Assembly (NCBI GenBank): GCA_963829055.1
Contig: CAWHHI010000008.1
Location: forward strand, 377,081-441,080
DNA: 64,000 nt
From: an uncultured Gemmatimonadaceae bacterium
Lineage (GTDB): Bacteria; Gemmatimonadota; Gemmatimonadetes; Gemmatimonadales; Gemmatimonadaceae
Reading direction: 5' to 3'
Positions 1-64,000 of the stretch are shown here, in pieces; within the stretch, counting starts at the first letter, position 1; each line of letters starts with the position of its first letter. The position numbers were made by a program, and so were the translations under genes. The notes beneath the pieces were generated by a model that had not been told where the DNA came from, searched no databases, and saw nothing but the letters and a program-made list of their open reading frames with translations.

Positions 1-724
1 AACAAGGCGTTATGCATGTTGTCGGTGCTGATCAACACGCACATGCTGGAAGCCGCGCGCGATGCTGGCGTTAGGCGCTTCTTCTACTCGTCGTCCGCGT
101 GCGTGTACAACGCGGACAAGCAGACGAGGCCCGACCTGGTCGCGCTCCGGGAGGAGGACGCGTATCCCGGCGATGCCCGAGGATGGCTACGGCTGGGAGA
201 AGCTGTTCTCGGAGCGCATGTGCCGGCACTTCCGCGAGGACTTCGGTCTCGTGACGCGCGTGGCGCGCTATCATAACGCGTACGGCCCGCATGGCACGTG
301 GGAGGGTGGCCGGGAGAAGGCACCGGCGGCGATCTGCCGGAAGGTGATCGCGGCCAAGGTGAGCGGGAAACACGAGATCCCGATCTGGGGCGACGGGAAT
401 CAGTCGCGGTCGTTCATGTACATCTCGGACTGCGTGCGCGGGACGCGGGCGATCATGGACAGCGACATCATCGAGCCGATCAACCTCGGGTCGAGCGAGC
501 TGGTGACGATCAACCAGCTGGTGTCGATCGTGGAGGGGATCGCGGGGATCGAGTTGAAGCGGACGTACGACCTGACGGCGCCGAAGGGCGTGAACGGGCG
601 GAACTCGGACAACACGAAGATCCGCGAGTACCTCGGCTGGGAGCCGTCGGTGGCGCTACGCGATGGGCTCGAGAAGACGTATCGGTGGATCTACGACGAC
701 TACGTCGCCAAGTACGGAAGCTGA
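1..724 (+). CDS. NAD-dependent epimerase/dehydratase, GDP-mannose 3,5-epimerase-like (5' partial, one frameshift near 170)
   Basis: FFYSSSACVY in ORF 16..276 continues as PEDGYGWEKLFSE (YxxxK), GGREKAPAAICRK, IWGDGNQSRSF, GVNGRNSDN in ORF 62..724. Confidence 0.85.
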
Positions 725-734
725 GACTCCTCGT

Positions 735-897
735 TCAAGTCGACGGAGTGCCTCGAATCCACGCGGGCCATCGAGCCACTCGACGCTCGAGCCAAGACGG
801 CACGAGTCCCTTGTTCGGTCGTCGCAGCACGAGGAAGAGAGCCGGGAGGTAGATCAGCAGCACGCCCGCCGCGCCGGATACACGGAGCCATACCTCC
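735..897 (-). pseudogene. C-terminal relic of a GT87-like membrane protein
   Basis: Hand translation GVLLIYLPALFLVLRRPNKGLVPSWLERRVARWPAWIRGTPST* matches the C-terminus of 18217..19212 (GVYLPAAILILRRPNTGALPERVERYAARLPRWLRGNAA*); in-frame stop upstream and no N-terminal part found. Confidence 0.7.
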
Positions 898-1284
898 TAC
901 GAAGGCGTGACACCAGGAGCGCAAGGGGCACGCGGCGGCGGCACGGGGGACCACACGGCGCGGCTCAACACGCGATGGTAGTTCACGAATGTTCGCTCTT
1001 CGGCGTACTCACGACGCGCAGCACCATTGCCACCGTGCGGATGCCCGGCACGGGATGGCGCCGACGAGCAGGTCCGCGCGTGCGCCCATGCCCGCTGGCG
1101 AAAGAGTCCGGAGAACGCTACGATCACAGCGGCGAAGCGGGTCGGCAGCGCAGACATGACACATCACTCTTGCCAAAGAGATCTGTCAGTCTGCAAGGCC
1201 ACCCGCTTCGTCACGTCATGAGCTCGCCTGATTCACCAGACGAGAAATGGCCAAAGTCCAGTCAAGCGCTTAGGAACCGAGGGC

Positions 1285-2337
1285 ATGCGGTACATTCATC
1301 AAGCCGACTTGCAAGAGGTCCTCGAAATCGGACGGCGGCGATTTCGAGGCGCTTCGAGGCGCGACCCTGCTCGTAACCGGCGCGACCGGGTTCGTCGGCT
1401 CATGGATTCTGGAGACGGCGGCTTTTGCTAACACCGCCGCGAGCGCGGGAATTCGTCTCGTTGCTCTGGTGCCGCCCGGAATTGACGCTACACAGGTCAG
1501 CCGACTGCACGGAGTGCGTGTCGTGGAGGGCGACATTCGAACTCTCGATCTTCGAGAGCTCGTGCGCCAGGCTCCTGAGGTCGCGGCGGTTGACGCCGTG
1601 GTCCACGCGGCTATCGCCGTGGACGCAACGACCGTCGCCGCGAACCCGATGCCAACGCTCGAGACGGCCGTGGAGGGAACACGACGTGCGCTTGCCGTCG
1701 CTCGGGAAAGCGGGGCGCGTCGGTTTCTCTTTCTCAGCTCTGGTGCCGTCTACGGAAAGTGCCCCCCTGACCTCACGCGTATCCCCGAGTCGTACTGTGG
1801 CGGTCCTGATACGACAGACCCGTTGGCGGTATACGCCGAGGGGAAGCGAATCGGCGAAATGATGTGTGCATGTACGACTCGCGCGCACGGACTGGAGACC
1901 GTCATGGCGAGGGGATTTGCGTTCGTCGGGCCACACCTGCCCATCGATCGCCACTTCGCGCTCGGCAATTTCATCCGCGACGCGCTTCGTGGCGGGCCTG
2001 TGGTTGTCGCGAGCGACGGCACTCCAATCCGTTCATACCAGTACGCGGCAGACATGGCGGCCTGGCTTTGGGCGCTGCTCGTTCGCGGTGAAAGCGGCCG
2101 TGCTTACAACGTCGGCGCCTCGCGCGAGATCTCCGTTGGTGAGCTTGCGCGGCTCGTCGCCGCTGCTGCCGGGAACGGTTCCACGGTCGAAGTGCGCCGT
2201 CCGGCAGTTCCGGGGCTACTCCCGAGCGATACTTGCCGGATGTGAGCCTCGCGACCGAGACGCTCGGTTTGCGCGAGACCGTGACCCTCGAAGAGAGTAT
2301 CGAACGCACACTCCGATGGCACCGGAGCTTCCAGTGA
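1285..2337 (+). CDS. NAD-dependent epimerase/dehydratase (YerF/UDP-glucuronate decarboxylase-like), frameshifted
   Basis: LLVTGATGFVGSW Rossmann motif, [40 protein letters not shown]. Confidence 0.85.
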
Positions 2338-3392
2338 GCGGGGACGTATCGCCACCGCATCGTTACCAGTGACCTCGAAGCGATCGGCGGAACTCAGCTT
2401 CCGTGGGAGCTGCTCGATGGAGCAACGGTGGCGATTACCGGCGCGTCCGGGCTCGTTGCATCATATCTCGCCGAGGCGCTGCTCTTTCGAAATGAATCGT
2501 ATGGTTCGCGAATTCGGGTGGTCGCGGCCGTTCGCAATCCGTCGGCTGCGCGCGAGCGGTTCTCCGCGTACCGTGGACGCGACGACATAGAGATCGTAGA
2601 GCATGACGCCGCCGGGCCACTCGAATACGTTGGACGCATTAACTATCTCGTGCACGCAGCCGGCAATGCGACCCCGAGCTCCTTTGGCCGCGACCCAATC
2701 GGCACCTACGCGCCTAACGTCGTCGGGACTCACCATTTGATGCAGCGAGCGCATGCAGACGCGCTCGGCAGCGGTGCTCTTTCTGAGCAGCGGGGCGGTT
2801 CATGGTGCTCTTGCCCCTGATGCCCCGATCTTGCGGGAGGATGTTTATGGAATTGTCGATCCGCTCGACCCTCGAGCGAGTTATGCCGAGTCCAAACGCA
2901 TGGGAGAGACGATCTGCCGAAGCTGGTGGGTGCAGCATGGAGTGCCCGTGCGGATGGCGCGCCTAGGGCACACCTACGGCCCCGGGATGCGGCGCTCGGA
3001 CGAGCGCGCGTTCGCCCAGTTCGTCTTCAGTGCGATCGACGGGAAGGACATCGTATTGAACAGCGACGGCTCGGCAGTTCGCCCGTACTGCTATCTTGCC
3101 GACGCCACTGCTGCATTACTTCGGGTGCTACTCGTTGGCTCCAACGGAGAGGCATACCTGGTCGCAAACACGTCGGCCTCGTGCTCGATCCGTGAGCTGG
3201 CGGATCTGGTTGCGAGCCTCGCACCGACACCGATCAGCGTACGGCGCGCTACAGCCGCTCCGCCGGCCGAGTACTTGCCCAATCGGGACCCGGCGCACCC
3301 GCTCGATATCTCGAAAATACGTGCGCTCGGCTGGGAGCCACGCACGGGCCTCCGTGAAGGGTTCCGTCAAGACGATCGAGAGTTACCAATGA
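2334..3392 (+). CDS. NAD-dependent epimerase/dehydratase (extended SDR), frameshifted
   Basis: AITGASGLVAS, HAAGNATP, YAESKRMGE, RLGHTYGPG; GTGA and ATGA overlaps with both neighbours. Confidence 0.85.
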
Positions 3393-4322
3393 CTGCTCGC
3401 CCCAGTGACCTGCGCCAGCAATACCTGAGTGGAGCGCTCGACAAGCATGAGTACGCGCGTCGGATCGGCGAGCACCACCTAACGCTGCGGGACCTGGCGG
3501 GGTTGCTGAAGGGATCGGACATTTCAACGATCGAGTTGAGTGCTGACGGAGTAACATTTGTCAGCCGCTTTGGTGGGGCGCGATTTCCGTGCGACCCTGT
3601 GGATCGCGGGCTTCCGCCCGTTGTTGCACTCAACTTCGGCAGCTACGAGTCGAAGGACTTCGAGATGCTGCTGGCGCTCGTGCCACGCGGCGCGACGTTC
3701 GTCGATGTCGGAGCGAACATCGGTTGGTATTCAGTGCACGTCGCGGTCGCCGATCCTACCGCGCGCGCAATCGCGATCGAGCCAATTCCGAGCTCATTTC
3801 GCTGGCTCTCCGCGGCGGTCGCCGCAAACGCCCTACCTAACGTGATAACGATCGAATGTAGCGGTGGGCGCAGAACGCGGTGAGTTGACGCTCTTCGTGG
3901 ATGCGACGATCTCCGGCGCGGCGTCAGCGGCTCCGTCAACCGGTCCGTCAGGCCTCGAACAGGTAACGTGTCCCGTCGTCACAATTGATGACGTCGTCGC
4001 CGAACACGGTGGCCGAGCCGACGTTCTGAAGCTCGATATCGAGGGCGCGGAGCTTTTCGCACTCCGCGGCGCAGCGAGCGTTCTCGCGATGCAACGTCCG
4101 ATTGTCTTCTGCGAGATGCTCCGAAAGCTCGCGCGGCCGTTCGGCTACCACCCGAACGACATTATCACTCTCATGCGCGGACACGGCTACGATTGCTACC
4201 GGGCGGATGGGGTCGACTCATTCCATTCGAGTCAATGGACGACGAAACGATCGAGACGAACTTCTACTTTCTGCACCAGGATGCTCACGCGCACGAGCGC
4301 GCAAAGTTCGTCAGTTCGCTGA
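3389..4322 (+). CDS. FkbM family methyltransferase, frameshifted (3' end approximate)
   Basis: FVDVGANIGWYS, AIEP, LKLDIEGAELFALRG, RPIVFCE. Confidence 0.85.
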
Positions 4323-4335
4323 GCAGGTCGTTGCC

Positions 4336-5300
4336 TCAGAAGTTCAGTCGTTCGAGTTCGTGGACTAGCGGCCGGTTCTTCACATAGGTGTAGATCGGCG
4401 CCCACGTATTCGCCGACGACGCCGATGAAGATCAACTGAATTGCGGAGAGGAAGAAGAAGCCAATCACCATCGGCGCGATCCCAAGATTGAAGCTGTTCC
4501 AAAGCGCAATCTTCGCGACCAGGTAGCCGAAACCAACCAGCATGCTCAGGACGGCGCCGTCGCCACTCCGGTGAGAGTTGCCATGCGAAGCGGGATCTTC
4601 GAGTGGTTGACGATTCCCTGGAACGCGACGTCGAATAGTTCGTACGTGCTGATCTTGCTCTTGCCGGCTCGCCGCACTTCCTGACGGTAGGGGATCTTCA
4701 CGCCTTGTAGCCCGTTTCCGCGACGAGCCCGCGAAAGAACGGGTACGGGTCCGCGATCTGGCGGAGCGAGGATGATGCGTTGGTCGTAGATGCCGAAGCC
4801 GGTCGCCTGATGAACGACCTCTACGTCGGCGACCTTCGCCAACCATCGATAGTACGTGTCGCGCACTTTGTACATGAACCAGTGTTCGTCGCTCTCGAGC
4901 TTGACGCCAAGTGCAATACGCGCTCCGGCGGCCCAAGCAGCCAGGAGTTGCGGAATCAGCGCGGGCGGGTCCTGAAAGTCGGCCCGATGCCAATGACTGC
5001 GTCGCCTCGTGCTTGCAACAGGCCATATACCGGTGACCGAATCGGGCCGAAGTTTCGCGTGTTGAGGATCACCTTCACAGCCGGGTCGGCAGCTGCCGAG
5101 CTCACGCAAGATCGCCGGCGTGCTGTCCGTCGATCCGTTATCGATGAACAAGTGCTCGTACCGATACGCTGGCAGACGGTCAATTCGCGCTTCACCGCGA
5201 GATAGATCTCGCGGACGTTAGGCTCCTCGTTGTAGCACGGAGTGACGACGGTAATGAGCGGATTCGACGATGGTTGGGGAGTTTGAGACTTGCAGCCCAC
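4336..5300 (-). CDS. GT2 polyprenyl-phosphate glycosyltransferase (GtrB/ArnC-like), frameshifted
   Basis: ITVVTPCYNEE, FIDNGSTD, NTRNFG, ADFQDPP, two C-terminal TM helices ending GEYVGAIY; paralog of 23845..24879. Confidence 0.85.
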
Positions 5301-5340
5301 GAAGGCGTTGTTCGCGATCGAAGTCGCGCTGTTTCGCGAT

Positions 5341-6689
5341 CTACAACGTCTTCCTGTGGGGCTGTTGGACCTGGAGCAACGCGAGTGGAAGGCTCTCGCG
5401 CCGATGACGAGTGCCGCGTACCCTCCAACGGTGCGCTCGGCCGAGCGTCCGACAGCGACCGCAAATGTCCCCGCTGTCACGATCAGAGCGCCGTGATCGC
5501 GGTTTCCATGAGCGACTCTTCTCGCCACGCTCGAAGGTAGCTTCCGAAAGACTGAGTAAGCAGCCATGCAAGGTTGGTCGCACCGACGACGAGAGATCCA
5601 CCGGGCCGGTAGCGCCCGCGATGCGACCGTCGGAGACAGACCTCCGACGAACGACACAACGGCTGCCGCGGCGATAGCTCCGCAAGTTGCGACGGCCACC
5701 GCTTGGAGCGTTGCCCTCGTCGCGAGGCGACGGAGTTCGATTGCGCCGCCGCGCGAAAGCAACAAGGCAGTACTGTGGGTATCTCGCCCGCAGCCACGCA
5801 ATACTGAGCAGTCTAGCGGTGCCGTGGCAATTGCGAACGTCATGCCTACCCGCCCCGCCGCGACGGCGCCCTGTGTCACTAGAACGATCGCGGTGACGCT
5901 CTGTGGCGCCACCCACCGGCGAGCCATGTCGCGCCTGTGCGCCACTGCACTTCACCGAGCCCACCGGTTCTCTCAGTGCCGTGCCGGACCTGCGAGCGGC
6001 CTTCGACGACCAAGCCTGGGTGGCGTAAGCGAAGCCATCCCCCGTTATCGACACCCACGCAAGCGAAAACGCGGGCAACACCCCACGGGGCACCCAGCCC
6101 AAGAATCGCAATCCAGAGCGCTCAGGGCGGAGACCCACGTCTGTAGGAGCTCGCATCCGTTGCACACGAAGTAGGCCGCCGCAGCCCTCGATTGCACACA
6201 GCGATGGAATGAGCGGCAGGTACGCAGCCGTGACACCGCACCGTGATGCAGCCACGGCAGCAAAGCTGGTCGCCCAACCTCGCCCGCCTGTGGGAAGATC
6301 AACGCGATACTCCCCAACCGCATCCAACGACACCTAACGTCAATGCAACGCGGCCGTACCAGCGCTGCCCATCGTGTATCGCACGATGACACGCGAGCGC
6401 AGCGATGCGGAGTCGCCGGCCAACCCGCCGCGAGCATTCCATCGAGGAAAGCGGATTCATGGCTCGCCACCTGCACCATAAGCGTCCCGACGCCGAGCTC
6501 CATGAGCTGCGTCAGCGCCTGCAGGTTCCAGAGAATGAAAAATACTCCCTGTTCGGCAGGCGGTCGTCTGGTCGCGACGAGCCAAAGCGTCACTGGCGCT
6601 GCGAGTAGGAGCGACAACCGCGTCAGGAGAACGAACGCAACAGCAAGATCAAAGTGCGCAGCGGCCCTGCCCCGCCATGACATTGTCAT
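5341..6689 (-). CDS. Wzx-like polysaccharide flippase/exporter, heavily frameshifted (3' end approximate)
   Basis: Hydrophobic N-terminus LLLAAPVTLWLV..EQGVFFILWNLQALTQLMELGVG and further TM segments in alternating frames; position inside the glycan operon. Confidence 0.6.
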
Positions 6690-6738
6690 CGGATTTCTCG
6701 AGACCGACAGCTGAAAATCGCGATGCAATGGCTCTCGA

Positions 6739-7944
6739 CTAGTTGATCTCGTAGAGCGTGATAATAGCCCGGTCCTCGCCGAGCAACTCGCGAATCTGGC
6801 TGACGATTTCGGTCTGGAACACTCTTGAGAGAATCAAGATTGGCTCGCGTCTGCCTTGCAGTGCCGATGGTGCGACAATTGGTCGACCGGCCACGGTTCT
6901 TACCATGGTACTTGGTATTCGAGTCGACGAATGCTCGGATGGCCGCGTCTCCGCAGACGGGTCGTTGCCAGAAGTCGCGTTGCGTTGGTTCCGACGCCCC
7001 ACACCACGATCGGCTGCTGCGATTCCACCAGCGCATCAATTCGCTCGTGAAGACGCCGCTCTTCGTCGGTACAAACGTTCAATGTATCGTTGCAACGCTG
7101 GCCCGGAGTCTCGATCTACGCCAAGCGACTCGGAATCTGCGCCGGTCAGTCGGAAGGCGGCCGAAACGTTGGACATGATTGTTCGGTGAGCCTGAATGCG
7201 ATGGTTCTGTTCGAGGAATAGCGTTCGGAACGCATGTGCGGCAAAAAGGTTGGCCAATGACACGGGCGCGAAGAAGTTGATGTGTTCGACACTGAAATCT
7301 TGAAATGGCGCGTTAGGCCAGCGGACGAATTCGAGTGCGTTTGGAACTTCAACATAGACGATCCCGCCCGGCGACAGGATCGAACGCACGTGCCTCATGG
7401 CCTCCGCAAGGTCTCGGATGTGCTCGAGCACACCGACGAGAACGACGACATCGAACGTGTAGGGAAGAGCTGGAAATTGACCAAGGTGGCCCTGCAACAC
7501 GTCGATACCGTGCAATCGCCGGGCGGTCTCGACGCAGGCAGGCGACGGGTCGAGACCAAGAACGTTCGGATACCCTCGCTCAGCGAGAAGGTAGAGCAGT
7601 CGGCCGGACGCGCATCCGATATCGAGGATACGAGAGTCGTTGCTGGGAACGAGCGGCCCGACGATATCGGCGATGACCTCCATACGAACCCGGTCGAACT
7701 CCGATTCCTCACCACTGCGCTGGTGATACTCGTACTTCGAGACGTCGCGATAGTAGTCGTCGAACTGTTGTTGGCTGGGAATGCCGTCGGCGTACGCGGC
7801 CCCACACCGCCCGCAAGTCACCACATCGTATCCATTGACTATGCTGACGCCGTCGATGGGTTCGAACCGCTGATGAAAGAGCTTGGCTGCAGCGGCCGCT
7901 CCGCAAACTGGACATGGTCGAGGTGCAACGTGAGCGCTGTTCAA
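6739..7944 (-). CDS. Class I SAM methyltransferase with N-terminal CxxC..CxxC and C-terminal Rossmann-like domain (NDP-sugar methyltransferase-like)
   Basis: CPVC..CGRC, ILDIGCASG, VLEH, EVPN, EHINFF, VVWGVG, FVDSN; paralog of 37753..38989. Confidence 0.8.
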
Positions 7945-9147
7945 TTTTCGTTCGCCCCGGCAACGCGCGCTCGGCCGGGATCGCGTAACACACGAGGTCC
8001 CATCCTTCTTCGTTGTACGGTCGCAGCACATATCGATAGTCGTCGACGATCGAATTGACCAGAAGCGGCAGACGCCAGAGGTGGTTCTGTCGGTGGTAGA
8101 CACACATTGCGATTATCGGACGATCCCGAGCGACGATAGCCCGGGCACCGGCGATCGCCTCAGGTTCAGCGCCTTCGATGTCCAGTTTAAGGAAACTGAT
8201 CGATTTGTCGACGAAGAGCTCATCCAGCGGAACGCAAACCACGTCGTCCGGTAACTCGGGGCCGATCGCGGGGACTAGCACGGCACTCACTGAACCACTC
8301 TGCGCGATTCGCATCCGTGCGCGCTCGGAGTACGCGGCCAGCGGCAAAGTGGTTATGCGTTGCCGCACTTCACGTCGGCAACTCAGCAACGTAACGTTCA
8401 AGGGCGGCGAAATTCGACAGGATCTGGCTCGAGGGCGACGTACTCTTCGCCGACACGGTCCGGCAGCGACTACGCTGCGCAGCGTGTCCCCGTCGTAGGC
8501 ACCGCCGTCAACGAATACCTCGCGATCCTTCGGGGCGAACACAGCCTGACGCGAGGTATTGGGGTTCAGGAGTCGGGATGTGGCAATGCTTCAAGGTCCG
8601 CCAGCAGGCGAAACCGCAACTGCGCTACGAATTCGCTTCGCGACCGAACATCGCTTAGCAGAGCGTATGCACGTCCTGATGTCGCTTGCTTCCTCCAGCA
8701 CGCAATGAGGAAGGTCCAAGCAATAGTGCGGTAGCATCACGTCTGCGTATTTCCAACCGAGCACCGCCATCGGCGCGACGTAGGTGCAGCCAAGTTCAGA
8801 TAGCTGCCGCCGAGATTGTTCGTAGCGATGCGTGCCTCCAGCGCGCCAGATCGTCACGACGAACGTCGCCGACTTGCCGAATCGGCCGCGGCTTCGCGTG
8901 GCGAATAGAACGGGCACGCCGTCGAGCGTGGTGCCCCACAACGATTCTGCATTGTCGACGAATGCGATCGGCAGGACCACCCTACCTGCCGAAGCCCGTG
9001 CAGCGTGCGACGTCCTAGCCGACCAGCGCCGAACAGTACGATCGAAAGGCTCCCTGGGGCGCTCGCACTATCGAACGCCGACGCCTCTCGACGTACGCAG
9101 TCCTCAACGGATTCGGATAGCAGCAGGTCGAGTGCCTCACTCGGCAC
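7941..9147 (-). CDS. FkbM family methyltransferase with N-terminal Rossmann-like segment, frameshifted
   Basis: LFGAGRLG, FVDGGAYDGDT, FLKLDIEGAE, IAMCVYH. Confidence 0.85.
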
Positions 9148-9177
9148 GCGTGGATGATGATTTGACGTGCTGCAAGC

Positions 9178-10039
9178 CTACCAACAGGACTTACCTCCAT
9201 CGACGATCAGGTTGGAACCGGTCATGAACGATGATGCGTCAGAGCAGAGAAACAGGATCGCTCCCTGATACTCGTCTGCGCGTGCCATCCGAGCGAGCGG
9301 AATTCTTTCGGCCGCGAGCGCCAGGAAGGCGATGATCCTGGCCGTTCTCGATTCCGCCAACGGTTATCGAGTTGACCCTGACCCCAGCAGTTGCCCAGTA
9401 GGTCGCCAAGTAGCGAGTCATTCCAAGTAGGCCACTTTTTACCACGGAGTACGAGATCGGTTTGACGGGCTGTTCGTCCTCCGGGACACCGTCTATGTCG
9501 GTAGATGCGCTGATCGGGCGCGATGACACCGTACTCCGACGCGATATTCACGATGACTACCAAACCCTCGACGCGCCATTTCCCTGCCGATGATCTGACT
9601 GCAGAGAAACGCGCCGGTAAGCCCCACCGCGAGGTCGGCGTTCCATTGATCAAGGGAAAACCGCTCGAGCCGCGAGAAGGTGACTGACGTGTCTATCCTC
9701 CACTTTGGGATTGTTCGCGGCGTTGTTGATGAGGATGTCAACCTTGCCCATGCCGTTCATGATCGCGGCGAGCCAAGCGCTTCGACGTGAGCGGGACGCG
9801 TGATGTCCGCCGTGAAACGCCCAGGCATCGACACCGAATCGGTCGGCACATCCCGGGCGACCGACTCGGCCGCTTCGAGGACAATGTCGACGATGATCGG
9901 GATGCCGCCGGCGGCCGCGATCACCTCCGCGTGCTTAGGCCCGAGCAGGCCACCACCGCCGGCAATGACGGCGACTCGACCCGAGAGATCGAAAAGACTC
10001 GTTAGGGTAAGCTGTGGCCCTGTCGTTAGGAGTTGTCAT
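9178..10039 (-). CDS. Short-chain dehydrogenase/reductase (PtmA/ElaC-like), frameshifted
   Basis: [48 protein letters not shown]. Confidence 0.85.
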
Positions 10040-11122
10040 GCGACCGGGACAGCCTGTACGCGTGGTCATTGACTCGCGGACGGCATCTGCCACACGGACT
10101 GCAGCAATGCCATCGTTCAGCGTGACCACGGGCGATCGGCGAGTGCGCCGCGCGTCCAGGAAGTCCTCCATTTGTGCCAGGAATAGACTGTTTCGCTCGA
10201 ACATGTCGACGGTCACCAACTCGGAGACCTCGCCCGCCGCGTCCGCGGATCTCAAGGCGATTGGCGCGCAGATCGAGATCAGCCGAACCTTGCATCGCAG
10301 AGAACCTGGCATGTCCGCCTTGGGGGCCGCCGCAAGTAGTCCATCTGCAGATGGACTGGGAACCTCCGTTTCAGTGTCCCACAGGCCATCAGGATGCTTG
10401 CCACGTCCTCGACGTCGAGTTCGAGAGAGCTGAGCTTGCCACCAACAGCGAACAGACGCTTCGGCGCTCCGAACAGCCACTGGAGGTAGTCCAAGTCGTG
10501 AATGAGTGTGAGAACAACGCCACCACCGAGCGATCGCTGAGCCGCGTAGCTCGTTCCGTAGTCTTCGTATGGGTGGAAGCCCGGAAGATATTCCCCCACT
10601 TCTGCCCGCACGGCGATCGCACGGCCCAATTGCGCGGATCGAAGAACCTCGTGCAGTCGCTTGAGCGCAGGATGGAATCGAAGCTGACTGCTTACACTAG
10701 CAACGATCCCACGCTCCTCGACCGCCGCCACCAATACTTCGACGCCGCGCATCGAATCCGAAACAGGTTTCTCGAGAAACAGGTCACAGCCAGCCATCGC
10801 GCATAGGATCGCGGTCTCGAGGTGTTGGCTCGTCGGATTGCAGATCCACGCCGCATGCGGACGGCGCTCGAGAGCCTCAGGAAGCGAATCGAACGATTCG
10901 ATTCCGTACTCGTCCTCAGGGCGTTGTGCGCTGTTCAATTCCATTCCGTCGGAAAGCACAGGATGCAGACCGCTTCACCCGGTAGGCAGTCAACCTCACC
11001 TGGTCGCCAAGCAGCTTTCGAAGATTGCGCGCATGACGTTGACCTATGGAGCCAAGACCAACGATCAAGACACACAGCCGTCGGTCACCCCCCAGAAGAA
11101 CCGTGTCCGACCGGTGACTCAT
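10036..11122 (-). CDS. Gfo/Idh/MocA family oxidoreductase, frameshifted
   Basis: LIVGLGSIGQRH, ICNPTSQH, FLEKP, GGGVVLTLIHDLDY, DVED. Confidence 0.85.
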
Positions 11123-12937
11123 TCTTCGATCGGCGGCACGATCATGTTCGCGCGAAATTCTTCGCGGTCGAGAAACGGCCACAGGTCTTCGAGCGGTTTC
11201 GATACCATTGACCCATCCGGGCGTCGAGCGCTTGCGAGGCTCGGTGCACGTGGCTCTTCCGGCGGAGACAAGATCTCACACACGATGGGGCCCGTCGTGC
11301 TCGAGGACCTCGCGAATCCGTTCTCGCAGTCTGATCGTGATTTCCGATCTGGGCAGTCGGTAACCCATACGCCTCGGCGACCCGACGGATGTCCGGGAGC
11401 GTCACGCCACTCGTGCCATCGGCTCCGCATAGGCGCCCGAAATAACGGTTCTGAGAGGTGCGAATAGATGCGTAGCCATCGTTGTTGAGGACGAATATTT
11501 TTATCGGTAGGCGCAGCCGGGAAATGGTCTCAAGCTCCTGGATGTTGAGTTGAATCCCGCCATCACCGTCAACGAGAATCGTTCGGCGTCCGTTAGCCGC
11601 CAAGCACGCTCCAATGGCATGCTGGCAGCCCATACCCCATCGCTCCCAAGGCTGTCGTCAGGACGATGCGCTGACCGTGGTTTCGCGTCTAGTGCCAACA
11701 GGAAGATCTCGATGCCAGCGCCCGAACTGCCCGAGACGATCACTTCTCCCATCCTCTGTCTCAGCAGATAGCGCTTCGGCGAAGACGTAGGTGCTCACAC
11801 GATCCGTCAGGTCCCGATACTCCGGACAGCACGACCGGGTACCGCGCCTTCCACTCGCGGCACCGAGCGAGCCAATCGGTTCGCGCAGGCAAGACACCCT
11901 CCGGCAGCTGCTCCAACATTTCTCGCAGAAAGTCCCGGGCATCATAACGCGCCGCGATCGCCACGTGCGGTCGCATGCGATCGAGCTCCGACGCATCGAT
12001 ATCGATCATGATCTTGTGCGCCGAACGAGCGAACTTCTCAGGAGCGTATCCCGTCATGACGAGATCAAGTCGCGCGCCGATCGACAGCATCCAGTCGGCG
12101 TTCTGAAGAGCGAAGTTCGCTCCGCGTGGCGCGACAGGTCCTGGCCGGCCCACACAAAGCGGATGCGTGTCAGCGACCATGTCGTGACTCAACCATGTCT
12201 TCAGCACCGGAATGCCCAACCGCTCTATGGTTTCGGCAATTTCGGTTTTGCGCCCCGGCGAGCCTCACCCCGTTTCCGAATAGCAGGATCGGCCTGGCCG
12301 CGTTCCGCAACGATTCGAATCGTGTCGCGAACAATGCGCGAAAGATCGGCCTTCGTTTCCAGTCGTGTCGACGATTCGACCTCTCGCCGGATCGAACGAC
12401 GACAGTGTCTGTTCATCGACCATCGCTCCTTGGACGTCGAGTGGGATATCAATCCACACTGGCCCGGGCCGGCCAGTTCGTGCGAGGTACGCCGCCTTCT
12501 CGAGGTGGTATCGAATCGTGGACGGATCCGCTACCGTGACGGCATACTTGGTGATCGGCGCAACGATCGGCGACGATGTCGACCTCCTGCACGCCAAGTT
12601 GCCTAACGCCCGTGTCGGCCTTGAGGTCAGCGCGCTTCACCTGACCCGACACAAAAATGGTTGGTGTCGAGTCCAAGAACGCTCCGGCAACGCCCGTTAC
12701 AGCGTTCGTACCGCCTGGCCCCGTGGTGACGAGCGCCGCTCCGAGCCCGGCGATCTTTCCGTAGGTCTCGGCCGCCATGGCGCTCGCCTGTTCGTGGAGA
12801 TTGCACACGAAGGTCAGACCCGTACATTGACCGACGGAATCATTCAAGTGCATCGCACCGCCACCGGTGACCATGAAAATATGGCGCACCCCTAGGTCGG
12901 CAATGAATCGGACGACGTAGTCGGAAAGCTTGATCAT
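11119..12937 (-). CDS. Thiamine-diphosphate-dependent enzyme, YerE-like carboligase (acetolactate synthase fold), frameshifted
   Basis: MIKLSDY, FMVTGGGAMHLNDS, HEQA, TTGPGGTNA, RQLGVQE, GDGG..NN ThDP motif, SKPLEDLWPFL. Confidence 0.85.
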
Positions 12938-12997
12938 GCCTCGAAGCTGAACTGGACGGTTGAGTCGCCTGGGGCTCGGTCGGTGTGGCACGACCAT

Positions 12998-15349
12998 TTA
13001 CGAGGACGGAGAGATTGCTCTTACTGTGATGCCGGTAGTCTCGTTTCGAATGTCTGGGATGTGCATCTCCGATGCGTAACTCACCAAGCGTCCGTCGACA
13101 TCGACGATTGGAAGAACCCGTGTTCGCCCTCGCAAGCGCAACCGAATTTCTTCAGGCGACATTCCCGCGCGCGCGAAGGAAAACGTTCGCGTCATGATGT
13201 CGGCGATGGGCGTATGCAGATTCGCGCCTCGGACGATCGCCGAGCGAATATCGCCATCCGTGGCGACACCGGTAACAACTCGGGTTTCGTCGACGACGAA
13301 CGCGATTCCCATTCGATTCCGATCAATCGCCTGAAGCACTGCGAGGACGGTTGCGTCGCCGGCAACAGTAAGCGCCTCGAGCTCACGTCGCCCGTCGCCA
13401 TCGGACCCTCGACCCAATACCTTCCCCGCCCACACCAGTTCGGTAAGGCGCTCAAGGCCGATGCGGAATCCGCGTCCACCGCGATGATGCCCCATCCAGA
13501 TCTCAGGAATCAGCGTGGGTCGCGCCGTGAGCAGGACAGGCATGACCTCGATGAAATTCACGTCGCCTTCGCCGATTTGCAGCCCTTCACCGCCCGTGCC
13601 GGCGGCATCGGAAACATGAAGATGCCTAACGAATGGCGTCACGCGCGCGGCAAAATCGGCAAGACTTGCGCCGGTGCGATTGCACGCGAGCGCCGCATGC
13701 GAGACGTCGAAGCAGAGCCCGAGCCCGGAAAGTTGGCAAAGCTCGACCGTATCGTCCGCATCGACGAGAACATGCCCGAACCATTTGCCTCCGAAGTACC
13801 ACGGAAAGGGCGGCAGATTCTCCAAAAGCAAGTCGACGCCACGGTGGTCTAGGCGCCGGAGCGAATCCAGTAGTCGTTCACGAGCCTCGGCGCCAGGATA
13901 CTCGCCTGGACGAGGAGCCATACCGCCGACATGCATGACGATTTTCGGTCCACGCGGCGAGGCGCGGAAATGCGAGACCATCTCTCGCGCAAGGTCGATA
14001 GTCCTCTGGATCCGGGCGATCGACATCTCGCGCTGTGCACTATCCTTGGCGCAGAGATCGATTAACGCGTCGTGGCAGTATTCCGGCGCGTGAACCACCA
14101 GTTCGTACGGGTAGTCGCCACGCTCGAAGCCCGCGACGCCCGACATCCAAATCACGATCGCTAACATGAAACTCGATGAATGAGGGGCCGTCGGCGGTAA
14201 AGCCGCGGAGCAGTTCCGCGACGTCCGTGAATCGGGCCACGATTCCCCACGAAGTGCCGACGTCGATGGGACGGTTTATTTGCTTCGTCAATGCTTCGGA
14301 TAGATCGTCGTCCACAAATGGATCGTCGCGGTGGACCGATCGAGAGATCCGACGCCCAACCAACTGTTCAACGTACTGCGGCGACAGACCCATGCCCGGC
14401 GATTTGCTCGCGACCATTGAGCGAGTGATCACCGTGTCGGCTGGAATATCCATCCGAGCGACTAGGCTCTTACCCAGAGTCCGCCGGTTAAGAATCTCAC
14501 CACGAGTCATCCACCGGTGAGGAACACCGAGTGACGTCTTCCACCTCACGCACGGCGCGAACCTGGGCGGCAAACTCACTTGGAGTGAGGCTTGCCGCGT
14601 GATCCGGGCCGCGCATCCCTTTATCGAGCGTTAGGTGTCGCTCCAGAAGATTTGCGCCGAGGGCAACCGCTGCGAGAGAAATCGCGATGCCGGTGTCGTG
14701 CCCGGAGTAGCCAACGGGCCACCCCGACCAATCTCGAAGCGACCGCATGAACCGCAGGTTGATTTCCTCAGCCGCCGCAGGGTACGTGCTCACACAATGG
14801 AACAAGGCGCACTCGGCGTCCCGATCCGCCAAGAAGGCCAGCGTTCGACGAATCTCCTCCTCTGTCGACATTCCCGTCGAGACCATCACCGGCTTTCCGG
14901 TCTGCAAGGACATGGTCAATGCAGGATAAAATTGGTCATGTCCGGTGAGCCGATCTTGTACGCTGGGACGCCTAGACGTCTCCAGGAAATCGACGCTACG
15001 CGTGTCCCAAGGCGTGCACAGAAACGTGATCTCACGACTCTCGCAGTAGCGCTGGAGGTCGACGAACTCTCCGTCGGAAAGCTCGAACTCGACGAGGATC
15101 GGCACGAGGTATTGCAGTGCCTGTTCTCCAAGCCGAGGCTCCGCGAGAATACGCTCCTGATAGACCTCGCTGAGTTTGCGTTTCTGAAACTTGACGGCGT
15201 CGGCGCCTGCCTCTACGGCAGCGTCGACCAGCTTTCTTCGCGAGTGCGAGGTCGCCGTTGTGATTGATGCCAGCTTCGGCGATGATGTAGCACGGCTCGT
15301 TAGGCCCGATTCGACGATCTCCGATCCGAATGTGTGCGCGACTGGTCAC
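12998..15349 (-). CDS. N-acetylneuraminate synthase (NeuB/SpsE) family protein fused to SAF, xylose-isomerase-like TIM barrel and CBS domains, frameshifted
   Basis: IIAEAGINHNG, STGMS, HCVSTYP, GYSGH, ERHLTLDK..GPDH; SAF LGKSLVA..KSPGMGL; TIM barrel ENLPPFPWYFGG, CFDVSH, HLHVSDA; CBS GVATDGDIRSAI. Confidence 0.8.
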
Positions 15350-15850
15350 GGGTATCGAGGAGGGGTGTCTTGCCAATGTGTCATATGCATGTACCACGAT
15401 GCGGTACGGCGGAATGCGTCGTGCAATTGAGCTCGCTGCGGCACGCTGAAACTCAGCTCTGCGAGTTGTCGACGGGACATATCCATGCGGTAACGCTCCG
15501 GGAAGCGCTGTCTGCGACTTCGATCCCGACGTCCCGGCGAACGCACCGCCGGCCGGCAGGGCTGTGCGATCGTCCAGCGCCAGCACTGAGACCTACCATC
15601 TACAGATACGATCGAAGTGCAGTCTCGTCTCTACGTGTGCGAATCGGCCGTGGTCGGGGCGGCTTCCAATGAAGTTACCAACACGGCAAGGTGGGCATGG
15701 ATCGGCAGATGCGAGCATGCAAACGCGTAACCTCTCGCGGCAGGCGCTGATATCCGACCCGAGGTCGCCTCAGTTCCAACAGGTCAACGTCCGGCAGTTG
15801 CCTCGCGTAGACGGCCGCTGGTAACGAACATGAATCGGCAGACTTCCGCC
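15346..15850 (-). pseudogene. Decayed NAD-dependent epimerase (C-terminal half)
   Basis: Hand translation gives FMFVTSG-VYARQ, RGYAFACSHLPIHAH..GNFI, RDETALRSYL*M, PHGYVPST, DAFRRTASWY, collinear with 38976..40079; in-frame TAG, deletions, N-terminus missing. Confidence 0.75.
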
Positions 15851-16582
15851 TGCTTGCCAAACGGCGGCACCCCCGCCGAGGAGTGTCAACATGATTCTAC
15901 CATGTGACGCGAGTCACTTTCATGGCAGCTGTCGAGTGAATCTGCAGCGACGCACCACAATCAAACGGCCCGGCGGCATCGCCCCAAGTGGCGGACGTCA
16001 CCCTTCAGATGGATTGAGAATAGCCGGGCAGTGCTTCACCCGGTTGGCGACGCCAATCTTCATTCACAGACCGTCGGGCGGTGGGGTTGAAACGTAAGCG
16101 CCGACGCGGGAGCTGTTAGGGCACTGCCGTGCAATCCGATGGCACGCTGCTCACGACTCTTTTCGAAGTTGCTGTAGCTCGGAGGTGTCGGGCGAGTGTC
16201 TCCTCGAGAGCGGGCGAGTCTTTGAAATGGCGGTCTTTCGACCGGCGAAGCGAGATGCGACTTCGGCATCACGGTATCGAAGCCGACGAACACGACGCGT
16301 CCAACGGACTGGCTGCCAAAGTAGCGAGTCATGCTCGAGCTCCTGTGGACGGAACTCGTGGCGGCACCTGCCGTACCAGCGGTGAATCCTCTGCCGATGA
16401 AGGGCTCGTGGTGTGACACGTTAGGTCTGTCGGGGCCGTGAGCTCAAGACTGCACACAAGTTGGCCGCTCTGCTCCGCAGCACCGGCGGCGAAACAGGCA
16501 CCGTGACTACGATCAAGGTGCGGGGTAGACAACCACTGCGATCATGACAGGTCAGTCACAACTGGCACCGAACGGTCTCGAC

Positions 16583-18220
16583 TCATCGCGTCGAGTCGGA
16601 TCGCAAGCCCGAGAACTCGTATGCCTCCAGCGCGTACCCCGCGGCACCAAACCTTCGGACACGACTCGTCGAGTATAGCTGATCGAGTTGAGCGCGGGCA
16701 CGCCTGTCGTCACCGTTAGGCAGCGCGATGTATTGAACTACGTTAGGCGGTATCCGGTCCGTCAGCAGGTACCGCGGCTCCGTCACCTTCGGTGTGAACA
16801 CTCCTCGGCGCGCCAGTGTGCGACGATGCGAGGTACTGTCCACCGGGCCGATGAGAATCCAGGCCATCGAGTCGGGGACAACGATGACGGTCGAATCTTC
16901 AGCCGAAACGCTGGCCAACACCTCGTCGACAAGTGTGTGAAATGCCGTAAACTGCAGATTGTACACCAGCTGGTCCTGGCCAGTCCCACAGCACTCGCCA
17001 GTTACGCGAGTCATCCGCAATAGGTCTCGGGTCCCGAAACGAAACGTGCCGTAGAGTCGGCGGGACACGGGATCGACCGTACGCGTCGTCGACACCATCA
17101 ACAGCAGCGCATACAGACCGAGGAGAGCTCGGCGCGCCTGAAGACCAATCGTCAAACGCACGAGGGAGGCGTAGAACAGAACAAGCAGCAACGCAGTAAC
17201 GGTAATGAAATAGCGCGTATGTCCATACGTCGTGAATCGTGTCAGTGCATACCCAGTCGCGATCGCAAGCAGTACGAGGAAACCCAGGGCCCGCGGATCG
17301 GCTTCGGAAACCGCGCGTCGAGACTCGCGATGGGCTGCGCGCACGGTACCGATGAATGCGTCGGCGCCAACCACCGCGGTAATGATCCACGCGAAATTGA
17401 GCACGAGCAGAAGCACCGCGTAGTTGACTTGATACAGATCAAGTCGTGGGACTAGAAACTGCCTGACGAGAGAGTCATTCGTCGTACCTCCGTACCACAT
17501 CACCGCCGTGTTCGGCAGTGTAGTGCGGTATAGCAGGTAGCCGAGATACACGATGCCGGGAATGGCAGCCGGTGCAAATCGGAGGACCCGACCAATTCGG
17601 TCACCAGCGGACCCCACGCGGCGGAACTCGTAGCAACAGACGTGACACACTAGAAGCACCGCGTAGAGCAGGACACCCGTTTCCTTCGTGAAGGCCAACG
17701 CAATACCAGCGAGAATCGCCGCTCCGAATCGCCGCTCGAGCATGAACACGATCGCCCACATAAATGCCGGAAGCAGTGGTAGATCGAGGCCAGGTTGAAC
17801 GACAGAGGCAAGGAACGCTGGCTGCAGCGAAAAGACCGCTGTCAACAATGCGCGATCGACGCCTGCCGCCCGCGGGAACACCAGTCGGACGAGACGGTGA
17901 AAGCCAACAACGGCGATGAGGAAAAGCGCGGCGTTTGTGATCAACACCGGCACGGGGCTTGACTGAGCAAGCTTCTGCGCGAGCCCGGTGACAGCCATGT
18001 ACGCCTGCGACGTATGCCCACCGCACCGCAGACTGCCGAAACCCAAGTGATCAGCAACCGCGGTAATGCAGGCGGCGTATATGCGACCATCCCAGAGTGG
18101 CACGTAGGTCAGCCGCGTTGCGAGCAAGGCGCAGACAACCGCTCCAGCACCGATCAGAAGTGCAATGGAGATGCGTTCGTCCGCAATTCTCGACGGCGTT
18201 GCATCGCTCGGCGAAGTCAC
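16583..18220 (-). CDS. Polytopic membrane protein, putative GT-C fold glycosyltransferase (WDG/ECC family, copy 1)
   Basis: Many TM segments; YVPLWDG after the first TM, QPGLDLP, FTKETG, GECCGTGQDQLVYN, ALPNG; GTG start overlaps the upstream stop. Confidence 0.65.
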   Translation of the reverse strand: MTSPSDATPSRIADERISIALLIGAGAVVCALLATRLTYVPLWDGRIYAACITAVADHLGFGSLRCGGHTSQAYMAVTGLAQKLAQSSPVPVLITNAALFLIAVVGFHRLVRLVFPRAAGVDRALLTAVFSLQPAFLASVVQPGLDLPLLPAFMWAIVFMLERRFGAAILAGIALAFTKETGVLLYAVLLVCHVCCYEFRRVGSAGDRIGRVLRFAPAAIPGIVYLGYLLYRTTLPNTAVMWYGGTTNDSLVRQFLVPRLDLYQVNYAVLLLVLNFAWIITAVVGADAFIGTVRAAHRESRRAVSEADPRALGFLVLLAIATGYALTRFTTYGHTRYFITVTALLLVLFYASLVRLTIGLQARRALLGLYALLLMVSTTRTVDPVSRRLYGTFRFGTRDLLRMTRVTGECCGTGQDQLVYNLQFTAFHTLVDEVLASVSAEDSTVIVVPDSMAWILIGPVDSTSHRRTLARRGVFTPKVTEPRYLLTDRIPPNVVQYIALPNGDDRRARAQLDQLYSTSRVRRFGAAGYALEAYEFSGLRSDSTR

Positions 18221-19212
18221 GCGGCGTTTCCGCGGAGCCACCTCGGTAGCCGAGCAGCGTATCGTTCGACCCGTTCGGGTAGGGCGCCCGTATTCGGCCG
18301 ACGAAGAATCAGGATTGCCGCCGGCAGGTAGACCCCGAGGCCAAGCGACAGGTGAGCCGAGAACGGATCCCTCGTCAAATCGTGCGGTGCTGTCGCGAGA
18401 AACGCGACGAACCCCACCCAGCCACATGCGCTCAGAATCAGGGAATCCTTCCATTGCGGCGTCGCGAGCCAGACACCAAGGTGATCGTAGATTTGAGGGT
18501 TGAGAGGAACAAGCGTCATAGCCATGAGCGCACGACCCTCAGGACGCCGCCACCGAAACGCGCCGACAAGCCCGGCCGCCCCCAGCGGCCAGAGGAGAGG
18601 CGCAGTGTGCGGCGCTCGTTGTTGCGGAATGTCGGTGAGCCAATCGGTGAACCAAGTCGGAACAATGAAAAAAGAGATCACAAAGAGCGCGACGGACACC
18701 GTGACCGCCGACCACGCGGGGCGGTACGCAAAGGGTGCTATCCCGACATTCGGCTTCGCGATCGACAAACCGCCTAGCCACGGGAGGAACGCACCAGCGA
18801 CGATCAGGGGAGACCACTGCAGGTAAAACCAACCCAGAAAGAACGCGGGGGATGCGAGCATCGCGAGCCCCTGCCATCCAAGCCTCGTAAGTAAGCCATA
18901 GGTGAGGGCGGCGACGCCGATGCCCGTGAACACGCCGGCTCCCACAACGGGAGGAAGCGGCGTGAGAGGCGCCACGAGCAGGAGCGTCGGCAACGGGTAT
19001 GGGATCACCCCAGCGTCGTACGGGTTCTTCCCCGCGAGAACGTCAAGGGCCGCGTTGCGGAAGTGGCCGAAGTCGCCGCCGGTCATCCCGGCAGCGACCT
19101 CGTGGACGTACGTTCGCCAACCGAGGAACGTCGCCAAGGCGATCAATGTCATCGCGGCAAATGAACGCCGAACACCGGGGGGAGCAGATCGCGTTGCCCA
19201 CGGCGTTCGCAT
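18217..19212 (-). CDS. GT87/DUF2029-like membrane glycosyltransferase (copy 1)
   Basis: DF....AA....GKNPY, YPLPTLLLVAP, QWSPL, KPN, RWRRPEGR. Confidence 0.65.
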   Translation of the reverse strand: MRTPWATRSAPPGVRRSFAAMTLIALATFLGWRTYVHEVAAGMTGGDFGHFRNAALDVLAGKNPYDAGVIPYPLPTLLLVAPLTPLPPVVGAGVFTGIGVAALTYGLLTRLGWQGLAMLASPAFFLGWFYLQWSPLIVAGAFLPWLGGLSIAKPNVGIAPFAYRPAWSAVTVSVALFVISFFIVPTWFTDWLTDIPQQRAPHTAPLLWPLGAAGLVGAFRWRRPEGRALMAMTLVPLNPQIYDHLGVWLATPQWKDSLILSACGWVGFVAFLATAPHDLTRDPFSAHLSLGLGVYLPAAILILRRPNTGALPERVERYAARLPRWLRGNAA

Positions 19213-19399
19213 CAGCAGTAGTCGGCTACCAGGTGCGTTGCAACGCGAGAGATCCGCCCGACTCCGGGAGAGTAACTCTCGCGATCGGTCAACCGGGCGT
19301 CCGAGCTTGAATCCCCCACGTTCGAGAGAGCAGTCGCTGAACCCGAAAACACATCGACAGCCTTGAACACGACGTCGTCGATTGCGAAGGCTCGGCCAA

Positions 19400-19858
19400 T
19401 CATCGGGCGGGAGAGAAAACCCAGCGAATGCCTCCAACAGGACCGTCAATAGTTGGAGGCCCAAACATCATGACCAAGGAATCTGCCGCCGGTTGCAATA
19501 CGCGACAGTCAGCGCCACCGGGACTTCTTCCAATGCAGAACCGGGTCGCTAGAGCGCCCTCGAGCACGAATGGCAAGGAGTCCGACATGCGCATCGCCCC
19601 GCGGTAGGTACTGGACATCGTCCAAGTACCTCGGCGCGGGCCAGTGAAAGCAATTGTGCGGGTCACCTGGACGCCCGTGGGCTCAACGTCGCGCGACACC
19701 CAAACACCTCTGAGAGGCGATACCCCACCGATTGGTCGTGTCCCGAGCGAAATGCCGAGCCCGATCGATACGAACAGTCCGAGACTGATACTGGCGACGG
19801 TCAACGGCCAACCGAACGCGCACTCATCGTTCGGTACCTCGTCCTCAGGCGGGCGCAT
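19400..19858 (-). CDS. Hypothetical protein with N-terminal TM anchor
   Basis: 152-aa ORF with a hydrophobic helix followed by a beta-rich region (LRGVW..); no family recognised. Confidence 0.4.
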   Translation of the reverse strand: MRPPEDEVPNDECAFGWPLTVASISLGLFVSIGLGISLGTRPIGGVSPLRGVWVSRDVEPTGVQVTRTIAFTGPRRGTWTMSSTYRGAMRMSDSLPFVLEGALATRFCIGRSPGGADCRVLQPAADSLVMMFGPPTIDGPVGGIRWVFSPAR

Positions 19859-19935
19859 TCTCTATTGGCTGAGCAATTACGAGCGTGTGAACGTTCGGCC
19901 GGGCATGTTCCGCATGGCGAAATGTACTCCGTCAG

Positions 19936-20315
19936 CTAAGCAGTTGAGGTGCCGCCGGTTGCCTTCTGGGGTGTGTCCGAAGTGTGTCCCGGCACCTTCG
20001 ATTCCGGCTCGTTTTCGATTACACGCAGCGTCGTGGCCGGATCCGCCTGCTGATAGGACCGCTTCATCGTCGCCAGATCGCGCCATCCGCCGGCGCGCAT
20101 CAGATCGACGTCGGGCAGGTGCTTTCGCTCGCTGGCAAACAGCCGGCGGTATGCGTGGAACCCGCCGCGCTCCACGTGTGGCAGCTCCGCCCGCTCCTCA
20201 GCTCGGACCAACATGCCGCGGGCGAGCATGGTGTGCGTCGCGCGGCCCGGATGGTTCGGCTGCGGGAACATCCATACGTCACCAGCGCGCGGATGGGTGC
20301 GCAGGTACCGCTCAA
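19936..20315 (-). mobile_element. Truncated tyrosine recombinase/integrase (C-terminal catalytic fragment)
   Basis: ..WMFP..GGFHAYRRLFASERK..GGWRD..RSYQ: H-x-x-R, W and catalytic Y motifs; N-terminal domains and first catalytic Arg not found. Confidence 0.75.
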
Positions 20316-20817
20316 ATCGACAGGCCGCTCCCTAACGCTGCGTACTCGGGCGACGTGCATGATCGCCCGGCGATCGGCGAGCCAAGTGTCGAGGTGCCAA
20401 TCGAGGACGTCGTCACGTTCGTTGCGACTGAAGTCCGCGTTAGGCCGTGCAAGGCCTTGAAGTGCGAGGTTGGGCGACCTCCTCACGCGGAAACCGCTGA
20501 GGCGCCGCAGCAACTAGCGAGGCGTCCCAGCTCGCGGTAGGTTCGCGAATGCCGCCCTATCGCGACTTTGCCGAACCCATGTCCGTCGTCCTCCGCTTCC
20601 TCCGCGCCACCGACGATGGGGTCGTTGTCGCGGTCGTCGTCTTGGTGATCGCGGCGGTTATGTTCTGCGGCTCGTCGATCAGGTCATGGTTCGCCGACCG
20701 TACCACCACGATCACCACCGTCTGACGCCGCACGATGCGTAACGACCAGCAGAACACGGGCCGACGCACCAACTACGCGCTCATCGCCTTACTGACTTTC
20801 CTGTTCATCTACGCTGC

Positions 20818-21747
20818 GTGGATCCTGTACCGCTACGGACTCCCGTAAGGCAGAGACTGGCGGTCGCGGTCCTGTGTGGGATATGGGGCGGTGCACTGGC
20901 ATACGCGTTCTTGGCGCGCCCGGGGTTCTACGGCGACTTCCTCGCGTTTTGGTACGCGGCGCGCGCTTGGCTGGGTGGGCTCGACCCCTACCTCGTCACG
21001 CCGAGCGCGCCCCCGTACAACGTCGACGACCGGTTCTTCTACCCCTTCCCGGCGCTGCTCGTCGTCGCACCGTTCGCCCGACTACCGCTCGCCGCCGCTG
21101 GTGCGGCGTTCTTCGGCTGCTCATCAGGCCTACTGGGGTTCGCGCTGACGCGCGACGGCTACCACCGCCTTCCCTTGTTCGCGAGCTTCCCGTTCGTCAT
21201 GGCTGCGTCGCTGGGGCAGTGGGCTCCGCTCGTGGTCGCGGCCGCACTGCTCCCGGGCATGGGGTTCGTGGCGGTATGCAAACCCAACCTCGCTCTCGCC
21301 TTCGCGCTCGCGCGCCCCACGCGGTCGCTCGTGTTCGGTGGCGGGGCATTTCTGCTCGCGACGCTGCTCTTCGACTCGCACTGGCCGCTCAAGTGGCTTG
21401 CGAACCTGCGCACGATGGAGGGGCACCCGCCGCCCATCCTAACGCTCTGGGGCGTCTGGCTCCTCGCCGCGGCGTTCCGCTGGCGCACGTTCGAGGGGCG
21501 CCTCGTGGTCAGCATGGCATGTATCCCCCAGATGCAGATGTTCGCCGACCAGCTCCCGCTGCTCCTTGTGCCGCGGTCGCGGCGGGAATCCATGGTCGCG
21601 GCGATCGCGAGCCACGTTGCCGGGTTCGCCTGGATCGCCAGCATCCGGCCTAACGAGCATCCGAGCGCCCGCGCGCTGCCATTCGTGCTCGCCGGCACGT
21701 TCCTCCCGGCGGCGGTGATGGCGCTTCGACGACGACGCGACTCGTGA
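20818..21747 (+). CDS. GT87/DUF2029-like membrane glycosyltransferase (copy 2)
   Basis: DFLAFWYAARAWLGGLDPY, FFYPFPALLVVAP, GQWAPL, KPN; intact 309-aa ORF. Confidence 0.7.
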   Translation: MDPVPLRTPVRQRLAVAVLCGIWGGALAYAFLARPGFYGDFLAFWYAARAWLGGLDPYLVTPSAPPYNVDDRFFYPFPALLVVAPFARLPLAAAGAAFFGCSSGLLGFALTRDGYHRLPLFASFPFVMAASLGQWAPLVVAAALLPGMGFVAVCKPNLALAFALARPTRSLVFGGGAFLLATLLFDSHWPLKWLANLRTMEGHPPPILTLWGVWLLAAAFRWRTFEGRLVVSMACIPQMQMFADQLPLLLVPRSRRESMVAAIASHVAGFAWIASIRPNEHPSARALPFVLAGTFLPAAVMALRRRRDS

Positions 21748-22724
21748 CCGCCCATGCCCACCCAGCCGGCCCGGGAAGCCGGCAGCGCCTCCGCGCAGGC
21801 GTGGCGGCGCTCGGCGTCGGCGCACTGGCCGCCGTGTTACACTGGGTCGGCCGGAAGATCGCGCCGACCGGCGTCGCTGACTTCGACCAGTTGTGGTTCG
21901 CGGCGCGCGCGCTCGTGGGCGGAGACAATCCCTACAACCTCGTCGGGCCCGGCCGGTCGTTCGACTGGCCATGGCCGTTGCTGTACCCGCTCCCCGCTGC
22001 CCTCTTGGTGGCCCCGCTGGCGTGGATGCCCGTGGCTGTTGCGGGCGCGGCGTTCGCCTTCGTCTGCGGGGCCACGTTCGGGTACGCGGTCGCCCGGTCT
22101 CGGAGCGCGCCGTTTCTGGTGTTGAGCGCGCCGTTCGCCATCGGCGTCATGCAGGGGCAGTCGGCCCCGATCCTCGCGGCGATCACGCTATCCCCGTGGG
22201 CGGCGATCGCGGTGGCGGCGAAGCCGAACATCGGTTTCGCGGTGCTCGCCGGTGCCGGCCGGCGATCCTGGATCGTGGCCATCGTTGCGGGGGCGCTGCT
22301 GGCCGGCCTGTCGTTCTTGGTTTCGCCGACGTGGGTTGCTGACTGGCGCGCGGCCGTCGAGACTGTCCCGCACGCCCGCCCGTATGTCCTGCGGCCGTGG
22401 GGCGTGCTGCTCCTAGCGGCGCTGACCCGGTGGCGCAGACCGGAGGCCAGGGTGCTCGCGGCGTTTGCCGTCGTTCCAGGGACGCCTTCCACGTATGACC
22501 TTCTCGTACCGCTCACGGCGGTGCTCGTCGACGCGACCCCGCGCGTTGCGGCACTGATCGCAGCCTCATCGTTGCTCGCAGTCGCTTCAGCGTACGGGAC
22601 GCCGGCCGGCGACTTTGTCCGGTTTGCCGACCGCGCAGCGGTCGCCCACTTGGCGTTCGTCTTGCTCCCGTGCCTCGTTGCGGTGCTAGCTCGGCCGAAC
22701 GAACGAGAGAATGGATCGCGTTAG
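21744..22724 (+). CDS. GT87/DUF2029-like membrane glycosyltransferase (copy 3)
   Basis: DFDQLWFAARALVGGDNPY, LYPLPAALLVAP, GQ, KPN, RWRRPEAR; GTGA overlap with copy 2. Confidence 0.7.
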   Translation: MTAHAHPAGPGSRQRLRAGVAALGVGALAAVLHWVGRKIAPTGVADFDQLWFAARALVGGDNPYNLVGPGRSFDWPWPLLYPLPAALLVAPLAWMPVAVAGAAFAFVCGATFGYAVARSRSAPFLVLSAPFAIGVMQGQSAPILAAITLSPWAAIAVAAKPNIGFAVLAGAGRRSWIVAIVAGALLAGLSFLVSPTWVADWRAAVETVPHARPYVLRPWGVLLLAALTRWRRPEARVLAAFAVVPGTPSTYDLLVPLTAVLVDATPRVAALIAASSLLAVASAYGTPAGDFVRFADRAAVAHLAFVLLPCLVAVLARPNERENGSR

Positions 22725-22867
22725 GCGAAGGACAGCAGCCGACGGGGGCGCATCAATGCGCTGAACTGGAGGCGCTCCGTGGCGGCGAACTAGGAGCATC
22801 TGCTGGACCGCCGGTAACCCGTTGGCCGCTGACGAGCGGCGCGGCCGTTGCATCGTTTCGCCCCGTT

Positions 22868-23503
22868 ATGTCCAAGCGCACGCTCTCACCCCGCACGTAC
22901 GACGTGCTGCAGCGGCTCGTCCACGGGCGGCACGACCCGCTCAAGCACGCGATCCTTGCGGCGTACGCCCCATTCACCGGTTCGCCAGTACTGGAACTCG
23001 GGTGCGGCACGGGGGTGCTCTCCGCAGCCTTCGCACCCGGGCTGTACACCGGTGTCGACCTCGACGGCGCCCGCATCGCGTCGGCGCGGGCAGAGCACCC
23101 GGGCGCCGCGTTCGTGCACGCGGACGTCCGCTCGCTCGAGCCCGCGTTCTTCGCGCCGTTCCGCTTCCTCTTCTGCCACGCCTGGCTGCACCACATCGAC
23201 GAGGCGACGTGCCAGGACATCTTCTCCGCGATCGCCGGCGCGTCGACCACCACGCCGCGGGTGCTGATGGTCTACGAGCCGGTCCTCGCACCCCCGCTTC
23301 GCAACCCCGTGGGCTGGGCGCTCGGGAAACTGGACCGGGGCGACTTTGTCCGGCCGGCCGCTGCCCTGCGGGCGCTGTGCGAGCCGTTCGTCGAGCACAT
23401 GGTGGTCTTTCCCGGCCCCAAGCGGTGGCCTGTGCCGGGCGCCACGCTGCGCCTGGTATTCGACGCCGATCGGGCCACACGGTTCCGGGCTACGCACACC
23501 TAA
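22868..23503 (+). CDS. Class I SAM methyltransferase
   Basis: VLELGCGTG, GVD, WLHHI, KLDRGDFVRP; related to 51152..51794. Confidence 0.8.
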   Translation: MSKRTLSPRTYDVLQRLVHGRHDPLKHAILAAYAPFTGSPVLELGCGTGVLSAAFAPGLYTGVDLDGARIASARAEHPGAAFVHADVRSLEPAFFAPFRFLFCHAWLHHIDEATCQDIFSAIAGASTTTPRVLMVYEPVLAPPLRNPVGWALGKLDRGDFVRPAAALRALCEPFVEHMVVFPGPKRWPVPGATLRLVFDADRATRFRATHT

Positions 23504-23844
23504 CGACGCTCCGCGGCACGCGCTAGGCGGATCTCGAGGCATGCGTGCGGCGCACATGGCGCATGTCAGTATCGCCGCAGTTTCTCGGGCACGAGCGGAC
23601 ATGGCGACGACGGCAATTGATGGGCCCGGCAGCTGGGGTCGCCACAAGAGACGGCGGTCAGCTGGTCGGAAGCACATCAACGTACACAATCACGATGGGT
23701 GAGCTCGTAACCTAGAGAAGGCAGCGCCGTTGGATTTCTCCACGCCGCTCGCAATTTTAAACTTGGGCGTGGTTTCTGCGACAGCAGAGTCGACCGGGTG
23801 GGAGGAAGGCCACTGGCCAGTTCGTTTCGCACACTACCTGTCGA

Positions 23845-24879
23845 ATGAAACTCATCAGCGTCATAAGTCCGTGCTACAACGAGCAGGACAACGTTGAACC
23901 ATTGTATGAAGCCGTCCGGGCCCTGTTTGCTGGACTGCCTCAGTACCGGTACGAGCACATATTCATCGACAACGCCTCGAAGGACCGGACCGCTGATATC
24001 CTACGCGTTCTCGCGATGCGTGATGAGAACGTCAAGGTCATTCTGAACACGCGCAACTTCGGGCACATCCGGTCTCCGGTTCATGCGATCATGCAGGCGC
24101 GAGGGGATGCCGTCATTGGTATGGCCTCGGATTTTCAAGATCCCCCGGAGCTGATCCCAACGTTCCTCGCCAAGTGGGAAGAAGGATACAAGATCGTTCT
24201 TGGCGTCAAGGAGCAGGCGGAGGAATCGGGCGTGTTCTACGCGTTGCGCGACCGATACTATCGGACGCTGAATCGCATTGCCGACATCGACATCGTGCAG
24301 GAAGCGACCGGCTTTGGTCTCTACGATCGCATGGTCGTCGAGTCGATCCGGCGACTCAAGGATCCGTATCCGTTCTTTCGCGGTTTGCTGGCCGAGGTCG
24401 GCTACGAGGTCGCGCGGATTCCCTTCCGTCAGCCGCCGCGGCGGCGTGGGGTGACGTCGCAGAACTTCTATACGCTCTTCGACATTGCGTTTCTCGGGAT
24501 CGTCAACCACTCGAAAGTGCCGTTGCGACTGGCGACAATGATCGGCTTCGCCACGGGTGCAATGAGTCTCGTTGCGGCGTTAGGCTATCTGGTCTACAAG
24601 CTGATTTACTGGCAACAGTTCACCGTCGGCATCGCGCCGCTCGTCATCGGACTGTTCTTGCTCTCGTCAGTGCAGTTGTTCTTCGTTGGAATTGTCGGTG
24701 AATATATCGGGTCGATCTACACACAGGTTCGAAACCATCCGCACGTGTTCGAGAAGGAACGCATCAACTTCGACAAGGGCGATGCGACGCCGCGCGGCCT
24801 CGTAGCGGACGGGCGGCGGCCGTATCGGGTGCGGGCCGCGCACCGGAACCACGTCAAGCGACGCGCCTCACCCGGATAG
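23845..24879 (+). CDS. GT2 polyprenyl-phosphate glycosyltransferase (GtrB/ArnC-like)
   Basis: SVISPCYNE, FIDNASKD, NTRNFG, SDFQDPP, two C-terminal TM helices, GEYIGSIY; intact ORF. Confidence 0.9.
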   Translation: MKLISVISPCYNEQDNVEPLYEAVRALFAGLPQYRYEHIFIDNASKDRTADILRVLAMRDENVKVILNTRNFGHIRSPVHAIMQARGDAVIGMASDFQDPPELIPTFLAKWEEGYKIVLGVKEQAEESGVFYALRDRYYRTLNRIADIDIVQEATGFGLYDRMVVESIRRLKDPYPFFRGLLAEVGYEVARIPFRQPPRRRGVTSQNFYTLFDIAFLGIVNHSKVPLRLATMIGFATGAMSLVAALGYLVYKLIYWQQFTVGIAPLVIGLFLLSSVQLFFVGIVGEYIGSIYTQVRNHPHVFEKERINFDKGDATPRGLVADGRRPYRVRAAHRNHVKRRASPG

Positions 24880-24887
24880 AGGGTCGG

Positions 24888-25000
24888 CCGGCTTCACCGG
24901 CCATTCTCAGCCTGTTCCTTGCGTTAGGCTACCTGATCTACAAACTGGTCTTCTGGCAGGAGTTCACGCTCGGCCTCGCGCCTCTGGTTATTTGGTCGGG
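24888..25000 (+). pseudogene. Fragment of a second GtrB-like gene (TM region)
   Basis: 24921..24992 matches 24577..24648 at 57/72 nt by hand; ALGYLIYKLVFWQEFTLGLAPLVI vs ALGYLVYKLIYWQQFTVGIAPLVI. Confidence 0.75.
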
Positions 25001-25274
25001 TCACCGCGAAGCGCGCCATGAGATGGGTCTGGCCTGCGGCTCTGCAGCTTCCCTTCGCGAGCGCTTGTGTGCAACCTCCAGCCCGCCCATTCTCCCTCTC
25101 CTTACAAATCACGAGTCCGGTTCCACACGGTGTACCTCCTACGCGACTACCGCCGGCGGATGCGAGATTCGTGGCGCCGTGTACGACCTGGAGCGCTGCT
25201 CGGGGCTCGGGTCGCCCACCGCGCAGCGTGGGTCACCCACGTCGCCGAGACGACGTTTCACTCACTCCGCTCGC

Positions 25275-26617
25275 GTGACCCGATCGACCCTCGCTGACCG
25301 TCTCGAAGCTGCACGCGACCGCCTGCGGCTCCCCTCGCTGCCGCGCCATATCGTCCACAACGCCGGCTGGCTGCTCGTCGATCGCGTGCTTCGGCTGGCG
25401 CTGGGCGTCGTCGTCGGGATCTGGATCGCGCGCTACCTCGGTCCGGCCCGTTTCGGCCTACTGAACTACGCCGTCGCATTTGCCGGCGCCTTTGGGGCGT
25501 TGGCGACATTAGGGCTCGATGCCGTCGTCGTCCGGGCTTCCTGGTGCAACATCCGGAGAACCGCGACACACTGCTCGGGACCGCCTTCGCGATGAAGTTC
25601 GCAGGGGCCATGCTCGTCGTGGCCTTGTCAGTCGTGGGTGCGATGCTAGTGCGACCTGGGCGTCCGGCCGAGGCGCTTCTCGTTGGCATCGTGGCAGGCG
25701 CCAGCGTCTTCCAGGCCAGCCGACGTGGTCGACTTCTGGTTCCAGTCGCGCGTCCTCGCCAAGTACACGACCGCGGCGCGCGCCGGGGCGTTCGGCGTGG
25801 TCGCCATTGTGCGCCTTGCCCTCGTCGCCAGTGCGGCGCCGCTCGTGGCGTTCGCCTGGGCGGTCTTGCTCGAGACGGCGCTCGCTGGCGTCCTGCTCCT
25901 GCTGCTCTACCTCAAGCAGGAGGGCTGGCCTCTGCACTGGCGCGTCGACCCCGTAACCGCCCGCGCTCTCCTCCGGGTGTCGTGGCCACTCGCGCTCTCC
26001 TCTGTCGCGGTCTGGCTCTACATGCGCGTCGACCAGCTCATGATCGGCTGGATGCTGGACGAGGCAAGCGTCGGTGTGTACTCGGTCGCCGTGCGGCTGG
26101 CGGAGGTGTGGTACTTCGTTCCGAGCGTGGTCGTAAGCTCGGTGTTCGCCGCCCTGCTGCGCGCACGAGAGAGCGATCCGGTGCGCTACCGGGCACGCGT
26201 TCAAGCGCTCTTCACCGGGCTCGTCCTGCTCGGCTACGTGACTGCGATGGCTACTTCGCTCGTGGCACGGCCCGTCGTGCTGTACTGTACGGCGAGGCCT
26301 ACGAGGCGGCGTGGCCAAGCCTCGCCGTGCTCGCGTGGGCGGGCGTGTTCGTCGCGCTCGGCGTTGCGCGCGAGGCATGGCTCGTGGCGGAGGGCCTAAC
26401 GAGGTTCTCGTTTGCGACGACAGTCTGCGGCGCCGTCACGAACATCTTGCTGAATGCTGCGCTGATCCCCCGCCTCGGCGTCGTCGGTGCCGCCATCGCG
26501 ACCGTGGTTTCCCAAATGGTGGCGGTCATGCTCTCTACCGCGGTGTACCCGCGCACGCGTGTGATCTTCGGCATGCAGTTTCGAGCACTCACGCTGCGGG
26601 GAATGAGGATCTCATGA
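25275..26617 (+). CDS. Wzx flippase (polysaccharide biosynthesis protein), frameshifted
   Basis: NAGWLLVDRVLRL..IARYLGPARFG, LGLD, YMRVDQLMIG..VGVYSVAVRL, NILLNAALIPRLGVVGAAIAT. Confidence 0.85.
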
Positions 26618-27441
26618 CCGGGCTCCTCCGCTCGCTGCTCGAGTCGTTGTACCTGCGCCTGTTCGTGCGCCGCGTGTTCTTCCGGGCCAACCGGTTCCTG
26701 CACGATCTCACGTTGCACGGTCTCGGGGTACTCAACCACGATGACGGCCGAAGCGGCGAGACCGTGCTGCTCGATCACCTAGCGCGGATAGTCGCCGCGC
26801 CGGTTGTCGTGGACGTTGGGGCCAATGCGGGCGACTACGCCGCTGCGGTCCTGGCGCGCGCGCCGCGGGCCCGCGTGCTCGCCTTCGAGCCCCACCCCGC
26901 CACGTTCGCGCGCCTGCTCGGGCGCGCCGCCGCCGCCGGTTTCACGGCGCACAACTTGGCCCTCGGGGCAGAGCCTGGCCACCTCGAACTCTACGACTAC
27001 GACGGCAGTGACGGCACACAGCACGCCTCGCTCTACCGCGAAGTGATATCGACGATCCACCACGGCGGCGAGCCGCTGGCGATGCAGGTGGAGGTGGCGA
27101 CGCTCGACGACCGGCTGCGGCGCGAGGGCGTGACGCACGTAGACCTCCTCAAGATCGACACCGAGGGCCACGAACTCTCGGTGCTGCAGGGAGCGCGTGA
27201 ACTGCTGGCAGCCGGCGCCATCGCGGCGGTCGTCTTCGAGTTCAACGAGATGAACGTCATCAGCCGCGTCTTCCTGCGGGACTTCTATGACCTACTGCCG
27301 GGGTACTGCTTCTACCGTCTGCTCCCCGATGGCCTAGCGCCGCTGGGGCCGTATGTGGCGCGGCAGTGCGAAATCTTCGCCTACCAGAATATCGTGGCGG
27401 TGCGCGACGGCGGGCCGCTCGCCCAGCTCCTGTCCGCCTGA
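26614..27441 (+). CDS. FkbM family methyltransferase
   Basis: VDVGANAGDY, AFEP, LLKIDTEGHE, FEF. Confidence 0.9.
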   Translation: MTGLLRSLLESLYLRLFVRRVFFRANRFLHDLTLHGLGVLNHDDGRSGETVLLDHLARIVAAPVVVDVGANAGDYAAAVLARAPRARVLAFEPHPATFARLLGRAAAAGFTAHNLALGAEPGHLELYDYDGSDGTQHASLYREVISTIHHGGEPLAMQVEVATLDDRLRREGVTHVDLLKIDTEGHELSVLQGARELLAAGAIAAVVFEFNEMNVISRVFLRDFYDLLPGYCFYRLLPDGLAPLGPYVARQCEIFAYQNIVAVRDGGPLAQLLSA

Positions 27442-27447
27442 CACCTG

Positions 27448-28362
27448 ATGGACACACCCGTCGCGTTCCTGGTCTTCAACCGTCCCGACACCACAGCTCG
27501 GGTGTTCGCCGAGATCGCTCGGGCGCGCCCGCGACAGTTGCTCGTCGTCGCCGATGGGCCGCGCGCCGACCGGCCCGGAGAGGCCGAACGGTGCGCGGCG
27601 GTACGCGCCATCGTCGAGCGCGTGGACTGGCCATGCGACGTGCGCACCAACTACAGCGAGCGCAACCTCGGCTGCCGAGGGCGGGTGTCGTCGGGGCTCG
27701 ATTGGGTTTTCGAGGAGGTAGAGGAGGCCATCGTCCTAGAGGACGACTGCCTGCCGCATCCAACCTTCTTCCGTTACTGCGAAACCCTCATCGACCGTTA
27801 TCGCGACGACGAGCGCGTGACCTGCATCAGTGGCGACGACTTCCAGCGCCGGGATGCCGGGTGCGCTTGGAGCTATTACTACTCGCGTTTTGTGCATGTT
27901 TGGGGGTGGGCGAGCTGGCGCCGGGCCTGGCGGCATTACGACGTCGCAATGCGCGGGTGGCCCGCGACGCGTGATGCGGGCCTGCTCGAATCGGTGTGGG
28001 GCGCGGATCGGCGGGCGGTGGCGCACTGGCGCTCGATCTTCGACGACGTACATGCCGGCCGCGTGGACACCTGGGATTTCCAATGGGTCTACGCCTGCTG
28101 GCAGCAGGGTGGCCTAACGGCACTACCCTGCGGCAACTTGGTCTCCAACCTTGGCTTCGGAGTAGAGGCGACGCACACCGCAAGCGCCAGCCGGCTTGCC
28201 GCGCTTCCGATTCGGGAGATGGCATTTCCGCTCCACGCACCTCCGTACATGCGGGCGGACCCGTTCGCCGACCACTTCACGCAGCATCGCATTGTCTCCG
28301 ATGAGCGAGCCGTTCGTCGTCTCAAGCAGTGGGTCCACCGCATGCTCCGCGCGCGCTCGTGA
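27448..28362 (+). CDS. GT-A fold glycosyltransferase (GT2/HlpA-like)
   Basis: FLVFNRPD, VADGPR, NLGC, IVLEDDC, WGWASW, TWDFQW, NLVSNLGFG. Confidence 0.85.
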   Translation: MDTPVAFLVFNRPDTTARVFAEIARARPRQLLVVADGPRADRPGEAERCAAVRAIVERVDWPCDVRTNYSERNLGCRGRVSSGLDWVFEEVEEAIVLEDDCLPHPTFFRYCETLIDRYRDDERVTCISGDDFQRRDAGCAWSYYYSRFVHVWGWASWRRAWRHYDVAMRGWPATRDAGLLESVWGADRRAVAHWRSIFDDVHAGRVDTWDFQWVYACWQQGGLTALPCGNLVSNLGFGVEATHTASASRLAALPIREMAFPLHAPPYMRADPFADHFTQHRIVSDERAVRRLKQWVHRMLRARS

Positions 28363-28575
28363 GGTCTCGCCAGCGAGGTTGTACAAATCGCGGAGATTTC
28401 CGGGAGATCTTCCCCGGGGGCTCGGTCCGAACGACGTCATCAACAATATCGGCACCAGCCCCGGGCCCCGGCGCGCTCGATCGTCGCGCTGCTGTTTCCG
28501 GAATCTCGAACTCGTTCCTGGGACGCGCGGTTCGGCCGCCAGGCGGCCGACTAGGGAGTCCGGAGGCGGGCTCCG

Positions 28576-29289
28576 TCAGCCTCCGGCCCGGAAGAAAATT
28601 CCGTCCATCTGGAGCATCCTGCCGGATACCGGGTCGCCGAAGCCGGGCTCGACGGACGCCAGGGTGAATCCCATCCCGGCCAGATATCCCAACATCTCGA
28701 GATAGGGCATCTCGTTGTTGTACAAGGGCTCGATGGACATTTCCAACTGGATCCCCAGGATGTCCCTCATCGAAAGGGATGCCCCTTCTAAGATCTTCCT
28801 TTCGTATCCCTGGGCGTCGAGCTTGAGGAAGGTGCGGTCGCCCTGCCGGTGGTACTTGGAGAAGACGCTGTCCAGCCGGGATACGGTGATCTCCTCCTTG
28901 CCGACATAGGCCGATTCGGGGGCCGATTTCAAATGCGCGGGCAGCATATCGAGGAGTGAACTGCTCTGGGAATTGCCCGCGATATTGATGGTCGCCCGCT
29001 CGTCACGATCTCCGAGCCCGATATTCACGACCTGCCAAAGCGGATCCGCTTCCGTGCTCGCCTTGAGCCGCGAAAAGGCCGACGTCAGGGGTTCGAAGGA
29101 CACTATCCTTCCGCGATATCCGCCTTCCCTCAGGGATGCCGCATACTGTCCGACATTGGCGCCGACATTGAATACGAGGTCGATGCGGTTGCTTTCCAGC
29201 AAATGCATCCGGCGCGCGACCGGAGATGAGGTCGGCCTGTACCTCTCCACCTCAAACCCGGCCTTCCTCAACCATGTCTTTAGGCGCAT
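28576..29289 (-). CDS. FkbM family methyltransferase (compositionally distinct)
   Basis: FNVGANVGQY, SFEP, LKLDAQGYE, LEMS; visibly lower GC than its neighbours. Confidence 0.9.
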   Translation of the reverse strand: MRLKTWLRKAGFEVERYRPTSSPVARRMHLLESNRIDLVFNVGANVGQYAASLREGGYRGRIVSFEPLTSAFSRLKASTEADPLWQVVNIGLGDRDERATINIAGNSQSSSLLDMLPAHLKSAPESAYVGKEEITVSRLDSVFSKYHRQGDRTFLKLDAQGYERKILEGASLSMRDILGIQLEMSIEPLYNNEMPYLEMLGYLAGMGFTLASVEPGFGDPVSGRMLQMDGIFFRAGG

Positions 29290-29393
29290 TTGGCGAAATG
29301 CTAGTCACCTGCCGGGAACCATGCAAGCGGACGCGGACCCGCGCGACCTTCGCCGGCGCATCATGGCCACGGTGCCGCGGATGAAGACCATCT

Positions 29394-30503
29394 TCACCGC
29401 CGGCCTCCGCCCGCGGCCGCGCAGTACACCTCGTAGGTGGCGCGCGCGCACCGGTCCCAGGTGAACTGTGCGCTGCGCACCCGGCCGCGGGCGCGCAACT
29501 CGTCAGCGTGCGCGGGCGAGCCCACCACTCGCTCGATCGCCGCAGCGATGCTCTCCGGATCGTCGGCGTCGCACAGCTCCGCCGCGTCGCCCACCACCTC
29601 GGGGAGAGAGCTGTTCGCGGCGCACACCACGGGGCAGCCGCGGGCCATCGCCTCGAGCGGCGGGATGCCGAACCCCTCGTAGCGCGACGGGTACACGAAG
29701 GCCGCAGCGAAGGCGTACGCCGCGTCGAGCGCCGCGTCGTCGCCGCTCATCTGAACCACCGCCCCCTCGTCGAGCCCCATCTCCCGCACGAGCGCGCGCT
29801 CGGCCACGCCGAGCGGCCCGCCGCCGAAGGCAACGACCCGCACCCCCGCCCGCAGCGCCGGCGAGCCGGCGACGGCGCGGAGTAGCCCCTCGAAGTTCTT
29901 GTACCCGCCGCGCGGGCCCACGTAGAGCACGTACGGGCCATCCACGATCGGCCGGGTCGGGCGCACCGCCGGCACCGGTGCGCCGGCCAGGTGCACCACC
30001 GACACGAGCTCGGGGTCCACGCGCAGGCGCTCGAGCAGGTCGCGCCGGGTGCTCTCGGAGATGCAGATCACCCGGTGGGCACGGCGCACCGCCGCCGCCT
30101 TGCGGGCGGGGATGGAGTCGTTCGGCGAGAAGTACTCCGGGAAGCGCTCGTGGATCATGTCGAACACCGTCACTACACACGCCGCCCGCCGCGGGGCCAC
30201 GCGAAGACGCGAAAAGTACGTTTCGTGCACCACGTCTGGACGGGCAGTGGCCAGCCACCCGCGCGCGAGCACGCCGTTGAGAAGCATCCGGAGTCGCGCC
30301 GTGTGGCGGATCGGCGGCACGTGCCGGCCGACAACCATCGAGGGTGGAAGTTTCGCGAGGTACTCGTTCACGTAAACCGGGGCGAGCACCGTCACGTCGC
30401 AGCCGTCGTAGCCCGCAAGGCGCTCGGCCACCTCACAGAAATAGCGTGAGACGCCGCCATGCTGCTGAAACGAGAACACCTGGTGGTCGAAGACGAGCTG
30501 CAC
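29394..30503 (-). CDS. GT4 family glycosyltransferase
   Basis: GGVSRYF, YVGPRGGYKNF, PSRYEGFGIPPLEAMARG, SSLPEVVG, FTW. Confidence 0.9.
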   Translation of the reverse strand: MQLVFDHQVFSFQQHGGVSRYFCEVAERLAGYDGCDVTVLAPVYVNEYLAKLPPSMVVGRHVPPIRHTARLRMLLNGVLARGWLATARPDVVHETYFSRLRVAPRRAACVVTVFDMIHERFPEYFSPNDSIPARKAAAVRRAHRVICISESTRRDLLERLRVDPELVSVVHLAGAPVPAVRPTRPIVDGPYVLYVGPRGGYKNFEGLLRAVAGSPALRAGVRVVAFGGGPLGVAERALVREMGLDEGAVVQMSGDDAALDAAYAFAAAFVYPSRYEGFGIPPLEAMARGCPVVCAANSSLPEVVGDAAELCDADDPESIAAAIERVVGSPAHADELRARGRVRSAQFTWDRCARATYEVYCAAAGGGRR

Positions 30504-30510
30504 GCCGGCT

Positions 30511-31380
30511 CTACCCCTGCTTGCGAGCGAGGAACGAATACATGCGCCCCGGGTTCGGGCGCTCGAGCCGACGCCGCACGAGCGAGACGACCGCCGGTAC
30601 CCGCGCGGCGGCGGCGCCGAGCGCCCCAAAGCGCGCGCGAAGGCGGGTGCGCGGCAGCTCGCGCAGCTCAGCGTCGCTTCGGACGGCCGGGAAGGCGTTG
30701 ATGACCGAGTCCCATGGGCCGAGCATGCGCTCCAGCCGCAGCCCGGCCCCAATGATCGCCCCCTCGTACTGCGCCAGCCGGTACGCGTTCTCACCGCCGG
30801 CCAGCCGGTGCACGGGGTGCTCGGCCAGGAAGCGCTGGAGCCCAGCGTCGTCGTCCACCACGTGCTCGCGGCAGGCCAGGAAGATCCCCCCAGGGCGCAG
30901 CACCCGGGCACACTCGTGAAGCGCGGCGGCGAGGTCGCGCGTGTGGTGGAGCACCTGCCGCGCGTAAACGATGTCCGTGCTCGCGTTGGCGAGGGGGAGC
31001 CGCTCGGCGTACGCCGCGACGATCTCGATCGCCTCGCCACCGGGGAGCCGGCGGATCGCGCCCTGACCCACTTCGTCGCTCGGGTCCGGCTCCAGCGCGA
31101 CGGCGCGGGTGGCGCCGTGGGCGAGGAAGGCGTGCGAGGCGATTCCCGTCCCGGCGCCGAGATCCGCCACCACCGCCCGGCGCAGGGCGGTGCCGAGCAG
31201 CGCGCGCACTTCGGCGAACTCGCCGGACGCGGCGAACCGGCGCGCGGAGTCGGCCACGTCGCGCCCGAGGTAGGCGTCGCGAACGAGGTCGGCGAACGCG
31301 GGCTCGGCGCGCAGCCGGCGCACGGCGTCGTCGAGGCGCATCGCGCCGGGCGCGTGCGGGGGAGGGACGGGAGAACTCAT
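30511..31380 (-). CDS. Class I SAM methyltransferase
   Basis: DLGAGTG, AERLPL, YARQVLHH, RVLRPGG. Confidence 0.85.
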   Translation of the reverse strand: MSSPVPPPHAPGAMRLDDAVRRLRAEPAFADLVRDAYLGRDVADSARRFAASGEFAEVRALLGTALRRAVVADLGAGTGIASHAFLAHGATRAVALEPDPSDEVGQGAIRRLPGGEAIEIVAAYAERLPLANASTDIVYARQVLHHTRDLAAALHECARVLRPGGIFLACREHVVDDDAGLQRFLAEHPVHRLAGGENAYRLAQYEGAIIGAGLRLERMLGPWDSVINAFPAVRSDAELRELPRTRLRARFGALGAAAARVPAVVSLVRRRLERPNPGRMYSFLARKQG

Positions 31381-31384
31381 CGGC

Positions 31385-31720
31385 GAGCGGGGGACGGGCG
31401 CGATGCGGGCATCGGGAGCTCGCGCCGCGACATGATCGGCAATAGGGTTGTTTATGGCAATGAGATCGCGAATTCGGGGCACGTACTCGCGCCCCCCTGT
31501 CGCATCAGCGCATAAGCCGCGCGGGGCGTCTGCTGGGCGAAAATGCTATGGAGCGTGATCACACGGGCACGGGCCGGTCAAGCGCGGCGCGAATGCGCGG
31601 CCTCCGTGGGCGTGAACAACGTCGGCTCCATGAGCCCGTCGCCGTCGTACGACGACGTCAACCGAGCTGCATGTCGACGAACGGACGCGGTCCCTACGGC
31701 GAATCGGCATTCTCGCGGGA
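31385..31720 (-). pseudogene. Possible GT4 N-terminal relic
   Basis: Broken frames give ADVVHAHG, (P)RVITLHS, LIAIN..IADHV..RIAPVP, resembling GT4 N-domain motifs; no C-terminal domain. Confidence 0.35.
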
Positions 31721-31832
31721 GGTAGAGGGCTTTCGGATCTCGATTGACGAACGATGGTGCGCCGCGTCGTTAGGGTCAGCGATAGTCGTCGCCTTCTAAC
31801 GGGCAACTTGAGATCTCGAGCAGTCGTCTCAT

Positions 31833-32705
31833 TCACCCGAAGTCAGTCCAGCACATCCACCGTACCCGCCGGAAACCGTAGAACGGCGCGAGGAGCAGAA
31901 TGATCGTGCACTCGTATGGGTAATAAACGAGTCCGAATAAGAGCCCACGATGCCGGCGTCGGATCCGCTCCATCGGGTAGCGCAACAAACGGTGCCAGTA
32001 GGTCAAGGGCACTCGCTCTTTCACATACCGATGATAGATAGTCTCAAACTCTCTCGTAATCTTGATGCCGCCTGCTGTCGTCTTGTTGGTTTCGCTGAAT
32101 CGCATTTCCGCCAGGATGTCCGCAATGAAATGCCATCTCGCCCCCTGTACGACGAAGTAATTCCAGAGCTCGAAGTCCATCATATAGTGCAACGCCTCGT
32201 CCAACGGTGGACTCCGTTTGAGCAGCGACCTGCGATAGTAAATGGCCTGTTGCGGGATTTGGTTCATGCAAGGAAGCAACTCGATGCTCATCGGCGACGG
32301 GACTTCGACGCGATTCAAGCGGGGGTCGGGATAGGTAAACCGGCAGGAGCCGGCAACCACGTCGGCCTCAGGGTTTTCGATGAAGGCTCTTGCGATCGTG
32401 TGGAGCGCACCAGGCAGCAGCACGTCGTCGCTTGGGAGCCAATTGACGATTTCACCTGTTGCTCGTGCGAACCCTTTGTTGATGGCGTGAGTCTGTCCCC
32501 GATCCTTTTCGCTGATCCACCAGGCGATGTGCTGCTCGTTTCTGCGTATCACCTCCACGCTATTGTCCGCGGAGCCGCCGTCTACCACCAGAATCTCGAG
32601 GCGCGGATACTTCTGGTCGATCAGGCTGCGGAGGGTCGCGTCGATCGTAGCCCCGCCGTTGTAATTCGGGACGACAATCGAAATCGAGGGAAGCGTTGCT
32701 GACAT
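31833..32705 (-). CDS. GT2 family glycosyltransferase (WcaE/WfgS-like)
   Basis: ISIVVPNYN, VVDGGSAD, DRGQTHAINKG, WLPSDD, MDFEL. Confidence 0.9.
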   Translation of the reverse strand: MSATLPSISIVVPNYNGGATIDATLRSLIDQKYPRLEILVVDGGSADNSVEVIRRNEQHIAWWISEKDRGQTHAINKGFARATGEIVNWLPSDDVLLPGALHTIARAFIENPEADVVAGSCRFTYPDPRLNRVEVPSPMSIELLPCMNQIPQQAIYYRRSLLKRSPPLDEALHYMMDFELWNYFVVQGARWHFIADILAEMRFSETNKTTAGGIKITREFETIYHRYVKERVPLTYWHRLLRYPMERIRRRHRGLLFGLVYYPYECTIILLLAPFYGFRRVRWMCWTDFG

Positions 32706-32709
32706 GAGG

Positions 32710-33556
32710 CTACTGGCTAAGACGGAACCCTCGGATCCTGCCAAGGCACGTCGTCCAGTGAAACCGCGTCTCCTCACCTGCGAGCTTCAGCATCGCAAGG
32801 ACCGTCCGACCCGCCGGCACACCGAAAAACAACACGCGCCACCACATCGGCATCGGGTGTTCGCGCAGCATTCGTCCATCACCGAGTGCATAGCTGTAAC
32901 GCTTGACGCGGCTTTTTTCGTCGAACGAGCGAAATATCCTCGGGTGATGGATCTGCAGATGCTTTTCATACCGGACCTGAAATCCGTTCTCTATGGTCCG
33001 GAGCATCAAGTCGTTGTCCTCCCCGCCCCCCCATGGCGTGCCAGCACCGCCACCGAGCGACTCGTCGAATCCACCGATTTTTCGCAATACGCGTGAGCGA
33101 TAGACGCATGCGAAGCAGACGGCTCGCCGCCAACATATCGGCTTCGTCGCTTGCCCCGAGCGATCTCGCCACGGAAGGATTGGACGGCCCGACTCGTCAA
33201 TTGCCTCGCCGATGATTGCATTCGCATCCGGAATCTGCCGCCAGAAGATCATTCACCTGCTGAAGGAAGTCCTCGGGATACCAACAATCGTCGTCGGGAA
33301 AGCACACCACGTCCCCGCTAATATGGTCGATGCCGAGGTTTCGGGCGCGCGAAGCACCCGGCGTGTCGGTTAGGTACAGATGGCGTATCTCGAGCTTGCC
33401 CGCAAAGCCAGCGAGAATCGGCTCCAGCCGGGTGTCCGGATTTTGATCGACCACAATAACGTCAAAATCCTGATGAGTCTGCGCCTCGAGCGACGCAAGC
33501 AGTCGTCCCAGCTCGGCGGTTCGCCCGACGGTGGCGACAACCAGAGAGATCCTCAT
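32710..33556 (-). CDS. GT2 family glycosyltransferase, frameshifted
   Basis: ISLVVATVGR, VVDQN, SRARNLG, FPDDD, GGFDE..GEDND. Confidence 0.85.
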
Positions 33557-33589
33557 CCTAGTGCAGCGTACACGGGTCCACGCTGCACC

Positions 33590-34731
33590 CTATCGGTCGC
33601 CGATTACACGCAAGGGTGACGACGGCTTCATGGGGGCGTTAGGCCGTTCAATGCCGCGTCCCGCGATTACTTGATGCAGGAAGCCAGGTCTCGAGTACGG
33701 ATTATCGAACACCTCGATCGTGATCGGCTCATCCTGCCTAACGGCGACAACGAGCGGGTCACCGGTGATGAGCTCGCGACACGAGAGCTGACCCTTCTGC
33801 AGTGGGATAGCGAGGTAGTAATCCTCGTCCGTCAAGACGTCACCGGCTGGAAGATCCCGCGTGGCATAAACGCCTCGCACCAGGCTATCGAGATACGCCG
33901 TTTCCTTGGGCGGCAATCGCCGTCGCTCTGCGCTCGACCCGCCACACATCTCCCTGCGCCTTGTGGAATGCACGGAACCACTCGACGATCTGCTCGGGCG
34001 TCGAACAGTACGGCGTGATCGGGTGATCGGGCGTATCGATGTCGATGTGTCGCTCGAAGGTCCGCGCACCCTTCGCATACGCCATCATGATCGATGACGT
34101 CCAGTCGTGATACTCGTGCGTCGAGAATCCGATCGTCACGCCGGGATATCGATCGCGAAGGAAGTCGATCTGATTGATCTCGAGCTCGGAGTCCTCGCTC
34201 GGGTACAGTGACACGCAGTGATTGATCGCGAGCGGAATGTGACGGTTCTGGAAGAACGTCACCATCGCGTCCATGCTTCGCACCGACGCGCCCCCCGTCG
34301 ACACGATCACCGGCTTCCGCGCCTTCGCGATCCGCTCGAGCAGCGGCCAGTCCGTGATGTCCGAGCTCGCGACCTTGATGATCTCGATGCCGACATCCTC
34401 ACAGAAGTCCACGGACGCTTCATCGAACGGCGTCGCCAGACGGATGCAGTTGTTTCGCCGAACGGCTTCCACCAGCGTGGCCATCTCATCACGTGACAGC
34501 CGAGTGTCGAGCGTCTTCTTGATGTAGCGAATGTCCTCGCGATGCCGGAAATCCTTGTGCACGAAGGTGTCGACGATCGCGGAACTGCAGCTTGATCGCC
34601 GCACGAACGTCGTTGTAGCGGACCACCGTCGAGAACTCCTTCACGATCCGGAGTCCACGGTTCACATCGCCCCAGTGGTTGTTCGCCAGCTCCAGCACGA
34701 ACAGCTCGTCGAAAATATCTCGATTGATCAC
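33590..34731 (-). CDS. N-acetylneuraminate synthase (NeuB/SpsE) family protein with SAF domain, frameshifted
   Basis: ELANNHWG, IKLQ, TPFDE, KVASSD, STGG, HCVSLYP, GFSTHE, FERH, RGVYA (SAF). Confidence 0.85.
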
Positions 34732-34758
34732 CGGATCCCTCTTCGCATTGGGGTGTGA

Positions 34759-35901
34759 CTACGCCGAGACGTGAGGAACGGCGTACATCACCGTGTCGAA
34801 GCCGTAATGCCCATGACTCCGGAGATAGAAGTCGTACCACGGGCCCATGTCGCGGACGAACAGCGGAATCTCCCAGAGGTGTTCCGGACGATGGTAGACG
34901 CAAACTGCAAGGCGCGGGTGCGACCGGCTGATGAGCTCTCGCGCACCGCGCAGCGCGTCGAGCTCCGCGCCCTCGATGTCCAGCTTCAAATCAGTGGCGA
35001 GCGTATTCGGCAGGACGTCGTCGAGCGCGACCGCGGTGACGATCTCGCCTCCGCTCGCGGATAGGGAGCTCGCCTCGCCTTCCGCCCCCTGAAAGTTCCG
35101 ATGCTCGAAGTGATCGGCGACCGCACACGGCCAGACCGATACCTCGGCACCGCTCTCCCGCGAGAAGCGACGCGCGAATCTCGCGAGCGACGCGACGTTC
35201 GCGAGGTCCGGTTCGAACGCGTGCACGGTATCGACCGGATACCCGAGCTCCGCAATGCTCGCCAGCGTGTCACCGATGAAAGCGCCACAGTCGATCAGCC
35301 GCATCGGTCCGCGCGTGAGCGGCACGTCAGACGGGAAGTACTGATGACCGCTGCACGGCACGGGTCCGGCGTACGCGGCCCAGGACAGGCGGTATCGGAC
35401 GGTGTCCAGATAGAGCTCGCGACTCGCCTCGTCGGCCCAGAGACGTGACGCTTCGTCGATCCGGTCGGCGAATGCGCCATAGCTGGAGCGGGTGGCAAGC
35501 CAGAAGCGCTCTCCGAAATCGGCCGCGAACGACTCGTACAATTCGGGGACCCCGACGACCCTCCCGTAGCCTAACGCTTCGAGCGTATCCTCGATCTCGG
35601 CCGGATCCGCGTCGCGATTGAACACCGCCACGACTGCGACCGCTTCGGCGCGCTCGGCAAGCGTGAGCGGCTCCTCGCCGGGCGAATAGACGAGCACGCC
35701 ATCAATCGGCGGGCACATGGCTGCTCGCCGATCGAGCGCGCAGACGATGTCGGCGTTGGCCGCACGCAGGACGCGAATCGCTTCGCGCGCGAAGCCACCC
35801 GCGCCGTACACCACGACGCGCTCACCATCGATCGGCTTCCAGGACGATCCCACTGAACGAACCGAATACCGCTGGTCGGTGTGGCGAAGTACCGTGCTCA
35901 T
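34759..35901 (-). CDS. FkbM family methyltransferase with N-terminal Rossmann-like segment
   Basis: VYGAGGF, IDCGAFIGDT, FEPD, KLDIEGAE, LAVCVYH; related to 7941..9147. Confidence 0.9.
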   Translation of the reverse strand: MSTVLRHTDQRYSVRSVGSSWKPIDGERVVVYGAGGFAREAIRVLRAANADIVCALDRRAAMCPPIDGVLVYSPGEEPLTLAERAEAVAVVAVFNRDADPAEIEDTLEALGYGRVVGVPELYESFAADFGERFWLATRSSYGAFADRIDEASRLWADEASRELYLDTVRYRLSWAAYAGPVPCSGHQYFPSDVPLTRGPMRLIDCGAFIGDTLASIAELGYPVDTVHAFEPDLANVASLARFARRFSRESGAEVSVWPCAVADHFEHRNFQGAEGEASSLSASGGEIVTAVALDDVLPNTLATDLKLDIEGAELDALRGARELISRSHPRLAVCVYHRPEHLWEIPLFVRDMGPWYDFYLRSHGHYGFDTVMYAVPHVSA

Positions 35902-35938
35902 CCACGACCTATAGTAGTGGACCGTGGTGTTCGAGCGA

Positions 35939-37752
35939 CTACTCGGACATGCTCACGGCTGGGACAATCATGTTTTCCAGGAATTCCTCGTCGAGGCAGG
36001 AATGGGGCCATGTCCTCGAGCGGGGCTGTAACCATACGTCCATCCGCGAGTCGCTTCGATGAGACCTTCGGGGCGAATGGTTGAGCCAGGTCGAGCATCA
36101 TCTCGCAAATGGCTGGGCCTGGCTCATCCAACGTGGCGCGGATCGCCGACTTCAGCTCGCTATGATCGCACGCGCGACGAAACGGCAAATCGAATCCGTA
36201 CGCGATTCGCTGAAAGTCGGGGAACGTCACTCCGCTCTCTGGCCCTGAGCCGACATCGTTCCCGGGGAAGAAATTGCGCTGCGTCTGTCGGATCGAGTGA
36301 TAGCCGTTGTTGTTGAGCAGAAAGATCTTCACCGGCAAACCGTAGCCCTTGATCGTCTGCATCTCCTGCAGATTCAGCATCACGCTGCCATCGCCCGTCA
36401 CGCACACGACTCGGCGACGACCACCGCCCACACACGCGCCGATCGCTGCGGGGAGATCAAAGCCCATGGGAGCGCAGCCGGAATCCGAGAACAGCCGCTG
36501 GCCATGCTTCAACTTCGCGGCCTGGAACGTCGTTATGCAGGCGGTGCCATCGCCGGTAACTACGATGTCGTCGGGCCCGAGGGCATCGAATAGCGCGTCG
36601 CCAAAGCAGTACGGATTCACGCCGTTGGTGCCATCCCAGTACTCCGGCTGCACCACCGGATAGCGCTCCCGACGCGCGCGGCACCAGTCGATCCATGACT
36701 GGCGGTCCTGGTCGATGACCACGGGCGCGGCGGCGAGCAGCCTAACGACGTCCGCAACGTCGGCATGCACGGGCAGGTCGGGCTTCACCGTGGGCTTCCG
36801 AAGCTCGAGCGGGTCGATGTCCACGATGATCTTGTACGCCTCGCGGGCGAAGTGCTCCCACGCGTAGCTCACCTGCCGAATGTTCAGCCGGCAGCCGAGT
36901 ACGAGGACGACATCCGCGTTCTGCACGGCGAAGTTGCCGCCGCGATCACCGATGGTTCCCGGACGCCCGACGAAGAGCGGGTGGTCACTCGCGATGAGGT
37001 CGTGCGCGTTGAAGCCGGTGGCGATCGGGATCTGGAGCCGCTCCGCGAGTGCGACCAACTCGTTGGCGGCGCCGCCGAGGCGAACGCCAGCGCCAGCGTA
37101 GATGATCGGCCGCTTCGCGCCGAGTGATCGCTTCCATGATGCGGGCGCAATCGGCCTCCAGCTGCGCGGCGGGACGTGCCGGCGCTTCGGCCGCGGCGTC
37201 GAACCCGTGCAGCGTCGAGGGGTCAATGTTCGCACCCTGCACGTTCATCGGAATGTCGAGCCACACTGGACCCGGACGTCCCGTTCGAGCCAGGTGGATC
37301 GCTTTCTCGATGTGATAGCGAATGGTCAACGGGTCGGTGACCATCACCGCGTACTTGGTGATGGATTCGACGAGCTTGACGATGTCCACTTCCTGATCGC
37401 CCAGCTGGCGCAGAGGGAGGCCGGTGCTACGCACGAGCGTCTCCCACTTCACCTGGCCCGATACGACCACCATGCCGAGCGAATCGACCCACGCCCCAAA
37501 GACGCCGGTGATGGCGTTCGTGCCACCGGGCCCCGTGGTGACGTTCACCGCCGCGAGCCGGTTCGTTAGGCGGTAATAGCCCTGCGCGGCGATGGCGCAC
37601 GCCTGCTCGTGGTGACAGCAGACGTAGTCGAGGCGATCACAGCGGCCGATGGCGTCGTTCAGATGCATGGCGCCGCCGCCAGTCACCATGAAGACGTCGC
37701 GGATGCCGTGATCGGCGAGGGCGGTGGCAACGTAGTCAGCGAGCCGCACCAT
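35939..37752 (-). CDS. Thiamine-diphosphate-dependent enzyme, YerE-like carboligase, frameshifted
   Basis: FMVTGGGAMHLND, HHEQA, TTGPGGTNA, RQLGDQE, GDGS..NNNGY, PLEDMAPFL. Confidence 0.85.
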
Positions 37753-38989
37753 TCAATGCTTCCTTGTGTTGGCCGATTCCGCCGGTGCTTCATTCGGCGG
37801 CTCGAGCGTTATCGTCCGGTTGGGCAGGCCGAGCTCACGGATCCGCCTGAGGATCGGTGCCTGGCTGATGAGAGATCCGATCACAATGGGCACCTGAAAT
37901 CGTCGGAGCTGTTCCGGTGAGATGACGGGAATCCCGCCAAGCGTCCGCCCATGGTACCGCGGGTTCGAATCGGCGATCGCGAGAACCTTCGCGCCGCCTA
38001 ACGGCGGCATTCGCGAGCAGCGTGAGCGTCGTCTGCCCTGCGCCCCAGATGACTATTTCCGGAACGCTCGCCAGCTCGCGCTCGAGATGCTCGGACTGTT
38101 CAGCCAACAAGCGCGACGACGCCGCGATGTAGTCGTTCACCGCACCCCCGAGCGCCGTGTCCCGAACAGCCGTCACCGGGCCGCGCTGCGCTGCGCGTCC
38201 GATGGCCCACACGGCCGGGTATTTCGCTGTGGACGACGCGTTGATGGTCTTCTGTTCGACATGCTCGACCTCGAACCCGGCCGCGCGCAGCGCGTTCGCC
38301 AGCGAGACGGCCGAGAAGTGGTTGATGTGCTCGACGTTGAAGTCCTGAAAGGGTGCGACGAGATAGTCCGTATACCTGGAAGCGTCCGGCACCTCCACGT
38401 ACACCGTTCCGCCGTCGCGCACGACATGCCTCAACGTCCGTAACGCGGTTGGAACGTCGCGGACGTGCTCGAGCACGTGCGAGAGAATTGCACAATCGGC
38501 GCCGCGTACCGCTTCCGGAACCTGAAAAATAGTACCCGCGTGGCCAGTGACCCCGGGAATCCTCCCAACCGTCTCGGCGCACGCTGGCGACGGGTCCACG
38601 CCATGCAACTCGGCATACCCGAGAGCGGCCAGTTCCGCCAGCAGGCCGCCGTTCCCGCATCCGATGTCCACGATGCGACGACGCGTGTCACCCAAGGCTC
38701 CGGCGATGTCGATGGCCGTCTGCCTCAGCCGATCGCGATCCCATTGTTGCTCGCCGCCGCCTGTACCGGTTGTGGCGTCGGAGTACTTGGAGAGATCCGC
38801 GTAGTAGCGATCGTAGTCGGCCTGCGTCGATGGCGTGTCCGCATGCACGGAACCGCACTCGACGCATCTGACCACGTCGTACGTTTTCGCGAGCGGATGG
38901 TCGTCGGGCAACAGAAATCGCATCGAGCGTAGAAGCTCGACACTCGTTGCATCGCAGATGGGGCACGGCCGAGCGCTATCCCGACGCAT
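37753..38989 (-). CDS. Class I SAM methyltransferase (CxxC..CxxC N-terminus, C-terminal Rossmann-like domain)
   Basis: CPIC..CVEC, DIGCGNG, HVLEH, EVPD, EHINHF, IWGAG; paralog of 6739..7944. Confidence 0.85.
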
Positions 38990-40079
38990 GTGCGCCTCTC
39001 GCTGTCGCACCGGTGATGCCAGCTGTGACGGCCGACTGCCAGCGATATGTTCGCGCGATGGCGTCACGAACCTCGACCCGTTGAACGAGACCGAGCTCGG
39101 CTCGAGCGCGCGCCGTACTCGGCACGTATCGATGCGGTGTGGCGCCGACGTCCGGCTTCTTCTGCACCTCGATCGGCGCGTTGGGCGCACACGCGTCTGC
39201 GACCGCGCGGGCGGTCTGGAGAATCGACAACGGCTTCCTCCGAGCCGACGTTGTACGCGCCCGCGGCGGACGGATGCAGCACGAGCGTCCACAACCAGAT
39301 CGCGAGATCGGCCATGTAGAGATACGACCGCACGGCGGTGCCGTCTCCACGAATTCGAATCGGACCACCCTTCATTGCGTCGCGAATGAAGTTGCCGATC
39401 GCGAAGTGAATGTCCAACGGTAGGTGCGGGCCGACGAACGCAAAGCATCGCGCCACTCGAACGGACAGGCCGCCGCTCCTCGGCCTCGACAGCCGCGAGC
39501 ACTTCGGCTGCGCGCTTCCCTTCACCGTAGGCCGAGCGCGCATCGGACAGATCCGGGGCGCCGGCGTAGTCCTCACCGACATGACTCACGTCGGCCGGCT
39601 GACGACCGTAGACGGCGCCGCTGCTCAGGAGCAGGTATCGCGACGCGCCCGTCGCACGCGCGACACCTAACGTCTGTCGAGTGCCGTCGACGATGGTGTC
39701 GAACATGTGGCGGTGGTCTCCCACGTGCCCCTGCTGGCTGGACTCCGCGGCTCCATGAATGACGAAGTCGAACGTGCCGCTGGCCGCTCGAATGCGCGCA
39801 CGTCACCGCGGTGCAGCGTCACGCCGCGTGAGGCCGCTGAAATGCGGGAGCCGGTGCTGCGCGCCATCCGGGTCACGCGTCAGCACGACGAGCTCCGCCC
39901 CGAGCTTCAACTGGTCGTTCGCGTGGGCAAACGTCTCGACGAGCCACGGCCCGAAAAAGCCGGTGCCACCGGTGAGGAAGATCCTTCGCGCACGCGCTTC
40001 CGCCCACAGCTCGCGCGTGTGCGCGAGCACGTGGTCGAGGTCTTCTGGGGGAAGCGGCGGAAGCGACGTGAGGGCTCAT
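38976..40079 (-). CDS. NAD-dependent epimerase/dehydratase (YerF-like), frameshifted
   Basis: [54 protein letters not shown]. Confidence 0.85.
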
Positions 40080-41694
40080 GGTTGGCGCGGGACGAGCGGG
40101 TACGTGGCCAGCACGTACCCGTGCCTGCTGAATCGGCGTTCGGGGCCAATGACAAAATCTCGCGCCAGCAGCGTCAGGCCGCGATCCGGCGAACCGTTAG
40201 GCAGCGCGAGGTAGTGGGCTCGCCGGTAGCGGCTCATGAACATATAGGCCGAATCCGCTTCGGCCACGGCGGGAACGATGGCACGGCGCCCGTCAAACGT
40301 TCGCCGGTTCGTCGATCGATCCAACAGGCTGATCGCGAACCAGTTCGTCGAATCCGGCAGCACGATCAGAAGTCGAATCGCCGGGCACGATGCTCTCGAG
40401 CGCATCCGACATCAGGCGCTCCAGGTTCGTGAACTCGGGACTGTACACCAACTGGTCTCGGCCCGACCCACAGCACTCATGGGTGATGGACGTCATTCGC
40501 AGCATCTCGTGGTCGCCAAACGCGAACGTGCCGTAAGTACGGCTTGCGAGATGGGATCGATCGTTCTCAGGTTCGATGCGGCGAGCAGGAGGCACAGCGC
40601 CGTCAGTATGCCGCGTCGCAACGGGCGCGCCGAGCCGTAGCGCCTGCAGCGCGGCGAAGAGCGGCACGAGCGACAACGCGATCACGGGCAGCAGGTATCG
40701 GCTATTCGCGTACGACGCGAAGCGCGTGAGCGCAAAGGCGGAGACGAACGCCACAGGGTGCACGAAGCCAGCGGGGTCGAGCCAAAGCGGACCACTTCGC
40801 CAAGGAGATCGGTGGACACCCGTTCGCCTCAGCGCCGCGACGATCGGCGACGGCGACGATCAACGTCGTGATCCACGCGAAGTTCAGGATGGACATGATC
40901 GTCAGGTAGCTCGCGAGGTAGCGATCGATACGTGGCACGAGCAGCTGACGCACGAGCGACTGACCGATCATCGCGGTGCCGGCGTTCCACACCACCGCTT
41001 CGCTGGCTGGAATGAGCTGACGGCGAATCAAGAGATACGCGGCGAACACCACACCCGGGATCGTGAGCGGCGCGAGCGCGAGGACGGAAACGACTCGGTC
41101 GCGGGCGGAGCCCGGCGTGCGCACGAGCGTCCACAGCCCGTACGTCGCGAGCAGCACGGCATACAGGAGGACGCCTGTTTCCTTCGTGAACGCGAGCGCG
41201 ATCCCCACAACGATCAGCCACAGCGTGCGCCGCTCCAGCAGCAGGACGACGCACCAGAGAAACGCCGGACACGACGGCGAGGTCCAGCCCTGGCTGCACG
41301 GCCGACGCCAGGAGCGAGGGCTGCAACGCGAACGCCGCCGTGAGCAACGCATGGTCGACGCTCTGGGCCGAGGGAAACGTTAGGCGGGCAAGGCGGTGGA
41401 AGGCACCGCGGCGGCGGCGACGAGCGCGGCGCCAAGCAGCAGCGTCGGCCAGAAGCTGCCGGGAGCGAGTGCCTGTGCCGCAATGGCCAGCGCCGCGTAG
41501 GCGTGTGATGCGTGACCGGCGAGTCGCAGCGACCCGAGCGTCGGCGGCCATTGCACGGCGTTGTTCACGGCCGACGCGTAGATGAAGCCATCCCACATCG
41601 GGACGTACGAGAGGCGCGAGCCCAGAATCGCGGCGACGGCGACGACGGTCGCGACCAGCACCGCGATCGACCCGCGTTGGGTTTTCACGAGCAC
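40076..41694 (-). CDS. Putative GT-C glycosyltransferase (WDG/ECC family, copy 2), frameshifted
   Basis: YVPMWDG, QPGLD, FTKETG, HECCGSGRDQLVY, LALPNG; stop overlaps the ATG of the epimerase. Confidence 0.65.
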
Positions 41695-41733
41695 GCCGCG
41701 AGCGCCTCTGGAAGCGGAGAGTTGTCACGAGAA

Positions 41734-41999
41734 TCAATCCGGGCGCAGGGTCATGGCGTAGTAGGACATGGCATACGGCCCGCGACGGACGACGCGCTCC
41801 GGTCCGAAGACGTAGGGCGCGAGACGTCTCGCATGGCCGCGGGCGCGTTGCCGTTCGGCAGCGCGAGAAACCACGCCGAGTCGGGCATCACCGCGTACAC
41901 GTACATCGCGCCGTGAACCAAGGCGGTTGGGCGGAACGCGCTCGAGTCGCGGCGACTCACCGCGATCGACAGTCGCTTGTCCGTCGTGTCTGTGGCCAT
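41734..41999 (-). pseudogene. Internally deleted WDG/ECC family paralog (N-terminal ~14 aa joined to C-terminal ~70 aa)
   Basis: MATDTTDKRLSIAV resembles the paralog N-termini (ERISIAL, RGSIAV); it is followed directly by ..WFLALPNG..FGPERVVRRGPYAMSYY, which matches the paralog C-termini. Confidence 0.65.
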
Positions 42000-42143
42000 G
42001 AGACGTGCGGGCGGCGAGAGCAAGCGGAGACCGCCCGACATGGGAGGCGATCGAGAGGACGGCGTAATGTCGGCCCTGTCCGCCGCTTTCTCCAGCCCCG
42101 CTCGATCGCGACGTGTCCGAACGACGCGCTGGTTCGCCATCGA

Positions 42144-43827
42144 TCAACGGCGTCAGCGAGTACACCGACAGCCAATAGCCGCCGCGTCGAAAGCGATGCT
42201 CGGGCCCGATGGCGAACGCGCTCGCGAGATCGCGAAGTCCGCGGGCTGCCGCACCGTTAGGCAGCGCCAGATAGTACGCGTGGCGCCACTGGCGAGCGTA
42301 GGCATGGACGGAATCGGGCCGCGTCTCGACGACGATCAGGCTCCGCGCATTGTCGCGCGCAGTGGTACGGCGATTCGTTCGCACGTCGAGCCGGGGGACG
42401 AGATACCAGTCGGTCGAATCCGGAACCATGATCAGCGTGGAGTCTCTGGGCACGAGCGTCGTCATCGCGGTGTTCATCAACGACTCCAGCTCGGTGAACT
42501 CGAGATTGTACACGAGCTGATCGCGACCGGCAGCGCAGCATTCGCCGGTGATGGACGTCATGCGCAGCATCTGCCGGTCGCCGAAGTCGAACGTGCCGTA
42601 CACCCACCGTGAGACCGGGTCGACCGTTCGAACCGCGGACACGATGAGCAGCACCGCGTACGAACCGAGCATCGCCTGGCGTCCGCGACCAGGAACACGC
42701 AAAGCGAGGAGCGCCGTGTATAACACGATGACAAACAGGGGCATCACCCCCAGCAGATAGCGGCTGTTCGTGAATGTCGCGACGCGCGTCAGCAGGTAAC
42801 CCGAAACGATCGTCAACATTACGAGTAGCCCGGGAACGGTGGCGAGCTTGTCGAGCGTCGCTTGCCAGCGCGCATGCAACGATCTGGCGCTCCCAATGCT
42901 CCGCGCGGTCACGACCGTGCCTCCCGCGATCACCGCCGTCGCGATCCACGCGAAGTTGAGCACCAGGACATTCGCGACGTTGCTCAAGAGGAACCGGTCG
43001 ATTCGTGGCACAATCAGTTGCCGAAGCAGCGACTCATTGCGCAACGCCGCGTACGTCCAGACTACCTCCTCGCCCGCCGGCCTCGTGTACTTGCGGTAGA
43101 ACAGGTACGCGACGAAGACGACCAGCGGTATCGCGAGAGGGGCGACGCGCACGACGGTGCGAACGTACCCGCGCAGTGTCGCGTCGCTCCTGAGCAGCGA
43201 CCACACCCCGTAGCTCGCCACGAGTGCGGTGTAGAGCAGCACGCCGGTTTCCTTCGTGAAGGCCAACGCGGTGGCAACGAGAATGGCCGCGACACGTCGC
43301 CCCTCGAGAACCCAGACGATCGACCACACGAACGCCGGCACCAGAGGCAAGTCGATCCCGGGCTGCATGACAGCCGCCAGCAACGTCGGTTGCGCCAGGA
43401 AGATCGCCGTGAGCAGCGCACGGTCGAGACGATGCGCCGGTCCGGGATAGGCAATCGATACCAGACGGTAGAAACCGAGGACGGCCGTGTACAGCAGCGC
43501 GATGCTCAGGACGAACAACGGCCAGCGACTGTTGATGGCGAGCGCCTGCACCGCGATGGCAAGAGCGGCGTACGCCTGCGACGCATGCCCCGCGAGCCGC
43601 AGCGAACCGATCGTGGGGGACTTCGCAGCCTCGTTGATCGCCTCGGCGTACACGAACCCGTCCCAGATCGGGACGTAGGATGCGCGCGAGAGGAGCAACC
43701 CGAGGACCGCGAGCACGGCCGCCCAGAGGACGGCCGTGGATACGCGATCTCGTGGTACAGCGAGATTCCGTGTTCGATCAAGGAGCCGAGGTGCGGCGCT
43801 CCCTGATGGGGCAGACGATATTGCCAA
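42144..43827 (-). CDS. Putative GT-C glycosyltransferase (WDG/ECC family, copy 3); true stop probably near 42144
   Basis: YVPIWDG, QPGIDLP, FTKETG, GECCAAGRDQLVYN, LALPNG; the predicted ORF reads through to 41734, but homology ends near 42150. Confidence 0.65.
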
Positions 43828-43931
43828 CAGGCCGCCTTGGCGCTGGAGCCAGCGGGCAGCGCAATCTCTGCACCAATGAGCTCAGCGCTAACGTAGAACC
43901 CGCTTCATCGACGCGAAAACGCGCCGATCGC

Positions 43932-46635
43932 TCAGCCGTTTCGAAGCGCCTCGACAGGGTCGACGCTCATGGCACGCCTCGCCGGCACCCAGCTCGCCGC
44001 GGCCGCGAGCAGCACGAGTCCCATCGGCGACGACGACCAGCGTGACCGGATCGGTCGGCTGCACCTCGAACAGGAGCGATTGCATGAGACGCGTCGTCGC
44101 GAGCGCGCCGGCCACGCCCACGATCACCCCGATGAGCGCCAGCCGCACGGACTGCATCACGATCATGCGACCCACCTCGCCGCGCTGCGCGCCGAGGGCG
44201 ACGCGGATGCCGATCTCGCCGCGTCGCTCGCCGACGACGTAGGACACGACCCCATACAGCCCGATCGCGCTGAGCATCAACGCCATCGCCGACGCGATGC
44301 CGAGCAGCGTGAGGGTGAACGAGCGCTTGGCCATCGAGCGCGCGACGACCTGCTCCATCGACTCCTCGTTCGCGATCGGCACCTGGGCGTCGAGTGCATT
44401 GATCGCGCGGCGCACGGCCGGCGCGAGCGCGCGCACGTTGCCGCTCCGGGAACGCACGATGACTCCCATGTACCGCGGCGTGACCCTCGAGGCCCCCGTC
44501 CGCCAGTGCGATCATCGGGAAGTACACGACCTGCGTCACCGGCTGGTCGAAGCCGTTACCGCGCACGTCGTCGCTCACGCCGACGATCCGGTACCAGTCC
44601 TTGCCCGGTTGGCAGCAACGGATCCCCTTCCCGATCGGATTCTCGCCGGGCCAGAATCGCTCGGCCAGCGCGCGCGAGATCACGACCGGAGCCGCGCCGT
44701 TGTCCGTCTGCGCCCACGTGGGCGCCGCGCCCTCGACGCGGATGCCGAGCGCGTCGAAGTAGCCGGGCGCGACGCGCAGCGTGACGATGCACGCGCTCTT
44801 CATTTCCTCGCGCGACGGCGCCTCGGTGACGACGCCCGTGCACCCAGTGGTCATCTCGGGGCGGTATCTGGTCCCCGAAGCCGACGCTCTTCACGTCAGG
44901 CAGCTGCTTCAGCTGCGTGGCGAGCTGCTCGAAGAATGCCGAGGCCGTCTGGTCGTTCGCATAGCGTGCCGCGGGCAGGGCGACGGCCATGGTGAGGACG
45001 CCATTCGGATCGAAGCCGGGTTGCACGGCGCGCAGGTTGCGGAAGCTGCGCACCATGAGGCCGGCGGCCGCGAGCAGTACGAGCGCAAGCGCGACCTGCC
45101 CCGCAACCAGGACGCCGCGCACGGCATTCCGGCGGCGGCTCGTCGTGAGCGTACGCGAGCCCTCGCGCAGCGTGCGGACGTCCACGCGCGCGTTGACGAT
45201 CGGGATGAGCGCGAAGCAGGCGCCGGTCACGAACGCGAGCACGGCAGCGATCCCGATGCTTGGCCAGCCGAGCCGGACTTCCGCGAGCCTCGGGATCCCA
45301 TCAGGCGCGCCAGCGATCAGTGCGTGCAGCCCGGCCCACGCCAGCGCGACACCTAACGCCGCTGCCGACAGCGACAGCACGAGCCCCTCGGCCAGAAAAT
45401 GCGTGGCGATGTGCGATCGGTCGGCGCCGAGCGCCATGCGCATGGCGAGCTCGCGGCGGCGGGCGTCGAGGCGAACGAGGAACAGGTTCGCGACGTTCGC
45501 GGCGGCAACGAGGAACACGCAGGGCGACCGATGCGAGCAGGATCCACAGCGCGCGTGTGACGACGGGCCCGACGACCCAGTCGCGCAGCGGCGTGACGGC
45601 GGTCGAGAACCCGGTGTTCGCCATGAACTTCTCGGTGTAGATCGTCGGGAACACTTCGCCGAATCGCTTGACGAGCGTTCCGAGCTCGCGCTCCAGCGCG
45701 GGCGCGTCGTAGCCCGGGCGCAGGCGTCCGATGGCGCTCCACGTGTGGTTGTTCCGCGGCGGCATGTTCGGGTCGATGTTCGCGGGCATCCAGAGATCGA
45801 CCTTCGCGTCAGGCAGGTTGGCGCCCTGCGTCGAGCACGCCGACGACCTCGATCGCGAGACCTTCGACGGAAATGGTCTTGCCGACGATGGACCGATCGC
45901 CGCCGAAGCGGCGCAGCCAGAAGTCGTACCCGAGGAGCGACGACGCGCGGCTTTCCCTGGAGGTTGTCCTCGGGTGTGAGGAGTCGGCCGGTGTACGGAC
46001 GGAAGGCCAGCACGTTCAGGAGCGTCGAGCTGATGTTCGCGACGCTGACGCGCTCGGCCCCACCACTCCCGTCGCCGGTGACGGTGCGTCTCACCGTTCT
46101 GGTAGAGCCCGAGGTCCTCGAGGCCGCGCGCGTTCTGCTTGAAGTAGAACATCTCGTGGCGGCCGAGCCACCAGCGGGTGTCCTTGCCCATGCCGGGCAT
46201 GGGCGAGTCGATGTAGACGAGGCGGTCGGCGTTCGCGTACGGCAGCGGGCGCAGGATGACGGCGTCGAGCACGGTGTAGATCGCGGTCGTGGCGCCGAGG
46301 CCTAACGCGAGCGTGAGGATGGCGGGGATGGTGAACGCGGGGTGGCGCACGAGACGGCGCAGGGCGTGGCGGATCTCGTCGGACATGACACTCCTCCATT
46401 CCGAGCGGGCTCGGTGGGTGAGGATACGCTGATCGATGTCACGGAGGCCGGCGCTGATCTGGTCGACGTCGCCGAACTCGCGCTGGGCTTGACGCTGGGC
46501 TGCTGCTGGGGTCATGCCAGCTGCTATCAGGTCGGCGGTGCGCTCGTCGAGGTGGAAGCGCAGCTCGTCGTCTACATCTCGTCTGACGTTAGGTTTCCAG
46601 AACGTCAGGTAACGGCGCCAACTCGGAGTCGACAT
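43932..46635 (-). CDS. Duplicated orphan ABC permease (ADOP/MacB-like), frameshifted
   Basis: DDELRFHL, ILTLALGLGATTAIY..LRPLPY, ANVANL..RRRELAMRMALGA, PGFDP, GLYGVVSY..RRGEIGIRVALGA. Confidence 0.9.
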
Positions 46636-46639
46636 AGCT

Positions 46640-46800
46640 CCTTGTGTTGCTGTTGACTGCGCTGACTTGCCGACGGCTGCATGCTGCGGCCGCACGCTGC
46701 CCGCTGCTGCCAATACCGCCCGGTCACGCCACGCGCTGCTCGCTGCTCGCAACGGCAACCAGCGTCACCCAGCAACAAGCACGAGCACCCAGCAACCAGC
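46640..46800. repeat. Degenerate heptamer-like intergenic repeats
   Basis: Recurrent CAGCAAC / GCTGCTC / CACNAGC units between PadR and the permease. Confidence 0.4.
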
Positions 46801-47139
46801 CTACGTAGTTTCGAGTCGCATGACGCCCGCCACCGCCGCCACGTACTGGTTCCAGCCTTCGGTTTCCGTGCGCAGCGCTTTGCGTCCGACACTCGTTATG
46901 CGGTAGAACTTCGCGCGTTTGCCCTTGTCGGACGTGCCCCACTCCGACTCCACCCAGCCCTTCTCTTCCATCCGGTGGAGCGACGTGTACAGGGCGCCGT
47001 CCAGGATGCGGAAGGCATCGTTCGAGCCTTCCCGGATGAAGCGGGCAACGGCGTAGCCGTGTTTCGGGCCCCATGACAGGGCGCGGAGCACGAGGACATC
47101 GAGCGTGCCCTGCAGGAGTTCGAGTTCGCGCGTAGTCAT
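46801..47139 (-). CDS. PadR family transcriptional regulator (ADOP-associated type)
   Basis: LLQGTLDVLVL..GPKHGY..GALYTSLHRME..W..RAKFYRIT; directly upstream of the permease. Confidence 0.9.
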   Translation of the reverse strand: MTTRELELLQGTLDVLVLRALSWGPKHGYAVARFIREGSNDAFRILDGALYTSLHRMEEKGWVESEWGTSDKGKRAKFYRITSVGRKALRTETEGWNQYVAAVAGVMRLETT

Positions 47140-47153
47140 GCGTGAGACGATAG

Positions 47154-47184
47154 CCTCAGGTGTTGATTCAATCAAGTGTTGAGG
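47154..47184. promoter_or_regulatory. Palindromic operator candidate upstream of PadR
   Basis: CCTCA-ggtg-TTGATTcAATCAA-gtgt-TGAGG dyad about 15 nt before the PadR ATG. Confidence 0.5.
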
Positions 47185-47355
47185 GAAGCGAGCGAGCTGG
47201 GCGCGGGTCGGTCGTGCTGGTCGCTGGTCGCGGCTGCGGCACCCGATTACCCGTCTCGGCCCGTCAGCCCTTCTGAATCGCACGATGTGCCCCAACTATG
47301 ATCAGTTCGTGTCAGCGCACTCGACCGATTCGTCCGCCGGAGGCGAGCGTGTGCG

Positions 47356-49089
47356 ATGCGATTGGGACGAGCGGGACGGTATCTCAGCGCTGTGGCGCTC
47401 GCGGCGCTGGCGACGGGGCTCGGCGCCCAGACCACGGATACCAGTGCCGCGTCCGACGTCATCGTGCGCGGTGAGGTCGCGGCGCGCGTCGATTCGTTTC
47501 TCACACGCGCGGCGCTCCACGGGTTGAGCGGCGCGATCGTCGTCGCGCAGCGCGGTGAGGTCGTGCTCCGAAAGGGATACGGCATCGCGAACCGCGAGCG
47601 CGGCGCGGCCGTCGAGCCGAACACACCGTTCTTCATCGGCTCGCTCGCCAAACAGTTCACCGCCGCTGCCGTGCTGCGCCTCGAGGCCGACGGCAAGCTG
47701 CGGCTCGACGATTCGTTAGGCACCTTCTTCACTGGCGCGCCGGCGGACAGACGCGGCATCACGGTCCGCCAACTGCTCTCGCACAGCTCCGGGCTTCCCT
47801 ACCTCCCCTCGGACGGACTGTGGGGCCGCGGCAGTCGCGACTCGGTCATGCGCGAGATGATGTCGGAGCGGCTGGTGTTCCCGCCGGGCAGCCGGTACGG
47901 GTACTCGACGCCCGGCTACATCCTGCTCGCCGGCATCATCGAGCGCGCGTCAGGCGTCACGTACGAGCAGTACATGCGCTCGATGTTCGAGCGCGCGCAT
48001 CTCACGGCAACGGGATTCGTCGGCGAGCGCACGCGATGGAGCGTCTCACCGGTGCGCTCGTATTCCGACGCCACGACGGAATCCTCCCTCGCCGACGTCC
48101 CTGCCCTGCCGCGGTTCGTCGGCGCGGGGTCGATCGTGTCCACCGTCGGCGACCTGTACCAGTGGTACACCGCGCTCGTGCACGGCGACATCCTGCCTGA
48201 CGCGCAGCGCGACGAGCTGTTCGCGCCAGCCATGCGGCTCGGGCCCAAGCTCCAGGAAGCGCTGACGTGGATGCTCATCGATCTCCCGACGGGCACGCTG
48301 CGGCAGGCCGCCGGCGACATCGGGGGCTTCAACGCCGAGCTTCGCGACTACGTCGATGAAGGTCTCGTCGTGGCGTTCGCGTCGAACGCTCGCGTGCGGG
48401 GCCGCGGCTATCGCGAGATCGTCATGAACTACGTCGCGCGCATGTCACGCGGCGAGCGACTGCCGCTCCCGCCAGCGGTCGCCGACGTTCCCGAGAGCCG
48501 ACTGCAGTCGCTACCCGGCACCTACGTGCTACCCGACAGCGGTGCCGTGGAGATGTGGGTCGCCGGCGACTCGCTCATGATCGGCGCGAGGAATGCCTCG
48601 GGGCTCGCGTTGCTCGCCGGCCACGACACCGCGCAGACGCAACGCGCCACGGAGCTCGACGAGCGTGCGCGGCAATTTCTCTCGGCCCTCGACGTCGACA
48701 CGCTCGCGCTCGAGTTCATGCACGCGAGCATCCCGGCCGATGCCCGTCACGAGTATCTCGGACGAATACGCGAGATGCTCGGGGATTCGGTCGCGACCCG
48801 GGCCACGCTCGTGGGAACGGCCGTGGACTCTCCGACGGGTGCGCGCAGCTATGTGCGGCTTCGCCGAGGTGAGGGCGAGGAGGTCGTGTCGCTGGTGTGG
48901 AATGGCGGGATGCTGATCGGGCTCGAGCCGGCGGGTCGTGCAGCCTACCCGCTCTGGCTGCGGAGCGAAGGCCCCGATGAGCTGGTGTCGTTCGATCTCT
49001 TCAGCGGGCGACTCGTCCGCATCACACTGCTCGGCGAGCGCGAGATCGGGATCGAGGCCAATGGCGAGAAGCGACGCGCGACCCGTTAG
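47356..49089 (+). CDS. Secreted serine hydrolase, beta-lactamase/class C-like family
   Basis: Signal peptide, FFIGSLAK (SxxK), LLSHSSGL, PGSRYGYS, GSIVSTVGDL. Confidence 0.85.
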   Translation: MRLGRAGRYLSAVALAALATGLGAQTTDTSAASDVIVRGEVAARVDSFLTRAALHGLSGAIVVAQRGEVVLRKGYGIANRERGAAVEPNTPFFIGSLAKQFTAAAVLRLEADGKLRLDDSLGTFFTGAPADRRGITVRQLLSHSSGLPYLPSDGLWGRGSRDSVMREMMSERLVFPPGSRYGYSTPGYILLAGIIERASGVTYEQYMRSMFERAHLTATGFVGERTRWSVSPVRSYSDATTESSLADVPALPRFVGAGSIVSTVGDLYQWYTALVHGDILPDAQRDELFAPAMRLGPKLQEALTWMLIDLPTGTLRQAAGDIGGFNAELRDYVDEGLVVAFASNARVRGRGYREIVMNYVARMSRGERLPLPPAVADVPESRLQSLPGTYVLPDSGAVEMWVAGDSLMIGARNASGLALLAGHDTAQTQRATELDERARQFLSALDVDTLALEFMHASIPADARHEYLGRIREMLGDSVATRATLVGTAVDSPTGARSYVRLRRGEGEEVVSLVWNGGMLIGLEPAGRAAYPLWLRSEGPDELVSFDLFSGRLVRITLLGEREIGIEANGEKRRATR

Positions 49090-50138
49090 GCATCCGGTGA
49101 CGGCGGCGTCCCACGACGACCGCGCACGTAGCGCGCTCCGATGAGGATGGCGGCAGGCACGTAGATCGTGAGGAGAATCAGGCCGCGTGCCGGGCGTTCG
49201 CCTCCCTGCTGCGCGCTGCCCTGAAAGGACCAGGCGAGCCCGCCCACCCAGCTCATCGCGACCAGGATCCACGCCTCGCGTCGCGTACGTGCCACCCCGT
49301 GCACGAGTAGCTGGTCATAGAACAGCGGCAATTGTGGCGCAAGCGCCATCACGGCCAGCAGTCGAGCGTCGCGATCGCGCCACCAGATGAGCGGCAGGAG
49401 AAGCGCGACGCCCGCGCCTCCGCCCCACCTGACTGGCGGTGTATACGTCGACCACGCGGTCGCTACTGCAGCGCGCCACGCACCGACCCAGCCGGGCATC
49501 ACGAGGAAGCTCACGGCGACGATCGCGACGGCTGCGATCAACCCGATTCTCGATGGGCGGCTGACGAAGACGGCGGCGCCGAGCGTCGGTTTCACCGGCA
49601 TGACGATCTGCAACGCTGGCACGACGGTGGCCGCGAGCAGCAGCGGTGACCACTGGCCTAACGTGGCCGCCATCACGGCCGGAAATCCGAGCAGCACGAG
49701 GACGCGTGCGCGACCCTCGCGCGCCAGCGCCGCCGCCGCAACGCCGAACGACAGCGCAACAAAGACGACACCAGCCACGGATGCCGGCAGGACGGTGAAC
49801 GGCACCGCGAGCAGAGCCGCCGGGAGCGGGTAGTAAAATGGAACGTTGAACGGATAGACGCCGGTCGGTCGCATCGCCGCGTACGGGTCGCGCCCCGCGA
49901 GTACGTGGCGCGCGGCGGTCCACGGGAGCGTGAAGTCCTTGGCGAGGCCGGACCCGTCCATCGACAGCCACGCGATCGTGCCGCCGACGATCGCGGCGAT
50001 CAGTATGACGGAGACGTACTGGCGTGAGGTAAGGTGATCACTCGGAGGTCGCTCGCCCGTTTCGATCATCGCGTGAGGGTGGGCGAACGAATCAGAGACG
50101 GTCGTAGCATCGGTCGATGATGCGCGTCGCGGCATCAA
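49086..50138 (-). CDS. GT87/DUF2029-like membrane glycosyltransferase (copy 4; start uncertain)
   Basis: KDFTLPWTAARHVLAGRDPY, FYYPLPAALLAVP, GQWSPL, KPT, YDQL. Confidence 0.7.
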   Translation of the reverse strand: MMPRRASSTDATTVSDSFAHPHAMIETGERPPSDHLTSRQYVSVILIAAIVGGTIAWLSMDGSGLAKDFTLPWTAARHVLAGRDPYAAMRPTGVYPFNVPFYYPLPAALLAVPFTVLPASVAGVVFVALSFGVAAAALAREGRARVLVLLGFPAVMAATLGQWSPLLLAATVVPALQIVMPVKPTLGAAVFVSRPSRIGLIAAVAIVAVSFLVMPGWVGAWRAAVATAWSTYTPPVRWGGGAGVALLLPLIWWRDRDARLLAVMALAPQLPLFYDQLLVHGVARTRREAWILVAMSWVGGLAWSFQGSAQQGGERPARGLILLTIYVPAAILIGARYVRGRRGTPPSPDA

Positions 50139-50141
50139 CGG

Positions 50142-51218
50142 TCAACACGCCGACCGGCAGGACAGCCGGATCGCTAGAGCGTCGCCAGCTCCGCGCGCGA
50201 ACCCTGCGCGGCGCACCGTGCACTCCGTCGAGGGGACGAGTTGCTCGCCGCGCACGATGTGGCTCACCACATATAGCGGCCGCCGCTTCACTTCCTCATA
50301 GATGCGCCCCACGTATTCACCGATCGCTCCGAGGAAGAGCAGATGCACACCGGAAAGAAATGTGGCAATGACGATGCCGGCCGTGAAACCCCGCGGTGAC
50401 GTCGAGAAGACGAACTTCGCCACGATGGAGTAGAGCGCGAACGCCGAGGACGTGAACATTGCGAATGCACCGAGGACCGCGGCGAGCCGCAGCGGCACCG
50501 TGGAGAACGCGAACAGGCCGTCGGACGCCAACTTGAGCAGCTTGAGCGCGCCGTACTTGGTCTCCCCCTGCGTGCGCGCGGCCCGCTCGACATCGATGCC
50601 GATCTGCCTGAACCCCACCCACGAGCGCAGTCCCCGCAGGTAGCGATGCTGCTCGCGCATCCCCCGCAGCTCGGCGACAACGCGATACGACATGAGGCCG
50701 AAGTCGCCCGCGTCGAGCGGCAGCTCGATGGTCGACATGCGCGCCGCGAGGCGGTAGAACATCCAGTAGCAGAGCCGGAGCAGCAACCCTTCCTTGCGCT
50801 GAACGCGCTTGGCGTAGACGACGTCGTAACCCTGTTCGTACTGCGCGAGAAACTGCGGGATTGCCTCAGGCGCGTCCTGAAGGTCACCGTCCATGGCGAC
50901 GACGACATCACCGGTGACGAAGTCGAGCGCCGCAGTGAGCGCAGCCTGATGTCCGAAGTTGCGCGAGAGCGCAACGACCACGACACGCGCGTCGCGAGCG
51001 GCAGCGGCCTCGAGCCGCATGAGCGTGCGGTCGGTGCTGCCGTCATCCACCAGCACGATTTCGTGCGGCCCACCCGACAATCCCGAGAGCGCGCCGCCGA
51101 CTCGCCGCACCAACTCGTCGACGCCGTGCTCCTCGTTATGCAGCGGGATGGCTACCGAGACGCGCGGATGCGGGCGGCGTTGGCGCGCCGGCGTCCCTTG
51201 AAGTAGATCATTTCCCAT
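50142..51218 (-). CDS. GT2 polyprenyl-phosphate glycosyltransferase (GtrB/YkcC-like; start uncertain)
   Basis: VDDGSTD, LSRNFGHQAALTA, MDGDLQD, GDFGLM, R..GETKY, two TM helices, GEYVGRIYEEVKRRPLY. Confidence 0.9.
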   Translation of the reverse strand: MGNDLLQGTPARQRRPHPRVSVAIPLHNEEHGVDELVRRVGGALSGLSGGPHEIVLVDDGSTDRTLMRLEAAAARDARVVVVALSRNFGHQAALTAALDFVTGDVVVAMDGDLQDAPEAIPQFLAQYEQGYDVVYAKRVQRKEGLLLRLCYWMFYRLAARMSTIELPLDAGDFGLMSYRVVAELRGMREQHRYLRGLRSWVGFRQIGIDVERAARTQGETKYGALKLLKLASDGLFAFSTVPLRLAAVLGAFAMFTSSAFALYSIVAKFVFSTSPRGFTAGIVIATFLSGVHLLFLGAIGEYVGRIYEEVKRRPLYVVSHIVRGEQLVPSTECTVRRAGFARGAGDALAIRLSCRSAC

Positions 51219-51794
51219 AGCGAGATACCGAACGCTCCGACGGGGTGCGGGTTACAGACGACCGGCTCGAAGTGCGACGAGAAGATCAGCTCCCACTCGG
51301 CGCGGGGTCGCGGATAGTCACCGCGGTCGAGCTTCGCCAGCAGCCGAGGCGCGGACGGCCGCGGGCGGAAGCACGAGCTCGATGATGTGGATCGCGCCGT
51401 CGTCGGTCAGCAGCGTCTCCAGGTGCCCGAGCAATCGCCGGACTTCCGGCGTCGGGATGTGGTGGAGCAGGCTGTTGACGAGAATGCAGTCGAACCGCTC
51501 GTCCGGCTTCGCCTCGAACGTCGTCACGTCGGCGACCATGAACTTGCCGGAGTGACGGCCGCGCGCGTTCTCGATGTAGAGCGGATTGATGTCGATGCCG
51601 AGATAGTCGGTGTGCGCGAACTCGCCGGCGTTCGTGCCCGGACCACAGCCGACATCGAGGACGCGACGTACGCCGGACGTGCCGCCGTTCTCGCGCAACG
51701 GGCGCAGCTTCTGCTCGGCGAACGGCGCCATCCACCAGCGATAGACGAACGGCTGCTCGAGCAGGCGCGCTACCATGGCGTTCATTCGCGCCAC
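51152..51794 (-). CDS. Class I SAM methyltransferase, frameshifted (3' end approximate)
   Basis: VLDVGCGPG, GIDIN, SLLHHI, KLDRGDYPRP, ..SLWEMIYFKG. Confidence 0.8.
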
Positions 51795-53658
51795 CGCACT
51801 TCGAAGTGACCGACGCCCTGCGCGATGGGATACTCACGCTCGAGCGCCGCGCGGAGCTCACCACTGACCTTCGGCGAGAACTCGGGCTCGGTGTTGATCG
51901 CGATCACGCGGACGTCACGCTCGCGGAGGGAGCGCAGGAGTCGCGTGGTGCGCGACTCCTGGTCGTCGAAGAAGTCGTACATCGTTCGTGTCGGGTTGCG
52001 ACGTCCGGTGAGGAAGTACGCCTCGGGGGCGTCGGGCGCCGCGTAGATGTAGTCGGAATCGCTTCTGGCGTGGCGCTGCAGGACGGCGACGAGAGCGGAG
52101 TAGTCCTGCGCCGTGCCGATCGGTACTCGTACACCTCCTCCGCGCGGCGTCTCGAGCGCGAGCAGCGGCCGATAGGGCGCGTACGCCGCTCCCATGCCGT
52201 AGATGAACCCGGGGTACACGCGCAGGACCGCGAACGCGATGAACGTCGCTGCCAGCGCACCGGGAACAGCCGGCGACGGCAGGTTCAGCTCGCGCGTGAC
52301 GGCGAGCGCACCTAACGCGAGCAGCGGCGTCAGGTAGCAGAAGTAGATCGGCGCGGCGAACGGGAACTGGATGAGCGCGAACATCGCGACCGCTGCGGCG
52401 ACGATCATGAGCCGCTGCCGCCGCACGGCGGGCCGCGCACCCACGCCCGCGACGATCGCCGCGGCGCCAACCACGATCACCGTGGTGAGCAACGTCGCCG
52501 CGGCGAACATCCAGCGGTACGTCGTCCCTGATGTCGCCGCATCGACGACCATGACGGTGCCGACGATCGCGACCATGAACGCGAGGAAGATCGACGTCCG
52601 ACGCGGGGTTCGTTGTGACACGAGCGCCACGCCAGCGACGCACAGCGCCGGCAGCCCTCGCGTCCACGACATGCGGCGGCATCGCCGCGTACGTGAGCCG
52701 GCGCGCTGGTGTGATGAACACGCCGCGCACGAAGTCTCCGACGGAGTGCGACGTCACGTACGGAATCAGGAAGAGCGCGACCGGAATGGCGACACCGAGC
52801 ATGAACGGCAACGCGAGGCGCGCGAGCGCGCGAAATCGCTCGGGCGACGATCCTCGCCGCGCGTTCACCCGACGCTCGTTGTAGAGCAGCGCGGCCGAGA
52901 GCACCGCTCCGGGCAGCACGAACTGAATCAGGAAGTTCGGGCCGGACGCGCCTCTCACCAATCGGGCGAGCACGAACACGAAGGCGCTCAGGCCGAGCGC
53001 AATGAACAGCGAGTAGCCCACACCGCGCGTGCCGCTCGAATCGGATCGCTGACTCCGACAGCGACGGGCGATTCATCCTCACCTTCCTGCTCGCGGTAGA
53101 TGAGGAAGAGCACCACCGCGGCGATGTAGTACAGTCCGATGAGCTTCATCAGAAACGAGATGCCGCCGCAAAGCCCGCCACGAACAACCAGCGCCGCCTC
53201 CGCACGTCGACGAAGCGAAGCAGCGCCGCGGTGCCGAAGACAGCGAAGATGAGGTTGTACCACGATGGCAGCGCCGCCGTGTAGTTAGGCACACTCCAGA
53301 CGACACGGCGAGCAGCGTCGTGACCGCCGCACCGACCGGCGACGCGAATCGCGTCGCCGCGTAGAACAAGGCAGGCACGCACATCAGGAAGACCGCGACG
53401 AGCACGATCCGCGGCGACCGAATGTTCATGCCCGAACACCCGCATGGCGCCGGCGTTGATGTAGGCCAGGCCGCCGGTGTACACGTCGTCGAAATCCCGA
53501 TGCGGCAGCTCGCCGGCCAGCACGCGCTCGGCGGTGTGACCGATCAGCCCTTCATCGTGCGGGACCCACCCGCGATCGATGTGTGATATCAGGAGCGCGG
53601 CCGAAATGGCCCACACGATCACGAGGAGCACGATTGACTGGCGTCTTGTGGGCGTCAC
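51782..53658 (-). CDS. ArnT/PMT-like GT-C membrane glycosyltransferase, frameshifted
   Basis: WVPHDEG..AERVLAGELPHRDFDDVYTGG after the first TM; many TM segments; soluble C-terminal domain (YFLTGRRNPTR). Confidence 0.65.
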
Positions 53659-53797
53659 GCTAGGAGGACGGCGTGAACCCGACGTAAGTCACTCCAGTCT
53701 CGCTGGTTTGAACCTTCGAACCCACCCAGAGTTCACACCGCGCTGAGTGGGGTTATTTCGTGGAGGAGGGGTTCTCAGTGCTGAGACTCGTCCCTCG

Positions 53798-54493
53798 CTA
53801 CGGCTTTCTCGCCAGCACCATGTACTGCCGACCCAGAGGGAGCGGGCCGAGCACCGGCTCGAGCGACCGACACCAGGTCAGCGTGCGCGGGAAGTAGAAC
53901 GTCGACGTCGTGTGCACGATGTCAAAGCCGACGCCGCGGAGCAGGCGTCGCGCATCCGCCGGCGTGAGTGCACGGGCACCGCCGTTCGATCCGATGGTCG
54001 ACAGACGTGTCGCGGGATTCCACGGGTTGTGCGCCCAGAACGCGAACAGACCACCCGACTTGAGCGAGCGATACACCAACACCGCGGCCGCGTTGCGCTC
54101 GCGCGCCGACATGCGCGGGATCACGCCGTGCGTGAACGCGAGATCCATCGACTCCGTCGCGCGATAGTCCGCGACATGGACGAAGGTTGCCGTGTCGCTC
54201 GCGCCGAGCGATTCGTTGACCCGCTCGCGCTGTCGCGAGACTTCCACGCCAACGAACGAGTGAACGGTCAGCTGCGCGAAGAAGTCCGAGCTCGTGTTTC
54301 CATCGCTGCACCCGAAGTCCAACACCGCGGCAGGACGCTCACCGAGCTGGTCGAGACATTGCCTGAGCCAGCGTAGGCGCCCGCGAGCGAAATATCGATC
54401 GCCGTCCTCGAGCACCCGATCCGCCAGCGCCGCATACCCATTCTTTTCCGCTTCGCCCTCCTTCTCCTGCCTATCGCTTCCGACCGAAATCAT
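53798..54493 (-). CDS. Class I SAM methyltransferase
   Basis: VLDFGCSDG, LKSGG..HNPWNPATR, LPLGRQY. Confidence 0.75.
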   Translation of the reverse strand: MISVGSDRQEKEGEAEKNGYAALADRVLEDGDRYFARGRLRWLRQCLDQLGERPAAVLDFGCSDGNTSSDFFAQLTVHSFVGVEVSRQRERVNESLGASDTATFVHVADYRATESMDLAFTHGVIPRMSARERNAAAVLVYRSLKSGGLFAFWAHNPWNPATRLSTIGSNGGARALTPADARRLLRGVGFDIVHTTSTFYFPRTLTWCRSLEPVLGPLPLGRQYMVLARKP

Positions 54494-54652
54494 GCAATCC
54501 CGTCGTTGATGGACCGAGCCCGTCCAGCAGAACCGTTTCGCTGGTTCGAACGCAACAGTCCTGCCGCACCATCGAGTCGTGTCCACACCGAGACGACACC
54601 ATGACGCTGCTGTACACAATCTTTACGGCTGAGTTGACGCGCGGACTTTTCG

Positions 54653-55736
54653 TCAGCACAGATGAACGGCCATGGCCTTGAACGACGCGTACGCCTCGCC
54701 GCCAACCGCCAACGCGAGCTCCTGCGCCGACCGCGTCGTTAGGGCGGCGACGAGCGGCGTGCCGTCCACGTCGAGCGACACGCGCGTGAGCGCGCCAAGT
54801 GTCGAGATCTCGGTGATGCGTCCGCGAAAATGATTGCGCGCTGACGTCGCCGGCTGCGGCTCGAGCGATAGCTGCACCTCCTCGGCGCGTATGACGGCGT
54901 ATCCCGGTGTCTCGACCGCGTTCGCGACGGCGTAGATCGTGAGCGGGCCAGTGCGGAATTCGATCGCGTGATGGCCTGCGCCCGCTGATGATTCTGACCC
55001 CAGAGCCCAGTCGGGGAAATCGTCCGAAAGCACGCTTGCGGTTCCAGCAAACACGTTCTCGGCGCCGAGGAACTCTGCTACGTACGGGGAGGCGGGCTTG
55101 CGAAAGACCTCTTCCGGGCGACCACTCTGAAGCACACGCCCACTGTCGAGCAGAATCGCCACATCGCCCAGGAGGCCCGGCCTCGGTGAAGTCATGCGTG
55201 ACCTGGAGGACGGTCAGCCCCCACTCGCGATGAACCCGCCGAAGCTCGCGACGCGTCGACTCTCGGCGTCGCGGGTCGAGCGCGCTGAAGGGCTCGTCGA
55301 GCAGCAGGATCGATGGCTGTCTCGCGAGCGCACGAGCGAGCGCCACGAGTTGCCGCTCGCCGCCCGACAGTGACTCCACCGCGCGGCCGCGCAGATCCCA
55401 GGCGCCGATACGCGTCGCGACCTCGCGCGCGACGGTGGCGTCCGACGCGCCGTATGCGATGTTCGCCTCGACCGAGAGGTGCGGAAACAGGTAGCCGTGC
55501 TGATAGACGAGCCCGAGCCCTCGCAGCTCCGGCGGGAGCCCAGTCGCGGGTCGACCATCGAGCGACAGTGAGCCACCGGTCTGCGGCGTGATGCCAGCGA
55601 TCGTCTCGAGCAGCGTGGTCTTGCCGGAGCCAGCTGGTCCGATGACGACGCCGTACGCTGCTTTCGGGACGGTGAACGTGACGTCATGAAGGCGGAACGA
55701 GCCGACTCGTGCCGTGAGGCCGCGCGCCTCGATCAC
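54653..55736 (-). CDS. modC: Molybdate/tungstate ABC transporter ATP-binding protein with TOBE domain, frameshifted
   Basis: GPAGSGKT, LSGGERQ, LLDEPF, TSARN..VAALTTRSAQEL..FKA (TOBE). Confidence 0.75.
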
Positions 55737-56531
55737 CCTGGCACCTCGCGGGACATCGGGTCGCCGGTCGTAGCGCAACGCGCGAAGCGCCGTGAGCGGG
55801 AGCAGAGCGAGCAGCGTCAGGATCGCGGCCACCGGCAGCGCTTCCCTGAGTCCGAAGCTCGTGAACCGATCGTAGCTCAGGACGCTCGCGGTCTTTGGGA
55901 TTGTAGGTGAGGATCGACGATGGCGCCGAATTCGCTCACCGCGCGCGCCCACATGACGACGGCCGCGGCGACGAGCCCGCGGCCGGAGAGCGGCAGCGTG
56001 ACGCGCCTGAAGACTCGCCAGCGCGGGTCGCCGAGCGTGCGCGCGACGGCCTCGTAGCGACGGTCGACACGCGCAAACGCCTCGCGCGCGCCGCTGATGT
56101 AGAGCGGCGCCGAGACGAACAGCATCGCGCAGACGATTCCGGCGGTGGACCCGACGATGCGCAGTCCGAACGCGAGCGCTGCTCCGCCAACCGCGCTATC
56201 GCGGCCGAGCACGAGCAGCAGCGCGATACCAGCGACCGGATGCGGAATGAGCAGCGGCAAGTCGAGCAGCGCGGCGACGACGGCGCGCCCGCGGAACCGC
56301 CATCGCTCGAGAAGGAAGGCGATGGGCGTGCCGCCGAGCACGCCGAGGAGCATTGCAGCAGTCGCGGTCGCCGGCAGTGAGACCGAGCGCGCGGCGTAGC
56401 TCCGCGTCGGTGCCGAGCTTCGCGGCCCCTTCGATTCCCGCCGACGCCACGAGTTGGGCGGTTGGCGCGACGAGGAACAGAAACAGCAACGAGCCGAGGA
56501 GACCGGCGACTACGGCGAAGATCGAGCGCAA
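55733..56531 (-). CDS. modB: Molybdate/tungstate ABC transporter permease, frameshifted
   Basis: DLPLLIPHPVAGIALL, YEAVARTLG (EAA loop), WARAVSEFGA. Confidence 0.75.
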
Positions 56532-56534
56532 GTC

Positions 56535-56717
56535 GGGAGACGGGAACTGGGGACTGCGGGACTCGGGAACTCGGCACTCGGCTGATCGCTGGTCGCGGCT
56601 GCTCGCACGGACACAACCTGCACGGCCGCACTCAGCGTCGGGAAGTGGCGTATATTGTGACGCCGAGTCTCGGGGTCACCCAGTCCCCGGTCCCCAGTCC
56701 CCAGTCCCCGTTTCCCA
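56535..56717. repeat. Inverted clusters of GGGGACT-type heptamer repeats flanking a divergent promoter region
   Basis: GGGAGACGGGAACTGGGGACTGCGGGACTCGGG (~56535-56570) vs CAGTCCCCGGTCCCCAGTCCCCAGTCCCCGTTTCCC (56681-56716). Confidence 0.6.
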
Positions 56718-56719
56718 GT

Positions 56720-57676
56720 GTGTCATTCGCGGTCGACATCAGCGGCGTCGTAAAACGCTACGCCGGCCACGTCGCCGTGCGCGACCTGTCCCTTCGCGTA
56801 CCGCGTGGCGCCGTCTACGGGCTGCTCGGGCCTAACGGGGCCGGAAAGACGACGACGATTCGCATGATCCTGAACATCATCGCGCCCGACGAGGGCACGA
56901 TCGAGGTACTGGGCCAGCCGAACGCGACGTCAGGGTTGCTCGATCGCGTCGGCTATCTGCCGGAAGAGCGCGGGTTGTACAAGAAGATGCAGGTGCGCCG
57001 ACTGCTCAGGTTCCTCGCCGCGCTCAAGGGCGTGTCGGCGAAGGACGCAGACCATCGCATCGATGTCTGGATGGAGCGGTTGCGCTCTCGAGCCCCGCGA
57101 AGGACTGGGGGCAGGCGAAGGTGGACGAGCTGTCGCGCGGCATGCAGCAGAAGGTGCAGTTCATCGCGGCCATGCTGCACGAGCCGGAGCTCGTGATACT
57201 CGACGAGCCGTTCAGCGGCCTCGATCCGATCAACGCGCAGGCGATGAAGGACACCGTCGTCGATCTCAAGCGCGAAGGGCGCACGGTCATCTTCAGCACC
57301 CACCTCATGGACAGCGCCGAGCGTCTCTGCGATGCGGTGTGCATCATCGCGCGCGGCGAGAAGGTGCTCGACGGACCGATCGAGGAAGTGCGCGCCGAGC
57401 ACGGCGGGACGCACGTCGCGCTGTCGTTAGGCGGGAGCTCGGCCAACGGCGTGGGCGCGGTGCTGAACGACCCGCGGCTCGTCGCGCGACTCAATGACTC
57501 CAACCGGTTCTTCGAGATCGAGCTCGACGACCGGCGCGGACCCGCAGCTGTTGCTGCGGCGGCTGATGGAGGCCGGCGCGTCGATTCAGCGCTTCGAGCT
57601 GGTGAGGCCGTCGCTGCACCAGATCTTCCTGCAGAAGGTGGGCGCGAGCGGCATCGAGTCCGGGATGACGGAGTAG
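56720..57676 (+). CDS. ABC transporter ATP-binding protein (NatA/YhaQ-like), frameshifted
   Basis: GPNGAGKTT, YLPEERGLY, LSRGMQQK, LDEPFSGLDPIN, PSLHQIF. Confidence 0.9.
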
Positions 57677-57718
57677 ACGTTAGGCCCGTTAGTCCGTCGG
57701 CCAGTCGGCTACATGTTG

Positions 57719-57847
57719 GATGTTGGTAGCAGGCGATTCCGGCCCAGTAGCCAGAATTGGCAAATGCGCCCCGCCTCTCACCTGTCAGGGAAGCTCTGCC
57801 CTTTGCCAGTTCTGGCTATAGGGCCTGCATCGCCTGCTACCAACATC
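57719..57847. repeat. 129-bp element with 46-bp imperfect terminal inverted repeats (MITE/REP-like)
   Basis: 57719-57764 vs reverse complement of 57802-57847: 41/46 identical by hand; 37-nt spacer; lies between convergent genes. Confidence 0.75.
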
Positions 57848-57872
57848 TCGAGCTCGTTCCGCTAGCCGCCGG

Positions 57873-58603
57873 TCAGCGCTCGAGCAGCTTCGCCGCCAGT
57901 CCCGCGACGTCCACCGGCGCACTGGCCGGTACCATCCAGAAGAGCTCACGACGCAACGCGGCGGATACGTCGGCTGGCGGGCAGCGAGCCAGGCGCGTCG
58001 AAGCGGTTCAGCACCACGCACATCTTCTCGTCCGGATAGTTGAGGCGCTGACACAGCCGCAGCACGCGCTGCGTGCCGCGCACTGACGGCACAGAGCCCT
58101 CGGTCAGCAACACGATGCGATCGGCGGCGTCGAACGCGGTGAGCGTGCGTTCGTTCACCTGATGCTCGAGCTCCGCGACGCTCACCGAGAATCGCGCGCG
58201 CATTGCGTCCAGCGCGATCATCACGGCCTTCGCGTCGCCAACCGCCGGCGCCAGTGGCCGCGTCATCGCGAACGTCCACACCCCGTCCGTTCGCCGCACC
58301 ATCGCCGAATCGGCTCCGGGGATATCGGATCGCGACGCTCATCGCAGTCGTGGCTGTGAACGCGATCGCCTCGAGGGTCGAGCTCCGCCAGCGCAACGTC
58401 CTCCGCCATCACGAGCGATCGAAAGGCCAGCGACAGCGCCTCGGCCACTGTCGTCACGCCGACGTCGGGACGCGCGCCCGTAGACCACAACCAGCGCTCC
58501 GACGTTCTCGCCAGTGGGCTCGGCCTGCTCCGTCGAGGCCAATTCAACCGGCGTGATCCGACGCGTCGCGGTTGGAGAAGAACGCTCAGGCATTCGGCGG
58601 CAT
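57873..58603 (-). CDS. CpaE/MinD-like P-loop protein, degenerate Walker A, frameshifted
   Basis: VYGARPDVGVTT, TLTAFDAADRIVLLTEGSVPSVRGTQR..VVLNR. Confidence 0.6.
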
Positions 58604-58753
58604 CGGGATCGAACTAGGGAAGTCAGCGTGCCGCCAGGGTTCGGGCGCGCCGTACGATAGGCAAAACAGAGGGCCGAGTCCAACTCCACTCGGCCCTGGA
58701 GAACGCTCAGCCGGCGAGGCCGGACAGTCCATGCGGCGTCGCGTGCTACGGAA

Positions 58754-59242
58754 TCAGTCGGCTCGCCCGAACGGCTGCGCGCCTGTCTCCGCCTGGTTCA
58801 CGTACGTGTCGACAGGCGGTGTATTGCCGTAATTCCGTGCCGACTGCTGAGTACCGGCCCCATCGCCACCCTGTCTTGACGACTGCCCCGGTTGCGACGG
58901 CACACCGATCGACGCCTTGAGATCGTCCACGAGCGAGCCGACGCGCGACTGGAACGCGTCGTGGAGACCGCTCACGAGATTCGCCACCACGTCGTCCAGC
59001 ACGCCGCCGACTCGGGTGCTCGCGCCCCGCGTTGCGGCGACGGTTGCCGCAGCCGCTTTCACGTCCGTGCGCGATCCGCTGAGGAGTACTCCGGCACCGA
59101 CGGCGAGCGCGATAGCGGGCCACGGATTGTCGCGAACGATCTGCTTGACGTTCAGCTTCTGCTCGAGTTGCTGAAGCGTCGACGACATTCGTTCGCGGGT
59201 CAGCTCGATGTCGCGCCTGACGTCATCCGTTGTTTCAGCCAT
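58754..59242 (-). CDS. DUF3618-like protein
   Basis: DVRRDIELTRERMSSTLQQLE N-terminus, NPW plus TM segment. Confidence 0.7.
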   Translation of the reverse strand: MAETTDDVRRDIELTRERMSSTLQQLEQKLNVKQIVRDNPWPAIALAVGAGVLLSGSRTDVKAAAATVAATRGASTRVGGVLDDVVANLVSGLHDAFQSRVGSLVDDLKASIGVPSQPGQSSRQGGDGAGTQQSARNYGNTPPVDTYVNQAETGAQPFGRAD

Positions 59243-59629
59243 GCCGTGTCCTCCTTGAGCGTCGTGACCGTCTGGTCGGGAGCGAGCTGTCGTGGTGAGA
59301 GAAGCGTCCTGCCGCGAGACATGAACCAGAACGCGAGGCCGCCTGCGAGTGCGAAGACGATGAGTGCCGCGAGCCAGTACCGATCACGCAGCCACTGATC
59401 GCCACTGAGCAGAATCAGCCCAGTGAGCAGAGTGAGACCGCCGAGCAGCAGCATGATGCTGCCGCCGACGATGAGCGAAACACCCGTCGTGATGCCGTGA
59501 AGGAGCTCGGTCAGCTCGAGTCGCGCCAGCGAGACTTCCTGCTTGATGAGCGACGAGCTGCCCTCGGCGAGCTCCCGGAGGAGCGCGCCGAGGGGAGCGC
59601 GACTGGCCGTTCTGACTGCGAACGTCCAT
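59200..59629 (-). CDS. Holin-like two-TM membrane protein (YhjD/holin-X type), frameshifted
   Basis: LGALLRELAEGSSSLIKQEVSLARLEL, two TM segments, PDQTVTTLKED. Confidence 0.65.
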
Positions 59630-59638
59630 GGGTGTCAC

Positions 59639-60189
59639 CTAACGATTATTGCTGCGGAAGGCCTTGCCCAGCACGTAGCCGAGGCCGAGCGCGATGAGCA
59701 GCGTGCGTCCGGGGTTCTCGCGGACCTGCTTCTCGATGTCACGCCTTGAGGTCGCCGTTGCGGAGCCAGTCAGCAGACTTGCTCATGCCACGCGCGACGG
59801 AGTCCTGCACGTTGGCCATGCGGTTCTCTGTCGCCGCGGCGACGCGTTCCGCCGTCGGTAGCACCGGCCAGGTCCCGCTCGAACTGCGCTGACGCAGCTT
59901 GTCGGCACCGGCGTCGAGCCGATCGGCAAGCGTCGACTGAAGATCGCGCGCCTTGTCCTTCACCTGGCCGAACTTGTCCTGCACCGTGGCCTTGGCCTGC
60001 TCGGTCCGGCCGTCTGACCCATGTCGGACTCGAGTGCCCGTCGTCGAGTAGTCCGAGCCGCCCATGCCGGACCCGACGCTGCCTCGCCATTCCTGTTCCG
60101 CCGTTCCACTGAGCTCCAAACGCGTTCGTGCCGCCGGTGGAACCCTGACCACCGGTCGCGCCAAACGTGTCGTCAGCGTTACGCTCCAT
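59639..60189 (-). CDS. ElaB/DUF883-like tail-anchored protein, frameshifted
   Basis: Gly/Ser-rich N-terminus, helical middle, C-terminal QVRENPGRTLLIALGLGYVLGK. Confidence 0.6.
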
Positions 60190-60257
60190 GACTGCCTCCT
60201 TCGGATGGAAGCCGAAGGAATGCAGAGGACGTGCCGAGGGCGTAACGAACGTCGGGC

Positions 60258-60706
60258 TCAGCGGCCCAGGGCCGCTCGCCGGTCCCGTCGCCAGTGCTCG
60301 TCGAACGCCTCGCACGAGGTCTTCGGCGATCGCGTCCAGCCGAGCGGCCTTCGATCTGCCAACGCTCGAGCATGAAGACGATCTTGCCGTCCTTCATCAG
60401 CGCGATCTGTGGCGATGACGGTGCGTAGCCGGTGAAGTAGCCGCGCGCGCGCTCGGTCGCGTCGCGCATCCTGGCCGGCGAACACCGTCGTGAGGTGCAT
60501 CGGGCTTGGCGGTGTGCTGGAGCGCCATCGCGACGGCGGGGCGCGCCATTGCGTGCAGCGCAGCCACACATCGAGTTGACGACCACGAGCGTGGTGCCCT
60601 TGGCGTCCTTGAGGCGCGCATCGACTTCGTCGGGCGTGCGCATCTCCTCGACGCCGAGGCGGGTCAGTTCCTGACGCATCGGCGTGATGAAGCGCTCGTC
60701 GTACAT
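60258..60706 (-). CDS. BrxA/BrxB (YphP/YqiW) family bacilliredoxin, frameshifted
   Basis: PMRQELT, VVNSMCGCAA (CGC), TVFAGQD, PSSPQIALMKDG. Confidence 0.85.
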
Positions 60707-60788
60707 CGGAGCGTTGCGAGAGTGTACGCATTGGTGGCTTGTTGAAGCGGAAAGTCTGAGTGAACGTCGGGAATCGGGAATCGGGACA

Positions 60789-60811
60789 GACCGCGCTGCG
60801 GCTCGCGGTCC
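60789..60811 (-). terminator. GC hairpin just downstream of the GroES-like gene
   Basis: GACCGCG-ctgcggct-CGCGGTC stem next to the stop at 60812; no clear U-tract. Confidence 0.35.
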
Positions 60812-61190
60812 CTAGTCCTCGACGTCGCTATCGCGGACGAGCGCGAGGATCGCGCTCTGCGGGATCACGAGGTACGTGTCTCCCTCGAACGTGATCTCGA
60901 CGGCGGCTTTGCGGAAGAACAGCGCGTAGTCGCCGGCGCGGGCCTGCATGGGAACGAATCGGGTTTCGCGCAACGGAGTTCGCCACGGCTCGTCGCCGCT
61001 TTCGCCGGGGTCGGGCATCGGAAGGCCGGGGCCGGTGGCGACGATCTTCCCGCCCTGCACAGCCTGGCTGTCCATGCGCGGTCGGCGGCAGGTACAGCCC
61101 GACCTTCGTGCGCTCCTCGCCCTCCTGCACGTGAACGAGGACACGATCGCCGACGACGATCAGACGCTTGTTGTTCTTGTCCATGGGCAT
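60812..61190 (-). CDS. GroES/Cpn10 family co-chaperone-like protein (stand-alone), frameshifted
   Basis: VGDRVLV..TKVGLYLP..GKIVATGPG..GDYALF..YLVIPQSAILA. Confidence 0.8.
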
Positions 61191-61214
61191 GTCGAGATAC
61201 GGCCACGACTGCAA

Positions 61215-61300
61215 GGCTAGTGGCTGGCTGGCTGGGTGACGCTAGTTCATCCAGCGTCATCCAGCTAACCAAGCCACCAGCAATCCAGCCTGACCAGCCT
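61215..61300. repeat. Degenerate short repeats (CCAGC/GGCTG-rich)
   Basis: GGCTGGCTGGCTGG followed by ATCCAGC, ATCCAGC, ACCAGC, ATCCAGC, ACCAGC units. Confidence 0.4.
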
Positions 61301-61304
61301 GTTG

Positions 61305-62689
61305 CTACCTGACAATGTGTAGCTCGCTCTGCCGCTTGTACGCCCAGCGATGTCTTCCCATCCGGCCCGACGAAGAAGTCCTCTTCCTGCGCCATGCGGA
61401 CCGGCTGGCCGCCCCACTCGGGCACCGGCGTCGTCGCCTGCAGCTCCGACGAGAACCACATGCTCGGGATGATCTTCGCGTCGCCGCGGCCCGGGACGCC
61501 TTCCTGGTAATCCCACAGACCGATCAGCGGGCCGGCGCCGTGGCCGTGCATGCCGATCGGGTGCGAGTACATCGTGCCGCTGATGCCCTCGGACTTCGAG
61601 TCTTCGCGAGACTCGACTTCAGCACCTCGTTGCCCGTCCGGCCCGGTCGGACTTCCTCCATGAGGATGTCCTGGAACCGGTTCGAGTTCGCGAGCGCCTT
61701 GCGCAGCCCCGCCGGCACGTCGGTCTCGCCGTCGCGCAGCACGTAGGCATGTGCTGCGTGTCCGTGTTGAGTCGCAGCGCGGTGATGCCGACGTCGCAGT
61801 GCAGCACGTCGCCACGCTCGATCACGGGATCGTCGCCGAGCTGCTCGTCGCTCGCTCCTTTCCGCTGCACCTCGATCGATGGCTGGAACCAGGTGCCGAG
61901 ACCGAGGTCGTTCACCTGCTGGCGCCACCACCACACGAGGTCGCTCGTGCGCGTCACGCCCGGACGGATGACCTCGTTCGAGAACATGCGGCCGATGAGC
62001 TCGTGCACGAGCTTGGTGAGCTCGGTGTAGAACACTTCCTCGTCAGGCAGCCGCGTCGCGATGAGCTCGAGCGGAAGCGCTTCGGCGTGCTTGAACCGCG
62101 ACGTCCACTTCGACCCGAGCGCCGCGCTCATGCCCTCGAGCTCGCCGGCGCTCAGGCCGTCGGAGAACGCGAACGTGCGCGAGACGTCGATCCCGATGAC
62201 GTTCGGGTTCCGCTGCTCGATGACGTCCTTGAGCACGAGCCACTGCTGGTCGCCCCAGAGCTCGGCCTGTCGCCCGCCGACCGGCGGCGTCGACCGCCTG
62301 CGTCGAGCGGACGGCGTCGTAGAGCCCGCCCTGCGACGTGCCGCCGAGCGCGATGCGCTCGACGCAGCCGGTCTGTCGCGTTAGGCGCGCGCGCCGTCGC
62401 GGCGCACTTGTCGAAGAAGACGTAGATCGTGCGACGGCGCGCGGCGAACGTCGTCGGCGAGACGAGCGACGATGAAGACGGGATCCTCGTTGTACTCGCG
62501 CATCGGCACGACCCACATGTCGATGCCGTGCTTCTTCATCAGCGCGGGCAGGACGGTCGTTAGGCGCTGCTGCGAGCCACTGCTGCTGGCGATCGGCCTG
62601 TTCCCGCAGGGTGCCGAACGGGCGAGTGGGCTGGGCGGCGAGCGGGAGCGCCAGCGATGGCAGGAGGATCGGACGAGTCTGGTGCGCAT
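61305..62689 (-). CDS. M24 family Xaa-Pro aminopeptidase (secreted), frameshifted
   Basis: REYNEDP, GDVLHCDVG..NTDTQH, YSHPIGMHGHGAGP, SSEL, EED metal-ligand motifs. Confidence 0.85.
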
Positions 62690-62699
62690 GGACGTTAGG

Positions 62700-62900
62700 C
62701 TGGGGCTACTGCTGCAGCCGCTACTGGCTGCTAGCGACTGCTCGCTGTTGCCGACTGGCGGCTGGCGTCTGGCGACTGCGTCCTTCGTCGCTAGCGCTCC
62801 TCAGGGCAGGCGCTACGAGCTGCTGCTACTCGCGACGGTTCAGCGCGCAGCCAGCCAGCGAATTCTGCTCGCTGATCGGCTGACGAGCCGACGGCTAGGC
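62700..62900. repeat. Degenerate GCTAC/GCGACTG-rich intergenic repeats
   Basis: Repeated GCTACTG, GCGACTG, GGCTGGC, GCTAGCG units. Confidence 0.4.
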
Positions 62901-62908
62901 AGTGCGAG

Positions 62909-63441
62909 CTACTGTGATTGCTTCTCATGCACCGCGACCGCCGTATGCAGTCGGTGCTCACGGCGCAGCAACATATACCGCACGAACTGCACGACGCCAG
63001 CAAGCAGCAGCGCGAACAGGCACACGACCACCAGGCGCCACAGGAACGTCTGCGCGGCGATCTCCAGCCAGTCGTGTGGGTGAGCGCGCTCCGACCCGAT
63101 CGGCTCGCGGTGCGCGAAGATCAAGCGCGAGGCTCGTGAGCGATTCCGCCGCCGCCTCGATCGCCGCGAACACCGGTGCGCGCCACAGCCACCGGTGCAG
63201 CGGAAAGTTGCCGAGGTGCAGCGTCGCCATCCCGAGGATGAACAACAGCCCCAGCGCGAACGCGCCGCCGAAATACAGCCAGTTCGTCGTCGGACCAACG
63301 GTCATCGCCAGCGCACGATACAGGCGGAACAACACACCCGTGACGATCGCCATCTCCGCGATCGACATCGTGAACCTCCGGAACGCCGGCGGCTCCTCGA
63401 TCCGGAACTCGAGTGGTGTGGTGCGGGAAGTAGGGCGACAC
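62909..63441 (-). CDS. Hypothetical membrane protein, frameshifted
   Basis: Several TM segments (MAIVTGVLFRLY, ATLHLGNFPLHRWLWRAP) across ORFs 62958..63503 and 62909..63298. Confidence 0.6.
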
Positions 63442-64000
63442 TCGCGCGCTGCTCCGCTGCCGATCTGGCCGCCGATCCAGCGCAGACTCTCACGCGCGTG
63501 CAACGCGCCAGTAGTCCCAGTCGTGCGCGCCGGGCCATTCCGCGTACGCGTGCGCGACGCCGAGTCGCTCGAGCGTCGCGTGGAAGTCGCGCGACTGGTC
63601 GACGTACGGGTCCGCGACGCCGACGTCGAGCATCAGCGGCAGGCATTCGCGCGCGATCGGCCGATGACGTAGCGTGCCGCGCGACGCCCGGGATCGCGCG
63701 GCCACCAGCCCGTCGTGTCGCGCCCGAACGCGAGCACCATCGCCGGCCAGAGGTCGCCGGCATTCTGCCCGCAGCTCCGCCTCGGTGGCTGCATAACGCG
63801 GCGGCGCCGCGTACGGGTGCGGCCCCATCGTACAGCGGCGACAGCACGCCCGAATGGCTCGCGGCAGCCGAGAAGACGTCGGGATACGCGAGGGCGAGCG
63901 AGATGGCGCCGTAGCCGCCCATGCTCAGCCCCGCGATCGCGCGCGCCGACCGCGACGGGATCGTGCGATAGACGGAGTCCACTCGCGCCACGAGATCTGG
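63440..64000 (-). CDS. Alpha/beta hydrolase, putative esterase (5' partial; 3' end approximate)
   Basis: RAIAGLSMGGYGA nucleophile elbow, DVG..D, GAHDWDYW. Confidence 0.85.

What the first reader, a model, noticed from the sequence alone, without database searches (positions are those of the whole stretch)
69..62699. Highly iterated non-palindromic heptamer CCTAACG/CGTTAGG throughout the window
Seen: 52 exact copies counted by eye, about 1 per 1.2 kb. There are 29 as CGTTAGG (69, 5216, 7311, 10000, 10024, 14629, 15298, 16419, 16714, 16741, 20438, 22719, 24578, 24922, 31768, 33637, 37564, 40195, 41378, 42255, 46587, 47714, 49084, 54737, 57425, 57678, 62379, 62558, 62693) and 23 as CCTAACG (2713, 3478, 3836, 6333, 12602, 13625, 20331, 21438, 21649, 23499, 26395, 28113, 33737, 35570, 36741, 37997, 39666, 45352, 46301, 49657, 52311, 56831, 59638). 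A rough expectation at ~66% GC is 7-8 for both strands. I saw only three copies of GTTAGG with another 5' base (16114, 33368, 53283). Most copies sit in coding DNA in several frames and force codons rare in GC-rich genomes (TTA, CTA, CCT, AGG). Three diverged paralogs all write their LPNG motif with it (16714, 40195, 42255). Established: DNA-uptake sequences and cyanobacterial HIP1 behave this way, whereas Chi and KOPS are strand-polarised and this motif is not. Inference: a genome-wide signal such as an uptake sequence, a protein-binding or modification site, or a repair-biased motif. I do not recognise it as described.
Basis: partly seen in the sequence, partly recalled or inferred. Interest (0 to 1): 0.82.

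Follow-up and report, generated by a model that had tools for sequence, protein, structure and literature searches.

The report
Genome-wide GCCTAACG self-tag word
This soil bacterium has written one eight-letter DNA word thousands of times through its ordinary genes against its own codon habits, much as Neisseria and Haemophilus tag their own DNA, and the word matches the end of integron gene-cassette recombination sites, though what reads it is still unknown.

Summary
The heptamer is the core of an octamer, GCCTAACG. The genome (Gemmatimonadaceae, 7.78 Mb) holds 5,004 copies, about 22-fold over a codon-preserving shuffle and about 300-fold over non-enriched relatives. Copies have no shared flanks. 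They are synonymous recodings that use rare codons, fill 23.5% of all writable positions, show no strand polarity, avoid each other below 200 bp, and are conserved within the genus. No Vsr, DNA methyltransferase, RecBCD/AddAB or pilus gene tracks the word. The distribution is patchy: some Gemmatimonadaceae genera, and independently some Chthoniobacterales (Verrucomicrobiota), which use the dialect GCCTAACGA. At least one phage carries it at 1.8 per kb. The word equals the R'' end of these lineages' integron attC sites, and the dialect follows the local attC flank. Best reading (about 0.35): a DNA self-tag of the uptake-sequence kind with an unidentified reader. I found no published description.

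The parts
69..75 (+). CGTTAGG copy, full octamer CGTTAGGC
2713..2719 (-). CGTTAGG copy (CCTAACG on +), full octamer
3478..3484 (-). heptamer copy only (octamer position differs)
3836..3842 (-). heptamer copy only
5216..5222 (+). full octamer copy
6333..6339 (-). heptamer copy only
7311..7317 (+). full octamer copy
10000..10006 (+). heptamer copy only; 24 bp from the next copy (rare close pair)
10024..10030 (+). heptamer copy only
12602..12608 (-). full octamer copy
13625..13631 (-). full octamer copy
14629..14635 (+). heptamer copy only
15298..15304 (+). full octamer copy
16419..16425 (+). heptamer copy only
16714..16720 (+). full octamer copy; writes P-N-G of A-L-P-N-G in paralog 1 (open frame 16586-18538, minus strand)
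16741..16747 (+). full octamer copy; writes P-N-V in the same frame, 27 bp from the previous copy
20331..20337 (-). heptamer copy only
20438..20444 (+). full octamer copy
21438..21444 (-). heptamer copy only
21649..21655 (-). full octamer copy
22719..22725 (+). full octamer copy
23499..23505 (-). heptamer copy only
24578..24584 (+). full octamer copy
24922..24928 (+). full octamer copy
26395..26401 (-). full octamer copy
28113..28119 (-). full octamer copy
31768..31774 (+). heptamer copy only
33637..33643 (+). full octamer copy
33737..33743 (-). full octamer copy
35570..35576 (-). full octamer copy
36741..36747 (-). full octamer copy
37564..37570 (+). full octamer copy
37997..38003 (-). full octamer copy
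39666..39672 (-). heptamer copy only
40195..40201 (+). full octamer copy; writes P-N-G of A-L-P-N-G in a 111-aa paralog fragment (40079-40411, minus strand)
41378..41384 (+). full octamer copy
42255..42261 (+). full octamer copy; writes P-N-G of A-L-P-N-G in paralog 3 (41737-43881, minus strand)
45352..45358 (-). heptamer copy only
46301..46307 (-). full octamer copy
46587..46593 (+). heptamer copy only
47714..47720 (+). full octamer copy
49084..49090 (+). full octamer copy
49657..49663 (-). full octamer copy
52311..52317 (-). heptamer copy only
54737..54743 (+). heptamer copy only
56831..56837 (-). full octamer copy
57425..57431 (+). full octamer copy
57678..57684 (+). full octamer copy
59638..59644 (-). 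heptamer copy only
62379..62385 (+). full octamer copy
62558..62564 (+). full octamer copy
62693..62699 (+). full octamer copy

Best explanation
The heptamer is the core of a free-standing 8-bp word, GCCTAACG. Positions 2-7, CCTAAC, are strict and the outer positions are softer. This Gemmatimonadaceae genome carries about 5,000 copies, one per 1.5 kb. It is not a repeat element. Copies were created one by one by point substitutions, mostly synonymous and against codon preference, on either strand, and they are kept at regular spacing. I read it as a DNA self-tag of the uptake-sequence kind. A sequence-specific DNA-binding reader favours DNA that carries the word when DNA is exchanged and recombined among cells of the lineage, so the word spreads until codon cost and diminishing returns near existing copies stop it. 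Shown: a DNA-level directional force, saturation graded by codon cost, short-range repulsion, conservation within the genus, graded over-representation of near-matches, and lineage specificity. Inferred: that the force is an acquisition or recombination bias, and that a protein reads the word. Its specificity equals the R'' end of these lineages' integron attC sites, so the integron integrase, or a protein with the same DNA recognition, is the leading candidate.
For: Abundance. There are 5,004 octamers. It is the top 8-mer by composition (O/E 16.9). Markov orders 1-3 give O/E of 38, 49 and 19, and the codon-preserving shuffle gives 150.6 +/- 12.9 against 3,258. Density is 0.654 per kb against 0.002 per kb in 485 kb sampled from non-enriched relatives. 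No flank conservation beyond one base. DNA-level force. All 3 rpoB sites are synonymous recodings of invariant peptides (CTC/CTG to TTA/CTA), and none of 9 other Gemmatimonadota rpoB sequences has a copy. 45% of all TTA codons in called genes (1,297 of 2,878) lie inside the word. Saturation. 3,258 of 13,878 synonymously writable positions are written. Occupancy falls with codon cost: 58% for P-N (CCT AAC), 23-24% where TTA or CTA is needed, 10.7% for GTT AGG. No polarity. 2,589 of 4,984 neighbouring copies share orientation, the Spearman correlation with GC skew is -0.16 (p = 0.06), and run lengths are geometric. Regular spacing. Gaps of 60 bp or less number 13 against 100.5 +/- 9.3, and gaps of 200 bp or less number 89 against 307 +/- 15.6, under a null that resamples writable sites. 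Conservation. 24 of 41 G000 sites are kept in G005 against 18% of all octamer windows, 17 of 61 in G004 against 16%, 0 of 39 in G008 and 0 of 21 in G283. Graded mismatch classes: perfect about 300-fold, one mismatch 2.1-fold, two mismatches 1.07-fold, the pattern reported for true uptake sequences (PMC1939737, abstract only). Density matches DUS at one per 400-1,100 bp (PMC7371117, passages). The word is denser outside called genes, 0.89 against 0.56 per kb. It is absent from three foreign contig-end blocks. ComEC, DprA, a PilQ-like secretin, PilT paralogs and 7 pilin-like genes are present. Lineage-restricted, with a dialect in a second phylum.
Against: No uptake or transfer bias has been measured, and I know of no demonstrated natural competence in these phyla (recalled). 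The competence and pilus genes are equally present in non-enriched G283 and G008, and no ComEA match was found in G000. Unlike DUS and USS, close inverted pairs acting as terminators are absent: 13 opposite-orientation pairs within 60 bp, and 40 pairs in all against about 189 expected. One phage fragment carries the word at 1.83 per kb, above the host density, whereas DUS density drops in Neisseria islands (PMC7371117, passages); the same paper does say Pasteurellaceae prophages accumulate USS. A pilin-type receptor would leave three things as coincidences: the identical word in two phyla, its identity with the attC R'' end, and the dialect matching the local attC flank. No gene that tracks the enrichment was found.
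Confidence: 0.35

Rival explanations
1. Integron-linked word. The reader is the integron integrase itself or a derivative, which binds R boxes. The chromosome is studded with integron core sites for an integrase-dependent purpose, such as raw material for new cassettes or attC sites, landing sites, decoys that titrate integrase, or a self-mark for recombination.
For: The octamer equals the R'' box plus one base of the attC sites of this order (G015, G013, G017 arrays; G000's own array beside IntI). The consensus is R'' RYYYAAC and R' GTTRRRY, and the aadB attC R'' is GCCTAAC (PMC12901181, passages). The same word arose in a second, integron-rich phylum. There the genome-wide dialect adds A (94% of 357 copies), and the local attC sites read ...CTAAC-GA-.... 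G000's commonest ninth base is C (0.39), and 5 of its 7 attC-like sites read GCCTAACGC. Integrase over the curated cut-off occurs in 8 of 8 clearly enriched verrucomicrobial genomes against 13 of 30 non-enriched ones, in 8 of 12 enriched Gemmatimonadales (the 4 misses are 77-93% complete MAGs), and in 0 of 14 control genomes.
Against: Integrase is also present in 11 of 14 non-enriched Gemmatimonadales and 13 of 30 non-enriched verrucomicrobia, so it is not sufficient. The counts are not phylogenetically independent. Integrases cluster by phylum, with no enrichment-specific clade. No known integrase activity creates isolated synonymous core sites. Genome copies lack the attC palindrome. Randomly oriented active sites inside genes would be dangerous. 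G000's own integrase is highly divergent, on a very long branch.
Confidence: 0.2
2. Architectural or maintenance site. The word is the binding site of a chromosome-organising, replication or repair protein and is kept by selection on resident DNA (the 2018 reading of HIP1), with no role in DNA exchange.
For: Regular spacing with short-range repulsion and fewer long gaps than Poisson. Both orientations are used equally. Conservation within the genus is above background. A phage that replicates in such hosts would also profit from the host factor. HIP1 was argued to be selected and linked to nucleoid structure (PMC5861425, abstract).
Against: An essential architectural system would not be expected to be present in G230 and G287 yet absent in G283 of the same genus, or to be graded from 0.1 to 1 per kb among genera. 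This reading gives no reason for the identity with the attC end. No candidate protein was identified.
Confidence: 0.2
3. Neutral mutational or repair bias. This would be very-short-patch-type or other sequence-specific repair, possibly coupled to methylation, that converts near-matches into the word.
For: Some one-step neighbours are scarce, for example GCCCAACG at 0.5-fold of baseline. All enriched lineages write the same word irrespective of gene. A Dam-class methyltransferase is present in the genus.
Against: Vsr was found in 0 of 7 genomes of the genus. C5 methyltransferase was found in 1 of 15 enriched genomes, and N4/N6 methyltransferase in none of G000, G001, G005, G294, G230, G183, G282 and G118. 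G000 has no Type I/IIG methyltransferase. The Dam-class gene was not found in enriched G294, G153, G108, G010, G288 and g66, but is present in non-enriched G283, G007, G009 and G055. A neutral bias does not predict repulsion between copies or conservation above background. Many sites need two substitutions through a rare intermediate.
Confidence: 0.05
4. Chi-like recombination hotspot or nuclease-taming self-mark, read by RecBCD or AddAB on broken DNA.
For: It is a non-palindromic octamer, over-represented, and present on phage DNA at high density. That would fit protection of linear DNA from a helicase-nuclease.
Against: There is no co-orientation with replication. RecC was found in only 3 of 33 panel genomes, and only one of those (G153) is enriched. 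PDDEXK_1 (AddAB-type) matches occur in 6 of 17 enriched against 11 of 16 non-enriched genomes, with none in G230, G287, G183, G282, G108, G010, G118, G201 and G161. Chi gives no reason for short-range repulsion.
Confidence: 0.05

Closest known systems
DNA uptake sequences: DUS of Neisseriaceae and USS of Pasteurellaceae
   Same: A short non-palindromic word at about one per kb, on both strands, inside genes in several frames and denser between genes. It overrides codon preference, its near-matches are over-represented in a graded way, it is lineage-restricted with dialects, and it is missing from foreign DNA (PMC7371117 passages; PMC1939737 abstract). The even spacing of USS is recalled from Karlin et al. 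1996, which I did not read here.
   Different: Uptake bias and a receptor are untested. There are no inverted-pair terminators. The distribution is patchy even within one genus. The same core word occurs in two unrelated phyla. The word equals the integron attC end. A phage carries it above host density.
HIP1 (GCGATCGC) of cyanobacteria
   Same: A hyper-abundant octamer written through genes, conserved between related genomes, non-randomly spaced, with a function debated for decades and recently tied to transformation (PMC5861425 and PMC13756078 abstracts; 10.1101/2024.09.10.611283, abstract start from the search listing).
   Different: HIP1 is a palindrome with two cognate orphan methyltransferases and is phylum-wide. 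This word is asymmetric, no methyltransferase tracks it, and it occurs in scattered genera.
Integron attC recombination sites (R'' box RYYYAAC, R' box GTTRRRY)
   Same: Letter-for-letter identity with the R'' box plus the next base of the attC sites of these lineages, including the phylum-specific next base.
   Different: attC sites are imperfect palindromes of about 60-140 nt, arranged in one-strand arrays beside intI. The genome-wide copies are bare 8-mers with random flanks and random orientation inside conserved genes. Only a handful of G000 copies are attC-like.
Chi sites (RecBCD/AddAB)
   Same: An asymmetric, over-represented octamer.
   Different: Chi is co-oriented with replication and needs RecBCD or AddAB. 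This word has no polarity, and most enriched genomes lack both enzymes.

Membership tests
DNA uptake sequences (DUS/USS) | Genome-wide hyper-abundance (about 1 per kb) of one short non-palindromic word beyond codon and composition expectation | tested here: met
   5,004 copies, 0.65 per kb; 22-fold over the codon shuffle; about 300-fold over non-enriched relatives
DNA uptake sequences (DUS/USS) | Both orientations equally frequent, with no replication or transcription polarity | tested here: met
   2,457 forward and 2,547 reverse; neighbour concordance 0.519; geometric run lengths; 1,742 against 1,516 by sense strand
DNA uptake sequences (DUS/USS) | Graded over-representation of mismatched forms | tested here: met
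   Perfect about 300-fold, one mismatch 2.1-fold, two mismatches 1.07-fold against the baseline
DNA uptake sequences (DUS/USS) | Frequent inverted pairs acting as transcription terminators | tested here: not met
   13 opposite-orientation pairs within 60 bp; 40 close pairs in all against about 189 expected
DNA uptake sequences (DUS/USS) | Competence machinery (type IV pilus, ComEA, ComEC, DprA) present | tested here: inconclusive
   ComEC, DprA, a PilQ-like secretin (below cut-off), PilT and pilins are present, but equally so in non-enriched genomes; ComEA not found in G000, which is 86% complete
DNA uptake sequences (DUS/USS) | Preferential uptake of DNA carrying the word, and a specific receptor (ComP-type minor pilin) | not testable with these tools
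   Needs uptake or transformation assays and binding studies
HIP1-type iterated palindromes | Palindromic word recognised by cognate orphan DNA methyltransferases | tested here: not met
   The word is asymmetric; no methyltransferase family co-occurs with the enrichment
Chi | Strand co-orientation with replication | tested here: not met
   Spearman -0.16 with GC skew; 406 against 453 and 659 against 640 in bins of opposite skew
Chi | Cognate RecBCD or AddAB in the genomes that carry it | tested here: not met
   RecC in 1 of 17 enriched panel genomes; PDDEXK_1 in 6 of 17
Integron attC sites | R'' (RYYYAAC) and R' (GTTRRRY) boxes | tested here: met
   GCCTAAC and GTTAGGC fit both consensus boxes and are the boxes of local attC sites
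Integron attC sites | Imperfect palindrome with L boxes, about 60-140 nt, in one-strand arrays next to intI | tested here: not met
   No flank conservation over 6,391 copies; random orientation; only the 7 copies at G000 C20:200.7-207.2 kb look attC-like
Very-short-patch repair-driven motifs (Dcm/Vsr type) | Vsr endonuclease and a C5 methyltransferase in the genome | tested here: not met
   Vsr in 0 of 7 genomes of the genus; PF00145 absent from G000, G001 and G005
Dispersed repeat elements (REP, MITE) | Conserved sequence extending beyond the core, mostly intergenic | tested here: not met
   The logo is flat outside 8-9 bp; 65% of copies lie inside called genes

The most novel reading that the evidence does not exclude
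The word is read by the integron integrase or by a protein that shares its R-box recognition. Certain soil Gemmatimonadaceae and Chthoniobacterales have tagged their whole chromosomes, and some of their phages, with the integron core site. The tagging is tuned to each lineage's own attC flank. If so, integron recognition has a genome-wide role, either as a self-mark for DNA exchange or as the raw material from which new attC sites and cassettes are made. That would bear on the unsolved origin of gene cassettes.
Probability: 0.2. Interest if true: 0.95.

Novelty: new variant of a known kind. Interest (0 to 1): 0.8.

Why it matters
Sequence-specific self-tags on DNA are established for only two proteobacterial families, with HIP1 in cyanobacteria now under debate. 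Here the same kind of signature appears in two uncultured-rich soil phyla. It is strong enough to claim 45% of all TTA codons and nearly a quarter of all positions where it can be written silently. If it marks DNA for exchange, it reveals sequence-selective gene flow in abundant soil bacteria, and it gives a practical handle for transforming them and for detecting foreign or chimeric DNA in their assemblies, as it did here. The letter-for-letter match to the integron core site, repeated with the right dialect in a second phylum, also makes a link between integrons and genome-wide sequence evolution directly testable.

Tried and rejected
(1) Maximal-order Markov ranking did not flag the word, because its own sub-words absorb the signal (order-4 O/E 1.7). 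Lower orders, the codon shuffle and an empirical baseline were used instead. (2) Repeat-element reading: rejected because the flanks are not conserved. (3) Vsr, C5, N4/N6, Type I/IIG and Dam-class methyltransferases as drivers: none tracks the word. (4) Dialects in non-enriched relatives: samples of 67-100 kb from G082, G008, G117 and G283 show no alternative hyper-abundant 7- or 8-mer. (5) Pilus and competence genes as discriminators: present in both enriched and non-enriched genomes. Pilin orthology was not pursued. (6) RecBCD/AddAB: no association in the expected direction. (7) Motif-free islands as horizontally acquired DNA: the three large ones are foreign contig ends. The five internal gaps of 12-16 kb hold native single-copy genes and no evident mobile DNA. 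(8) Shared sites across genera as proof of common ancestry: 7 of 24 for G230 and 6 of 55 for G294 are no more than independent filling of the same writable positions would give, my inference from the 23.5% occupancy. (9) My first attC detector failed on positive controls and was replaced by an exact R''/R' pair rule. (10) search for related loci with a window beta-lactamase-family protein found no relatives. (11) The opposite-orientation viral scan gave 31 loci, nearly all with 2-4 copies, so saturated phage contigs are rare in that collection. (12) Public runs are kept only as contigs, so no modification signal could be read. (13) An integrase clade specific to enriched genomes was not seen. 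(14) Earlier notes' claim about plasmids: not tested.

Full report
OBSERVATION. 35 of the 52 extend to CGTTAGGC/GCCTAACG. The side claims hold. There are only three GTTAGG copies with another 5' base, at the stated places. Three paralogous frames, 35-48% identical, each write A-L-P-N-G with the word. The window is G000:C8:377081-441080 of a 7,784,024-base, 20-contig assembly. Its genes form a polysaccharide-biosynthesis cluster. RpoB is 82-86% identical to MAGs titled Gemmatimonadaceae.

THE UNIT AND ITS ABUNDANCE. Genome-wide there are 6,391 heptamers (3,237 and 3,154 by strand; 0.82 per kb, against 0.81 in the window). The next base is C in 78% of copies, and nothing else in a 37-nt frame is conserved, so this is a bare word and not a repeat element. 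The octamer GCCTAACG has 5,004 copies and is the most over-represented 8-mer by composition, with O/E 16.9. Markov orders 1, 2 and 3 give O/E of 38, 49 and 19. Order 4 gives 1.7 only because the word's own sub-words are nearly all inside it. A within-gene synonymous shuffle keeps every protein and each gene's codon counts, including the rare codons the word itself contributes. It expects 150.6 +/- 12.9 octamers against 3,258 observed. Measured against 485 kb sampled from four non-enriched relatives, perfect copies are about 300-fold up (0.654 against 0.002 per kb), one-mismatch forms 2.1-fold, and two-mismatch forms 1.07-fold. The tolerated variants sit at positions 1, 8, 3 (C>A) and 5 (A>G), so CCTAAC is the strict core.

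HOW IT IS WRITTEN. My gene calls are crude (6,397 genes, 75% of the DNA; an underestimate, because the assembly has indels). Under them, 3,258 copies lie in genes in all four stop-free frames (1,297, 445, 605 and 911), and 1,746 lie outside called genes, giving 0.56 against 0.89 per kb. In rpoB the three copies are purely synonymous: G-L-T written GGC CTA ACG, and A-L-G and P-L-G written with TTA. Nine other Gemmatimonadota rpoB sequences use CTC or CTG there and have no copy. 45% of all TTA codons in called genes (1,297 of 2,878) lie inside the word. Of 13,878 positions where the octamer could be written without changing the protein, 3,258 (23.5%) carry it. Occupancy falls with codon cost: 58% for xxG CCT AAC Gxx, 23-24% for the TTA and CTA frames, and 10.7% for GTT AGG. 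This shows a DNA-level force balanced by codon selection.

ARRANGEMENT. Orientation behaves like a coin flip. 2,589 of 4,984 neighbours agree, run lengths follow the geometric expectation, and there is no correlation with GC skew (rho -0.16, p 0.06), although gene strand does follow skew (rho 0.45). That excludes Chi- or KOPS-type polarity. Copies avoid each other: gaps under 200 bp are 2-5-fold depleted and gaps of 400-2,000 bp are enriched. Against a null that redistributes the written state among writable positions, gaps of 60 bp or less number 13 against 100.5 +/- 9.3, and gaps of 200 bp or less number 89 against 307 +/- 15.6. A neutral mutational bias does not predict this. Diminishing returns near an existing copy do.

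WHERE IT IS MISSING. Three blocks of 31-50 kb without any copy all lie at contig ends (C6 head and tail, C11 head). They have higher GC, many broken frames and housekeeping genes. Sampled genes in the C6 head and the C11 block (ftsK, DAHP synthase, chorismate synthase, PepM17 peptidase, folD) have second copies elsewhere at only 47-59% identity. Tetranucleotide distance is 0.19-0.32 against a background mean of 0.10 and a 95th percentile of 0.145. I read them as foreign DNA joined by the assembler, not as part of this genome. Five internal gaps of 12-16 kb hold single-copy native genes with near-normal composition.

RELATIVES. All 7 genomes of the genus carry 2,501-5,112 octamers against about 260-370 for the reversed-word control. 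One sister genus (G010) has 605 against 237, and the other 13 of 21 relatives have 4-65. In a 301-genome sample of the phylum, 12 genomes exceed twice the control: G000, G294, G230, G287, G153, G183, G282, G108, G118 and G288 in family f1, and G201 and G161 in f2. G208 reaches 1.7-fold, and 288 are at or below about 1.1-fold. Within genus g34, G230 and G287 have about 4,000 copies while G283 has 66. That tally includes four genomes flagged unpublished (G072, G193, G169, G111). Non-enriched genomes have no alternative hyper-abundant word. Aligned to G000, 24 of 41 sites are conserved in G005 (against 18% of all octamer windows) and 17 of 61 in G004 (against 16%). The figures are 7 of 24 in G230, 6 of 55 in G294, 0 of 39 in G008 and 0 of 21 in G283, and the usual alternative is an ordinary CTC or CTG leucine context. 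Within the genus the sites are therefore inherited and kept. Between genera the overlap is no more than independent filling of the same writable positions would give; that is my inference from the occupancies.

CANDIDATE MACHINERY. Vsr: 0 of 7 genomes in the genus. C5 methyltransferase: 1 of 15 enriched against 7 of 14 non-enriched. N4/N6 methyltransferase: 7 of 15 against 11 of 14, and none in G000, G001, G005, G294, G230, G183, G282 or G118. G000 has no Type I/IIG methyltransferase. G000 has one Dam-class gene, split across two frames. Its orthologues occur in 12 of 20 enriched and 5 of 16 non-enriched genomes, and none was found in 100%-complete G294. ComEC and DprA are present in G000. A PilQ-like secretin, PilT paralogs and 7-13 pilin-like genes occur in each of G000, G294, G230, G283 and G008, and no ComEA match was found in G000. 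RecC is in 3 of 33 panel genomes. AddAB-type nuclease domains are in 6 of 17 enriched against 11 of 16 non-enriched. Nothing tested tracks the word.

THE INTEGRON COINCIDENCE. In out-group genomes of the order (G015, G013, G017), the few octamer copies sit every 500-650 bp on one strand, at the start of a conserved element of about 95-100 nt that ends in T-GTTAGGC. This is the anatomy of integron attC sites, whose boxes are R'' RYYYAAC and R' GTTRRRY; the aadB attC R'' is GCCTAAC (PMC12901181, passages). G000 has an integron integrase (C20:208011-208985, 265.7 bits, just over the cut-off) with 7 attC-like copies beside it. The rest of its copies are not attC-like: flanks are flat, orientation is random, and my first, flank-complementarity rule found only 3 candidates, although that type of rule later failed on positive controls. 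Integrases are common in the order, over the cut-off in 14 of 21 and in all of G294, G230, G287, G153 and G283. The integrase is therefore not sufficient.

A SECOND PHYLUM, AND PHAGES. Earlier notes of this scan (unchecked AI notes) reported the same word in other Gemmatimonadaceae, in another phylum and in viruses, so I tested this. Of those, 41 are titled Gemmatimonad*, 29 are titled Chthoniobacterales, Verrucomicrobiae or Spartobacteria, and 10 are from other taxa. Excluding the two ascertained copies, density is 0.98 per kb in the first group and 0.91 per kb in the second (28 of 29 loci with 5 or more copies; 190 forward and 167 reverse). All 10 others have only the two ascertained copies. 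Whole-genome counts in five verrucomicrobial genomes are 2,254, 661, 2,595, 2,918 and 2,349 against controls of 250-332. In a 71-genome sample of that order, 4 exceed twice the control, 1 is marginal and 66 are not enriched. In this phylum the word has a ninth base, A, in 94% of 357 copies. In G000 the ninth base is C 0.39, A 0.25, T 0.20, G 0.16. Integrases over the cut-off occur in 8 of 8 clearly enriched verrucomicrobial genomes, several with multiple copies, against 13 of 30 non-enriched ones. The hypergeometric probability is about 0.004, uncorrected for shared ancestry. The attC sites beside those integrases read [A/G][T/C]CTAAC-GA-GAAC..., so the local attC flank carries the same GA that defines the local dialect. 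Integrases cluster by phylum, with no enrichment-specific clade.

Most multi-copy hits are one-strand cassette-like arrays. One 17-kb contig (L319, GC 61%) has 31 copies on both strands (1.83 per kb) with unrelated flanks, inside genes for an SU10-type portal, scaffold, and large and small terminase. Its ninth-base profile matches Gemmatimonadaceae. L249 (GpA terminase, 8 copies in 15 kb) and L387 (Sak, NinG and terminase, 9 copies in 18 kb) are also phage-like, while L263 (11 copies in 13.5 kb) shows only an endolysin-like domain.

READING. The statistics are those of uptake sequences. Density matches (DUS one per 400-1,100 bp, with strong drops in islands, and prophages accumulating USS with co-evolution; PMC7371117, passages). 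So do strand neutrality, use of several frames, graded near-matches (PMC1939737, abstract) and lineage restriction with dialects. I therefore favour a self-tag that biases DNA exchange, at a confidence of about 0.35. The function is untested, the machinery is not discriminating, and inverted-pair terminators are absent. The identical core in two phyla, its identity with the attC end and the co-varying dialect are hard to credit to chance, and they point to a reader with integron R-box specificity. An architectural binding site under selection remains a serious rival, while neutral repair bias and Chi are unlikely.

NOVELTY. Three full-text searches found no description of this word as a genomic signal. 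The first used the exact octamers (478 papers hold one, and the 20 listed are primers and constructs). The second combined Gemmatimon* with uptake and iterated-motif terms. The third used uptake-sequence survey terms. Eight earlier notes of this scan describe the same phenomenon in other genomes. They are not independent evidence, but I re-derived their main claims here.

Noticed in passing
G000:C6:5440-55037, C6:591808-623330, C11:1-46789 (outside the window): Three word-free blocks at contig ends have higher GC and outlying tetranucleotide composition. The C6 head and C11 blocks carry second, 47-59% identical copies of single-copy housekeeping genes (ftsK, DAHP synthase, chorismate synthase, folD). 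They are most likely chimeric joins to another organism's DNA. The word works as a sensitive marker of foreign sequence in these assemblies.
   Followed up: yes
G000:C19:47991-52509 (rpoB); G000:C8:134573-135647 (Dam-class methyltransferase); window 22710, 22817, 28506, 29296: Essential genes are split across frames. Short-read contigs from several studies show 1-2 base indels relative to the window, so the assembly appears to carry indel errors. Broken frames here should not be read as pseudogenes.
   Followed up: partly
G000:C20:200711-208985: A chromosomal integron: an integrase on the minus strand at 208011-208985 (just over the curated cut-off, very long branch in the integrase tree), with seven attC-like sites at 200.7-207.2 kb lying downstream of it rather than divergent from it.
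   Followed up: partly
L003 (G015:C95:1-20000), L004, L005, L006; L533 (G381:C2:1395001-1415000): Large one-strand cassette arrays in non-enriched Gemmatimonadales (attC of about 95-100 nt) and in Chthoniobacterales (attC of about 123 nt, boxes mostly ATCTAAC/GTTAGAT). Both orders are unusually rich in integron integrases; G312 has five matches over the cut-off.
   Followed up: partly
window 16586-18538, 40079-40411, 41737-43881 (minus strand): A family of large proteins (651 and 715 aa, plus a 111-aa fragment) with no Pfam match sits inside the polysaccharide cluster. The members share a conserved Y-[IL]-A-L-P-N-G stretch.
   Followed up: partly
window 24646-24991: Contigs from three independent studies (X3, X4, X8) join 24774 to 24991 with 59 other letters between, and go back from 24989 to 24646. 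This is either a structural difference from the window or a local misassembly.
   Followed up: no
window 29353-29686: Summed contig depth jumps to 50-93 in all four runs, against about 1-15 in most other bins. This is probably a conserved glycosyltransferase segment recruiting contigs of other organisms.
   Followed up: no
whole genome G000: Other over-represented words: TCGCGA-centred palindromes (ATCGCGAT, 1,870 copies, O/E 12.6; TCGCGATC, 3,251), and words flagged by the maximal-order Markov model (TGTCATCC, CTCGGAAT, TCGGAATGA, TTCCTCGACT, TCCGCTCGGA) that may belong to longer repeat families.
   Followed up: no
L319 (IMGVR_UViG_3300049057_000028, 1-16975): A phage fragment with an SU10-type portal carries 31 copies of the host word with the Gemmatimonadaceae ninth-base profile. 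It is a likely Gemmatimonadaceae phage and a possible experimental handle.
   Followed up: partly
L387 (IMGVR_UViG_3300033067_000767): A lambdoid-type phage contig (Sak, NinG, terminase; GC 56%) in which 8 of 9 copies are on one strand and 8 of 9 are followed by T. This may be a different repeated element containing the word.
   Followed up: no
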